A stretch of 64,000 nt of DNA from positions 101,738,595-101,802,594 of the forward strand of contig NC_090382.1 in the NCBI RefSeq assembly GCF_036365525.1. The letters are read 5' to 3'. The notes under the pieces were generated by a model. That model was not told where the DNA came from. It worked only from the letters and a program-made list of their open reading frames with translations, and did no database searches. Origin of the DNA: Heterodontus francisci (taxonomy: Eukaryota). A program made the position numbers and the translations under genes. Below are positions 1 to 64,000 of this stretch, one piece after another (within the stretch, counting starts at the first letter, position 1; every line of letters begins with the position of its first letter).

Positions 1-1098
1 GATGGATACAGAACTGGCTCGGTCACAGAAGACAGAGGGTATCAGTGGATGGGTGTTTTTCTGAATGGAGGGATGTGACTAGTGGTGTTCCGCAGGGATC
101 AGTGCTGGGACCTTTGCTCTTTGTAGTATATATAAATGATTTGGAGGAAAATGTAGCTGGTCTGATTAATAAGTTTGCGGTCGACACAAAGGTTGGTGGA
201 GTTGCGGATAGTGATGAGGATTGTCAGAGGATACAGCAGGATATGGATCGGTTGGAGACTTGGGCGGAGAAATGGCAGATGGAGTTTAATCTGGACAAAT
301 GTGAGGTAATGCATTTTGGAAGGTGTAATGCAGGTGGGAGGTATACAGTAAATGGCAGAACCCTTAGGAGTATTGACAGGCAGAGAGATCTAGACGTACA
401 GGTCCACAGGTCACTGAAAGTGGCAACGCAGGTGGATAAGGTAGACAAGAAGGCATTTGGCATGCTTGCCTTAATCGGTCGGGGCATAGAGTAAAAAAAT
501 TGGCAAGTCATGTTGCAGCTGTACAGAACCTTAGTTAGGCCACACTTAGAATATTGCGTGCAATTCTGGTCGCCACACTACCAGAAGGACATGGAGGCTT
601 TGGAGAGGGTACAGAGGAGGTTTACCAGGATGTTGCCTGGTCTGGAGGGCATTCGCTGTGAGGAGAGGTTGGAAAAACTCGGATTGTTTTCACTGGAATG
701 ACGGAGGTGGAGGGGCGACATGATAGAGGTTTACAAAGTTATGAGCGGCATGGGCAGAGTGGATAGTCAGAAGCTTTTTCCCAGGGTAGAAGAGTTAGTT
801 ACTAGGGGACATAGGTTTAAGGTGCGAGGGGCAAAGTTTAGAGGGGATGTGCGAGGCAAGTGTTTTACTCAGAGGGTGGTGAGTGCCTGGAACTTGCTGT
901 CAGGGGAGGTGGTGGAAGCAGATACGATAGCGACGTTTAAGAGACATCTTGACAAATATATGAATAGGAAGGGAATAGAGGGACATGGGCCCCGGAAGTG
1001 CAGAAGGTGTTATTTTCGGCAGGCATCAATATCGGCGCAGGCTTGGAGGGCCGAATGGCCTGTTCCTGTGCTGTACTGTTCTCTGTTCTTTGTTCTTT
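1..1098 (+). mobile_element. CR1 LINE 3' fragment (RT C-terminus and 3' UTR)
   Basis: SGVPQGSVLGPLLF...INDL...[25 protein letters not shown] and TRGHRFK motifs with stops; ends in a gttcttt repeat tail. Confidence 0.92.
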
Positions 1099-1129
1099 GA
1101 TCCGTTGCTGATCTGCACAAGCTTAAAAT

Positions 1130-3035
1130 AACTGTAACAAAACCACCTTTCTCGTCCAAAAATCTTCTATTTAGAAACATTTCAACGCTGTTGTTTTCTG
1201 CGACAGTAAAAGTTCAAGTGGATTTGTACAATGCAAATCTTGCAAACGTCTACTAAAATATGACAGCAAAATGACAGGAAATTCATCTTTGCAGCGGCAC
1301 ACTGAAAAAGATAGTACTCGACCCGCAGCAGGGCCAAGTCAGTCATACATAACTTCGTTTGTACAGATGAGAGAATAAAACATACCCACTCATAAGAAAT
1401 CAGAAATTACAGATAAATGCATGAGTCTCTGTTGCAAGGGCATTCGACCTTTTAAACTGTCTCTGGTGAAGGGTTTGTTGAGCTAACACAAGAGCTTATC
1501 AATGTGGGTGCTACATACGGTCAAGTATCAGCATCAAATGTGTTACCAAATCCAAGTACAGTTTCAAGAAGGTGTCGTGATGTGGCCGAAGAAAAGAGAA
1601 AACAACTAATTTCTCAGATTACTGACATACTGAAGGATGTGAATGTGGGAATGACAACTGACATGTGGTCAGACGACGACCATAAAATCCATTATATGTC
1701 AATAACTTGTCATTACATCACAACAGATTTTAAACTTAATGGCAAAGTTTTAACAAGAGCAATGTTTCCACTGGAGGATGGCAAAACTGGAGAAAACATC
1801 AGGTGTGAGATTTTAAAGCTGCTAGTGAATACTTTTGCATTCGACCCAGCAAATTTAAATAAATTAGTCTGGGTGACAGATCAGGGCGCTAACGTAGTGC
1901 CTACTCTTAGACCATATCGACGTCTGGATTGTCAGGAGCACTTATATAACACGGTCCTTCGACATTCACTTGATCCAATGGAATTAGCTTCCGAAGCTCC
2001 GGATGTTGTATAAACTATACGTCATTCCAAAGCCTTTCCATATGTTCAATTGTCTGGCCTTGCTGCACTGTTGTCTAAAACTATAAATCCAATGGGAGAA
2101 ATGAGGCACAGTACTACGTATCTGACACTGAATTCAATTCAAGATATTTATCATGAGCTGCATGAGAAACTGGAACAGCGTGGTGAAAACTGGGACAGTG
2201 TTAGGAAAACTGGAACAAAGTGGTTAAAACTGGGACGGTGTTAGGAAAACTGGAACAAAGTGGTTAAAACTGGGACGGTGTTCGGAAAACTGGAACAGCG
2301 TGGGGAAAACTACAGGCTGGAAAACATCGCCCGCGATGTCTTGCAGTTTTTGGTTGATTTCCTCCGACCATTTTAGAAGCTCAGAGGGAATTCGAGGGAG
2401 ACCAGTATCCTACATTGAACCTGGTAATTCTGTAGTTTCAGAAACTTAAACGACTCTGTATAACACTTTCTTCAGATACTCCAATGCAAGCAGTTGTCAG
2501 GCAATGGCACAGAGAGTGGCTTCTGAAGAAAGTTGAAGTAAAAGACGTGCACAAGATGGCAACATTACTCTGATCTAAATTTAATCAGCTGCAAATGTTG
2601 TCCAACCATGATAGGGAAAAAGTTTGTTCTGAAATGTGCAGACTTATCAACAACTTTAAAACAGAAGACCCTGTTAAGGAAGTGAAAGTGGTTGACGATG
2701 AACGTACAGCTGCCAAACAATCAGTGACCGAATTTGCTGAATAGGAGAATGTTCATGAAGAAGTGGACACAAATGGTGAAGTGCAGCAGTACACAGCACA
2801 GAGGCCTGCTGTGTTGGCGATGGCAAACAAGCAAGATCTGTTGGGCTCGTGCAAGGAACACAATGTTCCATACCCTAAATTGACCAGGCTGGCTAGAAGT
2901 ATACTTTGCATTCCGACAAGCAGTAGCAACAGTAAGAGGAACATCAGCGTAGCTGGAAGGACAATCGACCAGCGGAGGACTGCCCTTAAGCCTTCCACTG
3001 TTCACTCTATTCTTTTTTTGCATGACAATTTATAA
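1130..3035 (+). pseudogene. hAT transposase relic, hobo/Hermes-like
   Basis: BED finger (VQCKSCKRLLKYDSKMTGNSSLQRH), RPF/GEGF DNA-binding region, TTDMWSD, VTDQGANV, CxxH, and C-terminal dimerisation domain YPKLTRLARSILCIPTSS...LFLHDNL. Multiple stops and frameshifts. Confidence 0.9.
2167..2310 (+). repeat. 40-bp tandem repeat (~3.5 copies) inside the hAT ORF
   Basis: Unit aaaactggaacaaagtggttaaaactgggacggtgttagg with 20-bp sub-periodicity. Confidence 0.9.
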
Positions 3036-3199
3036 GACTTTTTGTCTTTTTTTTGCCATGTCTGTACTGAGACTACTTACTTGGTATGTCTGTAACTGAG
3101 ACTATTAAATCAAATGTCAACCTAACTGCCTATTGGGTGCTTCATTGGAGTAGGCTATTTGTTTTCTTTTTAATCTGGGGTTTGACGCGATTTGTTTCT

Positions 3200-3375
3200 G
3201 TTTTATCTGGTTATTATCACAGTGCTGTTTGTGGGCGATTGCTGTGGGCAATGGCTGCTGCATTTCCTTCTTTACAACAGTGACTGCAATTCACAAAGAC
3301 CTTCATTGGGTGGAAAGTGGTTTAGGACGTCCTGAGGTGTGAAAGGTGCGAGAGAAGAGCAAGTCTTTCTTTGTA
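3200..3375 (+). mobile_element. DeuSINE (SacSINE1-like) 3' part
   Basis: gctgtttgtggg...caacagtgact...ttcattgg...ggacgtcctgagg...gaaaggtgc...caagtctttcttt tail, shared with other copies in the window. Confidence 0.6.
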
Positions 3376-3419
3376 GAGAGAAAATGGATAATCTCATGAG
3401 AAGACTGCTTAAAAATCAT

Positions 3420-3848
3420 GAGTTATAAAGAGAGATTGGATAGGCTGGGTCTGTTTTCCCTGGAGCGAAGGAGGCTGAGAGGGGACATAAAATTATGAGA
3501 GGCATAGATAGGGTAGATAGCCAGAGTCCCATGGTAGGGGTGACTAAAACTAGAGGGCATAGATTTAAGGTGAGAGGGAGGAGGTTTAAAGGGGATCAAA
3601 GGGGTAAATATTTCACACAAAGAATAGTGGGTATCTGGAATGAGCTGCCTGAGGAGGTGGTGGAGGCAGGAACAGTAGCGACATTTCAGAGGCATCTGGA
3701 CAAGTACTTGAATGAGCAAGGCATAGAGGGATATGGAATAAATGCAGGCAGGCGGGATTAGTATAGATAGGCATTATGGTTGGCATGGACGCGGTGGGCC
3801 GAAGGACCTGTTTCTATGCTGTACGACTCTATGACTCTATGACTCTCT
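3420..3848 (+). mobile_element. CR1 LINE 3' end
   Basis: TRGHRFKVRGRRF...FTQRIVGIWNELP motif; (ctatgact)n tail. Confidence 0.9.
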
Positions 3849-3916
3849 GAGTCAAGATGTTGTTTGAAAGTCTCGGAAGAGACAGGCTGATATTTCTGAC
3901 AGAAAAGTGAAATACT

Positions 3917-6300
3917 GGACTGAATTTTATTGGGGTACGCTGTCTACAGCGGCGCCCTTTAAACTCGGTGGGGCGCCCTCATTTGCCGGCTGCCGCTGAG
4001 CTCCCGTGATATTAATCGCGGGGGCTTATTAGAATAACGGCGCCGAGTCACCCCCCCCCCCCCCCCCACATATTATGCGGGGTGAGGCGGGACATTCGGC
4101 GCAGTGAGAGTCTTTGACAGTTGTGCAGCAGGTGCTGGGGCCCTATTTTAAATGCCCCAGCTCCTGCTTCCTGACAGCTGTCAAAGAAATACTTACATGA
4201 CAGCTGAAGAGTGGGGCTGTTGTCAAACTGGCAGCAAAGCAGAAAATGCTGCAGAAATCCAGCAGGTCAGGCAGCATCTGTGGAGAGAGAAGCAGAGTTA
4301 ACTTGTCTGAGTTCACAGACCTGAAAGTTAACTCTGTTTCGCTCTCCACAGATGCTGCCTGACCTGCTGAGTGACCCCAGCACTTTCCGCTTTGCTGCCA
4401 CATATTTACCCTGCTGTGTCCCAGTGTCCTGTGAAGTTGCGATCCTCTTCTCCCACTCAAGTGTAACATTCCTTCATGTAGGCATGCCTCACATGGGTGA
4501 ATAATCGTAATTTTGCACATTCCAGGACATAAGACTTAAATAGACCATAAAGGTATTACTGAGGTTTACAGAGAACACACTAACACAAAGGGGAATGCAC
4601 GGGTGTCACAGCAATGTAAATACATCTTTCACTAAATGTTCCTCACCAACATGTGTGTCCTTTTCTCTGTGTGAATGATGTGTGACAGCATATAGCACCA
4701 ATGCCACATCCCTTTGCACTGTTGGCCCTTCAGGAGAGCCAACATATGCAATAACATCATTGCCATGCCATCATTACTCATGAGCGTCTCCATGGATGCA
4801 GTGACATGGACATTGGCTCAGTCAGCTTCTACCTCTAATGGTTTACACGGGGATGCTGCAGATGTGGACTGGTGCACAGCAGGTGAGCGAGGGTGATGTG
4901 CGGTTTGCAGAGCTCATGTCCTATGGAGTAGACAGCCATTGTCTGATCAGCCACTTCCGTACATCTCTAGCTCACTGCTAGCCCTGCGTGCAGAGTCTGG
5001 GTGCCATCAGCCCTCCCATGCATCTTTCATATTGTAGGTCCTCAGCGTCCTCATAGTCTGAGGAGGAATCCTGTTGACGTCTCTCTTCAGCATGCCAGGC
5101 CTGGCCCCTATTGGGTGCATAGTTGTGCAGAGAGGAAAGAAAGGAGCTGGCCTTTTCGGCCCATAGTACAAGGCATCACCCTATCCATACAGGCATTGGA
5201 GGCACTCTTTCAGCATGCCGATCTCCTGCTTAGTAGTGGCTCATGTAGCTCAGTGGCTGGCGTTGTATCTCTCCTCCACAGCAGTGGTGGAGTCTCTCAT
5301 TGGTATCAGGAGCCATGTCTGAAAAGGATAGCCCTTATTTCCAAGAAGCCACCCCTTCATCTGAGCCAGTTCAATGAACAGCGGTGGCAGCCGGGACTGG
5401 CGCAAGACCCAGGTATCATGGCAGCTGCCTGAGAAGTGGTCACACATTCGCTTCAAGCAGCCGTGGTGTTCACACACTAGCTTCACCTAGATTGAGAGGG
5501 CTCCTTTAATGGTGATGTCTGCAGGTGGCAACCTGGCGGGAGGCCTGATGGCCACATGATTGCAGTCTATGAACATTACAACCTATGGTTCTCCGGCAAT
5601 GTTGCCAGAACCACTGGCCCTCTGGGCCTGGCTGTGAGAGTCCCTCCTGAAGCAAATATCCTCACTGACCCTCCGGTGCAGAGCATTGGTGACCTCTCTG
5701 ATGCAGCGGTGCACTGCTGACTGTGTGACCCCCACAAAGGCTGCAGAGGCATCAGGCGTGAGAACCGCTGCCACTATGGGAACAAAGGTATGGGATGTCC
5801 ACCAGAACCCATGGGCTGCAGGTCATCCTTGAGCAGGGCGCAGAGATGTGTCACTGCTCTCTCTATATGGGCAATCTCCTCTTACACTGGTGCTCTGACA
5901 TCCGATGGCATGTCATGTGGGGCCTGTAGATGCATGGCAACCATAATGGCGAGCTCCCCTTGGGGGCTGCTGCTCACAACCGGGGGCCTCTATGTGTATC
6001 ACACCTACCTGTTGGTTTTGCCTCTGGTGCATACGGATCCTCAGGAGCAGAGGATCACACAATGTAGGATGAGCCATACATATTTCCAGGTGATAAATAA
6101 AGTTGAACCCTGCATGTATTCAAAGGATCCTAACAGGGCATGGATTGTGGTATTGACGGGTACATCAGCTGCTTTCCTGGGTCAACTATGTGGCATGCCA
6201 TTGCATTGCCCATCTTGGCCAACACACAGAGTGGCGCAGCATGACCATATCAAGATCCTATCAGCTGAATCGATTGCCCTCTCCATCCATAAAGGGATGG
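3917..6300 (-). mobile_element. PIF/Harbinger DNA transposon relic (HARBI1-like transposase pseudogene ~5100-5920), truncated by RTE
   Basis: TIR-like end ggactgaatttta at 3917. Minus-strand peptides GVTQSAVHRCIREVTNAL, FSGSCHDTWVLRQS, GWLLGNKGYP and EERYNASH. Confidence 0.8.
4235..4395. repeat. Inverted pair of Penelope-type terminal repeat tails
   Basis: cagcaggtcaggcagcatctgtggagagagaagcagagttaac followed by its reverse complement gttaactctgtttcgctctccacagatgctgcctgacctgctg. Confidence 0.7.
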
Positions 6301-6307
6301 AGAGGGC

Positions 6308-7168
6308 AATCAGGGAACACCTCTTTGCTGACAATGCTGCTTTAACATCTCACACTGAAGAGTGCCTGCAGAGTCTCATCGACAGGTTTGCGGCTGCCTG
6401 CAATGAATTTGGCCTAACCATCAGCCTCAAGAAAATGAATATCATGGGGCAGGACGTCAGAAATGCTCCATCCATCAATATTGGTGACCACGCTCTGGAA
6501 GTGGTTCAAGAGTTCACCTACCTAGGCTCAACTATCACCAGTAACCTGTGTCTAGATGCAGAAATCAACAAGCGCATGGGAAAGGCTTCCACTGCTATGT
6601 CCAGACTGGCCAAGAGAGTGTGGGAAAATGGCGCACTGACACGGAACACAAAAGTCCGAGTGTATCAAGCCTGTGTCCTGAGTACCTTGCTCTATGGCAG
6701 CGAGGCCTGGACAACGTATATCAGCCAAGAGCAATGTCTCAATTCATTCCAACTTCGCTGCCTCCGGAGAATACTTGGCATCAGGTGGCAGGACCGTATC
6801 TCCAACACAGAAGTCCTTGAGGCGGCCAACATCCCCAGCTTATACACACTACTGAGTCAGCGACTCTTGAGATGGCTTTTGGCCATGTGAGCGGCATGGA
6901 AGATGGCAGGATCCCCAAAGACACATTGTACAGCGAGCTCGCCACTCGTATCAGACCCACCAGACCCACAGGAAAAAAGACAAAAGCGCAAGGGGAGAGC
7001 CAACTGTGTAACAGCCCCGACAAAGAAATTTTTCTGCAGCACCTGTGGAAGAGCCTGTCACTCTAGAATTGGCCTTTATAGCCACTCCAGGTGCTGTTCC
7101 ACACACCACTGACCACCTCCAGGCACTTACCCATTGTCTCTCGAGATAAGGAGGCCAAAGAAGAAGAA
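6308..7168 (+). mobile_element. RTE-clade LINE 3' fragment (internally deleted)
   Basis: LFADNAAL...FGLTISLKK...FTYLGS...LLYGSEAWT; C-terminal CSTCGRACHSRIGLYSH zinc finger; (gaa)n tail. Confidence 0.9.
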
Positions 7169-8237
7169 GAGGACAGAATAGCTGACCAGAAGGTCATGAA
7201 ACAAAGGCAAACAATATGTTAATGGTGTGTTGAAAGACAAAGCATTAGTACAGATAGGGTGTTAATAGACTGAAAATTGAACAGCAGCAAGTACAAACAT
7301 GAAAAAAAACAATGGGTAAGCAAACTGAACAAACTAAGATGAAATAAAATAAACATACAAAAAAATGTAAAAAAGGAAAAATAACTAAAAATGAAAGTAA
7401 AATGGGGGGCCCGTCATGCTCTGAAATTATTGAACTCAATGTTCAGTCCGGCAGGCTGTAGTGTGCCTAATTGGTAAATGAGATGCTGTTCCTCGAGCTT
7501 GCGTTGATGTTCACTGGAACACTGCAGCAAGCCCAGGATAGAGATGTGAGCATGAGAGCAGGGGGGACTGTTGAAATGGCAAGCAACCGGAAGCTCGGGG
7601 TTCCGCAAAGCAGTCACCCAGTCTGCGTTTGGTCTCCCCAATGTAGAGGAGACCACACTGTGAGCAGCGAATACAGTATACTACATTGAAAGAAATACAA
7701 GTAAATCACTGCTTCACCTGAAAGGAGTGCTTGGGGCCTGAGATAGTGAGGAGAGAGGAGGTAAATGGGCAGGTATTACACCTCCTGCGATTGCAGGGGA
7801 AGGTGCCATGGGAAGGGGATGAGGTGTTTGAGGAAATGGAGGAGTGGACCAGGATGTCACGGAGGGAACGATCCCTTCCTCGAGCTTGCGTTGATGTTGA
7901 ATTTTCAGTCCGTTAACACCCTATCTGTACTAATGCTTTGCCTTTCAACACACCATTAACATATTGTTTGCCTTTGCTCCATGACCTTCTGGTCAACTAT
8001 TCTGTGGCCTTGTCCAATCTACACCTTCTTCTTTGTTATCTCTTGCCCCACCCCTGCTTTACTTGCTTATAAACTTTGACATTTCTAATATTTGTCAGTT
8101 CCGAAGAAGAGTCACTGACCCGAAACGTTAACTCTGCTTCTCTCTCCACAGAATGCTGCCAGACCTGCTGAGTATTTCCAGCATTTCTTGTTTTTATTTC
8201 AGATTTCCAGCATCTGCAGTATTATGCTTTTATTTTC
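7169..8237 (-). mobile_element. Penelope-like element fragment (GIY-YIG endonuclease) with inverted terminal repeat
   Basis: VVYCIRCSQCGLLYIGETKRRL...PVACHFN...RKLEEQHLI...GLNIEF. Segment 7172-7278 is inverted at 7901-8007. Confidence 0.88.
8097..8133 (+). ncRNA. Degenerate minimal hammerhead ribozyme motif (CUGA mutated to CCGA) in Penelope terminal repeat
   Basis: agtt-CCGAAGA-a-gagtc-act-gaccc-GAAAC-GTT-aact; duplicated at 16415-16451. Confidence 0.5.
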
Positions 8238-8439
8238 CTGGTCTGTATTGAATTGGGGGTTGGTGGGTGCGGATGGGGGCATTGATTCCTGGTGACGAGA
8301 TCAGGCTCACCCATGATTCCCCACAACTCCATCTGCAGGAATAGCCTGCTGCTGATTGGATGAACAGGATCACACATTAAAAATTACCATTTGGACAAGG
8401 TACCAGAGCACAATAACATGTCTGATGTCATTAAATTCA

Positions 8440-8561
8440 TTGCGATATTTGGGTCCGGCATGAAAAAAAATTCAAGGACTCGGGCTCCAGATGGGTTCGG
8501 TTTGGGTGTGGTCGGGTCGGGCCCAGGTCGGGTTTTAATTTTATATCTGAGCAGGCCTTTA
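8440..8561. mobile_element. Possible hAT terminal fragment or MITE end
   Basis: Clustered gggtcgg/gggttcgg subterminal-type repeats ending in caggccttta; duplicated at 16758-16879. Confidence 0.4.
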
Positions 8562-8845
8562 ATGCACTGCATCCCCAGGTCCATCTGTTCCTGCACACTC
8601 TTTATAACTGTGTCATTTAGTCTATATTGCCTCTGCCTATCCCTTCTGACAAAATGCAAAATCTCACAATTGTCTGTATTAAATTCCATCTGCCACTTGT
8701 CTGCCATTTCGCTAGACTATGTATATCCTGTTGCAGTCGATTACTATCATCCTCACTGTTTGCCACACCTACAAGTTTGGTATCTTTGGCAAATTTTGAA
8801 ATTTTATCCAGTATTCCAATATCCAAGTCATTTATATCTATCAAA
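8562..8845 (-). mobile_element. CR1 RT fragment
   Basis: INDLDIG...ISKFAKDTKL...WQMEFNTDNC; duplicated at 16880-17163. Confidence 0.85.
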
Positions 8846-8999
8846 AAAGCCAGGCATACTTGGGAAAATTTCCATATTGTCAGGAACAAGCCAGTGTTCT
8901 TCTGCAAGTTAAAATTCAGACCAATGTTTTCATCCACCATATAATTGTTTTCACCTTCAGTGCTCACATTGCATTTCAGAAATACACTGCTTCTTTAAA

Positions 9000-10035
9000 T
9001 AGACTGGATTAATCAAATTGGCAATGGTAGCCTCGAGGGAGAGTTCATTCAAAGTATTCGAGATTGTTTTTTGGAGCAATATGTTGTGGAACCAACCATG
9101 GAGCAGGCTATTCTAGATTTGGTATTATGTAATGAAGTGGGATTAATTAGTGATCTCATAGTTAAGGATCCTCGAGGAACGAGTGATCATGGCATGCTAG
9201 AATTTCAAATTCAGTTTGAGGGTGAGAAACTGGAATCCCACACTAACATTCTGGAGTTAAACAAAGGTAATTACATAGGCATGAGGACAGATTTGGCCCT
9301 AGTGGACTGGGCAGGAAGACTAAAAGGTAGGACAGTTGATGAGCAGTGGCAGATGTTTAACGAGATATTCAATTTCTCCCAACTAAAATATATTCCAGAG
9401 AGGAAGAAAGATTGTAAGCTGGGGAAAAACATCCATGGCTAAGCAAGGAAGTTAAGGATAACATAAAGACAAAAACTAAGGCATACCATATTGCAAAGGC
9501 CAGTGGCAGGCTGGAAGATTGGGAAACTTTTAAAGATCAACAAAGGGTTACTAAAAAAGTAATAAAGGTAAATTATGAAATAAAACTAGCACAAAATATA
9601 AAAACAGATAGCAAAAGCTTCTATAAGTACATAAAATGTAAGAGAGTAGCTAAAGTGAATGTTAGTCCCTTGGAGGAAGTGCCTGGAGAGTTAATAGTGG
9701 GGAACACAGAAATGGCAGAGATACTAATCGGTATTTTGCCTCAGTTTTCACGGTGGAGGACACTAGTACCATCCCAATAGTAACAGGAAATGCAGAGGTT
9801 ATAGAAAGGGAGGAACTTAAAACAATCATCATCACTAGGGAACAAGTACTGAGCAAACTATTAGGATTGAAGGCTGACAAATCCCCAGGACCTGATGGCC
9901 TACATCCTAGGGTCTTAAAGGAAGTGGCAGCGGAGATAGTGGATCCATTGGTTATAACATTCCAAAATTACCTGGATGTAGGACAGGTTCCAGTGGATTG
10001 GAAAAATGCTAATATAACGCCCTTATTCAAAAAGG
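9000..10035 (+). mobile_element. CR1 ORF2 fragment (endonuclease C-terminus to RT N-terminus)
   Basis: QYVVEPT..QAILDLVL...GTSDH and KSPGPDGLHPRVLKE...DWKNANITPLFKK; duplicated at 17318-18353. Confidence 0.88.
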
Positions 10036-11620
10036 TCTATGAATATTCATAATAAGCCCACTGACTCCCACAGCTACCTCAACTACACTTCTTCACACCC
10101 TGCCTCCTGTAAGGACTCCATTCCATTCTCCCAGTTTCTCCGTCTCCGACACATCTGCTCTGATGATGCTACCTTCCACGACAGTGCTTCCGATATGTCT
10201 TCCTTTTTCCTCAACCGAGGATTCCCCCCCACTGTGGTTGACAGGGCCCTCAACCGTGTCCGACCCATTTCCTGCACCTCTACCCTCACCCCTTCCCCTC
10301 CCTTCCAGAACCACGACAAGGTTCCCCTTGTCTTCACTTTCCACCCCATCAGTCTCCATATCCAAAGGATCATCCTCCGCCACCTCCACCACATCCAGTG
10401 TGATGCCGCGACCAAATGCATCTTCCTCTCACTTCCCCTGTCAGCATTCTGAAGGGATCGTTCCCTCCGTGACACCCTGGTCCACTCCTCCATTACCCTC
10501 AACACCTTGTCCCCTTCCCATGGCACCTTCCCCTGCAGTCTCAGGAGGTGTAATACCTTTCCATTTACCTCCTCTCTCCTCATTATCCCAAACACTCCTT
10601 TCAGGTGAAGCAGCGATTTACTTGTACTTCTTTCAATGTAGTATACTGTATTTGCTGCTCACAATGTGGGTCTCCTCTACATTAGGGAGATAAAACGCAG
10701 ATTGGGTGACCGCTTTGCGGAACACCTCCGTTCAGTCCGAAAGCATGACCCCGAGCTTCCAGTTGCTGGCCATTTCAACACTCCCCCCTGCTCTCATGCT
10801 CACATCAATGGATAAAAGTCTATATTTTAAAATTAATATATAAATGCTAAGTGGGGCAGAATGATATAGTACTCAAAGAGGCCATTTGGCCCATCGTGCC
10901 TATGCCGACTCTTTGAAAAAAGCTATCTAATCAGTCCCCTGTTCCTTCCTCATAGTTAAGATGAATTTCAGACTGAGGGCTAAATTTCTCATTTACTGTT
11001 AGGGGATAGCTTTAAAATCATCAAATGCTTTAAAAAAAAATTAAAGCCTGCTCTTCTCAACAACAATAGAGATTGTAACACCCTGGGATTGCTGCAGTGT
11101 TTCCAATGAACATCAACGCAAGTACGAGGAACAGCATCTCATTTACTGATTAGGCACACTGAACATTGAGTTCAATAATTTCAGAGCATGATGGGTCTTC
11201 CTTTTTTATTTGGTTATTTTATTTTAGGTTATTCAGTTTGTTTAGTTTGTTTCCACTGTGCTTACCCACTGTTTTGGTTTTTTTAATGTGTTTTTTTATG
11301 TTTGTACTTCGAGTGCTTTGTGCTTTACAGTCATTCACATCCTATCTGTACTAAGGCTTTGTCTTTCAGCACACCATTAACATACCGTTCGCCTTTGTTC
11401 CATGACCTTCTGGTCAATTATTATCTGTGACCTTGTCCTATCTACACCTTCACTTTTGTTACCTCTTGCCCCACCCCCGCTTTACTTGCTTAAAACCTTT
11501 ACATTTCTAATATTTGCCAGTTCTGAAGATGGGTCTCTGACCTGAAACGTTAGCTCTGCTTTTCTCTGCACAGATGCTGCCAGACCTGCTGAGCATTTCC
11601 AGCATTTCTTGTTTTGATTA
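10036..11620 (+). mobile_element. Penelope-like element 3' part (RT thumb, GIY-YIG, terminal repeat), interrupted at ~10807-11080
   Basis: HNKPTDSHSYLNYTSSHP...IPFSQFLRLRHICS and KQRFTCTSFNVVYCICC...LYIREIKRRL; partial duplicate at 18354-19124. Confidence 0.88.
11519..11555 (+). ncRNA. Minimal type I hammerhead ribozyme motif in Penelope terminal repeat
   Basis: agtt-CTGAAGA-t-gggtc-tct-gacct-GAAAC-GTT-agct: intact CUGANGA and GAAA cores, stem II gggtc/gacct, stem I agtt/agct, loopless palindromic stem III AACGTT. Confidence 0.65.
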
Positions 11621-12259
11621 CTGCTGGTCGTGATGTTTTTATTTCTAGGTAGTTTTTTCAGTTATATATTGCTTTTTGTGTTTTCAGCTTCTCTGAGTGT
11701 ACAACAACTTTTTCTTAAGGTGCTTGTTGAATTTACCAGATTTTTAAAGTTGCCACCTGTATTAGAAATTTAGCTGGCTTTCCTTTAGCCCACAGAAATG
11801 TATTTTTAAACTTTCAAATGTGCTATAGGATTCTGTAAATGACATTGAAGATTTAGATCTATGCACTGGCTGGGTCGTTGCAACATAGCTACAATACAAA
11901 TGAGGAAAGTTCTTCCTCATTATGTTTACAGGAACTGACAGTTTGAAAGAAGGAATTAACTTTTCAAGTTGCCAAAGATAGAAAAAATTGAAAGAAGCAT
12001 ATCACCAGCAGCAACAGACACTTACATTTCTGCCACGCCTTCAATATAGGAAAACAAGGCGTTTCACAGCAGAATAATGAGACAAATATATGCTGAACTA
12101 AAGAAGGCGATATTTGGAGGGTTGTCCAAATTCTTGATCTAAGAGGTGGATCAGCTCGGAAGGGAATTCCAGAGCATGGGGCTTAGATAGGCCAAGGTGT
12201 AGTAGGTCAAGGTGTAGTAGGCAATCGTGAGGAGATAGAAGGTGCAGCGGAGGATGTAC

Positions 12260-13104
12260 AAATGGTTGGGCGCATAGGAGTGGAGAGTTCGGGGGTGGGT
12301 GTTAAAACCTTGTTTTTTACCGGGCTCCCAACGTCAGGCTCTGTGATTGGAGGGGGTGGGAGGTTGCTGGAAGATGGTTCCGGCAGAGGCCAGCCATGGA
12401 GGCCGACGCCGGGAGGGCCTTGCGCAGTCCTCCCTGCGGCCGCAAGGCTCTGTGGCAGCCGCCTCGCTGCTGGGCAATGGAACCTCAATTTCAATATTTA
12501 AATCAATGACATGAATAAATTTAAATAAACTTACCCTCAGTCTTCCGGGCCCGCTGCAATCCTCAATGACAGTCTGGGGAAAGCCGGCGTGACACTGGTG
12601 GGGGGGCGGCGGGGGGAGGGGGGAAAAGGAGCTAAGATTTTCAGTGCTTGGGGTGGGACGAGGTGAAATAAATGTAATGAGTGTAGGGGATGGTGGGAAG
12701 GCTTGAACTTTCAACTTTGTGCAGTCTCGGGGGGAAGGTCAGATTTAAAAGGTAAGTGTTTTGGGGGGGGAAGGGGCAAATGGTTAATGTAAATGTTATT
12801 GGGGGTGGGAAAGGGGTGTTAGAATTTTCTTTGATAAATTTTTTGGGGGCTGTATCTTTAAAAATTTAAATTTGCCTGCAAGGCTGGTTGCCCTTTAAAA
12901 ATGGCGGCAGCGCCTGTGCACAGGCAGCTGATGCCACTGTTGGCGATGGACAGCCTGTACCCTCCATGTGATTGGGGGGGTGGGGGGGCGGCCGCCCTGG
13001 CTATTTAAATGAGCCGCCGTGCAGGAGATCGCGGCGGCTGTGTGGCTTGCCCCGTTTTTTGAGCCCGCTGCTGAGAGCAACGGCAAGCTCTTAAAATCCA
13101 GCTC
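12260..13104. mobile_element. GC-rich Harbinger-type MITE (left end not clear)
   Basis: Right terminus taaaatccagctc matches the TIR of the other MITEs. Confidence 0.55.
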
Positions 13105-13249
13105 AGGAAGGGAGGCTATGAAGACAGTTAAACATCAGGAAGGGAATTTTAAATTTGAGGTGTTGAGCTATTGTAGGTCAATAAGGACATGGGTGACAAG
13201 GGAGCAGGACTAGGTGTAGCATCGGAGAATGACAGCAGAGTTTTGGAGA

Positions 13250-14120
13250 ATGGGTGGACTTGCATTTATATAGCACCATTAATGCAGAAAAATGTTCAAA
13301 GGTGTTTCACAAGAACAGAAACAGCTCAAGAAGGCAGGTGATTAATAGCTTGGTCTAAAGTTTAGGTTTAAAGGAGAGTCTTAGAAGAGGAGAGGTGGGA
13401 AGAGGTTTAGCAGGGGAATTCCAGATCTGAGGGCCTAGATGGTTGAAGGCGCAGCCATCAATGGTGGGTGAAGGGAATGGGGGATACATACGAGGTGACA
13501 ATTTGAGGAACATAGAGTTCTCATAGGGTTGCAAGGTTGGAGGAAGTTACATAGATAGGGTGAGTTATGGCAATGGAAGGATTTGAATATGGGACAGTGG
13601 ACTGGAAGACACAGGAATGATGGGTGAGTGGAACTTGGTATGGGTTAGGAGAGGGACAGCAGAGTTTTCTGGTGAGTTTATCGAAGGTGGAAGATGGGAG
13701 AGCGGCCAGGAGAGCAATAGAATAGGATCATAGCTGGATGATGTTATGGAGGTAGACAGTCTGTGTGATTGAGAGCATATGTGGTCGGAAGCTCTGGTCA
13801 GGATCAGATAGGATGATGAGGTTGCGAACCGCCTTCTTGAGCTTGAGATTATTTCGGGGAGGATGGAATGCTGGCGAGGGAATGGAATTTTTTGTGGGGG
13901 CCGAAGACAATTCTTTGCTCTTTCCAATGTTTAATTGGATAAAGTTATGACTCATCCAGGACAGGATGACTGAGGCAGCAAAGGGGTGGAAAGAATTGGT
14001 GGTGCAGTGCCATCAGCAAACATGTGTAATCTGACGTCATGTCTTTGAACAATGCCACTGAGCAGCATAGGTAAAGGAGTAACAGAAGGGGCCAAGGATA
14101 GATCCTTGTGGAACTGTAGG
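13250..14120 (-). mobile_element. L2-like LINE fragments
   Basis: VPQGSILGP, LHMFAD and SHNFIQLNIGKS remnants; L2-type 3' tail (ttgcatttatatagcacc on the + strand). Confidence 0.65.
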
Positions 14121-14409
14121 AATATTAGTGCATAGTAAGATACGTATACAAACGGCAGCTCTATCATGATAGAGACACCTGGGGATAACATTTTAATATT
14201 AAGATTAAAGTCTTCCCTGTTTCCGATGAAGAACTGCTTCAGGGCTTTGGTCTAATTTAAATATTAATTTGAACCTTAAAGAGCCTTGCACAAAGTCAGT
14301 TCACAGGCTTCTAGTACTCTAAATTCTGTCCGTCCTCATTTCCATGTACTCATCGGAATGGGTGCACAGTACAGACAGATCTCCATCCCTAATTATACTT
14401 GTTCTAGTG

Positions 14410-15462
14410 GACCCCTTTCCTATCCTGAGTGGCGTGAAACAGGACTGTGTTCTCGCACCCACACTTTTTGGGATTTTCTTCTCCCTACTGCTTTCACATG
14501 CGTTCAAGTCCTCGGAAGAAGGAATTTTCCTCCACACAAGATCAGGGGGCAGGTTGTTCAACCTTGCCCGTCTAAGAGCGAAGTCCAAAGTACGGAAAGT
14601 CCTCATCAGGGAACACCTACCTCTTTGCTGACGATGCTGCTTTAACATCTCACACTGAAGAGTGCCTGCAGAGTCTCATCGACAGGTTTGCGGCTGCCTG
14701 CAACGAATTTAGCCTAACCATCAGCCTCAAGAAAACGAACATCATGGGGCAGGACGTCAGAAATGCTCCATCCATCAATATTGGCGACCACGCTCTGGAA
14801 GTGGTTCAAGAGTTCACCTACCTAGGCTCAACTATCACCAGTAACCTGTCTCTAGATGCAGAAATCAATAAGCGCATGGGAAAGGCTTCCACAGCTATGT
14901 CCAGACTGGCCAAGAGAAAATGGCGCACTGACACGGAACACAAAAGTCCGAGTGTATCAAGCCTGTGCACTCAGTACCTTGCTCTATGGCTGCGAGGCCT
15001 GGACAACGTATGTCAGCCAAGAGCGACGTCTCAATTCATTCCATCTTTGCTGCCTCCGGAGAATACGTGGCATCAGGTGGCAGGACTGTATCTCCAACGC
15101 AGAAGTCCTCGAGGCGGCCAACATCCCCAGCTTATACACACTACTGAGTCAGCGACTCTTGAGATGGCTTTTGGCCATGTGAGCGGCATGGAAGATGGCA
15201 GGATCCCCAAAGACACATTGTACAGCGAGCTCGCCACTCGTATCAGACCCACCAGACCCACAGGAAAAAAGACAAAAGCGCAAGGGGAGAGCCAACTGTG
15301 TAACAGCCCCGACAAAGAAATTTTTCTGCAGCACCTGTGGAAGAGCCTGTCACTCTAGAATTGGCCTTTATAGCCACTCCAGGTGCTGTTCCACACACCA
15401 CTGACCACCTCCAGGCACTTACCCATTGTCTCTCGAGATAAGGAGGCCAAAGAAGAAGAAGA
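14410..15462 (+). mobile_element. RTE-clade LINE fragment
   Basis: DPFPILSGVKQDCVLAPTLF...LFADDAAL; 3' half identical to 6819-7168. Confidence 0.9.
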
Positions 15463-18400
15463 GGACAGAATAGCTGACCAGAAGGTCATGAAACAAAGGC
15501 AAACAATATGTTAATGGTGTGTTGAAAGACAAAGCATTAGTACAGATAGGGTGTTAACAGACTGAAAATTGAACAGCAGCAAGTACAAACATGAAAAAAA
15601 ACAATGGGTAAGCAAACTGAACAAACTAAGATGAAATAAAATAAACATACAAAAAAATGTAAAAAAGGAAAAATAACTAAAAATGAAAGTAAAATGGGGG
15701 GCCCGTCATGCTCTGAAATTATTGAACTCAATGTTCAGTCCGGCAGGCTGTAGTGTGCCTAATTGGTAAATGAGATGCTGTTCCTCGAGCTTGCGTTGAT
15801 GTTCACTGGAACACTGCAGCAAGCCCAGGATAGAGATGTGAGCATGAGAGCAGGGGGGACTGTTGAAATGGCAAGCAACCGGAAGCTCGGGGTCCTGCTT
15901 GCGGACTGAGCAAAGGCGTTCCGCAAAGCAGTCACCCAGTCTGCGTTTGGTCTCCCCAATGTAGAGGAGACCACACTGTGAGCAGCGAATACAGTATACT
16001 ACATTGAAAGAAATACAAGTAAATCGCTGCTTCACCTGAAAGGAGTGCTTGGGGCCTGAGATAGTGAGGAGAGAGGAGGTAAATGGGCAGGTATTACACC
16101 TCCTGCGATTGCAGGGGAAGGTGCCATGGGAAGAGGATGAGGTGTTTGAGGAAATGGAGGAGTGGACCAGGATGTCACGGAGGGAACGATCCCTTCCTCG
16201 AGCTTGCGTTGATGTTGAATTTTCAGTCCGTTAACACCCTATCTGTACTAATGCTTTGCCTTTCAACACACCATTAACATATTGTTTGCCTTTGCTCCAT
16301 GACCTTCTGGTCAACTATTCTGTGGCCTTGTCCAATCTACACCTTCTTCTTTGTTATCTCTTGCCCCACCCCTGCTTTACTTGCTTATAAACTTTGACAT
16401 TTCTAATATTTGTCAGTTCCGAAGAAGAGTCACTGACCCGAAACGTTAACTCTGCTTCTCTCTCCACAGAATGCTGCCAGACCTGCTGAGTATTTCCAGC
16501 ATTTCTTGTTTTTATTTCAGATTTCCAGCATCTGCAGTATTATGCTTTTATTTTCCTGGTCTGTATTGAATTGGGGGTTGGTGGGTGCGGATGGGGGCAT
16601 TGATTCCTGGTGACGAGATCAGGCTCACCCATGATTCCCCACAACTCCATCTGCAGGAATAGCCTGCTGCTGATTGGATGAACAGGATCACACATTAAAA
16701 ATTACCATTTGGACAAGGTACCAGAGCACAATAACATGTCTGATGTCATTAAATTCATTGCGATATTTGGGTCGGGCATGAAAAAAAATTCAAGGACTCG
16801 GGCTCCAGATGGGTTTGGTTTGGGTGTGGTCGGGTCGGGCCCAGGTCGGGTTTTAATTTTATATCTGAGCAGGCCTTTAATGCACTGCATCCCCAGGTCC
16901 ATCTGTTCCTGCACACTCTTTATAACTGTGTCATTTAGTCTATATTGCCTCTGCCTATCCCTTCTGACAAAATGCAAAATCTCACAATTGTCTGTATTAA
17001 ATTCCATCTGCCACTTGTCTGCCATTTCGCTAGACTATGTATATCCTGTTGCAGTCGATTACTATCATCCTCACTGTTTGCCACACCTACAAGTTTGGTA
17101 TCTTTGGCAAATTTTGAAATTTTATCCTGTATTCCAATATCCAAGTCATTTATATCTATCAAAAAAGCCAGGCATACTTGGGCAAATTTCCATATTGTCA
17201 GGAACAAGCCAGTGTTCTTCTGCAAGTTAAAATTCAGACCAATGTTTTCATCCACCATATAATTGTTTTCACCTTCAGTGCTCACATTGCATTTCAGAAA
17301 TACACTGCTTCTTTAAATAGACTGGATTAATCAAATTGGCAATGGTAGCCTCGAGGGAGAGTTCATTCAAAGTATTCGAGATTGTTTTTTGGAGCAATAT
17401 GTTGTGGAACCAACCATGGAGCAGGCTATTCTAGATTTGGTATTATGTAATGAAGTGGGATTAATTAGTGATCTCATAGTTAAGGATCCTCGAGGAACAA
17501 GTGATCATGGCATGCTAGAATTTCAAATTCAGTTTGAGGGTGAGAAACTGGATTCCCACACTAACATTCTGGAGTTAAACAAAGGTAATTACATAGGCAT
17601 GAGGACAGATTTGGCCCTAGTGGACTGGGCAGGAAGACTAAAAGGTAGGACAGTTGATGAGCAGTGGCAGATGTTTAACGAGATATTCAATTTCTCCCAA
17701 CTAAAATATATTCCAGAGAGGAAGAAAGATTGTAAGCTGGGGAAAAACATCCATGGCTAAGCAAGGAAGTTAAGGATAACATAAAGACAAAAACTAAGGC
17801 ATACCATATTGCAAAGGCCAGTGGCAGGCTGGAAGATTGGGAAACTTTTAAAGATCAACAAAGGGTTACTAAAAAAGTAATAAAGGTAAATTATGAAATA
17901 AAACTAGCACAAAATATAAAAACAGATAGCAAAAGCTTCTATAAGTACATAAAATGTAAGAGAGTAGCTAAAGTGAATGTTAGTCCCTTGGAGGAAGTGC
18001 CTGGAGAGTTAATAGTGGGGAACACAGAAATGGCAGAGATACTAATCGGTATTTTGCCTCAGTTTTCACGGTGGAGGACACTAGTACCATCCCAATAGTA
18101 ACAGGAAATGCAGAGGTTATAGAAAGGGAGGAACTTAAAACAATCATCATCACTAGGGAACAAGTACTGAGCAAACTATTAGGATTGAAGGCTGACAAAT
18201 CCCCAGGACCTGATGGCCTACATCCTAGGGTCTTAAAGGAAGTGGCAGCGGAGATAGTGGATCCATTGGTTATAACATTCCAAAATTACCTGGATGTAGG
18301 ACAGGTTCCAGTGGATTGGAAAAATGCTAATATAACGCCCTTATTCAAAAAGGTCTATGAATATTCATAATAAGCCCACTGACTCCCACAGCTACCTCAA

Positions 18401-19177
18401 CTACACTTCTTCACACCCTGCCTCCTGTAAGGACTCCATTCCATTCTCCCAGTTTCTCCGTCTCCGACACATCTGCTCTGATGATGCTACCTTCCACGAC
18501 AGTGCTTCCGATATGTCTTCCTTTTTCCTCAACCGAGGATTCCCCCCCACTGTGGTTGACAGGGCCCTCAACCGTGTCCGACCCATTTCCTGCACCTCTA
18601 CCCTCACCCCTTCCCCTCCCTTCCAGAACCACGACAAGGTTCCCCTTGTCTTCACTTTCCACCCCATCAGTCTCCATATCCAAAGGATCATCCTCCGCCA
18701 CCTCCACCACATCCAGTGTGATGCCGCGACCAAATGCATCTTCCTCTCACTTCCCCTGTCAGCATTCTGAAGGGATCGTTCCCTCCGTGACACCCTGGTC
18801 CACTCCTCCATTACCCTCAACACCTTGTCCCCTTCCCATGGCACCTTCCCCTGCAGTCTCAGGAGGTGTAATACCTTTCCATTTACCTCCTCTCTCCTCA
18901 TTATCCCAAACACTCCTTTCAGGTGAAGCAGCGATTTACTTGTACTTCTTTCAATGTAGTATACTGTATTTGCTGCTCACAATGTGGGTCTCCTCTACAT
19001 TAGGGAGATAAAACGCAGATTGGGTGACCGCTTTGCGGAACACCTCCGTTCAGTCCGAAAGCATGACCCCGAGCTTCCAGTTGCTGGCCATTTCAACACT
19101 CCCCCCTACTCTCATGCTCACATCAATGGATAAAAGTCTATATTTTAAAATTAATATATAAATGCTAAGTGGGGCAG
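15111..19177 (+). repeat. ~4-kb near-identical direct duplicate of 6819-10859
   Basis: The ORF track repeats at offsets 8292 and then 8318; one 26-bp indel (15893-15918) and scattered substitutions. Confidence 0.97.
15463..16555 (-). mobile_element. Penelope-like element fragment (duplicate copy, GIY-YIG ORF 15706-16035)
   Basis: 109-aa GIY-YIG peptide, uninterrupted in this copy. Confidence 0.88.
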
Positions 19178-19553
19178 GGAGCTCGCCACTGGTATCAGAC
19201 CCACCGGCCGTCCATGTCTCCGCTTTAAAGACGTCTGCAAACGCGACATGAAATCCTGTGACATTGATCACAAGTCGTGGGAGTCAGTTGCCAGCGATCT
19301 CCAGAGCTGGCGGGCAGCCATAAAGGCGGGGCTAAAGTGTGGCGAGTCGAAGAGACTTAGCAGTTGGCAGGAAAAAAGACAAAAGCACAAGGGGCGAGCC
19401 AACTGTGTAACAGCCCCGACAATCACATTTTTCTGCAGCACCTGTGGAAGAGTCTGTCACTCTAGAATTGGCCTTTATTGCCACTCCAGGCGCTGCTCCA
19501 CACACCACTGACCACCTCCAGGCGCTTACCCATTGTCTCTCGAGATAAGGAGG
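19178..19553 (+). mobile_element. RTE LINE 3' end (undeleted)
   Basis: ELATGIRPTGRPCLRFKDVCKRDMKSCDIDHKSWESVASD...CSTCGRVCHSRIGL. Confidence 0.88.
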
Positions 19554-21569
19554 TTGTTAATATTTATTCTCAGCATTGGGCACTGTTGGCAAGGCTGGCA
19601 TTTATTGTCCATTGTAGTTGCCCTTAACTGACTGACTTGCTAGGCCATTTCAGAAAACAGTTAAGAGTCAACCACATTGACTTCTGAAGCACTACAAAGC
19701 CATGGACTTCAATACCAAACAGAAAAGGTCAGGATTTTACATTCAGTCATGGTAAAATTCTATTAATCATAAAGATGTTATTTGAAGATGTAGCAGTTAC
19801 TGTTCTGAATGCACTACGTATAATGTTAATATTTTTCATCGCTAAAATTTGCATGAGAAACAGCAACACAAGACTTAGTGGTTTCTGGTGTGAAATTGAA
19901 CAGCTTAAAACAGCAAATGCGTAGGTGTGAGTCAGCGACAGGGCCCGAATCAATAATGGTTTCGATTGTGGTTAACCACACAGAGCTGAGCTACTCATTT
20001 GATGGTTTCCACAGAGCTATTGTGTAAATACGATCTAGAAATTCTTTAGGCTGTTGATATTGTGGTAAATGGGCACAGGGAATGATCTCAGTGCCCAAAG
20101 ACATTGGCCCAAGCATCTCAAGAAATTGGTCCCTGTTCCTTGTCTCAATATTCAGGGTGAATTGTCGACACCTGAGCAGTGCAGACCCAGTGCCTGCTCT
20201 GTTCAGGGCAGCCCAATTTCTTGTAAGGTTCCTTAAACAAGAGTTCGGCCACCCAACTGCCATGTGGAAGGCATCTAATGCCTGTTTTAGGCAGCTGTAT
20301 CGAACGCCTGTAAGATGGCTCAACCAATTTTCCGATCGGACATTTTTTAGGTATTCTTGGGCACAGAGTGTTGTACTTCCAAATTGATCTTTTTTGCCCT
20401 TGTTTTATGCCTGAATTTCAGTTTTTAGTTCTGAAACTACCTCAGCTTGTTTTGTATTATTTGCATATTGGGCTCTTCGCCATAAAGAAATGAAGCTGAA
20501 CACTTGCACCATGGTTGACTGCATTGCGTTGCTACCCTGCACAAAGAGCTAAAATCCTTCATGATCACTACCATTGTGTGCAGGCTTGTTGACAGGCAGT
20601 CCAGTGCCTTTAGAGGGTCCTGGTGCCTGTCCATCTTGTTTAACTGTGGGTCTTACTGCAGGATGTGTGATTATTTTCTATATTCTGAGAAGAAATAGCA
20701 AGAACAATTGCAACACTTTGCATTACGCAGGGATGTAATAACAAAATTAATGTTGAGCCAAAGAAGGAGGTATTGGGAAGGATGATCAAAAGTGTGGCTA
20801 AAGAGGTAGGTTTTAAGATGGTTCTTAAAGGAGGTGAAGGAGGTCTAGAGGTAGAGAGGTTTATGGGTCCAGGTGGCTTAATGTAGGGATGAATATTGAA
20901 TGGCAGAATTTTCATATGAGTTGAACAGCATGATGGAGGATGGGAGTCCAACTAGGAGAACACTAGAATAGTCAAGTCTGAAATTAACATTTGCATGGAT
21001 GAGAATCGTGGTTCGTGAATTCATCTAAGGGCAGATTCAAGTGATGTTACAACAACAAATTATATTTGTCTAGCACTTTTAATGTAATAAAATATCCCAA
21101 GGCGCTTCACAGAAACACTATAAAACAAAATGACACTGAGTGTTATAAAGAGATATTAGGGCAGATGACAAAACATTTGTCGAAAAAGGTAGTTTTTAAG
21201 CAGCATCTTAAGTAGCATGTTAGGAGAGGGCATTATGAGAAGCACAAGCCACCAAATGCCATACTGCCTCTCTTAATGTGCCAGCAGGCAGTTTAAATGA
21301 TAATCAGCCCCTTAACTATTCTCCGGGCAGTTATACCTCGTGCAGGCTTCAAGTTCTTTACCAAGATGACATGTTACACTAAAGACAGGGCTAAACCTGC
21401 GTTTCATCTCAAGATCCCATCTTGGCCACCTCAGAGGATTGTTGGTGCCTGAATGTGTTGCCACTGTCTACATTTATGAGAGCTGTTGCTGTATTCTGTA
21501 AGCAGAAGATCCCCAAGGACAGTCTGTTCCCTGACATTGTGCATTTAAAGTAACTGGCTTGTAGGGAGG

Positions 21570-21662
21570 ATGTATATGTGAGTGTGTGTGTGTATATGTT
21601 TATGTGTGTATGTCTGAGTCTCTGAGTCTGTGTGTCTCTATGTCTCTATGTATGTGTGTGTT
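21570..21662. repeat. Imperfect (GT/AT/CT)n microsatellite
   Basis: Low-complexity dinucleotide tract. Confidence 0.8.
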
Positions 21663-21724
21663 CGTTCTTTGAGCATGAGAAGATAGGAAGAGATCCTTTT
21701 ATCTCCTGGGCTGTGTCACATTTA

Positions 21725-22390
21725 GAACCATAGAAGAATAACGGCACAGAAGGAGGCCATTCAGCCCATCATGTCCGTGCCAGCTGAAAAACTAGCCTCC
21801 CAATCTAATTCCACTTTCCAGCACCTGGTCCATAGCCTTGCAGGTTACAGCACTTCAGGTGCATCTCCAAGTACCTTTTAAAAGAATTGAGGATTTCTGC
21901 CTCCACCATCCTCTGGATGAAAAAGTTATTCCTCATGTCCCCTGTAATCCTTCCACCAATCACCTTAAATCTGTGCCCCCTGGTAATTGACCTCTCTGCT
22001 AAGGGAAGCCGGTCCTTCCTGTCTACTCTATCTCGGCCCCTCATAATTTTGTACACCTCAATTAAGTCACCCCCCCGCCCCCAGCCTCCTCTGTTCTAAT
22101 GAAAACAACCCTAGCCTATCCAATCTTTCTTCATAGCTACAACTTTCGAGCCCTGGCAACATTCTTGTAAATCTCCTCTGTACTCTCTCCAGATCAATTA
22201 TATCCTTCCTGTAACGTGGTGACCAGAACTGTATGCAATACTGCAGCTGTGGCCTAACCAGCTTTTTATACAATTCCAGCATTACATCCCTGCTTTTGTA
22301 TTCTATACCTCGACCAATAAAGGATAGCATTCCATTTGCCTTCTTCGCCACTCTATCTACCTGTCCTGCCACCTTTAGGGAGCTGTGGAC
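21725..22390 (-). mobile_element. CR1 LINE 3' fragment
   Basis: LYKKLVRPQLQYCIQFWSP and TRGHRFK motifs; abuts a Penelope tail at ~22390-22520. Confidence 0.9.
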
Positions 22391-23021
22391 CTGTGAAAGG
22401 TCACAGACCTGAAATGTTAATTCTGCTTCTCTCTCCGCAGATGCTGTCTGGCCTGTTGAGTATTTCCAGCACATCCTGTTTTTATTTCAGATTTCCAGCA
22501 TCTGCAGTATTTTGCTTTTATTCCCAGAATTACTATTTGAGTGACTTATGAAAAATCCCACTGGTTGTCAGTAAAACTATTGTGTTCATTGCTTCATGTT
22601 TTAGTTGCTGATACACTGCTTTTGAAGTTACTTCTGCAAAACTGTCGACTTAATCTCTCTTAACTTTGCACAATTTAAAAAAAAAGTGTTGCTTTAACTG
22701 AGTTTGTGCAACATTTAGCAGATGCTCAAAGACTCTGCACTCACTAGCCACTGACCTCCTTTTGATTAAAGTGAAAGGACAACAACAAAAAATCATCAGT
22801 TGGTGAATGCAAAAGCAGTAAAAGCTAGCCAATGTCTCTATATAGAGGGGTGCAACCTGTATTAGCAGCAGTTCAACCTGGTTCCAGTCAATATTTGTCC
22901 CTCACCAATTATCACTAAACCAGATTCAAAACTGAACCTGGGTGGGATGCAAAATTGCTGGCATTGCATTGTTCATCTGTTATACACCCTGCCCAATATT
23001 CAGTTCTTCAGCCTGAAATGT

Positions 23022-23842
23022 GGGCAGGATTTTGGATTTTGAGTCTGGACCCCGACGCCTAAGTTAAATGGGGGCCATGGCCTTGCACAGTGTGTGAAAC
23101 AGACACCCAGCAGTGATCTTTCCCGATTTGGCCAATTAGTGGCTAGAGGGGAAGCTCACCACCCAATTAAGGCCAGCGGGCAGTCTCTTGAAGCTATAGG
23201 GCCAATAGGAGGGCCTCCAGTTCAGAACAGCAGCAGCCTGCAGTCCAGGATTTTTTGGCTTGGAAATGTAGAATCGCAGTAGAAGCAAACTGCCAGGAAA
23301 TTCACCAAATAAGGACATAAAATCATAACTTTCCAGCAATGTTCTCTGAGAAAATGAAGGGGTGATGTTAACACATCCCATCCAGCAACACAATGAAAAT
23401 TGTCTCTTTAACCTTCCTGTTCTGTTGTCACTCCAATCCCACCTGCAGCCACTAAACTGGGCCTTTTTATTTTTAGACAGCCCAGCTGCCCAAGTAACTG
23501 AGGTGGTAGTTTTGTCACTACATGAAAACCAAGATCCTCCGATGTCATTAAGGCATGGCAACTGGCCAATTGTGACAACTTCAATCAGTAAAACCTCTTG
23601 GAGAAGAAGGGAAGTCCTGAAAGGTAAGTTTTAAACTTATCATTGCATGGCCAGGAGAGAAATCTAGGCCTTTAATGTTTCGGGCACCCCTTTTCAACCA
23701 TGAGATCCTGCAGAATCCTTCCCCTTCCTTGTGACTTACCTCAGTGCCAGCAGGTGGCCTCTAGGCCGCTTGATTCTCACGTCATTACAAGTGGGGTCCC
23801 GGTTGGTGAGGTGTAAATGAGGCCCGGAAGTTAAAATTGCCC
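23022..23842. mobile_element. Degenerate Harbinger-type MITE
   Basis: gggcaggatttt ... aaaattgccc termini; internal ccaattaaggcc motifs. Confidence 0.45.
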
Positions 23843-23992
23843 AGGTGTGGCGGTGGAGCGAAGAGGGTTTGATGCTCACCATGCCCCTGTCTCTTAGAAA
23901 CATGCTGCAAGTTAAAAGTCCCCAACGTTTCATGTCTTCAAGTATTGTATTTTCTCTGGGTAGATTGTTAAATCTATCAATGCTTTTCTCTT

Positions 23993-24335
23993 GGGGCGGC
24001 ACAGTGGTGCAGTGGTTAACACCGCAGCCTCACAGCTCCAGCGACCCGGGTTCAGTACTGGGTACTGCCTGTGCGGAGCTTGCAAGTTCTCCCTGTGTCT
24101 GCATGGGTTTCCGCCGGGTGCTCCGGTTTCCTCCCACAGCCAAAGACTTGCAGGTTGATAGGTAAATTGGCCATTGTAAATTGCCCCTAGTGTAGGTAGG
24201 TGGTAGGAGAATGGTGGGGATGTGGTAGAGAATATGGGGTTAATGTAGGATTAGTATAAAATGGGTGGTTGTTGGTCGGCACAGACTTGGTGGGCCGAAG
24301 GGCCTGTTCCAGTGCTCTATCCCTACATAAATAAA
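23993..24335 (+). mobile_element. tRNA-derived V-SINE (HE1-like)
   Basis: A box tggtgcagtggtt, B-box-like gggttcagtac, V-domain gggtttcc.ccgggtgctccggtttcctcccac, CR1-type tail gggccgaagggcctgtt, A-rich end. Confidence 0.85.
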
Positions 24336-24870
24336 AGTGATGTTCTTTAAAGTTATGACAGGCCTGTGTCCCACTGCATTTTCAATTCAACTTCTCATCT
24401 TCAAAAGGCCATTATTTGGGGGGTCACTTTTTGGCACCAAGTCAGTTTTTACTAGCTTGTTAGAAATGGCATGAACAAACAATCATTAGAAGCAACAAAC
24501 AAACTTACAGCATTGATAGGAAAGCCTTTTAAAAAAAAAATTGCTCCTGGGACATGAGCCTTATTGGCAAGGCTGCCATTTATTGTCCCTCTCTAATTGC
24601 TCTTGAGAAAGTGGTGAGCCACCTTCTTGAATCACTGCAGTTGACATGGTGTCTGTAGACCCACAGTGCTTTCTGTAGCGACTTTATACACCATTTCAGA
24701 AGGCAGTTAAGAGTCAACTGGAGTGATCTGGAGTCACGTGTCGGCCTCACCAGGTTAGGATAGCACAATTCCTCCCTGAAGGATATTAATGAGACTAGCT
24801 TTCTTTCCCCAGATTTATCAATTCATTGAATTTAAATTCCCCCAGCTGTCATAGTGGGATTTGAACTCAT

Positions 24871-25650
24871 GGCCAGAATTTTACGCCACCCCAGCGAGCT
24901 GGATGGTGGTGGCAGGTAGGAGGGGGAGGCGTAAAATTGAGTGGGTGGCTCCAGGAGGCCTTCCCAGCCCGCTCCTGCCTCCGCTCCCCACTCCCCACTC
25001 CCGCCTGTGCTCTACTTTACGTGGGCCGCAGGGGCCGGGGGGCACAGGCTGCCCACCCCAAGCCAAAAAAGGCCCTTAAGTGGCTACTGAACGGCCACTT
25101 AAGGGCCTTTGCCCTCCTCAACAAGGATTTTACCCATTGCAAGCGGGCGTCCGGTAGACGTGAAAGGCCGCCCAGTGATATCTGGTGGCCTGTCAACTCA
25201 CCGGGCAGCGGTGGGGGGGCCCCTGATGATCAGGCACAGGGTGCCTGATTGAGGGCCGCCCCCACTTTCCCAACCACCCCCAGGACCCGAGACGCCCCCT
25301 TCCCACCAAATGACCACCCTTGCCTCGCCCTGTCGAGGTCAATTCCCACAGCGAGGCAAACCCCAACTTACCTTCAGTCCCAGCTCCATGCGCTTGCTGG
25401 GCTGCAGTCCCAGCAGTGGCCATCGCTCCCGGTGGCGCTGCTGGGACTAAGAGCTGCCGGCCCGGTGATTGGCCGGCAGCTCAATGAGGTGGGGCTTCCT
25501 CCATCAAGCGGGTGGAAGTCCCGCCTCAGAACAATTAAAGCCCAGGGACCCATAAAATGCGGGACGGATCCCGGGCAGGGCGGAAGCGGGTTCGCCGCTG
25601 ACTTTTATGTCAGTGGCCAATGCCCCTCCTCCCGACATAAAATCCAGCCC
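24871..25650. mobile_element. Harbinger-type MITE with 3-bp TSD CAT
   Basis: CAT-ggccagaattttacg ... cataaaatccagccc-CAT. Confidence 0.8.
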
Positions 25651-27340
25651 CATATATTTGCAGCACTATTCCAGGCCTCAGGATTACCAGTCCTGTAACA
25701 TTACCACTATGAGGCTGACCCCTTTCATATCAACTCAAGCATTGAATGGACCAGAACTTTGAATCTCTCCAATTCCCCATTACAAAGTTTCTTGTCTTTC
25801 CATCTTATTCATATTGTTATATTTAATACATGAGATTTTCTCCCTTGTTCTCCCTCAATTACAAATTTGCCACATGACTGATTCGACCTCTTACCCACAT
25901 CCTCAATGTGAAGAAATTAGGACGCACATACGTTGTAACTGCCAAAAAGTTGACAAACAGCTTTAAAAAAAAGTTGGCACACCATCAGAAAGATCTACAT
26001 CTCTAAAATTACCCTGAGTGCAAGTCTGCAGTGAAATTGTAATTGGTGCTGGAAAGTGGACCCAAAATTACTCATTTTGAAGGAGAAAAAGCAGAAGGCT
26101 ATGAAAGTTTTAGGAGAGTTTCAAAGGTGTAATATCCAGGTTACTATACTCTTTGTAGCGAACAAAGATATTAGTCTGCGGGTTAAGGTAACTGGAGTTT
26201 ATTTACAAACGTCTGGCATCAATGGCTTCCACACAATACTCCTCACATTTCTGTTCAATCCATGACATCACATTCTGTAAAAATGCTTACAGTCTATTTA
26301 CATAATCTACCCAGCAACAACCAATGTCACATTATACTTATTTGGTGCATCTTTTAGAATTTTAGATTCTAGAACAGAAACGTCAATCGAGTTTTTTGCA
26401 TTTAAAAATGGAGAAATTTGAAGATCATCTTGAAAAGATATCTTTGACTAACGAGGTCAGCACACTGACAGAGCTGTAATGTGCCCTTACAATTCTTCCA
26501 GAATCCTGTGGGTGGATGCCCATGAGGAGGTATAAATAGCCTTTCAGACAGGGACGCTGTTGGGTCATGAAATTTGGAAATCCTGCCCCCTGCACTTTGA
26601 CCAGGGTTTGAGCCTCCAGGAATTTCAAGTGTTGCATAATTTAAAGTCCAGGCAACACCTGGATAGATCTTTACGGCCTCCTAATTAGCTGGAATTTCAC
26701 ACCACATTCATGGAATTATAATTTATACATCCCTTGTTGTCCCATTTTCACCTAAGGTAGGTCTGGAGGGAAACGGGACGATGACAGATGGATAAATCAT
26801 GGGGCACTGTGCCAGTTCCTCACGTTAGACTGGAGTTTTTCACAATGCAACTCCAGCTGGGGAATGGTTTAATCATGGAGTAACATTATATCAACTCCAG
26901 TGTAACATGGGGAAATAGCAGAGTGTCCCCACTGCACAGCATATAATATGCAATGTTATCAATCATTTCCACCCACAGCTATGAGCCTGACTCCAATAGA
27001 CAATATTCCCAGTATTTAAGTATCTGTGCTGACCAGTTTACACCATTTGTTTCTTCTGTATACAGATGTATACACATATATACACATGATGCAGATACAG
27101 AGCATGCAGGAATTTAATTTGGAGTATTTAATAGGGAGGTGCTGTAAAACAGCAGCATAAGATGGAACTCACATAGATGACCAATGATAAAAGGAACAGT
27201 AGGTGCATCATTTAATAAATTCATTAAATGTTGGTGGCTATTAAGAGATAAATTTTGACCCAAATGGAGACGGAAAAAACTCAAGTTTAAGCAATGCACA
27301 GTTGAAACATCATTGTTGGCTATTACATTTCTGAGATATT

Positions 27341-28072
27341 GGCTGGAATTTTATGTCGGGGTGGAGGCCCTGCCCACCAGCCAAAAAGTCGGGGGTGAGC
27401 CCGCCAATGCCAGGCCTGGAAGCCATGTTGTGATTTTATGTGGCCCAGGCCCTTAATTGGCCTGGGGCAGGACTTCCGCCCCTCTGAAGCAGGAGGTCCT
27501 GCTCCAAGAGCTGCAGGCCAATCAGCTCTTCAGTCCCAGCAGTGCAACCAGGAGCGGTGGCCACTGCTGGGACTGCACTGAGTGAGAGGAGCAGCAAGAA
27601 GGAGCAGGCCCCAGAATTGAGCTAAGTGTATAGGGCCTCGTTGGGGATAATTGACTCGGCCCCAGCAAGGTGGGAGGGGATGATGGGGGGAATTGGTTGA
27701 GGTGGTGGGGTGGGGGAGCGGGGAGGTGCTCCAGCAGCGGAGGTTTATGCTGTGGAGTGGGCCCTCCATGTGGCACAGGGTGCCCGATGAGGAGGCACCT
27801 CCCCCCCCCCCCCGCCCACCAGCCTGCAAGGAGGTCATCAGGCTTTACTGGTAATATACTAGCAGCAGCAGCAGAAGGTCCTCAAATTTCAATTAATTGG
27901 CCACTTAGGGGCCTTAATTGGCCTGGGGAGGATAGGCCATTTGCCACCTCCCCCGCTGCTCGCAAAACTTCAGCGGAGGCAGGAAGGCGATGGGAATGGC
28001 TGCCTCCCACTCAATTATACACCACCTCCCCCACCTCCAGTCCACTCCCGCTGGAGGCGTAAAATTCCTGCC
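27341..28072. mobile_element. Harbinger-type MITE with 3-bp TSD ATT
   Basis: ATT-ggctggaattttat ... gtaaaattcctgcc-ATT. Confidence 0.8.
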
Positions 28073-28220
28073 ATTAATTGAGAGGGCAGGAAAATTACAT
28101 GTAAAATTCAATTTATTTTCATAATGTAGCTTTTCATTTTACATGACGTCTGCAGAAGCTGTGAAAGGATTGTTGAAATATTTTGAGAACCATCTCTATT
28201 GCAAGTTTTCATAAGTTATA

Positions 28221-28226
28221 TTTATT
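28221..28226 (-). terminator. Candidate polyadenylation signal (AATAAA) of the Ig receptor gene
   Basis: tttatt on the + strand ~150 nt downstream of the stop codon; a second copy lies at 28112-28117. Confidence 0.35.
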
Positions 28227-28377
28227 TTGAAAGGTGTGGTGCAATGATTACGTTAAATCAGAGCAGATGTAGGAAGAAAACTAATTCCAGTTGTCAGGTA
28301 AAAATACCAGTTCCAAAAATGTTATATTCCACATATCTAACTCCAAACTCTTCCTAGCTCTCGGAGGAAGTTCATTT

Positions 28378-28443
28378 CTATTTTCTGTGTGCTACTTGTG
28401 CATAGATAACAGATGAATCATCTTCATTTGAGGGAGCCAGGTT
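28378..28443 (-). CDS. Ig receptor terminal exon (ITIM VIYAQV, stop)
   Basis: ttctctcttgcag|AAC; encodes NLAPSNEDDSSVIYAQVAHRK followed by TAG. Confidence 0.82.
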   Translation of the reverse strand, partial: NLAPSNEDDSSVIYAQVAHRK

Positions 28444-28585
28444 CTGCAAGAGAGAAATTAACCATTTATAATAATGTGAATTGTTTTTGCATCTCTTTAC
28501 ATCAGTTGACAATGTTACAAATTTGTTGCTGATATTAATATATTGTAGTGCCTGTGATTTCATCAATAACAATCAATGTACTTAC

Positions 28586-28629
28586 AGTATCTGATGACTG
28601 GTTATTGTGCTGCATACCATGTCTGTCCC
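28586..28629 (-). CDS. Ig receptor exon: cytoplasmic 4 (spacer)
   Basis: ttatcacag|GG...ACT|gtaagt; 44 nt, phase 1-0, exactly the phase needed to join the flanking exons. Encodes GDRHGMQHNNQSSDT. Confidence 0.72.
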
Positions 28630-29677
28630 CTGTGATAATTGCAAACATTGATATTAAAGGATAACATTGACCGATCAGACTGACAGAAAAACTTACAATT
28701 AGGATATATAAACATCCTCAACTTATTGCATTTCACATACAGACAATGAATCAGCGAGACATTGATTGACATGAACCCAGTTGTCCTCTGTATGACTCAG
28801 ATCCACATTAAGCACTGCATTTACACGGTAACCCACAAGGAATATCATAAATGAACCAAGCTGCTTCCATGGCTGTTGGGAGTTTGCATGACCTACTGCT
28901 AGCTCATTCAGGTGCTGGTGGAAGTGGGGGCTCTTCAGATGAAAACAAAGGCCAGTGAGGCTGGTGAAAGCAGGAACTACTCCTTCAGTCTTATTTTCAT
29001 TGAAGTATGGGGACAACATGAAAGGAATGGAGGTTGCATGTCACAGATCACCACCCCTTTTCTTATTACGGCCCAGGGAATAATTGTTTCCCAGCTACTG
29101 TTAGGAAGATCAATGTTACTTAGATCAATTTGAGAACTTTCATAATGCCTTTCACATCTTCAGGACATGCAAGAGCAAATTAAATGCCTTTACAGTCTCG
29201 TCACTGTTCTAAGGAATGCACCTCCAATAATGCAGCAAGCAAATCTTGAACTCATGATCTTCTTTCTCAGAAGTGAGAGAAGTGAGAGCCAAGCTGGCAC
29301 TCTGAAGGCTGAAACAAGTTTCTTTCCATGCTACATGTGCAAAGTTGATGTGATATAATTCAAGAAAGTAACATGTTTTCTTCCTACTATGGTTCCATAT
29401 TACTAGTAGTTTAGTTCAAAAATAGTCACAAACAATTCAATCACATCAACACTTTTTCTACAAAAAGTTACAATGGAAAGACACAACTGATTATATTAAT
29501 ATGCAATGCTGCCAATGCTTTATTGTCAGTGAAAGAAGCCATAATGGCCCTAGGCTATCATAACATTTCTGGTGTTTGTTCTCAGGAAGACCCTTATCCC
29601 TACTTGCCCTAAGAAAGCAGGAGACATTCTTTTGAAGCAATTGTACACTTCTGAGAGCAGTAAGAGTTAGCCACATA

Positions 29678-30360
29678 GAGCTGGATTTTACCAGCCCTCT
29701 GGGGATGGACTGGGAGGCCCATAAAGTGGTGAGTGAAGGCAGGGTGGAGTGCCCATTGTCTTCCTGTCGCCATTCCAATTTTACCAGCAGTGGGGAATGT
29801 GGAGGACAGCCCTCCTGCCCATAGGACAATTGAGCCACTTAACTGGCTAATTAAGGGTCCCTTCCTGCCACCTTGACGTTTTACCAACAGCAGGTAGGTT
29901 CTCTGCCGCATAGGGAGAGGGACTGGCAAATCCTGGCGGCCTTGCTGCAGGCTCGGGGGCCCAGCTGTTTGAGCTCTGAGGGGCTCCCTGGCGGCAATGG
30001 CCGATCCTGTGTCAACCACTGCATGCCCTGCCCTGCCATCACCACCACCACCAACACACACCACTCCCCCCCCCAACCCCCAAACCTCACTGAGCATGCC
30101 CGACTGGCTCCAGCGCTTCCAGACCCTCCTTACCTGATTGGGATAGTGGCCTGGTTTCATGGTGTCCTCTCATCCAGGTGCAGTCTGCTCCCAGTGGTAC
30201 TGCTGAGAGCTGAGCTGCTGACCCTCCGATTGACTGGTAGCTCCTGGGGGTGGGCGCCCATCCTTTAAAGGATGTGGGTCCCACAAACGGCCGAGATGGG
30301 GTCGCCGCTGGCTTTTGGGCCCATTGTCTAGGCCCCTGCTGCACCAATAAAATTCCGGCC
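29678..30360. mobile_element. Harbinger-type MITE with 3-bp TSD ATA
   Basis: ATA-gagctggatttta ... taaaattccggcc-ATA. Confidence 0.8.
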
Positions 30361-30777
30361 ATAGTGTGAATTAGAGTCGATTGAAGCCACAAAGTAGGTG
30401 ACTTTTTTTTGAAGGACATTAGTCAACCCAAATACCTCGAGTTTCCTGGTGCTAGCCTACAAATTGTGAGATTTATTAGATTCAATTTCACAGCCCACCA
30501 TGGTAGGATTGGAATTCATGTCTTTCAGGTTGATAGTCCAGTACCATAGTCACCACTGTACTGTACCTGGCTGTTGAGGTACTTTAATAATTGTTGTTTC
30601 TGGTTCTGCAGCCTCAATACAGCTCCTACTGAGAATTTACCTACAGAAAAATACTTAGTGGAATTCAACATGATCTGCAATTTCTCTGAGAGGACACAAT
30701 ATATAACTGTGTGGTAAATGGAAAAATGGCACACTGGTGCATCAGCACAGGTGCTTTTCTGTGATTCGTGAGAAAAA

Positions 30778-31200
30778 GGAAAAGAAAGACTTGCATTTAT
30801 ATATCACATTTAACAACCTCAGCACACCCCAAAGCACTTTCCAGATAATTAAGTACTTTTGAAGTGTAGTCACTTTTGTAATGTAATCACACAGCAACCA
30901 ATTTGGACATAAGCAACCACAAACAGCAATGTGCTAACAACCCGATCATTGGCCAGGATACCAGAGAGAACACTCCTGCACTTCTTTGGAATAGTGCCAT
31001 GGGATTTTTTTGTGCCCACCCGAGAGAGCAGGCAGGGTCTTGGTTTAACATCTCACCCAAAATATGGCACATCCAACATTGCAGCACTCTATCAGTACTG
31101 CCTTGGAGTGTTAGCCTCGATTTTTGTACTTTGGAGTAAGACTTGAACACAACATTCACATTCAGAGGCAAGAGTGCCACACACTGAGGCACAGCTGACA
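30778..31200 (-). mobile_element. DeuSINE (SacSINE1-like), near full length
   Basis: tRNA-like head (gtcagctgtgcctcagtgtg...gttcaagtc), central domain, and aaatgcaagtctttcttt tail. Related pieces at ~31480-31800 and ~43440-43990. Confidence 0.65.
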
Positions 31201-31344
31201 GCCACTTAACACTTTTATAGGGCAGAGCAGAGCTTCTCCCTTCATGCTTGATGCTGATATGAGGTGCCTAAAGATAATTAGCTTTATTACCCAGCATTAA
31301 CCTTCCTAACATTAAAGAAAACAAAAATGAAAAAAAAACACTAC

Positions 31345-31401
31345 CTGGTGCTTTTTTCTGAAAAGAGACAGATCCATAATGAATATCTTCTCTTTCTGTG
31401 T
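31345..31401 (-). CDS. Ig receptor exon: cytoplasmic 3 (ITIM IHYGSV)
   Basis: ttctctgtag|AC...CCA G|gtagtg; 57 nt, phase 1-1. Encodes NTEREDIHYGSVSFQKKAP. Confidence 0.82.
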
Positions 31402-32129
31402 CTACAGAGAATAAGATGGAAGTAAAGAATTTACATCTAGATATATAGTGCCAGAACATATCCCAAAATAAATAATGAATTACTTTTAAAGTGTAAGTAT
31501 TGTTGTCAAATAAACAAACACAACATACAAGGTACCAAAAGCAATAAATGAGAAAACAAACAATTAATCTCTTGTGGTGACTTTGATTGAGTGGAGAATT
31601 TTCATCAGTACAACTCCTTTACTTCTAATACTACACTGATAACTTTAACAGGCACCAAAACTTGACTCAACTGATAAGACAGTGATATGGAAAATGCAGT
31701 ATCCCCCTGAAGTGTCAGTCTAGAGTACACACTCAAGGTCTGAGGCTTGAACCCAGAACCTCCTGTCTCTAAAGTGACAGTGCTGCGAAGTTGACTCAAA
31801 AATTGGAGTATCAACTACATAGATCTGTTGTTGCAGATTTAATAAACAATGCAAATTTAACAAAATAGCTCACTAATCACATTATCTTTTCCAATTTTAT
31901 TCTCTCCCACCTCTCCTGACTCGCACTAGGTGATGGTTCCACAAGTATTGACAGTTCTCCAGTATATAACTCAAACATTCATTCTCCATGTGAGAGCCTG
32001 GATATTAAATGTTGGGAAGATGTAAGATCATGTGGAGTCTCAAAGCCGAGAGTGATCCTGACACCCGCACTTGTTTACTTTGTTTTAGTGATTCATGTTA
32101 TTTCTAAGAGCTTTGGGAGAGTGCGGAGC

Positions 32130-33643
32130 ACCACAGGAGTGGCCACAAGAGTTTAAAAGGCAGCATGGCAAAGCAGAGCAGGAAATTCAAAACGGAGTAA
32201 ATTTGCAAAAGTGTTGCCATGGCCGAAGGAATGGAGGAGCCTGTGAAAACAGAGTGTCATCAGGTCGAGCATAGAGGAAAAGCTCTGAATGTGAGTAAAT
32301 CGAGTGAATTTTTTTTTTAACAATGGGAGTCTATCTAATTTATTTCAGGCTACGAAATAATAAATAAGACTAGAGGTGGCAGGGCAGGGTAAGTGTCTGG
32401 CCTATATTATATGGGAGTTTGTGGACAGCTAGATTGTTCCAGATTCCCACATCTGCAGGAAATGTTTCTGCCTCAGTCACCCCAGCTCAGAATCACTGAG
32501 CTGGAATGCGAGTGAGAGACTCTCAGAAACATAAGGGAGGGGAAGAATTTCTGGCAAGTCTTATCCAGAACACAGTCACACCTCAGAGGAAAGCATAGGT
32601 TCAGGAAGTGGAAGGGGTGACTGTAAGGGGGCTGGGTAATGGGAACTTCAGGAAGGTTGGAAAGGAGGTCCTGCCACACTGTCCCTGTGCAATAGGTGAA
32701 ATATGTTCACTACCTGAGAGGACAAGGAGATAGAGTGAGGAAAACCACATTGCAGACCAGGACACTGTGGCTCAGTGGGGAGAAAGAGTAGAATAGAAAT
32801 GTGGTATTGATAGGGGATTCTTTAATTAGATGGATAGATGATGTATTTTGAAGCCATGAATGATAAGGTCAAAGCATGCAGGTAGAGGGGCAAGTGGCAT
32901 GAGTGGTTAGCCAGCTGGCTGCAAGAGAGAAAGCAGAGAAAAACTGTTCAGAGCAGCAGAAGATGGAAAATGGGTCCCACAAGCATCAGGTTTGGGAACA
33001 CTGTTGTTTGCAATTTATATTAATGATTTAGACTTTGGAATAAAAACATAATTTCTAAATCTCTAATGACACCAAATTGCAGGGACTGACAATACTGAGG
33101 AGGATGGCAGCAAATCACAAGATAACATTAATAAACATTTAAGAATGGAAATATAATTGGCAAATAAATTTTAACATCGATAACCGTGAGGTATTACATT
33201 TTGGTAAGAAAGATAAGGTGGTCACAGATTACTTGGAAAATATGAATGTAAATGGGGTAGAAGAGCAAAAGGGAGTACAAATTCACAGATCACTAGAAGT
33301 AATGACACAGGTTAATAAGGCCATTAAAAAAAAGCAAAGCAAGAACTAGGATATATTTCTGGAAGGATATTGAAAAGTAAACAAGTTATGTTAAACTTGT
33401 ATTGAAACTTGGTTAGATCATACTCTGAGCACTGTTTACAGTTGTGACCATATTATAAAAGGACATAGAGGCGCAGGAGAGGGTGTAAAAAAGATTTGCA
33501 AGGATGCTATCAGAAATACACGGTTCGACAGATCAGGAAAAGATGAACAGGCTGGATCTCTTTTCTCTTGAAAAGTGAAGGCTGAGGTCTGACCGAATAC
33601 AAGTCTTCAAAATTATGGAAGATTTTAAAAGAGCAAACACAGA
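32130..33643 (+). mobile_element. Decayed CR1 (ORF1 and ORF2 remnants), left part; continues at 41263-41590
   Basis: Zinc-finger ORF1 remnant (HICRKC...LRITELE), VVLIGDS and RT remnants; sequence resumes after the Harbinger insertion. Confidence 0.75.
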
Positions 33644-34014
33644 GGGTCGGATTTTACATGAAGGCAGCAACTCCCACCGCTGGGGCTGAAAATGGGTGGA
33701 TTGGCCACATGGGTGGCGGAGGGGGACTACAATTTCATGCAGGGCTGGCCAATTAAGGGCTGGCAAGAGGATGAGGAGGCCCATGAGATGGGACAGGTTG
33801 CGGGGGGTGATAGGGGTGGGGAGTTCCAGAGCGTCAATCACTGGCATCATCTTTAAAAGCCAGGCAGTAGCACAGGATAATGCAGCAGCCCCGGAGGGAG
33901 TGGTGAGCGTGTCCTGGCAGCACTGCAAGTTGAAGAAATGGACGAAGTTCAATCAAGGGTATCCCCAAGATTCAGCGAAGCCTCCCTGGATATACTCCTC
34001 CAGGCTGTACTATT

Positions 34015-35470
34015 TTTTATTCATTCATGGGATGTGGGCGACGCTGGCCAGGCCAGCAATTATTGCCCATCCCTAATTACCCTTGAGAAGGTGCTGGTGA
34101 GCTGCCTTCTTGAACTGCTGCAGTCCATTTGGGGTACATAGACCCACAGTGCTGTTAGGAAGGGAGTTCCAGGATTTTGACCCAGCGACAGTGAAGGAAC
34201 GGCGATATAGTTCCAAGTCAGGATGGTGTGTGACTTGGAGGGGAACTTACAGGTGGTGGTGTTCCCATGTATTTACCGCCCTTGTCCTTCTTGTTGGTAG
34301 AAGTTGCAGGTTTGGAAGGCGCTGTCTAAGGAGCCTTGGTGCGTTGCTGCAGTGCATCTTGTAGATGGTACACACTGCTGCCATTGTGCATCGGTGGTGG
34401 AGGGAGTGAATGTTTGTAGATGGGGTGCCAATCAAGTGGGCTGCTTTGTCCTGGATGGTGTCTAGCTTCTTGAGTGTTGTTGGAGCTGCACCCATCCAGG
34501 CAAGTGGAGAGTATTCCATCACACTCCTGACTTGTGCCTTGCTGATGGTGGACAGGCTTTGGGGAGTCAGGTGGTGAGTTACTCGCCTCAGGATTCCTAG
34601 CCTCTGACCTGCTCTTGTAGCCACGGAATTTAAATGTCTACTCCAGTTCAGTTTCTGGTCAATGGTAACCCCTAGGATGTTGATAGTGGGGGATTCAGCG
34701 ATGGTCATGCCATTGAATATCAAGGGGAGATGGTTAGATTCTCTCTTGTTGGAGATGGTCATTGCCTGGCACTTGTGTTGCACGAATGTTACTTGCCATT
34801 TATCAGCCCAAGCCTGGATATTGTCCAGTTCTTGCTGCATTTCTACACGGACTGCTTCAGTATCTGAGGAGTCACGAATGGTGCTGAACATTGTGCAATC
34901 ATCCGCGAACATCCCCACTTCTGACCTTATGATTGAAGGAAGGTCATTGATGAAGCAGCTGAAGATGGTTGGGCCCAGGACACTACCCTGAGGAACTCTT
35001 GCAGTGATGTCCTGGAGCTCAGATGATTGACCTTCAACAACCACAACCATCTTCCTTTGCATTAGGTATGACTCCAGCCAGCAGAGGGTTTTCCCCCTGA
35101 TTCCCATTGACTCCAGTTTTGCTAGGGCTCCTTGATGCCATACTCGGTCAAATCCTGCCTTGATGTCAAGGGCAGTCACTCTCACCTCACCTCTTGAGTT
35201 CAGCCCTTTTGTCCATGTTTGAACCAAGGCTGTAATGAGGTCAGGAGCTGAGTGGCCCTGGCAGAACCTAAACTGAGCGTCACTGAGCAGGTTATTGCTA
35301 AGCAAGTGCTGCTTGTTGGCACTGTTGATGACACCTTCCATCACTTTACTGGTGATAGAGAGTAGGCTGATGGGGCGGTAATTGGCTGGGTTGGATTTGT
35401 CCTGCTTTTTGGGCAATTTTCCACATTGCAGGGTAGATGCCAGTGTTGTAGCTGTACTGGAACAGCTTGG
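34015..35470 (-). mobile_element. Non-LTR retrotransposon (CR1-group, distinct subfamily) 3' part with uninterrupted 389-aa RT ORF
   Basis: NYRPISLLS, ALDIKAGFDRVWH, VPQGSVLGP and MFADD motifs. Confidence 0.92.
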
Positions 35471-36754
35471 CTACTGGTGCATGCTCTGAAGGTTAGCAGC
35501 TATAATGTTGTCCCTCGTACCTGGCTGCAGTGCCGAAAAAGTGTCATTGACCTGGTGTAGTCTGGATAGGTGAGTGCAGTTCATAACATTCAGCTTGCAG
35601 CCTTAAAATAACAGATAGGAGAAGGGGATGCCCACCCTGTCAGTGGAGATGCCTAGGTATCAGCATTGGCTGTCAGATGCATGTCAGTCTCCCTGTGCAG
35701 GACACTGGTCAGACAGATGTGACTCCAGCAGAGCCAATGCTGATTGGCTGCAGCACCACATTGGACATCAACATAGGAATCGTGCCTCTCTTTGAGTGAC
35801 TAACAATGGGAATGTATGTGCTTGCAGGAGAACAAAGCTCTCAATGTTTGGAAAATATCCAGAACTGGTGGTGTCGTGCCTTACATGGCCATCCTCACTC
35901 CCACGGAAGGGGGAGGCACTGGAGCTGGTTGGAATGGAGGCTGGCCAGGCTATTATGGATGGTAAGATGGTTGTGGAGCCCTGACAGAGTGACTGCCAAA
36001 TGGATGGGCACGAGACCCTCTGGCGAGCACAAAGAATTGTGCCCATGTGTGCACCACTGCTCTCATGGGGCTCCAGATGAATAGTTAGAAGGACATGTTG
36101 GAAAACTCATTGCCCTCTCATCACTCTTCTCTGTCTTGCAGGTCATAGACAAGAGTGGCCAGTCACCCAGCCTGAGACACCCCCCCAATTTTGAGGGTGG
36201 AGTAGGAGATCTCAATGGATGCACTGTCACATCATTCTCCCACACCGTCCACCAGCACAGACACTCTCTTCTCGGTGGGTAGTCGTGTGCGGTGAGTAAC
36301 GGGGTCATATTCTGATGTGCACAGCACAGACGTGCCTGAGCAGCTAACGGAGGCAGTGCCAACTGAGGTCACTCATGCTTGGTGGACTGTGGGAGGACCC
36401 GGTGATGCTCAGTTTCCAGCTGATGACATGCTGCTGGAGTCATCAACAAGGAGCTGCAATGTGAGGTGCAGGAACATCTGGTGGAGTTTCCAGAGGCTTT
36501 GTGCACCCATGCACAGACAACGGGGGAGTCCATCCAGGCCATGAGTGTAGCCATGACTCTGGCTTCCTCCATTGAGAGATTGGCGACACTCATGAAGAGC
36601 CACATCCAGCAGACCATCCAGTGGATGCTAGAGCTGCTCACAGACTTGCATGATATCGCCAAGTCCACGAACTCTGTGGAGCCAAGTGTACCCTGAAAAG
36701 GTGCAGAAGCAGCTTCCTACAGCCACTGAGGTCTTTTCTCAGGGTGCTCTTCAC

Positions 36755-39700
36755 AGAATCACAGAATTGTTACAGTGCAGAAGGAGGCCATTCGGCCCAT
36801 CATGTCCACAATGGATCTCTGAAAGAGCAAATCTCTCAGTTACATTCTCCAGCCTTCTTCCCTTAATCCTGCACATTCTTCCTTTTCATATAACTGTTTA
36901 ATTCCCTTTTGAATGCTTCAATTGAACCTGCCTCCACCATGTTCTCAGGCAGTGCATTCCAGACCTTAAGCACTCGCTGCATGAAAAAGTTTTTCCTCAT
37001 GCCACTTTTGCTTCTCTTACCAATTACTTTAAATCTGTGCCCTCTCATTCTCGATCCTTTCATGAGTGGGAACAGTTTCTCTCTATCTACTCTGTCCAGA
37101 CCCCTCATGATTTTGAATGCCTCCATCAATTCTCCTCTCAAACTTCTCTTCTCCAAGGAAAAGTCTTAACTTCTCCAATCTATCTTCATAACTGAAATTC
37201 CTCATCCCTGGAACCATTCTCATGAATCTTTTCTGTACTCTCTCCAATGCCCTCACGTCTTTCCTCAAGTGCGGCGCCCAGAATTGGACGCAATACTCCA
37301 GCTGAGGCTGAACTAGTGTCTTATACAAGTTCAACATAACTTCCTCACTCTTGTACTCTATGCCCCTATTAATAAAGCGCAGGTACTGTATGCTGTATTA
37401 ACCGCTCTCTCAACCTGTTCTGCCATCTTCAAAAACTTATGCACATATACACCCAGGTCCCTCTGCTCCTGCACCCCTTTAGAATTGTGCCCTTTATTCT
37501 ATATTGTCTCTCCAAGTTCTTCCTACCAAAATGAATCACTTCACATTTCTCTGCATTGAACTTCATCTGCCACCTGTCTGCCCATTCCACCAACTTGTCT
37601 ATGTCCTTTTGAAGTTCCACACTATCCTCCTCACAGTTCACAATACTTCCAAGTTTTGTATCATCTGCAGACTTTGAAATTGTGCCCTGTACACTAAGAT
37701 CTAAGTCAATATATATCAGGAACAGCAAGGGTCCCAACACTGATCCGTGGGGAACTCAACTACAAACCTTCCTCCAGCCCGAAAAACATCCATTAACCAC
37801 TACTGTTTGTTTCCTGTACTCAGCCAATTTTGTATCCATGTTGCTACCGTCCCTTTTATTCCATGAGCTACAAGTTTGCTCACAAGTCTGTTGTGTGGCA
37901 CTGTATCAAATGCCTTTTGAAAGTCCATGTTCACCACATCAATAACATTGCCCTCATCAAGCCTCATCATTACCTCCTCAAAAATGTCCAGCACATTAGT
38001 TAAACATGATTTTCCCTTAAGAAATCCATGCTGGCTTTCCTTAATTAACTCGTATTTGTTCATGTGACTATTGATTTTGTCCCAAATTATTTTTTCTGGA
38101 AGTTTTCCCACCACCGAAGTTAAACTGACTGGCCTGTAGTTGCTGGGCTTATCTTTATACCCTTTTTTGAACAAGAGTGTAACGTTTGCAATTCTCCAAT
38201 CCTCTGGCACTACCCCTGAGTCTAAGGAAGACTGAAAAATTATTGCCAGTGCCTCCGCGATTTCCACCCTCACTTCCCTCAGTATCCTTGGATGCATCTT
38301 ATCTGGCCCAGATGCTTTATCCACTTAAGTACAGACAGCCTATCTAATACATCCTCTTTATCAATTTTAAACCCCTGTAGTGTCTGACATACCTCCTCTT
38401 TCAACATTGCCTGGGTTGCATCTTCTTCATTGGTAAAGACAAATGCAAAGTATTCATTTAATACCTCAGCCATACCCTTTGCCTCCATTTGTAAATCCCC
38501 TTCTGGTCCCTAATTGGCCCCACTCCTCTTTTTACCACTCTTTTACTATTTATATGTCAATAGAAAATTTTGGGATTTCCTTTAATGCTAGCTGCCAATC
38601 TCTTTTCATGCTCTCTCTTTGCTTCTCATATTTGCTTTATCGCATCCCCTCTGGACCTTCTATATTCAGCCTGATTCTCAATAGTATTTTCTACCTGCAT
38701 CAATCATAAGCACACTTTTTCTTCTTTATCTTAATTTCTGCCTCTTTTGCCATCCAGGGAGCTCTAGATTTGTTTGCTCTACCTTTCCCTTCAAGGGAAC
38801 ATACCTTGATTGTGCCCAAACTATCCCTTCTTTGAAGGTAGCCCATTGTTCATCTACTGATTTTTCTGCCAGCTTTTGACTCCAATTTATTCACCCAGCT
38901 CCATTCTTACCCCATTGAAGTTGTCCTTCCTCCAGTTAATTATTCTTACCCTGGATTGCTCTTTGGCCTTTTTCAATAGTCATCCTAAACCTTATGATAC
39001 AATGATCACTATTCCCTAAATACTCTCCTACTGATACTTGATTCACTTGGCCCACCTCATTCCCAAGAACCAGATCTAGCAGTGCCTCCTTTGTTGTTGG
39101 ACTAGCAACATACTGTCACAGAAAATTTCCATTCTTACCCCATTGAAGTTGTCCTTCCTCCAGTTAATTATTCTTACCCTGGATTGCTCTTTGGCCTTTT
39201 TCAATAGTCATCCTAAACCTTATGATACAATGATCACTATTCCCTAAATACTCTCCTACTGATACTTGATTCACTTGGCCCACCTCATTCCCAAGAACCA
39301 GATCTAGCAGTGCCTCCTTTGTTTTTGGACTAGCAACATACTGTCACAGAAAATTTTCCTGAACACTCAAGGAACTCTTGTCCCTCACTGCCCTTTACAC
39401 TACTATTATCTGAGTCTATGTTTGGATAATTAAAGTCCCCCATTATAACTACCCTATAATTTTGCACCTCTCTGTAATTTCCTTGCAAATTTGTTCCTCC
39501 ACGTTCATCCCACTAGCTGGTGGCCTATAGACAACACCAAGCAATGTAACTGCAACTTTTTTGTTCCTTAGTTCTAGCCAAATTAGTTCTGTCCTCGACC
39601 CCTCTGGGACATCCTTTCTCTCCATCACTGCAATGCTCTCCTTAAATCAATACCACCACCCCTCCCACTTTTTTCCCTTTCCCATCTTTCCTGAACATCT

Positions 39701-40130
39701 TGTATCCAGGAATATTTAACACCCAGTCCTGTCCTTCTTTGAGCCAGATCTCTGTTATAGCCTCATCATATTTCCACATGGCAATCTGCGCCAATAACTC
39801 ACCAGTCTTATTATCCACACTCCATGCATTCACATACACGCACATTAACCCTGATTCAGACTTTATTACTTCCTCCCTTCCTCTCACCCCACCTAATAAT
39901 GTACTATTCCCTACTCTCCCAGTATTCTGTGCACCTTGGTATTCCTCTCTAATACTTGCTCCTGGTTCCCACCCCCAGACAAGTTACCAGCTTTGCTTCT
40001 CTCCAATCTGAGCTCCCTCTCAGGTTCCCATCCCCCTGACAATTTAGTTTAAACCCTCCCCAACAGCACCAGCAAATCGCCTGCGAGGATATTCATCCCA
40101 GTCCTGCTAAGATGCAACATGTCCATCTTG
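36755..40130 (-). mobile_element. CR1 LINE, most of ORF2 (decayed)
   Basis: Endonuclease (YVNAWS...AITEIWL) through RT (NYRPVSLTS, DFQKAFD, SADDTK) to the 3' UTR. Confidence 0.92.
38901..39356. repeat. 228-bp perfect-type tandem duplication inside CR1
   Basis: 38901-39128 is repeated at 39129-39356. Confidence 0.93.
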
Positions 40131-41262
40131 GTGTGGACAGTGGCTCCTCAGCCCCTCTGATGGTGATGGCATCGCTTCATGAAGCTGCAGAGACAGAGGT
40201 AGGCCTACACTTGTGTGGGTAGCCCTCAATATGCCATGGCTCTCAAGGCCTCAGACAACTGGAGAACGACTGTCACAGTCATCGAAAGTCATGCAGCAGA
40301 AGTGTCAGCAGCCTGCCTGCACTTCAGCTGACAGTGTAGGGGGAGCTTATGAAAAAGTCCACCCTAGATCCTGATGTTAGATGTCACCTAGCTGTGCACT
40401 TGTCTTAAATGAATTGTGAAATTCAGCCCCATGGTGACCTGCAGCACGACAGGCATTGGGTGCCTGCCCCTTTCTGTCAGGCTCCACACATCTGCCATCA
40501 TGGCACACAGCTTGGTGACGTCCTCCCTGGAGAGGCGCAGTCTTCGGTGACACTGCTACTCCAACATTTGTAGGAAGTTGCCCCTCTGAGGGTAGACCTT
40601 CTTGTCATCTGCACACAAGTGGCTGGTTGCGTGCCCTCTGTGCCCTCCTCCTTTCCCCCTTCCAGGCTCCAGATCCTGCTGCCCTTCTGGTTCCTGCTGC
40701 CTGTGGCTGCAGCTCTCTCCCTCTCTGATGTTCCTCCTCACTGGAGGTTTAAGTGAATGAGGCACATGGAAAATAGCTGCACTCAGTTCTCTGGGCCACC
40801 CACTCTCTTTGTTCTGTAGATACATGTGTCACGTCTGAGAGGGTACTCAAGCGGAATGCCCCCAATCTGTAGACAAGTTAGCCCCTGTTCTCGATTGCTA
40901 CTTCCGCTGGCCAACCAGCTCCACCCTCCCTGCCAAGCCACACTATCACTCGCAATGGCTGCCGACTGCAGCTAACACTGACATCCCGCTAAACCTCGGC
41001 CTGGTTATAGCTGGTGAGGTGCTGAAGCGCCGGTGTTCCCATGCACCCATGGAAAAATTAATAAAATTTGGTAAAATTGCTGTTTATTGCTTGTTTAACA
41101 GGCTTAATTTATATTCCTGCCTCGCTGCCGCACGACCTCCTCCCACCAGCCCGGCCGCCATTGGCGTGAAGATGTTGTGCTTCCTTCCTGACGCATTCGC
41201 TTCAATTTTATGACTCTTCCTGCTTCCCAGCCTGTCTCCAATGGGCTGGTAAAATCTAGCCC

Positions 41263-41590
41263 AGAGACTCTGGTTTCACATGTCAGGAAGAGCAAAACTA
41301 CAGGCCATCGATACAAGCTAATCACCCAGAAATCAAACAAGGAATTCAGAAGAAACTTCTTTACCCAGAGAGTGGTGAGAATGTGGAACTCAGTACCACC
41401 GGGAGTGGATGAGGTGAAGAGTGTAAATGCATTGAAAAGGAAACTAGATAAGCGCATGAGGGAGAAAGGAATTGAGGGTTACGCTGATAGAGTTAGATGA
41501 GGAAGAATGGGAGGATGTTCGAATGGAGCATAAACACTGGCCTGGACTGGTTGGATCAAATGGCCTGCTTCTGCACTTTGTCATCTATGT
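41263..41590 (+). mobile_element. CR1 3' end (right part of the element split by Harbinger)
   Basis: TTGHRYKL...RRNFFTQRVVRMWNS. Confidence 0.85.
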
Positions 41591-41709
41591 AAATCTAAAC
41601 AGCCATTCCTATTGTAATTGTGATATAAACAATGACTGAATAAATAGACAGTATTGTCCTTGAACCCTTTTATAATGGACCCGATTGCTAAAGATTGATA
41701 GAAGAAATA

Positions 41710-42080
41710 TAGAACACATAGAAAGTATAGAAAATTGATGGCATACAAGGAGGCCATTTGGCCCATCATGTCAGAAAGAGCTATCCAGCCTAATCTCACT
41801 TTCCAGCTCTTGATCTGTAGCCCTGTAGGTTACAGGAATTCAGTGAGTGTCAAAGTATTTTTCATAAAATGCTGTGAGGATTTCTGCCTCTAGTACACTT
41901 CCAGGCAGTGAGTTCCAGACCGCCACCAATCTCTGGGTGAAACAGTTTCTGCTCAACTCCCCATTAATCCCTCGACCAATTGTTTTAAACCTATCTCCCT
42001 GGTTATTGACCTCTCTGATAAGAGAAATAGGCCCTTCCTATCCATTCTATCTAGGCCTGTCATAATTTTAGACACAACAA
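41710..42080 (-). mobile_element. CR1 3' end
   Basis: Reverse-complement CR1 3' ORF and UTR. Confidence 0.75.
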
Positions 42081-42257
42081 TTAAATGTCAATTACATTTT
42101 CTCAGCTGAATTGTTTAAATATCTCAGAACGTTTCATTGCATATCTGAAAAGTTTCCTAGCTAAAGTATTAAACTAGAAACAAATATTTAACCCAATGCA
42201 ATCAGTGTTTCTATATCAACAATACCTAAAGCCACATAATTTGGTTCATCTACTTAC

Positions 42258-42335
42258 TGTCTTCGTTTGCCTTTCTATTGACCATTTCATATTCAGCAAA
42301 ACTACTTGTCTCAGGCACTGGAGCCTTGTTATCTC
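42258..42335 (-). CDS. Ig receptor exon: cytoplasmic 2 (YEMV motif)
   Basis: poly-T cag|GA...GAC A|gtaagt; 78 nt, phase 1-1. Encodes GDNKAPVPETSSFAEYEMVNRKANED. Confidence 0.82.
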
Positions 42336-43198
42336 CTGAAAAAAAAAATTCTCATTAAATTATTAGCATGGTCTGATTTTCGAAAAGCTGTGTCAGGTAT
42401 TTCTACAAAACTGCTCCATTGCTGATGAGATATATTTGAATGATTAGAAATATGGGATCAGTCCCCCAGAGAAAACAAATTGCCTAAAAAAAATCTTCAT
42501 GCCCTACAGCATCTTTAAACTAGCTGTTACGAGTTTTTTTTAGAAACACTAAAGTATGTGACATATGCTGGAGGCATTGAATAATGTCAGGTGGTATTTC
42601 AAAGAATGCATGACTGCTCTTTGAGAGGGGAAGTGTTAAGGATTCAAAATGCAGCTATTAATCTGACTGTTAACTGAGACACACGGCAAACTATAAATGA
42701 GATTTAAACTAACATAGGCTATCGTTGTGTGATGTGGTTTCTTAATGTTTATGGTTTGGACTACATTGTAGAAGGTTCCAGATCAATTCCAAGTCTTGAG
42801 TTCCAGTTGCTCTCAAGGAACAAACTCCAATAGGTTTATGGTTGGGTAACTGTGTCTAGTCTCACCAGCAGTCGTCTTACTCCTGAGTGTTGTTAATCGT
42901 GATCTTTGAGTAGTCTGTGCCCTACAGCATCCTGGGAACTAAGCTTTAGAAAGCATCTGAATAAAAAAAAGACTCTGCAGTGGAGACCTCATAGTAAAAA
43001 TGGGACGTGATTATGAAAGATAAGAAAATGCATTTGCATTCTACAGGATATTTGGACGTGACAGAATAAAGGCATAACATTTTTGTACTTGAGTGTCTTT
43101 TTAAGTGTAATTGAAAATTAAAAAGGGAATATATAATTGTCATAAACAAATGGAGAACAGCACTTGTAAATTTTCCAATATTAGTGTTTAAATGTTAC

Positions 43199-43297
43199 CT
43201 TGTATTTTCTGTATTTCATTAATATTTGAGTAAAGACGAGATGCATCTTCTATATTTTCCCCTTGCTGCAGAGATTTCTCTTTTTGATTTCCCAAAT
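43199..43297 (-). CDS. Ig receptor exon: cytoplasmic 1 (YSNI motif)
   Basis: gaacag|AT...CAA G|gtaaca; 99 nt, phase 1-1. Encodes DLGNQKEKSLQQGENIEDASRLYSNINEIQKIQ. Confidence 0.8.
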
Positions 43298-44974
43298 CTG
43301 TTCATACAAAGATTAAAATGCATTCATCTTGCCTTCAAAATTTTTACACATTCTAATAAGCAAACTCAGTTTTTAAATAGACCATTAGCACAGATATGAC
43401 AGACATTGTGACAAGACATAATGATATCTCTGCAGATACCAGATGCTTGACTTGTTTCAAGTCCCACTCCAGGACCTGAGCACATAATGTTGGCTGATAC
43501 TTCAGTGCAGTACTCAAGGAGTGCTGCATTATCAGAGGTGAATAGGATATTAAACCGACATTCCGCCTGTTCAGTTGAAAGTCAAAGATCAAAACCCAGA
43601 GTTCTTCCAGTATCCTGGACAAAATTTCTCTCTCAACCAACAGCATCAAAAAATAGACTCAGTGATTGATCATCTCATTTGTGGTTGCAGGCTCCTCATT
43701 AGTTGAATTTGATTGCTATGTTTGTGCAGGTAACTGGACACTTCAAAAGTAATTTATTGGCTGTGAAGTACAACAGGACAACACTAGATGAATGATCACT
43801 TGGTCTGTTTTCTTGACACTGTTGGTTGAACAGAGAGGTTTCTGCCAGGATACTGGGAGAACTAACAGCATTGATCTTTGACTGAACAGGAAGTGTGTCA
43901 GCTTAATAATCCTATTCATCTCTGCCAATGCAGCACTCCCTCAGTAATGCACTGAAGAATCAGCTTAGATCATGAGCTCATGTGCTGGACGAATAATCCA
44001 GATGTTTGGACTAATAGTCCAGAGAACGTGGGTTGAAATGCCACTGTGGCTGTTTGAGAATTTGAATTCATATTAACAAATATCTGGAAGTAAAGAGCTG
44101 CTATCTATAAAAGTGACAATGAAGCTAATGGATTTTCTAAAAATCCAACTGGTTCACTAATTCTGTGTAGGGAAGCAAACTTTCCATCCTTACCTGGTTT
44201 GGCCTATGTAAGTCCAGTCCCCCACAAACTTGGTTGACTTTTATCTGTCCTCTGATGTGGGCTAGCATGCCATTCATTTATATCATAGGCAACTAGGGAT
44301 GGGCAATAAATGCCAGCAAACCCCACAGTCTGAGAATTATTATTTTTAAGTGTGGTTCTATATAAATGGAAACTTTATTTTTCCTTTACCTCACATGTGA
44401 TAAGATGTCTTATTTTCTTTCCCTAATTTTAGGAATGTATTTCCATGGGCAGTAACAAACTGTCTCTATGACTGTGGACACGGATGGTGGGCATAGTTGG
44501 ATAACTCTTCTGTGGACATCAACACATTTAAGGCTACTTGTGGCTTCATTAAATGTTATCATAAATGCATATCCAACAACCAGAGGCACTTCTCAATGAA
44601 GGCAGCTGAAGGGAGTAAACCACTCTGGTGATATACCCTCAGCTTGGTATTGCAGAAAATAGAGTAAAAACTGTTCCAGATCAACAGATTTCTAAGCATC
44701 AGCTTCCACATATTTTAATAATATTTCTCCCTTTCCTTAAAGTGCTTTTATGGAAGAAATCAGCCCTTCAATACCTAACATAGAAACTGTGTGACAAATA
44801 AGGTCTAAGGTTCATCCAGGTCACCTTCTACTATTCTGGTTGTCACATGAAACAGCAATTTTGGAGTTGCTGACTAAACATAGGAATCACTCTCTATCAA
44901 TTAGTCTGCAACAAAACCAGACAGAAGGCAAGAAATTCCCCAGTATTGAAAGCTTTGGGTCATAGGTCCCAAAT

Positions 44975-46775
44975 CACATAAGAACATAAAAAAATAGAAG
45001 CTTGAATAGGCCATATGACCTCCTCGAGTCTGCTCTGCCATTCAATAAGATCATGGTTGATCTGATCTTGGCTTCGACTCCACTTTCCTGCCTGTTCCCC
45101 ATAACCCTAGACTCCCTTGTTGTTGAAAAATCTGTCTCGCTCAGCCTTGAATAAATTCAATGATCCAGCCTCCACAGCTCTCTGGGTAGAGAATTCCAAA
45201 GATTCACGACCCTCTGAGATAAGAAATTCCTCCTCATCTCCATCTTAAATGGGAGACCCTTTATTCTGAAATTATGCCGGCTAGTTCTAGATTCTCCCAA
45301 GAGGGGAAACATCCTCTCAGCACCTATCCTGTCAAGCCCTCTCAGAATTACATATGTTTCAATAAGATCACCTCTTATTCTTCTAAACTCTAATGAGTAT
45401 AGGCCCAACATGATTAACCTTTCCTCATAAGATAACCCCATCATCCCAGGAATCAATCTAGTGAACCTTCTCTGAACTGCCTCCAATTCATGTATATCCT
45501 CCTCAAATAAAGAGATCAAAACTGTATGCAGTTATCTAGGTGTGGTCTCACCAACCATCCTGTACAGTTGTAGCAAGACTTTCCTACTTTTATACTCCAT
45601 CCCCCTTGAAATAAAGGCCAACATTTCATTTTTCCTTCCTAATTACTTCTTGTATCCACATGCTAACTTTTCTTCTTTCATGTTCAAGGATACCCAGATC
45701 CCTCTGTGCAGCAACAATTCTGTACTCTTTATCCATTTAAATAATATTTTGCTTTTCTATTCTTCATACTAAAATGGATAACCTCACATTTTCCCATATT
45801 ATATTTCATCTACCAAATTTTTAGCCACTCACTTAACCTATCTATATCTCTTTGCAGACTCTGAGTTCTCCTCACAACCTGCTTTCTCACCTATCTTTGT
45901 AACATCCACAAATTTGGCTCAGTCCTTTCACCTGAATCATTAATATAGATTGTAATTCATTGAGGCCGCAGCACTGATTCCTGTGGTACCCCAGTAGTTA
46001 CAGTTTGCCAACCTGAAATGATCCATTTATCCTGACTGTCTGTTTGCTGTTAGTTAGCCAATCCTTTATCCATGCTAATATATATTAACCCCAACAATAT
46101 GGGCTCTTATCTTGTGGCACCTTATTGAATGCCTTTTGGAAATCCAAATACAATACATCTACGGACTCCTCTTTATCCACCCTACTCATTACATCCTCAA
46201 AGAACTGTAATTAATTTGTCAAACACTACTTCCCTTTCATTAAACTATGTGGACTCAGCTTGATTGTATTATAATTTTCTAAATGTCCTGCTACTACTTC
46301 CTTAAAAATGGATTTTAGCATTTTCCCAATGACAGATGTTCGGCTAACTGGCAGAAAGGTTTTTGCTTTCCGTCTCCCTTCTTTCTTGGATAGGGAGTTC
46401 ACAATTGTGATTTTCCAATCTGCTGGGAACTCTCCAGAATCTAGAGAATTTTGGAAGATTACAGCCAATGCATCCACCTTCTCTGCAGCCACTTCTTAAG
46501 ACACTTCTTAAGGATGCAGGCCATCAGAACCAGGGGACCTGTCAGCCTTTTGTCCCATAAGTTTGCCTAGTACTTTTTCTCTAGTAATAATGATTGTTTT
46601 AAGTTCCTTCATCCATATTGTCCCCCGATTTTCTACTATTATTGGGATGCTGTTAGTGTCTTCAACCATAAAGACAGATACAAAATATTTGTTCCTCCAT
46701 TGCCTTGTTTCCCATTATTAATTCCCCAGTTTCATCCTCTAAGGGACCAACGTTTACTTTAGCTACTCTCTAGCT
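44975..46775 (-). mobile_element. CR1 RT region (decayed)
   Basis: IFQNSLDSGEFPADWK and LEAVQRRFTRLIPG motifs. Confidence 0.88.
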
Positions 46776-47059
46776 ACTGGATAGTTCCATGGAGAGCTGG
46801 CATGGAATCGATGGGCTGAATGGTCTCCTTCTGTGCCGTAAATGACTCTATGACTCTTCCTTTTTATATGCTTATAGAAGCCTGGTCCTCCAAAGCATGC
46901 TACATTTGTCATATATTATGTTCCAAATTATTCATATATTGTATCCTAAAATGATATTTTCTGAAAGAAATCTAATTTCCAATTGAATCAATCAACACCG
47001 GGTGCTTCCACTGTCTCTCTAGAACGTTTGTTCACTTAAGCAACCTGCCTTTAACAGAA

Positions 47060-47660
47060 TAAGGAGCAGAGGAAATAGGAGCATGCTCAACCATGAATTA
47101 GGATTCTGGCTGAACTGCTTCCCACCCTATCCTCAAATCCTTTGATTCCCTTATTGCCCAAAAGTTATCAATCTCAGTCATGAATATACCCATCGACTGA
47201 GCACCCACAGCCCTCTGGAACAGAGAATGGCAAAGTTTTGCAACTCTGAAGACGTTTCTCCTTGCCTCAGTCCTAAATGACTGACCTCTTATCCTGAAAC
47301 TATGACCCCCTAGTTTTAGTCTCCAGCCAGGGAAGGTTCTCTCAGCAGCTACCCCGTCAAGATCTCTAAGAATTTTATGTTTGAGAATGAGATACCTCTG
47401 ATTCTCCTAAACTCCAGACAGTATCAGCCCATTTTATTCAATCTCTCCTCAAATGATAGCCCTCTCATTCCAGGAATAAATCTAGTGATCTTTCATTGCA
47501 TGCCATCTAAGAGACCACAACTGTGCACAGAATTCCAGCTGTGGTTATACCAAAGCACTGTATAATTGCAGCAAGATTTCCTTACTCTGATTCTCGAACC
47601 CCATTCAATAAAGGCTAACATACTATTTGCCTTCCTAATTGCTTGTTGTAGCTGTACGTC
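47060..47660 (-). mobile_element. CR1 3' fragment (decayed)
   Basis: Homologous to the 3' part of 44975-45700. Confidence 0.7.
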
Positions 47661-48198
47661 AACATTGAGTGAACTTGGAGAGTTAAGGTTATCGGGGGGG
47701 CATCACATTTGAGCCCAATTCTCTTCACAACAAATGTACAGATATACACACATTGCAAAAAACTCCAGAACATAATCAACATTATTCAACTCAGTCTGTT
47801 ACATTTCACAGGTAAAATTCCTAGTTAAAATATGAATCCATACCTCTATAGAATATTATATGTTAGTTTATTTGTGTTCTTCAAATCTTTTCATTACCAG
47901 ATATACCGGAAAATAAGTGCAGAGAGGGTACCTCCGCCCCAGCTATTTAAATGAGCTGCTGCACGTGAAATCGTGGCGGCTCTTTGGCATGCGACCTTAC
48001 GATGTCGGTGGCGGGTTCTTAAAATCCAGCCCGTTAACTCCGTTTCTCTCTCCGCAGATGCTGCCTGAGCTGCTGTGTATTCCCAGCACTTCCTGTTTTT
48101 ATTTCAGCTTTCCAGCATCTGCAGTATTTTCCTTTTATTTTCACATTTTATTACATTTGTGAAACCTAAAATTGGTTGCAACAATTTACATATCTTAC

Positions 48199-48306
48199 CT
48201 GCAACCTTGCACTTGCTTATACACAGCACTACTGCCAGGATAATGATGAGGAGAACAGCCAGACTTCCAAAAACAACAACATGTGTATGCTTAAAAGTGT
48301 AACCAC
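48199..48306 (-). CDS. Ig receptor exon: transmembrane
   Basis: ttcttcacag|GT...GCA G|gtaaga; 108 nt, phase 1-1. Encodes SGYTFKHTHVVVFGSLAVLLIIILAVVLCISKCKVA: uncharged hydrophobic helix followed by Cys and Lys residues. Confidence 0.88.
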
Positions 48307-50077
48307 CTGTGAAGAATGATCACAGATTTCACATTTAGATAATAGTTAACTTTTTTTTAAAAACTCCCTAATGACCCAGTAGATAAACCTACTGCCTGAT
48401 TTACCATCAAATTGCACAGACGAGAAGATCATAGGTTTAAATCCTGATCCAAGTAAATTGACCTCACTAAGGAATGTTGGAGTATTACAACTGTTCTGAG
48501 TGCCCTTCAATGAGGGACAGGAAAAAATAAATCACGCAGGATTCTAGTTCCTAGTTGTAATCTGATGATTCTTTCTGAAAAGAAGATATGTATAGTTGAC
48601 TGGTAAGTAAAGGATCTGATTCAGCTGTGATGTTTCCTGCTGCACAATAGGTGAATGATACTCATTGTCTAATTTATACTTGAATAATGGTTGGTTGAAT
48701 TTGAGCTGTACTCAGAGGGGTTCTCCTTAAGTTTGTGGGATAGTGTAAAGCAGATGGAAATAAAAATGGAGAGAGATGTATAAGGGGCTGGTGACTCACT
48801 CCCACACATTTACACTATCACACAGAGTCAACATCTACCCTACAGTGGGATGAAAGGAGAGAGGAAAAATCTGGCAGTGAATTCAGACAGAGAATTTGTA
48901 CAATATCACCCTGGCTATAATACTGAATAAGAATGAATCCTTGACAGTGCATTCTCAATATTGGCACCATGCTGCATATTAGATCCGCAAGACTCTACCA
49001 TGGAATGTGTTTGCGACCATGATGTGCCACAAACTAAATTTACAATCTCAGTCCTGGTTTCAGAAGGAAGTGGGAAAAGTGTGGATGAGCATTTCCCTGG
49101 GAGAGTGAAAAGATAATGCGGCAACCAGTGACCTCATACAGTTCCCTGTGGCAGGTTGGAAGGTATCTTCAGTAGAGACCTGGAAATAGCCAAATGTCCA
49201 CATTGCGTCAGGGAGGAGATGTTGCAAAGGATGGGATGCCAAAAGAAAAGGGGATAGATTATGGTATTGGAAATATTATAAAAATAAGCCTCTTCCTTTC
49301 GAGATTACTCATTCCAAGTAACTGTGCTCAACGAACGAATGTTTTGATAACTGATTTTGCAACTAACCACAAAATGTGGAATTTTTATTCCTGTTTCTGA
49401 TCAGAAGGCAAGAGCTTAAAACAATTGCTGAGGGTTTGTTAAGCAGGGTTCCCTCCTATTGTTATTCAATTCAACAGAAAATGATATAAATGTGATCCTG
49501 GCACCATCAGGATGGGTCGAATGACCTCCATTTGTGTTGTATTATATGAAAAGAAGGCCATTTAACTCATGAATGCTCACCTCTACCAGACAGCACGTTC
49601 AACTCACCTTATCAGTATCACTGTCCCAAAAATTTAAGTGGTGCTTTTCCTAGTCTTAACATCAATATTACACCTGAAAAATGGGCACTATGCACAAGAA
49701 CAATGGAGGCAAATCCTGTGCTTCTGTTTTCCACCTGAATAGTACTACATTTGAATTTCCTGTGTATTTTTAGATCGTGGGTTCTGAATTTAGTTGACCA
49801 ATGTAAGTTACATGCAGCTAAGTATCAAAGTCCTTTGCACTCAGATTCCCTGGCTACTCTATTGCTAGGTGCAATTCAGAGGCAAATTTACGACAAAATA
49901 AGGAACCTGGAGCTTTAGCTTCCAGAGCTATAAAGTTGAAATTAAAGTTGAGTAAATAGAATGCAAGTTATTGCTGCTCCCTTCCCAATCCAATTTCATA
50001 TCGATCTTGAGTAATAGGTAGATAACCTTTCCTATCATTCCTCACCCAATCATTCCCTGACCAGTCATAGAGTCATA

Positions 50078-50630
50078 GGCTGGAATTTAATGATGAGGCA
50101 GCCACCCCACCCACTGGCTGGAAAGCCAGGGGTGGGCCCACATCCGCCGGATCTGAAATCCATACCATCACCCCTCTGAGGCAGGAACTCCCGTCGCCAA
50201 GTATTGCCAGCCAATCAGAGGGCTGACAGCTCTTCAGTCCCAGCAGCGCCACTGGGAATGGTGGCTACCAATCAAGAAGAGGACAATGGATGCTAGTCTC
50301 CAAAAAAGGTAAGTGGGGGTTGGGCCTTGCCACAGAGAATTGGCTAGGCCCAGGCGAGGGGTATTTGGAGGGGTGGGGGTGGTGGTGGTGTGAGTGTTGG
50401 AGTCCAGGGTGGGGGGGGGGGGGGTGTTGTTTTAGGAGGCAGCAGCAATTAATTGACCACTTAAGGGCCTCAGTTGGCCTGGGGCAGCCAGGCTGTTTTC
50501 CACCTTACCCGCTGCTGTAAAATAGCACCGGAGGTGGGTAGCAGCAGGCACAGCCTCTGCCTCTCATAGGGTATTATGCCCTCCCTGCCTCCTATACCAT
50601 TCCCGTGGGGGTGTGTGTTAAATTCCAGCC
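50078..50630. mobile_element. Harbinger-type MITE inserted in a CR1 microsatellite tail
   Basis: ATA-ggctggaatttaa ... ttaaattccagcc-ATG (imperfect TSD). Confidence 0.72.
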
Positions 50631-50759
50631 ATGGAGTCATAGAATGATAATCATTTATGACATAGAAGGAGGCCATGCCAGTTGTCCAGGAAGCAATCAA
50701 GTCAGTCCCACACCTCCACTGGATCCCAGTAGCCCTGCAATTTTATTTCCTTCAAGTTT

Positions 50760-53010
50760 GAGGGAGAGAAGAGTAGATCTAAGACTAGTATTTTAAACTT
50801 AAACAATGGCAATTATGAGGGCATGAAAGCAGAGCGAGATAAAGTGAACTGGCAAATTAGGTTAAGGGATAGATCAATAGCGATGCAGTGGCAGACATTT
50901 AAGGGGATATTTCAGAATACACAGAATAGATACATCCCAATGAGAAAGAAAATTTCCAAGAGGAAGAACAGCCATCTGTGGTTAACTAAAACAGTTAAAG
51001 GTAGTATCAAGCTTAAAGAAAAAGCATATAATTGCGCAAAGATGGGTGGCAGGTCAGAAGATTGGGCAGAATATAAAAACAGCAAAGAATGACTAAAAGA
51101 TTGATGAGGAGGGAAAACTTAGAGCATGACAGAAAACTAGCTAGAAATACAAAAAAAGAGTTTCTATAGATCTTTAAAAAGAAAAGAGTTAACAAAGTGA
51201 GCATTGGACCTATAGAAAGTAAGTCAGGGAAATTAATAAGAGAAAATAAGGAGATAGCAGATGAATTCAACAGGTATTTTGCATCCGTCTTCACTATAGT
51301 GGATACAAGTAACATCCCAGAAATAGCTGTAAATCGGGAAATGAAAGGGAGGGAGGAACTCAAGAAAATTACAATCACCAGGGAAGTTGTACTGAGTAAC
51401 TTGTTGGAGCTGCGGGCTGACAAGTCCTGGATCCTGATGGACTTCATTCTCAGGTCCTAAAAGAAGTGGCTAGTGAGATAGTTGATGCATTGGTTTTAAT
51501 TTTCCAAAATTCCAGAGATTCAGAGAAGGTTCCATTAGATTGCAAAATCGCCTATATAACTCCTTTATTCAAAAAGGGAGAGACAGAACGCAGAAACAGG
51601 TGAGTTAGCTTAACATCTGTCGTCGGGAAAATGCTAGGAGCTATTATTAAAGGCATAATAGCAGGGCACTTAGAAAAATTCAAGGTAATCAGGTAGAGTC
51701 AACATGGTTTTGTGAAAGGGAAATCATGTTGAACCAATTTATTGGAGTTCTTTGAAGTAGTAACATGTGCTGTGGATAAAGGGGAACTAGTGGATGTACT
51801 ATACTTCGATTTCCAGAAGGCATTTGATAAGGTACCGCATCAAAGGTTATTGAGAAAAATAAAAGCTCATGGTGTATGGGGTAAAATATTGGCATGGATA
51901 GAAGATTGGCTAGCTAACAGAAAACAGAGAGTAGGCATAAATGAGTCATTTTCTGGTTGACAAGATGTAATGAGTGGTGTGCCACAGGGATCAGTGCTGG
52001 GCCTCAACATTTTACAGTTTATATAAATGATTTGGATAAAGGAATCAAAGGTATAGTTGCTAAATTTGCTGATGACACAAAAATAGGTAGGAAAGTAAGC
52101 TGTGAAGAGGGCATAATGAGGCTACCAAGGGATACAGATAGCTGCCAGACCTGCTGAGTGATTCCAGCATTTCTTGTTTTTGATACAGATAGTTTGAGTG
52201 AGTGGGCAAAGATCTGGCAAATGGAGTATAGTGTGGGAAAATGTGAAATTGTCCATTTTGGCAGAAATAATAAGAAAGAAGCATATTATCCAAATGGTGA
52301 GAGATTGCAGAGCTCTGAGATGCAGGAGGGATCTGGGTGTCCTAATGCATGAATTGCAAAAGGTTAGTATGCAGATTCAGCAAGTAATTCGGGAAACCAA
52401 TAGAATGTTATAGTTTATTGCAAGGGGAATTGAATACAAAAGTAGGGCAGTTATGCTTCAGTTATACAGGGCATTGGTGAGACCACATCTGGAGTACTGT
52501 GTACAGTATTGGTCTCCTTATTTAAGGAAGGATGTAAATGCATTGGAAGCAGTTCAGAGAAGGCTTAGTAGATGAATATCTGGAATGGGCGGGTTGATTT
52601 ATAAGGAAAGGTTGGACAGGCTAGGCTTGTATCTGCTGGAATTTAGAAGAGTAAGAAGGGGTCTTGACAGGGTGGATGTGGAAAGGATGATTTCCCTTGT
52701 GGGAGAATCTAGAACTAGGGGTCACTGTTTAAAAGTAAGGGATCACCCATTTAAGACAGAGATGAGGAGAATTTTATTCTCTGAGGTCATGAGTCATTGG
52801 AACTCTCTTCCTCAAAAGGCAGTGGAAGCAGAGGCTTTAAATATTTTTAAACAGAGGTAAATAGATTCTTGATAAACAAGGGGGTGAAAGGTTATCGGGA
52901 GTACGCAGGAATGTGGAGTCAAGGTAACAATCGGGATCAGCCATGATCTTGTAGAATGGCAGAGCAGGCTTGAGTGGCCGAGTGGCCTACTCCTGCTCCT
53001 AATTCGTATG
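50760..53010 (+). mobile_element. CR1 ORF2 fragment to 3' end
   Basis: DVLYFDFQKAFDKVPH, KFADDTK and TRGHCLK motifs. Confidence 0.9.
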
Positions 53011-53019
53011 TTTTTATAT

Positions 53020-54050
53020 TCATATGCCCATTCAATTTCCTTTTGAAATCATTGATTGCCTCTGTTTTCGCCATTCTGTGGGCAGTGAGTTCCAGGTCAT
53101 CACCCTTTGCTGTGTTAACAAATATTCTCCCTCACATTCCCCCTGCATCTCTTGCCCAAAACCTTCAATCTTTGTCCCCTAGTCCTTGTGCCATCACTTC
53201 ATGGGAAGTTTTTCCTTGTCTAATTTATCTAAGCCTGTCATAATCTTATACATCTCTCCCAAATCTCCCCTCAATCGCCTTTGCTCCAGGGAGAACAACA
53301 CCAGCTTTTCCAAGAGAGTTCCAAAGACTCACGACCCTCTGAGAGAAAGAATTACTCCTCATCTCTGTCTTAAATGGGTGACCCCTTATTTTTAAATAGT
53401 GACCCCTAGTTCTAGATTATCCCACAAGCGGAAATATGCTTTCCACATCCACTCTGTCAAGACCTCTCTTACTCTTGTAACTAAAATACCCCATCCCCGG
53501 AACCATTCTGGTAAATCTCTTCTGCACCCTCTCAAGGACCCTCACATCTTTCCTAAAGTATGGTGACCAGAACTGAACACAATACTCTTTTTGGGGCCTC
53601 ACCAGATCTTTATAAAGGTTCAGCATAACTTCCCTGCTTTTGTACTCCATGCATCTATTTATGAAGCTTAAGATCCCATATGCCTTACCAACCACTCTCT
53701 CAATATGTCCTGCCACATTCAAACATCGATGCACATTCACCACTAGGTTCCTCTTTTCCTGCACACTCTTTAGAACTGTGTCATTACATCTATATTGCCT
53801 CACCCGATCCTTTCTGCAAAATGTATCACCTCACACTTACCTGTATTAAATTCCATCTGCCATTTGTCTGCCCAGTCTGCTAGCCTATCTAGGTCCTGTT
53901 ACAGGCTGCTTGTAACATCCATACTTGCCATTCCTCCAGGATTGGTATCATCAGCAAATTTTAAGTTTCTACTCTGTATTCCAAGATCCAAGTCATTTAC
54001 ATAAAGCAAAAAGAAAGCAATGATCCGAGCACTGACCCTTGGGTACACCA
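53020..54050 (-). mobile_element. CR1 fragments
   Basis: [21 protein letters not shown] and related motifs. Confidence 0.85.
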
Positions 54051-54059
54051 TTATCTACC

Positions 54060-54990
54060 ATCCACCAGTCTGAATATAGGAGGTATGATAAGTAAGATTG
54101 CAGATGACACGAAAATTGGTGGTGTCATAAATAGTGAGGAGGATAGATTACAGGGAGATATAGATGGGCTGGCAAGATGGGCGGAGTCCTGGCAAATGGA
54201 ATTTAATCCTGAAAAGTGAGAGGTAATGCATTTTGAGAGGACTAACAAGGCAAGGGAATATACAATGGATGGTAGGACCCTAGGAAGTACAGCAGGTCAG
54301 AAGGACCTTGGTGTACTTGTCCCATAGATCACTGAAGGCAGCAGCACAGGTAGATAAGGTGGTTAGGAAGGCATATGGGATACTTGCCTTTATTAGCCGA
54401 GGCATAGAATGTAAGAGCAGAGAGGTTATGATGGGAGCTATATAAAACGTTAGTTAGGCCACAGCTAGAGTACTGTGTACAATTCTGATCACCACACTAT
54501 AAGAAGGATGTGATTACACTGGAGACGGTGCAGAGGAGATTTACCAGGATGTTGCCTGGGCTGGAGAATTTCAGCTATGAAGAGAGACTGAAAAGGGTAT
54601 GGTTGTTTTCCTTGGAGCAGAGAAGGCTGAGAGGGGACATGATTGTGGTGTATAAGATTATGAGGGGCATTGACAAGTTAGATAGGAAGAAATGTTTTCC
54701 TTTAGCGGAGGGGTCAATAACCAGGGGGCATAGATTTAGGGGAAGGGGCAGGAGGTTTAATGGGGATTTGAGGAAAAATGTTTTCACCCAGAACTGTCTG
54801 AAGAGGTGGTGGAGGCAAGAACCCTCACAACATTTAAGAAGTAGTTAGATGAGCACTTGAAATGCCATAGCATACAAGGCTACGGGCCAAGTGCAGGAAT
54901 ATGGGATTAGAATAGTTGGGTGCTGGATGGCCGGCACAGACACGATGGGCCGAAGGGCCTGTTTCTGTGTTGTATAACTCTGACTCTATG
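54060..54990 (+). mobile_element. CR1 3' fragment
   Basis: IADDTKIGG and [14 protein letters not shown] motifs; tail actctgactctatga. Confidence 0.88.
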
Positions 54991-55411
54991 AAAAACAACC
55001 ATTTACTATGACTCACTGTTTTCTGTCCTTAAGGCAATTTTTTATTCAATTTTACCATCCTTTTATGTGTTACTTTATCAAATGCTTTCTTAATATCCAT
55101 ATCGACAACATTCCCTTCATCAACCTTCTCTGTTACTTTGTCAAAAAAATTCAACTAAATTAGTCAAGCATGATTTGCCTTTGACAATTTCATGCTGGCT
55201 CTTCTTAATTAACTCAAACCTCTCCAAGTGCCTGTTGATTATTTTTTCCCTTGATTATTATTTCTAAAATATTATCTACCAATAATGTTAAACTAACTGG
55301 CATGCAGTTGCTTGGACTGACCTTACACCCATTCTTGAATAAGGGTGGCACATTTGCCACTCTACAATCCTCTGGCACCACCCTGATGTCCAGGGAAGAT
55401 TGGAAGATTAT

Positions 55412-55590
55412 GGCAATCATCCAAACATTGATAAACAATCATTCAGTGGTCAATCATTCCTCCAGCCAATTACCCAATGATCTCCTGGCCAATCATCCCA
55501 TCATTCCCTGGCCAATCATTTTCCAGTCAATCATCCAATCATTTCCCCAACCAATCATTTACTGGCAAACAATCCTTGCCAATTGCCTCC
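55412..55590 (+). repeat. Imperfect (C)CAATCAT motif cluster
   Basis: About ten caatca(t)-like units in ~180 bp. Confidence 0.7.
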
Positions 55591-55666
55591 ACTTCAAGAA
55601 TATCTTTCCAGAAGTGACATTGGTTAAATATGTGTCAGATCCATATAAGTGGTAGAGACAGAGTGA

Positions 55667-56406
55667 CAGGGGAATTTTATCCTGGCGGTGAGGTTTTTTG
55701 ATATCCAGAGAAACCAATGTCAGGATCCCTGCGTTACCTCGTCTACAGAAGGCCCGCTGAATTTAGTGCCAATCGGGTACTTAAGTGGACAGTGGTGGGC
55801 CTTCCACAGGATCAAGGACCGCATCGCTGGAAGTCCTGCCCTTGCAGAGCTGCCGGCTAATTAAAGGCTGGCCGCTGCAGTGCTACCATGGAGGTGGTTG
55901 CTGCTGTTACAGGTCCACCAACTGGAGACCGAGGAGTGTCACTGGAACCAGGCCTCAGGTCAGGTTGGGAGGGGCCTCAGGGGGGTTGGGGATCGTGGGG
56001 GAGGTGGGTTGGCAGCAAGGGCAGGGTGGTCCTCAGTGGACCCTGCCCCTTCCTGATACAGGGTCCCTCGTTTAGGCCGTAAGTGCCTTTTAATGAGGGA
56101 TCACACCCCCTCCCCACCACCACCGGAGCAAGGAAGCAGCCAGCACGGTTTTCCATGCTGTGATTCCTGTGCGGTGCCAGGGCTGCCCGCTGCATGGATG
56201 ATTGCAGCTGCAGCGGGAAGAGGCCCTTAACTGGGGGTTAATTGCCCAATTAAGGGCCTCAATTGATAGTGGGGTGGGAAGGCCGTTCACAGATTAAATT
56301 TTGGCAAAGGCGGGACTGTGGTGGGAAATGCCCCGCACCATCCCACCTGATTGTAAACTCTGTCTGCCTCCAAATCTGACACGGGGGAGAGCATAAAATT
56401 CCGTGC
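55667..56406. mobile_element. Harbinger-type MITE
   Basis: ggggaattttat ... ataaaattcc termini; internal cttaagtgg and ttaattgccc motifs shared with the other MITEs. Confidence 0.6.
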
Positions 56407-56537
56407 CCTCCACCCCGCCAGTGTTACATTTTCCATATTTGCAAGGAAAGCAACTAAGTTATTGGCATCTAGTCTTATTACAGTGGGCAGAGAGGATATA
56501 ATGTTTAGAAGACTCCTACAGAAAGTCAGTCAGGCTT

Positions 56538-56733
56538 GAAACAGAAAGTTGCAAGGGCAAGCTAGGGCTAGGTTCAGAGATTTAGTTCGTAGCAGGATCA
56601 TTAGGAGTTAATTTGTTTATCTAAGTCATCAACACACTTGTTTGGGAAAGTATAGCATATTCATTATTTTGAACTTATGCACAAAGCCAAGTTATACTGA
56701 TTGAACTAAGTGAATCTGACCATAACTGTTATT
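56538..56733 (+). repeat. Intronic direct repeat, copy 1 (copy 2 at 58181-58351)
   Basis: gaaacagaaagttgcaagggcaagc...ataactgttatt; the copies differ by a 25-bp indel and a few substitutions. Confidence 0.92.
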
Positions 56734-56908
56734 ATGTCCATTCCTTTTGAGGTATATAATTTGACTTTTGATGTTAAGCTGTTTATATTGAAACACCTAT
56801 GATTGTGAACACTTAGTAATATAAAACTGAGGGGCTGTCATTACAAAAAAGCAGTAAGTGAAATAGCTTTCTATGAAAATTACAAAGAGCAAAATCTGAG
56901 AGACTTAC

Positions 56909-57178
56909 TGTTAAACTTCAGATAATATGGAATTAAAACCTTGGGTGTGTTTTGATGAAATAAAACACATGTCCAGTTCTCTCTGTCTCTATCGGTTTTC
57001 TGAATAATCAGCTGTAAAACATCCTCTTCCTGTTTTTGTTCCTTCAATGTTTTCTCTGCAACAGTTTTGCCATCATTATTAATCCAAACAAGTCTCATTG
57101 ATTTAGTGACATCAGAGACAGAGCAGGTCAGGGTAACGGTGTCTCCCTCAGTCACTGCATCAGGTGGTTCAGCTGTGA
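56909..57178 (-). CDS. Ig receptor exon: C2-type Ig domain with WxC F strand (putative D4)
   Basis: tttccacag|TC...AAC A|gtaagt; 270 nt, phase 1-1. Encodes VTAEPPDAVTEGDTVTLTCSVS...LVWIN...LQLIIQK...NWTCVLF. Separated from the V exon by a 78-bp intron. Confidence 0.92.
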
Positions 57179-57256
57179 CTGTGGAAACAAGAAAATCATT
57201 TAGATTTTAAACAATAACATGATCATTCAAAACCATGGGAACATTCTGTCTCCTAC

Positions 57257-57595
57257 CTTTAACTGTGATTAGTTTAAAGGTCACATATTTATATGATCCC
57301 AGAGAACATGTGTAAACTCCTGCATCTTCAAACAGTACAGGGACAATCCTCACACTGAAGTTCTTGCCATTAAAATTTGCCGCTACAGGGACCAGTCGAC
57401 TTCCAAAGTAGGTCCTGTTTATATTGAAAGGCTCAGATCTGTAAGTAGAAGCTATTTCTTTTTCTTGATTCTGAAAATAACGTGATGACCAGGTCCATTT
57501 AGTTCTATTGTGCTCAGATAAAGCTTTACAACTCAGGTAGAGTTCACTGTGATCTAAGCCTGACCGATAAAGTGTGTCTATTGCATTGTGTAAAT
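57257..57595 (-). CDS. Ig receptor exon: V-type Ig domain (putative D3)
   Basis: ctctattgcag|AT...AAA G|gtagga; 339 nt, phase 1-1. Encodes LYLSC...KWTW...FSVRIVPVLFEDAGVYTC (V-set DxGxYxC motif). Confidence 0.92.
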
Positions 57596-58180
57596 CTGCA
57601 ATAGAGAGAGGAAACAAGGTGTTAGATTTTTATAGATACTGAGATTCAAATGTTCTGAATTTCGATAGGGCCAAACAGCATCCTCCTAATATAAATCAGC
57701 CGGGAGTGTTGCATTGGGACAGGAAAATCAGCTGGAACCTGGATACACTGGCTGCTGGCTCAGGCTGACTATTGCTTAAATGCAAAGCCCATCCACACCA
57801 AACGTGGCCCCCATCAAAATGATAGTATAACAATATATCACAATCATTAAAATGCTAGGAACTAATTATGTGTAAATGTTCCAGTGGGGCCACATTCACG
57901 GATGCACTGCAGAGTCATGTGATGTGTAACAGGAAACCAGTCTGAAGTAGTCCTACACCATGCAGCATGGTGGCTGAATGGAATAAACAACGACTTCAGC
58001 CTTTCCAAGTTTAGTGTGATTATTTCCAACATCTGGAAGCCAGAAGACGTAACAGTAATATAGGATCAGAAAATGCTTGAAATACTCAGCAGGGCTGGTA
58101 GTATGTGTGGAGAGAGAAACAGAGTTAATTTTTTAGGTCTGTGGCCTTTCATCAGATATGAGTTTGATGAAAATCTGTCA

Positions 58181-58351
58181 GAAACAGAAAGTTGCAAGGG
58201 CAAGCTTGGGCCAGATTCAGAGATTTAGTTCATAGCAGGGTCATTAGGAGTTAATTTGTTTAGGAAAGTATAGCATGTTCATTATTTTGAACTTATGCAC
58301 AAAGCCAAGTTATACTGATTGAACTAAGTGAATCTGATCATAACTGTTATT
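58181..58351 (+). repeat. Intronic direct repeat, copy 2
   Basis: Matches 56538-56733. Confidence 0.92.
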
Positions 58352-58399
58352 CTGTAGGTTAACTTGCTGTGCACTAAAGCAGTTGAACAATTCATTACT

Positions 58400-61300
58400 G
58401 GCCTTTTGGTACAAGGGAAGAAGTTGATTGGTGAGTAACTGGTAAGTTATTTTACTTCCCATTGTAATAAAAAATTTTTAAAGTTACAGTATGGCAGGTC
58501 AGCTCAGCCAAGTGGAATGTACGTCCTGCGGTATGTGGAAAGTCATGGACACACCATGCGTCTGAGATGAACACATCTGTCACCGGCTGCAGAAGCTTGA
58601 GCTCCGGGTTTCAGAACTCGAGCAGTGGCTGCAGTCACTGTTCTGCATCCATGAGGCAGAGGACTACGTGGATAGCACGTTTCGGGAGGTGGTCATACCG
58701 CAGGTTAGGAGCATGCAGGCAGAGAGGGAATGGGTGACTGCCAGGCAGTCTATGAGAACCAGGCAGGCAGTACAGGAGTGCCCTGAGTCTATCTTGCTTG
58801 CTAATCAGTTTTCCATTTTGGATACTGGTGAGAGCAATGGATACATGGGGGAGTGCAGCCAAAGCAAAGTACGTGGCACCACGGGTGCCTCAGCTGCACA
58901 GGAGGGGAGGAAGAAGAGTGGAAGAGCAATAGTGATAGGGGATTCAATAGACAGGGGATCTGACAGGTGTTTCTGCGGCAGTAAACATGACTCCAGGATG
59001 GTGTGTTGCCTCCCTGGTGTCAGGGCCAAGGATGTCACGGAGCAGCTGCAGGACAACCTACTGGGGAAGGGTGAATAGCCAGAGGTCGTGGTCCACATTG
59101 ATACCAATGACATAGGTAGGAAGAGGGATAAGGTCCTGAAAGCAGATTTTAGGGAATTAGGAAGGAAATTAAAAAGCAGGGCCTTCAAAGCAGTATTCTC
59201 AGGATTACTCCCAGTGCCATGTGCTAGTGAGCATAGGAATAGGAGGATTGATCAATTGAACACGTGACTGGAGAATTGGTGTCGAAGGGCGGGCATCAGA
59301 TTTCTGAGGCATTGGGACCAGTTCTGGGGCAGGTGGGACCTGTACAAGATGGACGGGCTATACATAAAACAGGACTGGAACTAACATCCTTGCAGGGAGA
59401 TTTGCTAGTGCTGTTGCGGAGGATTTAAACTAGCTTGTCAGGGGGATGGGAGCCTGAGGGGTAGCTCAAATTGGAAGGAAGTAAAGCTGGTAACAGGAGG
59501 TAGAAAAGTAGCCAGTGACATTAGAAGGCAGGTGAAACAAAGACAAGCATCAACTAGGCCTAGAATGCAAAATGTCAAGAAGACAAGGTTAAGGGCACAC
59601 TACCTGAATGCACACAGTATTTGCAACAAGGTAGATGATTTAAAGGCCCAAATAGAAGTAAATGGGTATGATCTAATTGCCATAACGGAAATGCGGCTAC
59701 AGGGTGAGCAAGACTGGGAACTGAATATTCAAGGATATTCGACATTTAGGAAGGAAAGGCAGAAAGGAAAAGGATTTGGTGTTGTGCTAACAATAAGGGA
59801 TGGGATTAGTGCATTAGTAAGGGAGGATCTCAGATCGGAAGAACAAAATATGGACTCTGTTTGGGTGGAGCTAAGAAACAGCAAGGCGCAGCAAACATTG
59901 GTAGAAGTTGTTTATAGGCCACCAAACAGTAGTGGTAGTGTGGGGCATGGTATTAATCAGAAGATTAGAGAAGCATGTGACATAGGTAACACAGTAATCA
60001 TGGGTGATTTCAATCTGCATATAGACTGGGTAAACGCAATGAGCACTAATGTTGTGGAAGATGAGTTTCTAGAGTGCGTTAGGGATGGTTTTCTAGAGCA
60101 GTATGTTGAGGAACTAACTAGAGAACAGGCTATTTTAGATATAGTATTATGTATTGAGAAAGGGCTAATTAATAATCTTGTTGTAAAAGAACTTTTAGGG
60201 ATGAGTGACCATAATATGATAGAATTTTACATTGTGTTTGAAAGTGAGGTAGTTCAATCTGAATCGAGGGTGCTAAATTTGAACCAAGGAAATTATGAAG
60301 GTATGAAGGGCAAATTGGCTGAGGTGGATTGGGAAAATACATCAAAAGGTATGACAGTACATATGCAATAGATAGTCTTTTAAGAAATAGTACATAATTT
60401 ACAACAATTATACATTCCTTAAAGGCATGCAAACCCCAAACGTAAAGGCAGTCAACCATGGAAAACAAAGGAAGTCAAGAATTGTATAAGACTAAGAGAA
60501 AAGGCCTATAAAGTTGCCTGAAATAGTAGTAAACATGAGGATTGGGAGGGTTTTTAGAATACAGCAAAGGAGAACCAAGAAATTGATAAAGAAAGGGAGA
60601 ATAGAATATGAATGTAAGCTAGTAAAAAATATAAAGACAGACTTTAAAATCTTCTATAGGTACGTAAAAAGGAAACGTTTGGCGAAGACAAATGTGGGTC
60701 CATTACAGGCAGAGTCAGGAGAATTTATAATGGGGAACAGAGAAAAGGCAGTGAGGCTAAATGATTACTTTGTGTCTGTCTTCACTGAGGAAGATGCAAG
60801 AAATCTCCCAGAATTAGAGATCCAAGGGATTAGGGGGAAAATGATGAATTGAAGGAAATTAGTATTAGTAAGAAGGTTGTATTGGAGAAATTAATGGGGC
60901 TGAAGGTTGATAAGTCCCCAGAACCTGATATTCTACATATAAGAGTATTGAAAGAGGTAGCTGTGGAAATAATGGATGCATTGGTGATCATCTTCCAAAA
61001 TTCTATAGATTCTGGAGCAGTTCCTGCAGATTGGAAGGTCGCAAATGTCACCTCACTATTTAAGAAGGGAGTGAGAGAGAAAACAGGGCTCTACAGACCG
61101 GTTAGCCTAACATCAATTGTTGGGAAATGCTAGAATTTATTCTAAAGGATGTGATAAGTGGACACTTGGATAATAATGATCTGATTGGGCATAGTCAACA
61201 TGAATTTATGAATGGGAAATCATGTTTGACAAACCTGTTGAAGTTTTTTGAGGATGTTACTAACAGCATTGATAAAGGGGAGTCAGTGGACATGGCGTAC

Positions 61301-62465
61301 TTGGATTTTCAGAAGGCTTTTAATAAAGTTCCCCACAGGAGATTGGTTAGCAAAGTTAAAACACATGGGGTAGGAGGTAACATACTGGCATGGATAAGGA
61401 TTGGATAACAGGCAGAAAGCAGAGAGTAGGAATAAATGGGCCATTCTTGCATTGGCAGGCTGTGATTAGTGGGGTACTGCAGGGAGCAGTGCTTGGGCCC
61501 TGCTGTTCACAATATATATCAATGATTTGGATGCGGGGACCAAATGTAGTATTTCCAAGTTCACGGATGACACAAAACTAGGTGGGAATGTGTGTTGTGA
61601 GGAAGATGCAAAGCGGCTTCAAGGGGATTTGGACAGACTTAATGAGTGGACAAGAACGTGGCAGATGCAATATAATGTGGGAAAATGTGAGGTTATCCAC
61701 ATTGGTAGGAGAAATGGATGTGCAGAGTATTTCTTAAATGGTAAGAGATTAGAAAGTGTAGATGTACAAAGGGACCTGGTTGTCCTTATCAATAAGTCAC
61801 TGAAAGCTAACATGCAGGTGCAGCAAGCAATTATAAAGGCTAATGGTATGTTAGTCTTTGTCGCAAGAGGATTTGAGTAGAGGAGTAGTGAAGTCTTGTT
61901 TCAATTGTATAGAACCTTGGTAGACCGCACTTGGAGTACTGTGTGCAGTTTTGGTCCCCTTATCTTAGGAAGGATATTATTGCCATAGAGGGAGTAGATT
62001 CACCAGACTTGTTCCCGGGATGGCGGGACTGTTATATGAAGAGAGATTGGGGAAAATGGGCCTGTATTCTCTAAAGTTTCGATGAATGAGAAAGAAACCG
62101 ACAAAATACTTAAAGGGATAGACAGGGTAGATGCAGCTAAGATGTTTCTCCTGGTTGAGGAGTCTAGAACCAGGGGACACCATTTCAAAATAAGGGGGAA
62201 GCCACTTAGGACAGAGATGAGGAGAAATTTCTTTATCAGAGGGTTGTGAATCTTTAGAATTCTGTACCCCAAAGGGCTGTGGAAGCTCAGTCATTGAGTA
62301 TGTTTAAGGCAGAAATTGACAGATTTCTAAATACAAGTGATTTAAGGGGATATGGGGATAGTGTGGGAAAAGGCATTGAAGTGGATGATCAGCCATGATC
62401 ATATTGAATGGCAGGGCAGGTTCAATGGGCTGAATGGCCCACTCCTGTTCCTCTGTTCCTATGTC
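58400..62465 (+). mobile_element. Near full-length CR1 LINE (ORF1 zinc finger and SGNH esterase; ORF2 APE endonuclease and RT), inactivated
   Basis: VECTSCGMW, IVIGDS, VCCLPG, HIDTND; YLNAHS, AITE, VYRPPNS, MGDFN, SDH; DFQKAFNKVPH, KFTDDTK. Many stops and frameshifts. Confidence 0.95.
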
Positions 62466-62989
62466 TCACCAAGGGTTTTTTGGTTCACCTTCAAAAGCAA
62501 TCAACAGAAATATCCAGTTCAGGTCACAAGGGAATCTTATTCTTACACCCACTGGCGATGTGATCATTTATTCACATGTCAAGCAGTCAGAGAATACCCC
62601 TACATATAAGACACTCAGACCACTTTTGAGAGTTACCAGCTCCACTGTACTCAAGAGAATTTCTCAGGAAACACCCTAATGTTGTAACTATTATGCTGAT
62701 ATTTCTCCATTCCAATGTCGACTGGAAAGGAATTTCCTTTATTCGATTGAATGGATTTTATTATTTTTGATTCATAAATGTGAATTGAAATGAATCCATT
62801 GAATTCACCTGATTGGTTACATCATTCTTAATGTCCCTATTTTATATTTACACCCATGTTCCAGGGGAAAAAACAAGGACCACATTCTGCAGTAAATCCC
62901 ACAGTGGTTTCTGTGCTCACTGTATTTGTGTGTAACAGTTTTATATTAGTTATTATTTAATACCTACTGCAAGGTAGCTCTGGACTTAC

Positions 62990-63262
62990 CCAGATCCACA
63001 TCAACATTTGTGTTTCCACTGAGAACAATGGAGTCATTTTCATGCACTTCCCATGTATATAAATTCTGATTCTCTGCTCCAACTTGTCTGACTATCAGAT
63101 AGACTGTGTTATTCAGATGGATCTCATCAATATTGTTCCTCCTGTTCTGCTGAGATGAGTCTCTTGGTTTCCAGTGAAGACTGACTGTATCTGAGAGTTT
63201 GGAGATGGTACAGCTGAGGGTGATGTCACTGCCCATTACAGGCCTCTTTGAATTTGTCTCAA
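62990..63262 (-). CDS. Ig receptor exon: C2-type Ig domain (putative D2)
   Basis: ttttacag|TT...CTG G|gtaagt; 273 nt, phase 1-1. Encodes VETNSKRPVMGSDITLSCTISKLSDTVSLHWKP...LYTWEVHENDSIVLSGNTNVDVDL, with B-strand Cys and C-strand Trp. Confidence 0.85.
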
Positions 63263-63549
63263 CTGTAAAAACAGATAAATGAGCTGTAGTATAGTTGTCC
63301 CTCAGCTTTCTGAACAATTGCATTCGAAATTTTCTTCTTCTACAAACAATCAGACAAATGGTAAGCAGCTGTGCTAAGTGCTGACAATCAGCATTTCCTG
63401 GATAATGTGAATGCTTGGCTGCTTCATCTTCTGCAATTACCTGCTGATGCTTGGCAACATCACCCAAAGACATTGGCCTGGATTTTTATTTACTTGACAT
63501 GCCGAAAGCAAGCGGGTAAGAAAACCACGGGGAATCCCAAAGAATCGCA

Positions 63550-63765
63550 GCAAGTGGTTGAGGTCTGAAATGCACTGCCTGAGAGTGTGGTGGAGGCAGG
63601 TTCAATTGAAGCATTCAAAAGGGAATTGGACTGTTGTCTGAAAAGGAAGAATGCGCAGGTGGGGAGAAGGCAGGGGAATTGAACTGAGTGAATTGCTCTT
63701 TCAGATAGCCGGTGCAGACATGATGGGCTGAATGGCCTCCTCGTGCACGGTAACAATTCTGTAAT
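63550..63765 (+). mobile_element. CR1 extreme 3' end
   Basis: VVEV*NALPESVVEAGSIEAFKRELD followed by the atgggctgaatggcctcc 3' UTR. Confidence 0.8.
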
Positions 63766-64000
63766 TCCCATGCACACTGTGTGGCAGAGATGTATGTGAT
63801 GTCACTGATCTGTTCCCTGCCTGGGAGCCAGCCAGGCTGACAATTTGGCTTCCAGTCAGACAGGGAATTGGTTGGTCGAGGCTATAGGGTCAGTTCAGTC
63901 CCTGTCGGGGGATGTCATTTCAGAGTAGGGGAGTGAGGAAAGCTCAATCCTGGTGGGGGCATGGGGTGGAGGAGGGGATTAATCCCAGAGGGAGAAGGGG

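What the first reader, a model, noticed from the sequence alone, without database searches (positions are those of the whole stretch)
28378..63262. Candidate inhibitory CD4/LAG-3-related receptor with a four-tyrosine, two-ITIM tail, hidden among TEs
Seen in sequence: nine phase-compatible minus-strand exons give C2 - V - C2(NWTC) - TM - ~120-aa tail carrying LYSNI, EYEMV, IHYGSV and VIYAQV. Most of the small exons are invisible in the ORF track. Established: alternating V-C2-V-C2 domains with WxC in the C2 F strand characterise the CD4/LAG-3 family; CD4 tails carry the LCK-binding Cx(C/H) motif and LAG-3 tails an (F/Y)xxL(D/E) motif; (I/V/L/S)xYxx(I/V/L) is the ITIM consensus that recruits SHP-1/SHP-2. 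This tail has neither the CD4 nor the LAG-3 motif, but has two canonical ITIMs 39 residues apart, and the TM has no charged residue. Inference: a separate, probably poorly described lineage of CD4/LAG-3-like inhibitory immune receptor in a cartilaginous fish, possibly one member of a multigene cluster.
Basis: partly seen in the sequence, partly recalled or inferred. Interest (0 to 1): 0.9.

Follow-up and report, generated by a model that had tools for sequence, protein, structure and literature searches.

The report
Shark G6F-like/CD4-like inhibitory receptor gene
The window holds the 3' two-thirds of a real shark gene for an inhibitory cell-surface receptor built like CD4/LAG-3, one member of a large and so far unnamed family of paired inhibitory and activating receptors in sharks and rays that is related to the fish "G6F-like" receptor.

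Summary
Nine minus-strand exons with AG/GT borders and matching phases encode C2 – V – C2(NWTC) – uncharged TM – ~120-aa tail carrying LYSNI, AEYEMV, IHYGSV and VIYAQV. Every exon matches predicted proteins of other sharks and rays.

- **Family:** at least 90 elasmobranch proteins, nearly all "uncharacterized". 36 have this TM type; 30 of them keep both ITIMs. 21 others have a lysine in the TM and a short tail, so this is a paired inhibitory/activating multigene family.
- **Fold:** models of two homologs have CD4-type V–C2 rods. CD4 and LAG-3 are the best matches in the PDB by profile, Foldseek and a Foldseek-independent search (rat CD4 D3-D4: Z 15.9, rmsd 2.4 Å).
- **Nearest described relatives:** the family aligns over its full length with a ray-finned-fish group (hhalign E 8e-81). 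That group includes sturgeon and bichir proteins carrying the G6F-like "VENIYEN" motif.
- **Correction:** the YTWEV signature marks the first exon as domain 6 of eight-Ig receptors, so the window probably holds D6–D8.
- **Untested:** Inhibitory signalling through SHP-1/2 and Grb2 is inferred.

Verdict: a real gene and a new variant of a known kind, of moderate to high interest.

The parts
62990..63262 (-). Exon E1: C2-type Ig domain (LSCT ... YTWEV). Trp replaces the F-strand Cys. This is the domain-6 type of eight-Ig family members.
   Evidence: AG/GT borders, phase 1/1. Weak Pfam Ig_3/Ig_2 hits. 90% identity to Pristiophorus P0062 residues 558-646. YTWEV marks D6 in 17 of the 21 multi-module proteins listed, with YTWDV or YTWKV in two more.
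57257..57595 (-). Exon E2: V-type Ig domain (LSCK ... W ... DAGVYTCS ... LITVK).
   Evidence: Pfam V-set E 2.9e-7. phmmer against 1.8 billion proteins gave 55 hits, the best at E 5e-143.
56909..57178 (-). Exon E3: membrane-proximal C2 Ig domain with NWTC (WxC motif) and the YYLKF end.
   Evidence: Pfam ig E 2.7e-9. In the family profile this domain aligns with LAG-3 D2, with WxC and YNLxV in register.
48199..48306 (-). Exon E4: short stalk, uncharged TM (VVVFGSLAVLLIIILAVVLCI) and juxtamembrane CISKCK.
   Evidence: Hydrophobicity scan, borders, 76% identity to P0062 residues 740-773.
43199..43297 (-). Exon E5: tail exon with LYSNI (Grb2-type YxN) followed by NEIQKIQ.
   Evidence: 21 of 36 inhibitory-type relatives carry Y(S/H/L)N. 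The same YSN..E(I/L)Q stretch occurs in sturgeon, tarpon and eel relatives.
42258..42335 (-). Exon E6: tail exon with AEYEMV (ITIM/ITSM-like; SEYATV in some relatives).
31345..31401 (-). Exon E7: tail exon with the ITIM IHYGSV.
   Evidence: 30 of 36 relatives carry I(H/Q)Y..(I/V/L).
28586..28629 (-). Exon E8: 44-nt spacer exon (GDRHGMQHNNQSSDT) that changes the phase from 1 to 0.
   Evidence: tblastn with homolog tails, borders CACAG|GG ... ACT|GTAAGT.
28378..28443 (-). Exon E9 (coding part): NLAPSNEDDSSVIYAQVAHRK plus stop; the C-terminal ITIM VIYAQV.
   Evidence: 30 of 36 relatives carry this motif. AATAAA lies 151 and 260 nt downstream of the stop.
56538..56737 (.). Direct repeat copy 1, in the intron just downstream of the V-C2 exon pair on the gene strand.
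   Evidence: the repeat finder gives two gap-free blocks at 91% and 96% identity. blastn gives 83.5% over 200 aligned columns (gaps included), and only two copies exist in the window.
58181..58355 (.). Direct repeat copy 2, in the intron just upstream of the V exon.
34247..35416 (-). Intronic LINE reverse-transcriptase ORF, an example of the transposon debris filling the introns. Not part of the gene product.
   Evidence: Pfam RVT_1 E 1e-34.

Best explanation
Window 28378-63262 (minus strand) holds the last nine exons of an intact-looking gene. They encode three membrane-proximal Ig domains (C2, V, C2 with WxC), an uncharged transmembrane helix, and a ~120-residue tail spread over five small exons.

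The gene belongs to an elasmobranch-wide multigene family. Family ectodomains are built from V-C2 rods of the CD4/LAG-3 type, with four Ig domains or eight as a doubled set. The family is co-orthologous to the ray-finned-fish G6F-like group. The window most likely holds D6-D8 of an eight-domain member; the leader and D1-D5 would lie beyond base 64000.

Family members come in two forms. One is the long-tail form seen here, with a YxN motif and two conserved ITIMs. The other has a lysine in the TM and a short tail. This is a paired inhibitory/activating receptor system.

Inferred mechanism: ligand binding clusters the receptor and Src-family kinases phosphorylate the tail. The two ITIM phosphotyrosines, 39 residues apart, dock the tandem SH2 domains of SHP-1/SHP-2, which dampen nearby ITAM signalling. 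pYSN can dock Grb2. The lysine-TM partners would signal through a DAP12- or FcR-gamma-type adaptor.

Shown here: gene structure, family membership, fold and motif conservation. Inferred: phosphatase and adaptor recruitment. Unknown: ligand and cell type (leukocyte or thrombocyte).
For: - **Gene model:**
- **Homologs:** 55 phmmer hits with the V exon alone. 91 elasmobranch proteins with a full-length member as query, nearly all 'uncharacterized'.
- **Paired forms:** 36 members with this TM type, of which 30 keep both ITIMs; 21 lysine-TM short-tail forms. The two forms intermix on the tree.
- **CD4/LAG-3-like fold:** the family profile against PDB puts LAG-3 (1.3e-9) and CD4 (5.8e-8) among the top hits, with WxC aligned. 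The AF2 model of P0078 (pLDDT 80, ectodomain mostly above 90) has continuous strands 132-147 and 336-350 running from V into C2. Foldseek's top four hits are LAG-3, LAG-3, CD4, CD4. VIA-align gives Z 17.6 for CD4, and rat CD4 D3-D4 at Z 15.8, rmsd 2.5 Å, 169 residues. A second model of a D3-D4 fragment was searched without Foldseek against 48,161 chains: first is rat CD4 D3-D4 (Z 15.9, rmsd 2.4 Å), second is CD4 D1-D2 (Z 14.4). Foldseek on that model gives CD4 as the top 12.
- **G6F-like link:** the nearest named ESM-Atlas clusters are 'g6f-like' (0.96-0.97). hhalign of the elasmobranch alignment against the ray-finned alignment gives probability 100%, E 7.9e-81, 473 columns. Sturgeon and bichir members end in VENIYEN, the zebrafish G6fL Y499 motif read from the published primers. 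G6fL is described as four Ig domains + TM + YxN + ITAM (PMC3528668).
- **D6-D8 assignment:**
Against: - Only a small run that the tool guessed to be RNA holds 47% of the sampled words of the V-C2 stretch.
- The upstream exons are outside the window, so intactness of the whole gene is unknown.
- No Pfam model specific for CD4 matches.
- WxC is missing from the other C2 type.
- The G6F-like name rests on automatic cluster names plus a 7-residue motif. No curated G6fL sequence was aligned.
- ITIM function is inferred from consensus and conservation only. YxN plus tyrosine motifs could also support positive signalling.
Confidence: 0.75

Rival explanations
1. The copy in this window is a non-functional or unexpressed family member. 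Multigene receptor clusters carry many pseudogenes, so it could be one whose last nine exons merely still look intact.
For: Large, transposon-filled introns. No junction reads were obtained. The leader and upstream domains are unseen. The V exon is only 75% identical to its best database hit.
Against: All nine exons are open, with consensus splice sites and correct phases, including the 44-nt phase-correcting exon. All family-invariant Cys and Trp residues and all four tyrosines are kept. A 147-Mb run holds about half of the sampled words of the V-C2 stretch, which is hard to explain from shallow DNA data on a very large genome (inference).
Confidence: 0.1
2. The tail is not mainly inhibitory. 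It would act as an adapter or switch tail, with Grb2 on pYSN and the xEYxxV/IHY/IYAQ tyrosines working as ITSM-like or ITAM-like sites, as in teleost G6F-like, which activates thrombocytes in response to collagen.
For: The YxN motif is shared with G6F and G6fL, and G6fL is an activating collagen receptor (PMC3528668). The YSN and EY exons are variably present among relatives.
Against: There is no Yxx(L/I)x6-12Yxx(L/I) ITAM spacing: the tyrosines are 39 residues apart. Both invariant motifs fit (I/V/L/S)xYxx(I/V/L). The family has separate lysine-TM forms, which is the usual way the activating arm of a paired system is supplied.
Confidence: 0.12
3. It is an ortholog or recent copy of shark CD4 or LAG-3, or a member of another Ig receptor family (CEACAM, Siglec, FcRL/LILR, skate MDIR), and the CD4-like features are generic to Ig domains.
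For: CEA is formally the top profile hit in PDB (E 3.9e-11). Source names include 'obscurin-like', 'VCAM-1-like' and 'CD276 homolog'.
Against: The CEA score is the sum of six weak single-domain hits, the best being 16 bits, against 23 bits for the LAG-3 V-end-plus-C2 stretch. Two-domain rigid-body fits are found only with CD4 and LAG-3. The tail lacks the CD4 and LAG-3 motifs. Shark CD4 and LAG-3 are single, different genes (PMC10768021). MDIRs have CD300/pIgR-type V domains and did not appear among the hits.
Confidence: 0.03

Closest known systems
Teleost G6F-like (G6fL; Ohashi et al. 2010, Hughes et al. 2012) and the wider ray-finned-fish group around it
   Same: - A V-C2-V-C2 ectodomain that is homologous over its full length, leader to TM (hhalign probability 100%, E 7.9e-81).
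- A D1 without cysteines carrying the (V/I)WEW(K/T)PH motif.
- WxC in the last C2 domain.
- A YxN tyrosine in the tail at the same place.
- Sturgeon and teleost paralogs share the whole tail plan YSN - (I/L/V)HY - V(I/V)Y(A/S)x(I/L). Sturgeon also has a lysine-TM form.
   Different: - Described G6fL has an ITAM split over two exons and is reported as a thrombocyte collagen receptor.
- The shark gene has two ITIMs instead.
- It belongs to a large expanded family with eight-domain members and interleaved activating forms.
- No ligand or cell type is known.
CD4 / LAG-3 family
   Same: - V-C2 rods with one beta-strand running from the V domain G strand into the C2 A strand.
- WxC in the membrane-proximal C2 domain.
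- Best structural and profile matches in the PDB.
- A juxtamembrane cysteine pair: CxxxC here, CxxC in human CD4 (the latter from my own knowledge).
   Different: - 12-24% identity in the structure-based alignments.
- No Cx(C/H) LCK clasp and no (F/Y)xxL(D/E).
- WxC is absent from the D2/D6-type domain.
- The tail is spread over five additional small exons, whereas the LAG-3 tail is a single exon.
- It is multigene rather than single-copy.
- No CD4-specific Pfam model matches.
Mammalian MHC class III neighbours G6F (LY6G6F) and G6b-B (MPIG6B)
   Same: - G6F has a Grb2-binding YxN tail.
- The Atlas lists LY6G6F and G6B clusters among the near neighbours.
- G6b-B is an ITIM+ITSM platelet inhibitory receptor that recruits SHP-1/2 (my own knowledge).
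   Different: The mammalian proteins have one Ig domain and are single genes. No alignment to them was made here.
Paired receptor families (KIR/LILR, SIRP, CD300, teleost NITR/LITR, skate MDIR)
   Same: The same logic: near-identical ectodomains joined either to a long ITIM tail with an uncharged TM or to a short tail with a basic TM residue. They form tandem multigene clusters, and the activating and inhibitory forms intermix on the tree.
   Different: The domain types and ancestry differ. MDIRs, the only such family described in a cartilaginous fish that my searches found, use CD300/pIgR-like V domains.

Membership tests
CD4/LAG-3 family | Ectodomain of alternating V-C2-V-C2 domains | tested here: met
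   Full-length relatives have leader-V-C2-V-C2, or the set doubled. The window itself shows only C2-V-C2.
CD4/LAG-3 family | WxC motif in the F strand of both C2 domains (D2 and D4) | tested here: not met
   WxC is present in D4/D8 (NWTC here). The D2 type has YxC and the D6 type has YTW.
CD4/LAG-3 family | Continuous beta-strand joining the V domain G strand to the C2 domain A strand (rigid rod) | tested here: met
   AF2 models of two homologs: strands 132-147 and 336-350 and 109-124. Two-domain fit to rat CD4 D3-D4 at rmsd 2.4-2.5 Å over 169 residues.
CD4/LAG-3 family | Tail motif Cx(C/H) (CD4) or (F/Y)xxL(D/E) (LAG-3) | tested here: not met
   Read exon by exon, the tail has neither motif. 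The only cysteines are the juxtamembrane C..SKC.
CD4/LAG-3 family | Genomic position in the CD4-LAG-3 region | not testable with these tools
G6F-like (fish) | Four Ig-like domains plus TM, homologous in sequence to G6fL | tested here: met
   hhalign E 7.9e-81 against a ray-finned group that includes VENIYEN-bearing sturgeon and bichir proteins. The nearest Atlas clusters are 'g6f-like'. Caveat: no curated G6fL sequence was in hand.
G6F-like (fish) | Conserved cytoplasmic YxN (Grb2 site) | tested here: met
   LYSNI in E5. 21 of 36 relatives carry it.
G6F-like (fish) | Cytoplasmic ITAM split over two exons | tested here: not met
   There is no Yxx(L/I)x6-12Yxx(L/I). Two ITIMs lie 39 residues apart instead.
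G6F-like (fish) | Expression on thrombocytes; collagen binding | not testable with these tools
   No expression or binding data could be obtained.
ITIM-bearing inhibitory receptors | At least one (I/V/L/S)xYxx(I/V/L) in the tail of a type I protein with an uncharged TM | tested here: met
   IHYGSV and VIYAQV, uncharged TM, conserved in 30 of 36 relatives.
ITIM-bearing inhibitory receptors | Phosphorylation-dependent recruitment of SHP-1/SHP-2/SHIP | not testable with these tools
   Needs biochemistry.
Paired activating/inhibitory receptor families | Close relatives with a charged TM residue and a short tail | tested here: met
   21 lysine-TM forms (motif GYL(L/F)VKL) in sharks and rays, intermixed with ITIM forms on the tree. 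No such exon occurs in this window.

The most novel reading that the evidence does not exclude
Sharks and rays run a KIR/LILR-like system of polymorphic, paired activating and inhibitory receptors on a CD4/LAG-3-type scaffold. This G6F-like/CD4/LAG-3 superfamily would then descend from a paired ITIM/charged-TM receptor of the ancestral MHC-linked region. Its members might sense MHC class II-like, collagen-like or other ligands, making the family a direct window on how CD4 and LAG-3 acquired opposing tails.
Probability: 0.15. Interest if true: 0.85.

Novelty: new variant of a known kind. Interest (0 to 1): 0.6.

Why it matters
CD4 and LAG-3 are a textbook pair of related receptors with opposite signalling, and G6F and G6b-B are their little-studied MHC-encoded neighbours. 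This gene shows that cartilaginous fish carry a large, unnamed family on the same structural scaffold.

The family already uses the ITIM-tail versus charged-TM logic of natural-killer and myeloid paired receptors. Its tail plan (YxN plus two ITIMs) is shared with bony-fish relatives, so it probably predates the split between cartilaginous and bony fish.

The family gives comparative immunologists three things:
- a concrete candidate for innate paired receptors in sharks, where few are known;
- a testable link between the G6F-like and CD4/LAG-3 lineages;
- a set of natural four- and eight-domain variants for structure-function work.

It also shows that such genes are easily missed or mis-joined by automatic annotation, because their tiny tail exons are scattered through tens of kilobases of transposons.

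Tried and rejected
- **Read laying:** Later scripts used 1-26900 or 27100 and above as query. In one search the whole window served only as a local BLAST subject.
- **The look-up of encoding contigs:** closed, so there is no neighbourhood or synteny check.
- **The protein-atlas search:** the first try found the tool busy; the repeat succeeded.
- **Ab initio scan for the phase-correcting exon:** it gave only implausible candidates. The true E8 came from homology.
- **Alternative acceptor inside E9:** considered and dropped once E8 was found.
- **Pfam:** no CD4-specific model (C2-set PF05790, CD4-extracel) matches the exons or shark homologs.
- **The search for homologous proteins with sturgeon and ray-finned queries:** returned only 'uncharacterized' names, so the G6F-like label could not be confirmed from source names.
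- **Literature searches:** these covered shark members of this family, 'obscurin-like' in nurse shark, MDIR, and G6F/G6B in sharks. No description of the elasmobranch family was found. Ohashi 2010 and the Venkatesh 2014 supplement are not held.
- **Paralog or activating-TM exons elsewhere in the window:** none found.
- **Joined spliced protein:** never built or searched. Every search used single exons by reference or natural homolog proteins.
- **Careful tree search:** did not finish. The quick tree is reported.
Full report
**1. Observation**

Reading the minus strand around them gives exons with AG acceptors behind pyrimidine tracts and GT donors:

| Exon | Coordinates | Content |
|---|---|---|
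| E1 | 62990-63262 | C2-type Ig domain |
| E2 | 57257-57595 | V-type Ig domain |
| E3 | 56909-57178 | C2 domain with NWTC |
| E4 | 48199-48306 | stalk, TM, CISKCK |
| E5 | 43199-43297 | LYSNI |
| E6 | 42258-42335 | AEYEMV |
| E7 | 31345-31401 | IHYGSV |
| E8 | 28586-28629 | spacer |
| E9 | 28378-43 | VIYAQV, stop |

(E9 is 28378-28443.) E1-E7 are phase 1/1, as is usual for Ig-superfamily genes.

At first the last exon seemed out of frame, because E7 ends in phase 1 and E9 needs phase 0. An ab initio scan did not solve this. tblastn with the tails of homologs found a 44-nt exon (GDRHGMQHNNQSSDT) that changes the phase from 1 to 0.

The two ITIM tyrosines are 39 residues apart, and the TM has no charged residue. 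Introns carry LINE reverse-transcriptase and endonuclease fragments on both strands.

I never built or searched the joined protein. All searches used single exons by reference or natural homolog proteins.

**2. It is a real gene of a large family**

The V exon alone, run by phmmer against 1.84 billion representative proteins, found 55 proteins, 29 of them below E 1e-10. All nine window exons find their counterparts in these proteins in the same order. The Ig exons match at blastp E 1e-44 to 1e-56, and the TM and tail exons at 1e-8 to 1e-13.

A full-length member as query (P0009, Chiloscyllium) returned 91 proteins from more than 20 species of sharks, rays, skates and sawfish. Nearly all are called 'uncharacterized protein'. 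A few carry generic names such as 'obscurin-like', 'VCAM-1-like' and 'CD276 homolog'. Runs of consecutive LOC numbers on the same chromosomes suggest tandem clusters; that is an inference.

That fits a cluster, but I could not read that DNA.

One nurse-shark record (AGQ17915.1, 'obscurin-like', 916 aa) predates genome annotation of that species, so it is probably cDNA-derived. This rests on my own knowledge and was not verified.

**3. Anatomy of the family**

Full-length members have, in order:
- a leader;
- D1, V-like, without cysteines, with the motif VWEW(K/T)PH;
- D2, a C2 domain (LSCTISRL..TVSL.WK ... LYxCEV);
- D3, a V domain;
- D4, a C2 domain with (N/K)WxC;
- the TM and tail.

Many members have the whole set twice, giving eight domains. 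In 17 of the 21 multi-module proteins examined, from both sharks and batoids, the C2 domain of the second set (D6) reads YTWEV, with Trp in place of the F-strand Cys; two more read YTWDV or YTWKV. D2, where the pattern found it, keeps YxC.

The window's E1 reads YTWEV. Its best hits are residues about 477-805 of the 892-919-aa Pristiophorus proteins. The window therefore most probably holds D6-D7-D8. A few four-domain skate genes derived from the second set (P0103, P0107) leave D2-D4 possible. No D1/D5-type or leader exon lies in 63263-64000.

**4. Two kinds of membrane anchor**

Of the elasmobranch proteins, 36 have the TM type seen here (uncharged, followed by C.(R/K)KCK). Among them, 30 carry I(H/Q)Y..(I/V/L), 30 carry (V/I)(I/V)Y(A/V/T)(Q/E)(I/V/L) at the C-terminus, 21 carry YSN and 17 carry (S/A)EYxx(V/I). 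The members lacking the ITIMs are truncated models.

Twenty-one others have a different TM with a central lysine (GYL(L/F)VKLAVALGL) and a 10-45-residue tail without tyrosine motifs. On a quick ML tree the two forms intermix within species groups, for example Pristiophorus P0078 with P0005, a Leucoraja protein with a Rhinoraja one, and the Mobula and Hypanus proteins. Sturgeon shows the same pairing.

This is the signature of a paired inhibitory/activating receptor family. Tail exons are also duplicated in some members, so the number of tyrosine motifs varies.

**5. Relation to CD4/LAG-3**

Four independent lines support a CD4/LAG-3-type architecture.

- **Sequence profile.** A profile of 25 family members was searched against all PDB sequences. 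LAG-3 (E 1.3e-9) and CD4 (5.8e-8) rank among the top six. The LAG-3 alignment runs from the end of the V domain through the whole C2 domain, with ITASPPGS..LNCSFS, GPWGC and YNLTV in register with VTAEPSDA..LTCSVS, GNWTC and YNLEV. The formally better CEA hit is a sum of six weak single-domain matches.
- **AlphaFold2 model of a four-domain homolog.** For P0078, with 47 sequences in the alignment and the ectodomain mostly above pLDDT 90, single long strands (132-147 and 336-350) run from each V domain into the following C2 domain. Takizawa et al. 2023 (PMC10768021) describe this rare feature as typical of CD4 and LAG-3.
- **Structure search with that model.** Foldseek against 350,542 PDB chains ranks LAG-3, LAG-3, CD4, CD4 first (E about 1e-17 to 1e-16). 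VIA-align gives CD4 Z 17.6. Rat CD4 D3-D4 fits at Z 15.8 with rmsd 2.5 Å over 169 of 177 residues.
- **Second model, Foldseek-independent search.** A natural D3-D4-TM fragment (P0011, pLDDT 84) was searched without Foldseek against 48,161 representative chains. Rat CD4 D3-D4 is first (Z 15.9, rmsd 2.4 Å, 20% identity) and CD4 D1-D2 second (Z 14.4). The other rows down to Z 12.3 fit well (rmsd under 4 Å) over a single domain only. LAG-3 D3-D4 comes at Z 12.3 with 157 residues and 24% identity. Foldseek lists CD4 in its first 12 places.

Against strict membership:
- WxC is found in only one of the two C2 types.
- The tail has neither Cx(C/H) nor (F/Y)xxL(D/E).
- The tail is multi-exonic.
- No CD4-specific Pfam model matches.

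**6. Relation to G6F-like**

The ESM-Atlas feature search named 'g6f-like' clusters as nearest to the shark protein P0078 (0.96, 193-197 of 256 features). It did the same for the sturgeon relative P0025 (0.97, 206-211 features), followed there by CD4, LAG-3, CD4-1 and LY6G6F clusters. These are leads, so I tested them.

- The weaker phmmer hits are proteins of sturgeon, paddlefish, bichir, eels, tarpon and salmonids.
- An alignment of eight of them matches the elasmobranch alignment by hhalign with probability 100%, E 7.9e-81, over 473 columns from the leader to the YSN motif.
- Sturgeon, paddlefish and bichir members end in ..VENIYEN... This is the sequence around Y499, the Grb2-type YxN of zebrafish G6fL, as encoded by the mutagenesis primers printed in Hughes et al. 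2012 (PMC3528668).
- That paper describes G6fL as four Ig-like domains, a TM, a YxN and an ITAM split over two exons, acting as a thrombocyte collagen receptor.
- Other ray-finned members (sturgeon P0149, tarpon, eels, salmonids) have the same tail plan as the shark gene..VYSN(I/V).E(L/I)Q....(L/V)HY..F....V(V/I)YS.(I/L)... Sturgeon also has a lysine-TM form.
- On the tree the elasmobranch proteins form one side of a fully supported branch and the ray-finned ones the other. The shark family is therefore co-orthologous to the whole ray-finned G6F-like group, and the ITIM-tail plan probably predates the split of cartilaginous and bony fish.

From memory (the paper is not held), Ohashi et al. 2010 already noted similarity of G6F-like to CD4/LAG-3 and its linkage to MHC- and CD4/LAG-3-paralogous regions.

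**7. How it most likely works**

Shown here: a type I receptor with CD4-type rods, an uncharged TM, juxtamembrane cysteines, and four conserved tail tyrosines, two of them in canonical ITIMs.

Inferred from established knowledge of ITIM receptors:
- Src-family kinases phosphorylate the tail after ligand-driven clustering.
- The two pY-ITIMs bind the tandem SH2 domains of SHP-1/SHP-2.
- pYSN binds Grb2.
- The lysine-TM relatives pair with a DAP12- or FcR-gamma-type ITAM adaptor and oppose the inhibitory forms.

Ligand and cell type are unknown. The only functional data for a relative point to thrombocytes and collagen. The expansion and the paired forms point instead to leukocyte receptors with fast-evolving ligands.

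**8. Expression**

One small run (147 million letters, guessed by the tool to be RNA) holds 47% of the sampled words of 56800-57700, where exons make up 68%.

**9. Novelty and verdict**

I found no paper describing this elasmobranch family. The shark CD4/LAG-3 paper (PMC10768021) does not mention it. Only open-access text could be searched.

The gene is real. The nearest described family is G6F-like rather than CD4/LAG-3 proper, and the most interesting point is the paired, expanded, four- or eight-domain family. I rate it a new variant of a known kind, interest 0.6.

Noticed in passing
window 56538-56737 and 58181-58355: Two direct repeats of about 200 nt bracket the V-C2 exon pair. The repeat finder gives gap-free blocks at 91% and 96% identity; blastn gives 83.5% over 200 aligned columns with gaps. 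There are only two copies in the window. They may be the footprint of a module duplication or unequal crossing-over, which would fit the variable domain number in the family. The same feature is noted in earlier finding s1-872474.
   Followed up: partly
window 6309-10859 and 14605-19177: A 4.6-kb direct duplication at 98.5% identity, 8.3 kb apart, made of transposon-derived ORFs (reverse-transcriptase and endonuclease fragments). It could be a recent segmental duplication or two copies of a composite element.
   Followed up: partly
window 1-26900: Downstream of the gene there are no further family exons and no other recognisable host gene, only reverse-transcriptase-like and other repeat-derived ORFs.
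   Followed up: partly
homolog proteins P0006, P0094, P0065, P0003, P0076, P0081: Single tail exons are duplicated in tandem in some family members: the IHY ITIM exon, the YSN exon and the EY exon. The number of tyrosine motifs therefore varies between paralogs or isoforms.
   Followed up: partly
homolog proteins P0150 and P0151 (sturgeon) against P0149: Sturgeons also have a lysine-TM short-tail form next to an ITIM-tail form with a closely related ectodomain. Pairing in this receptor family is therefore not restricted to cartilaginous fish.
   Followed up: partly
Nothing from them was examined or sent to any search afterwards.
   Followed up: no
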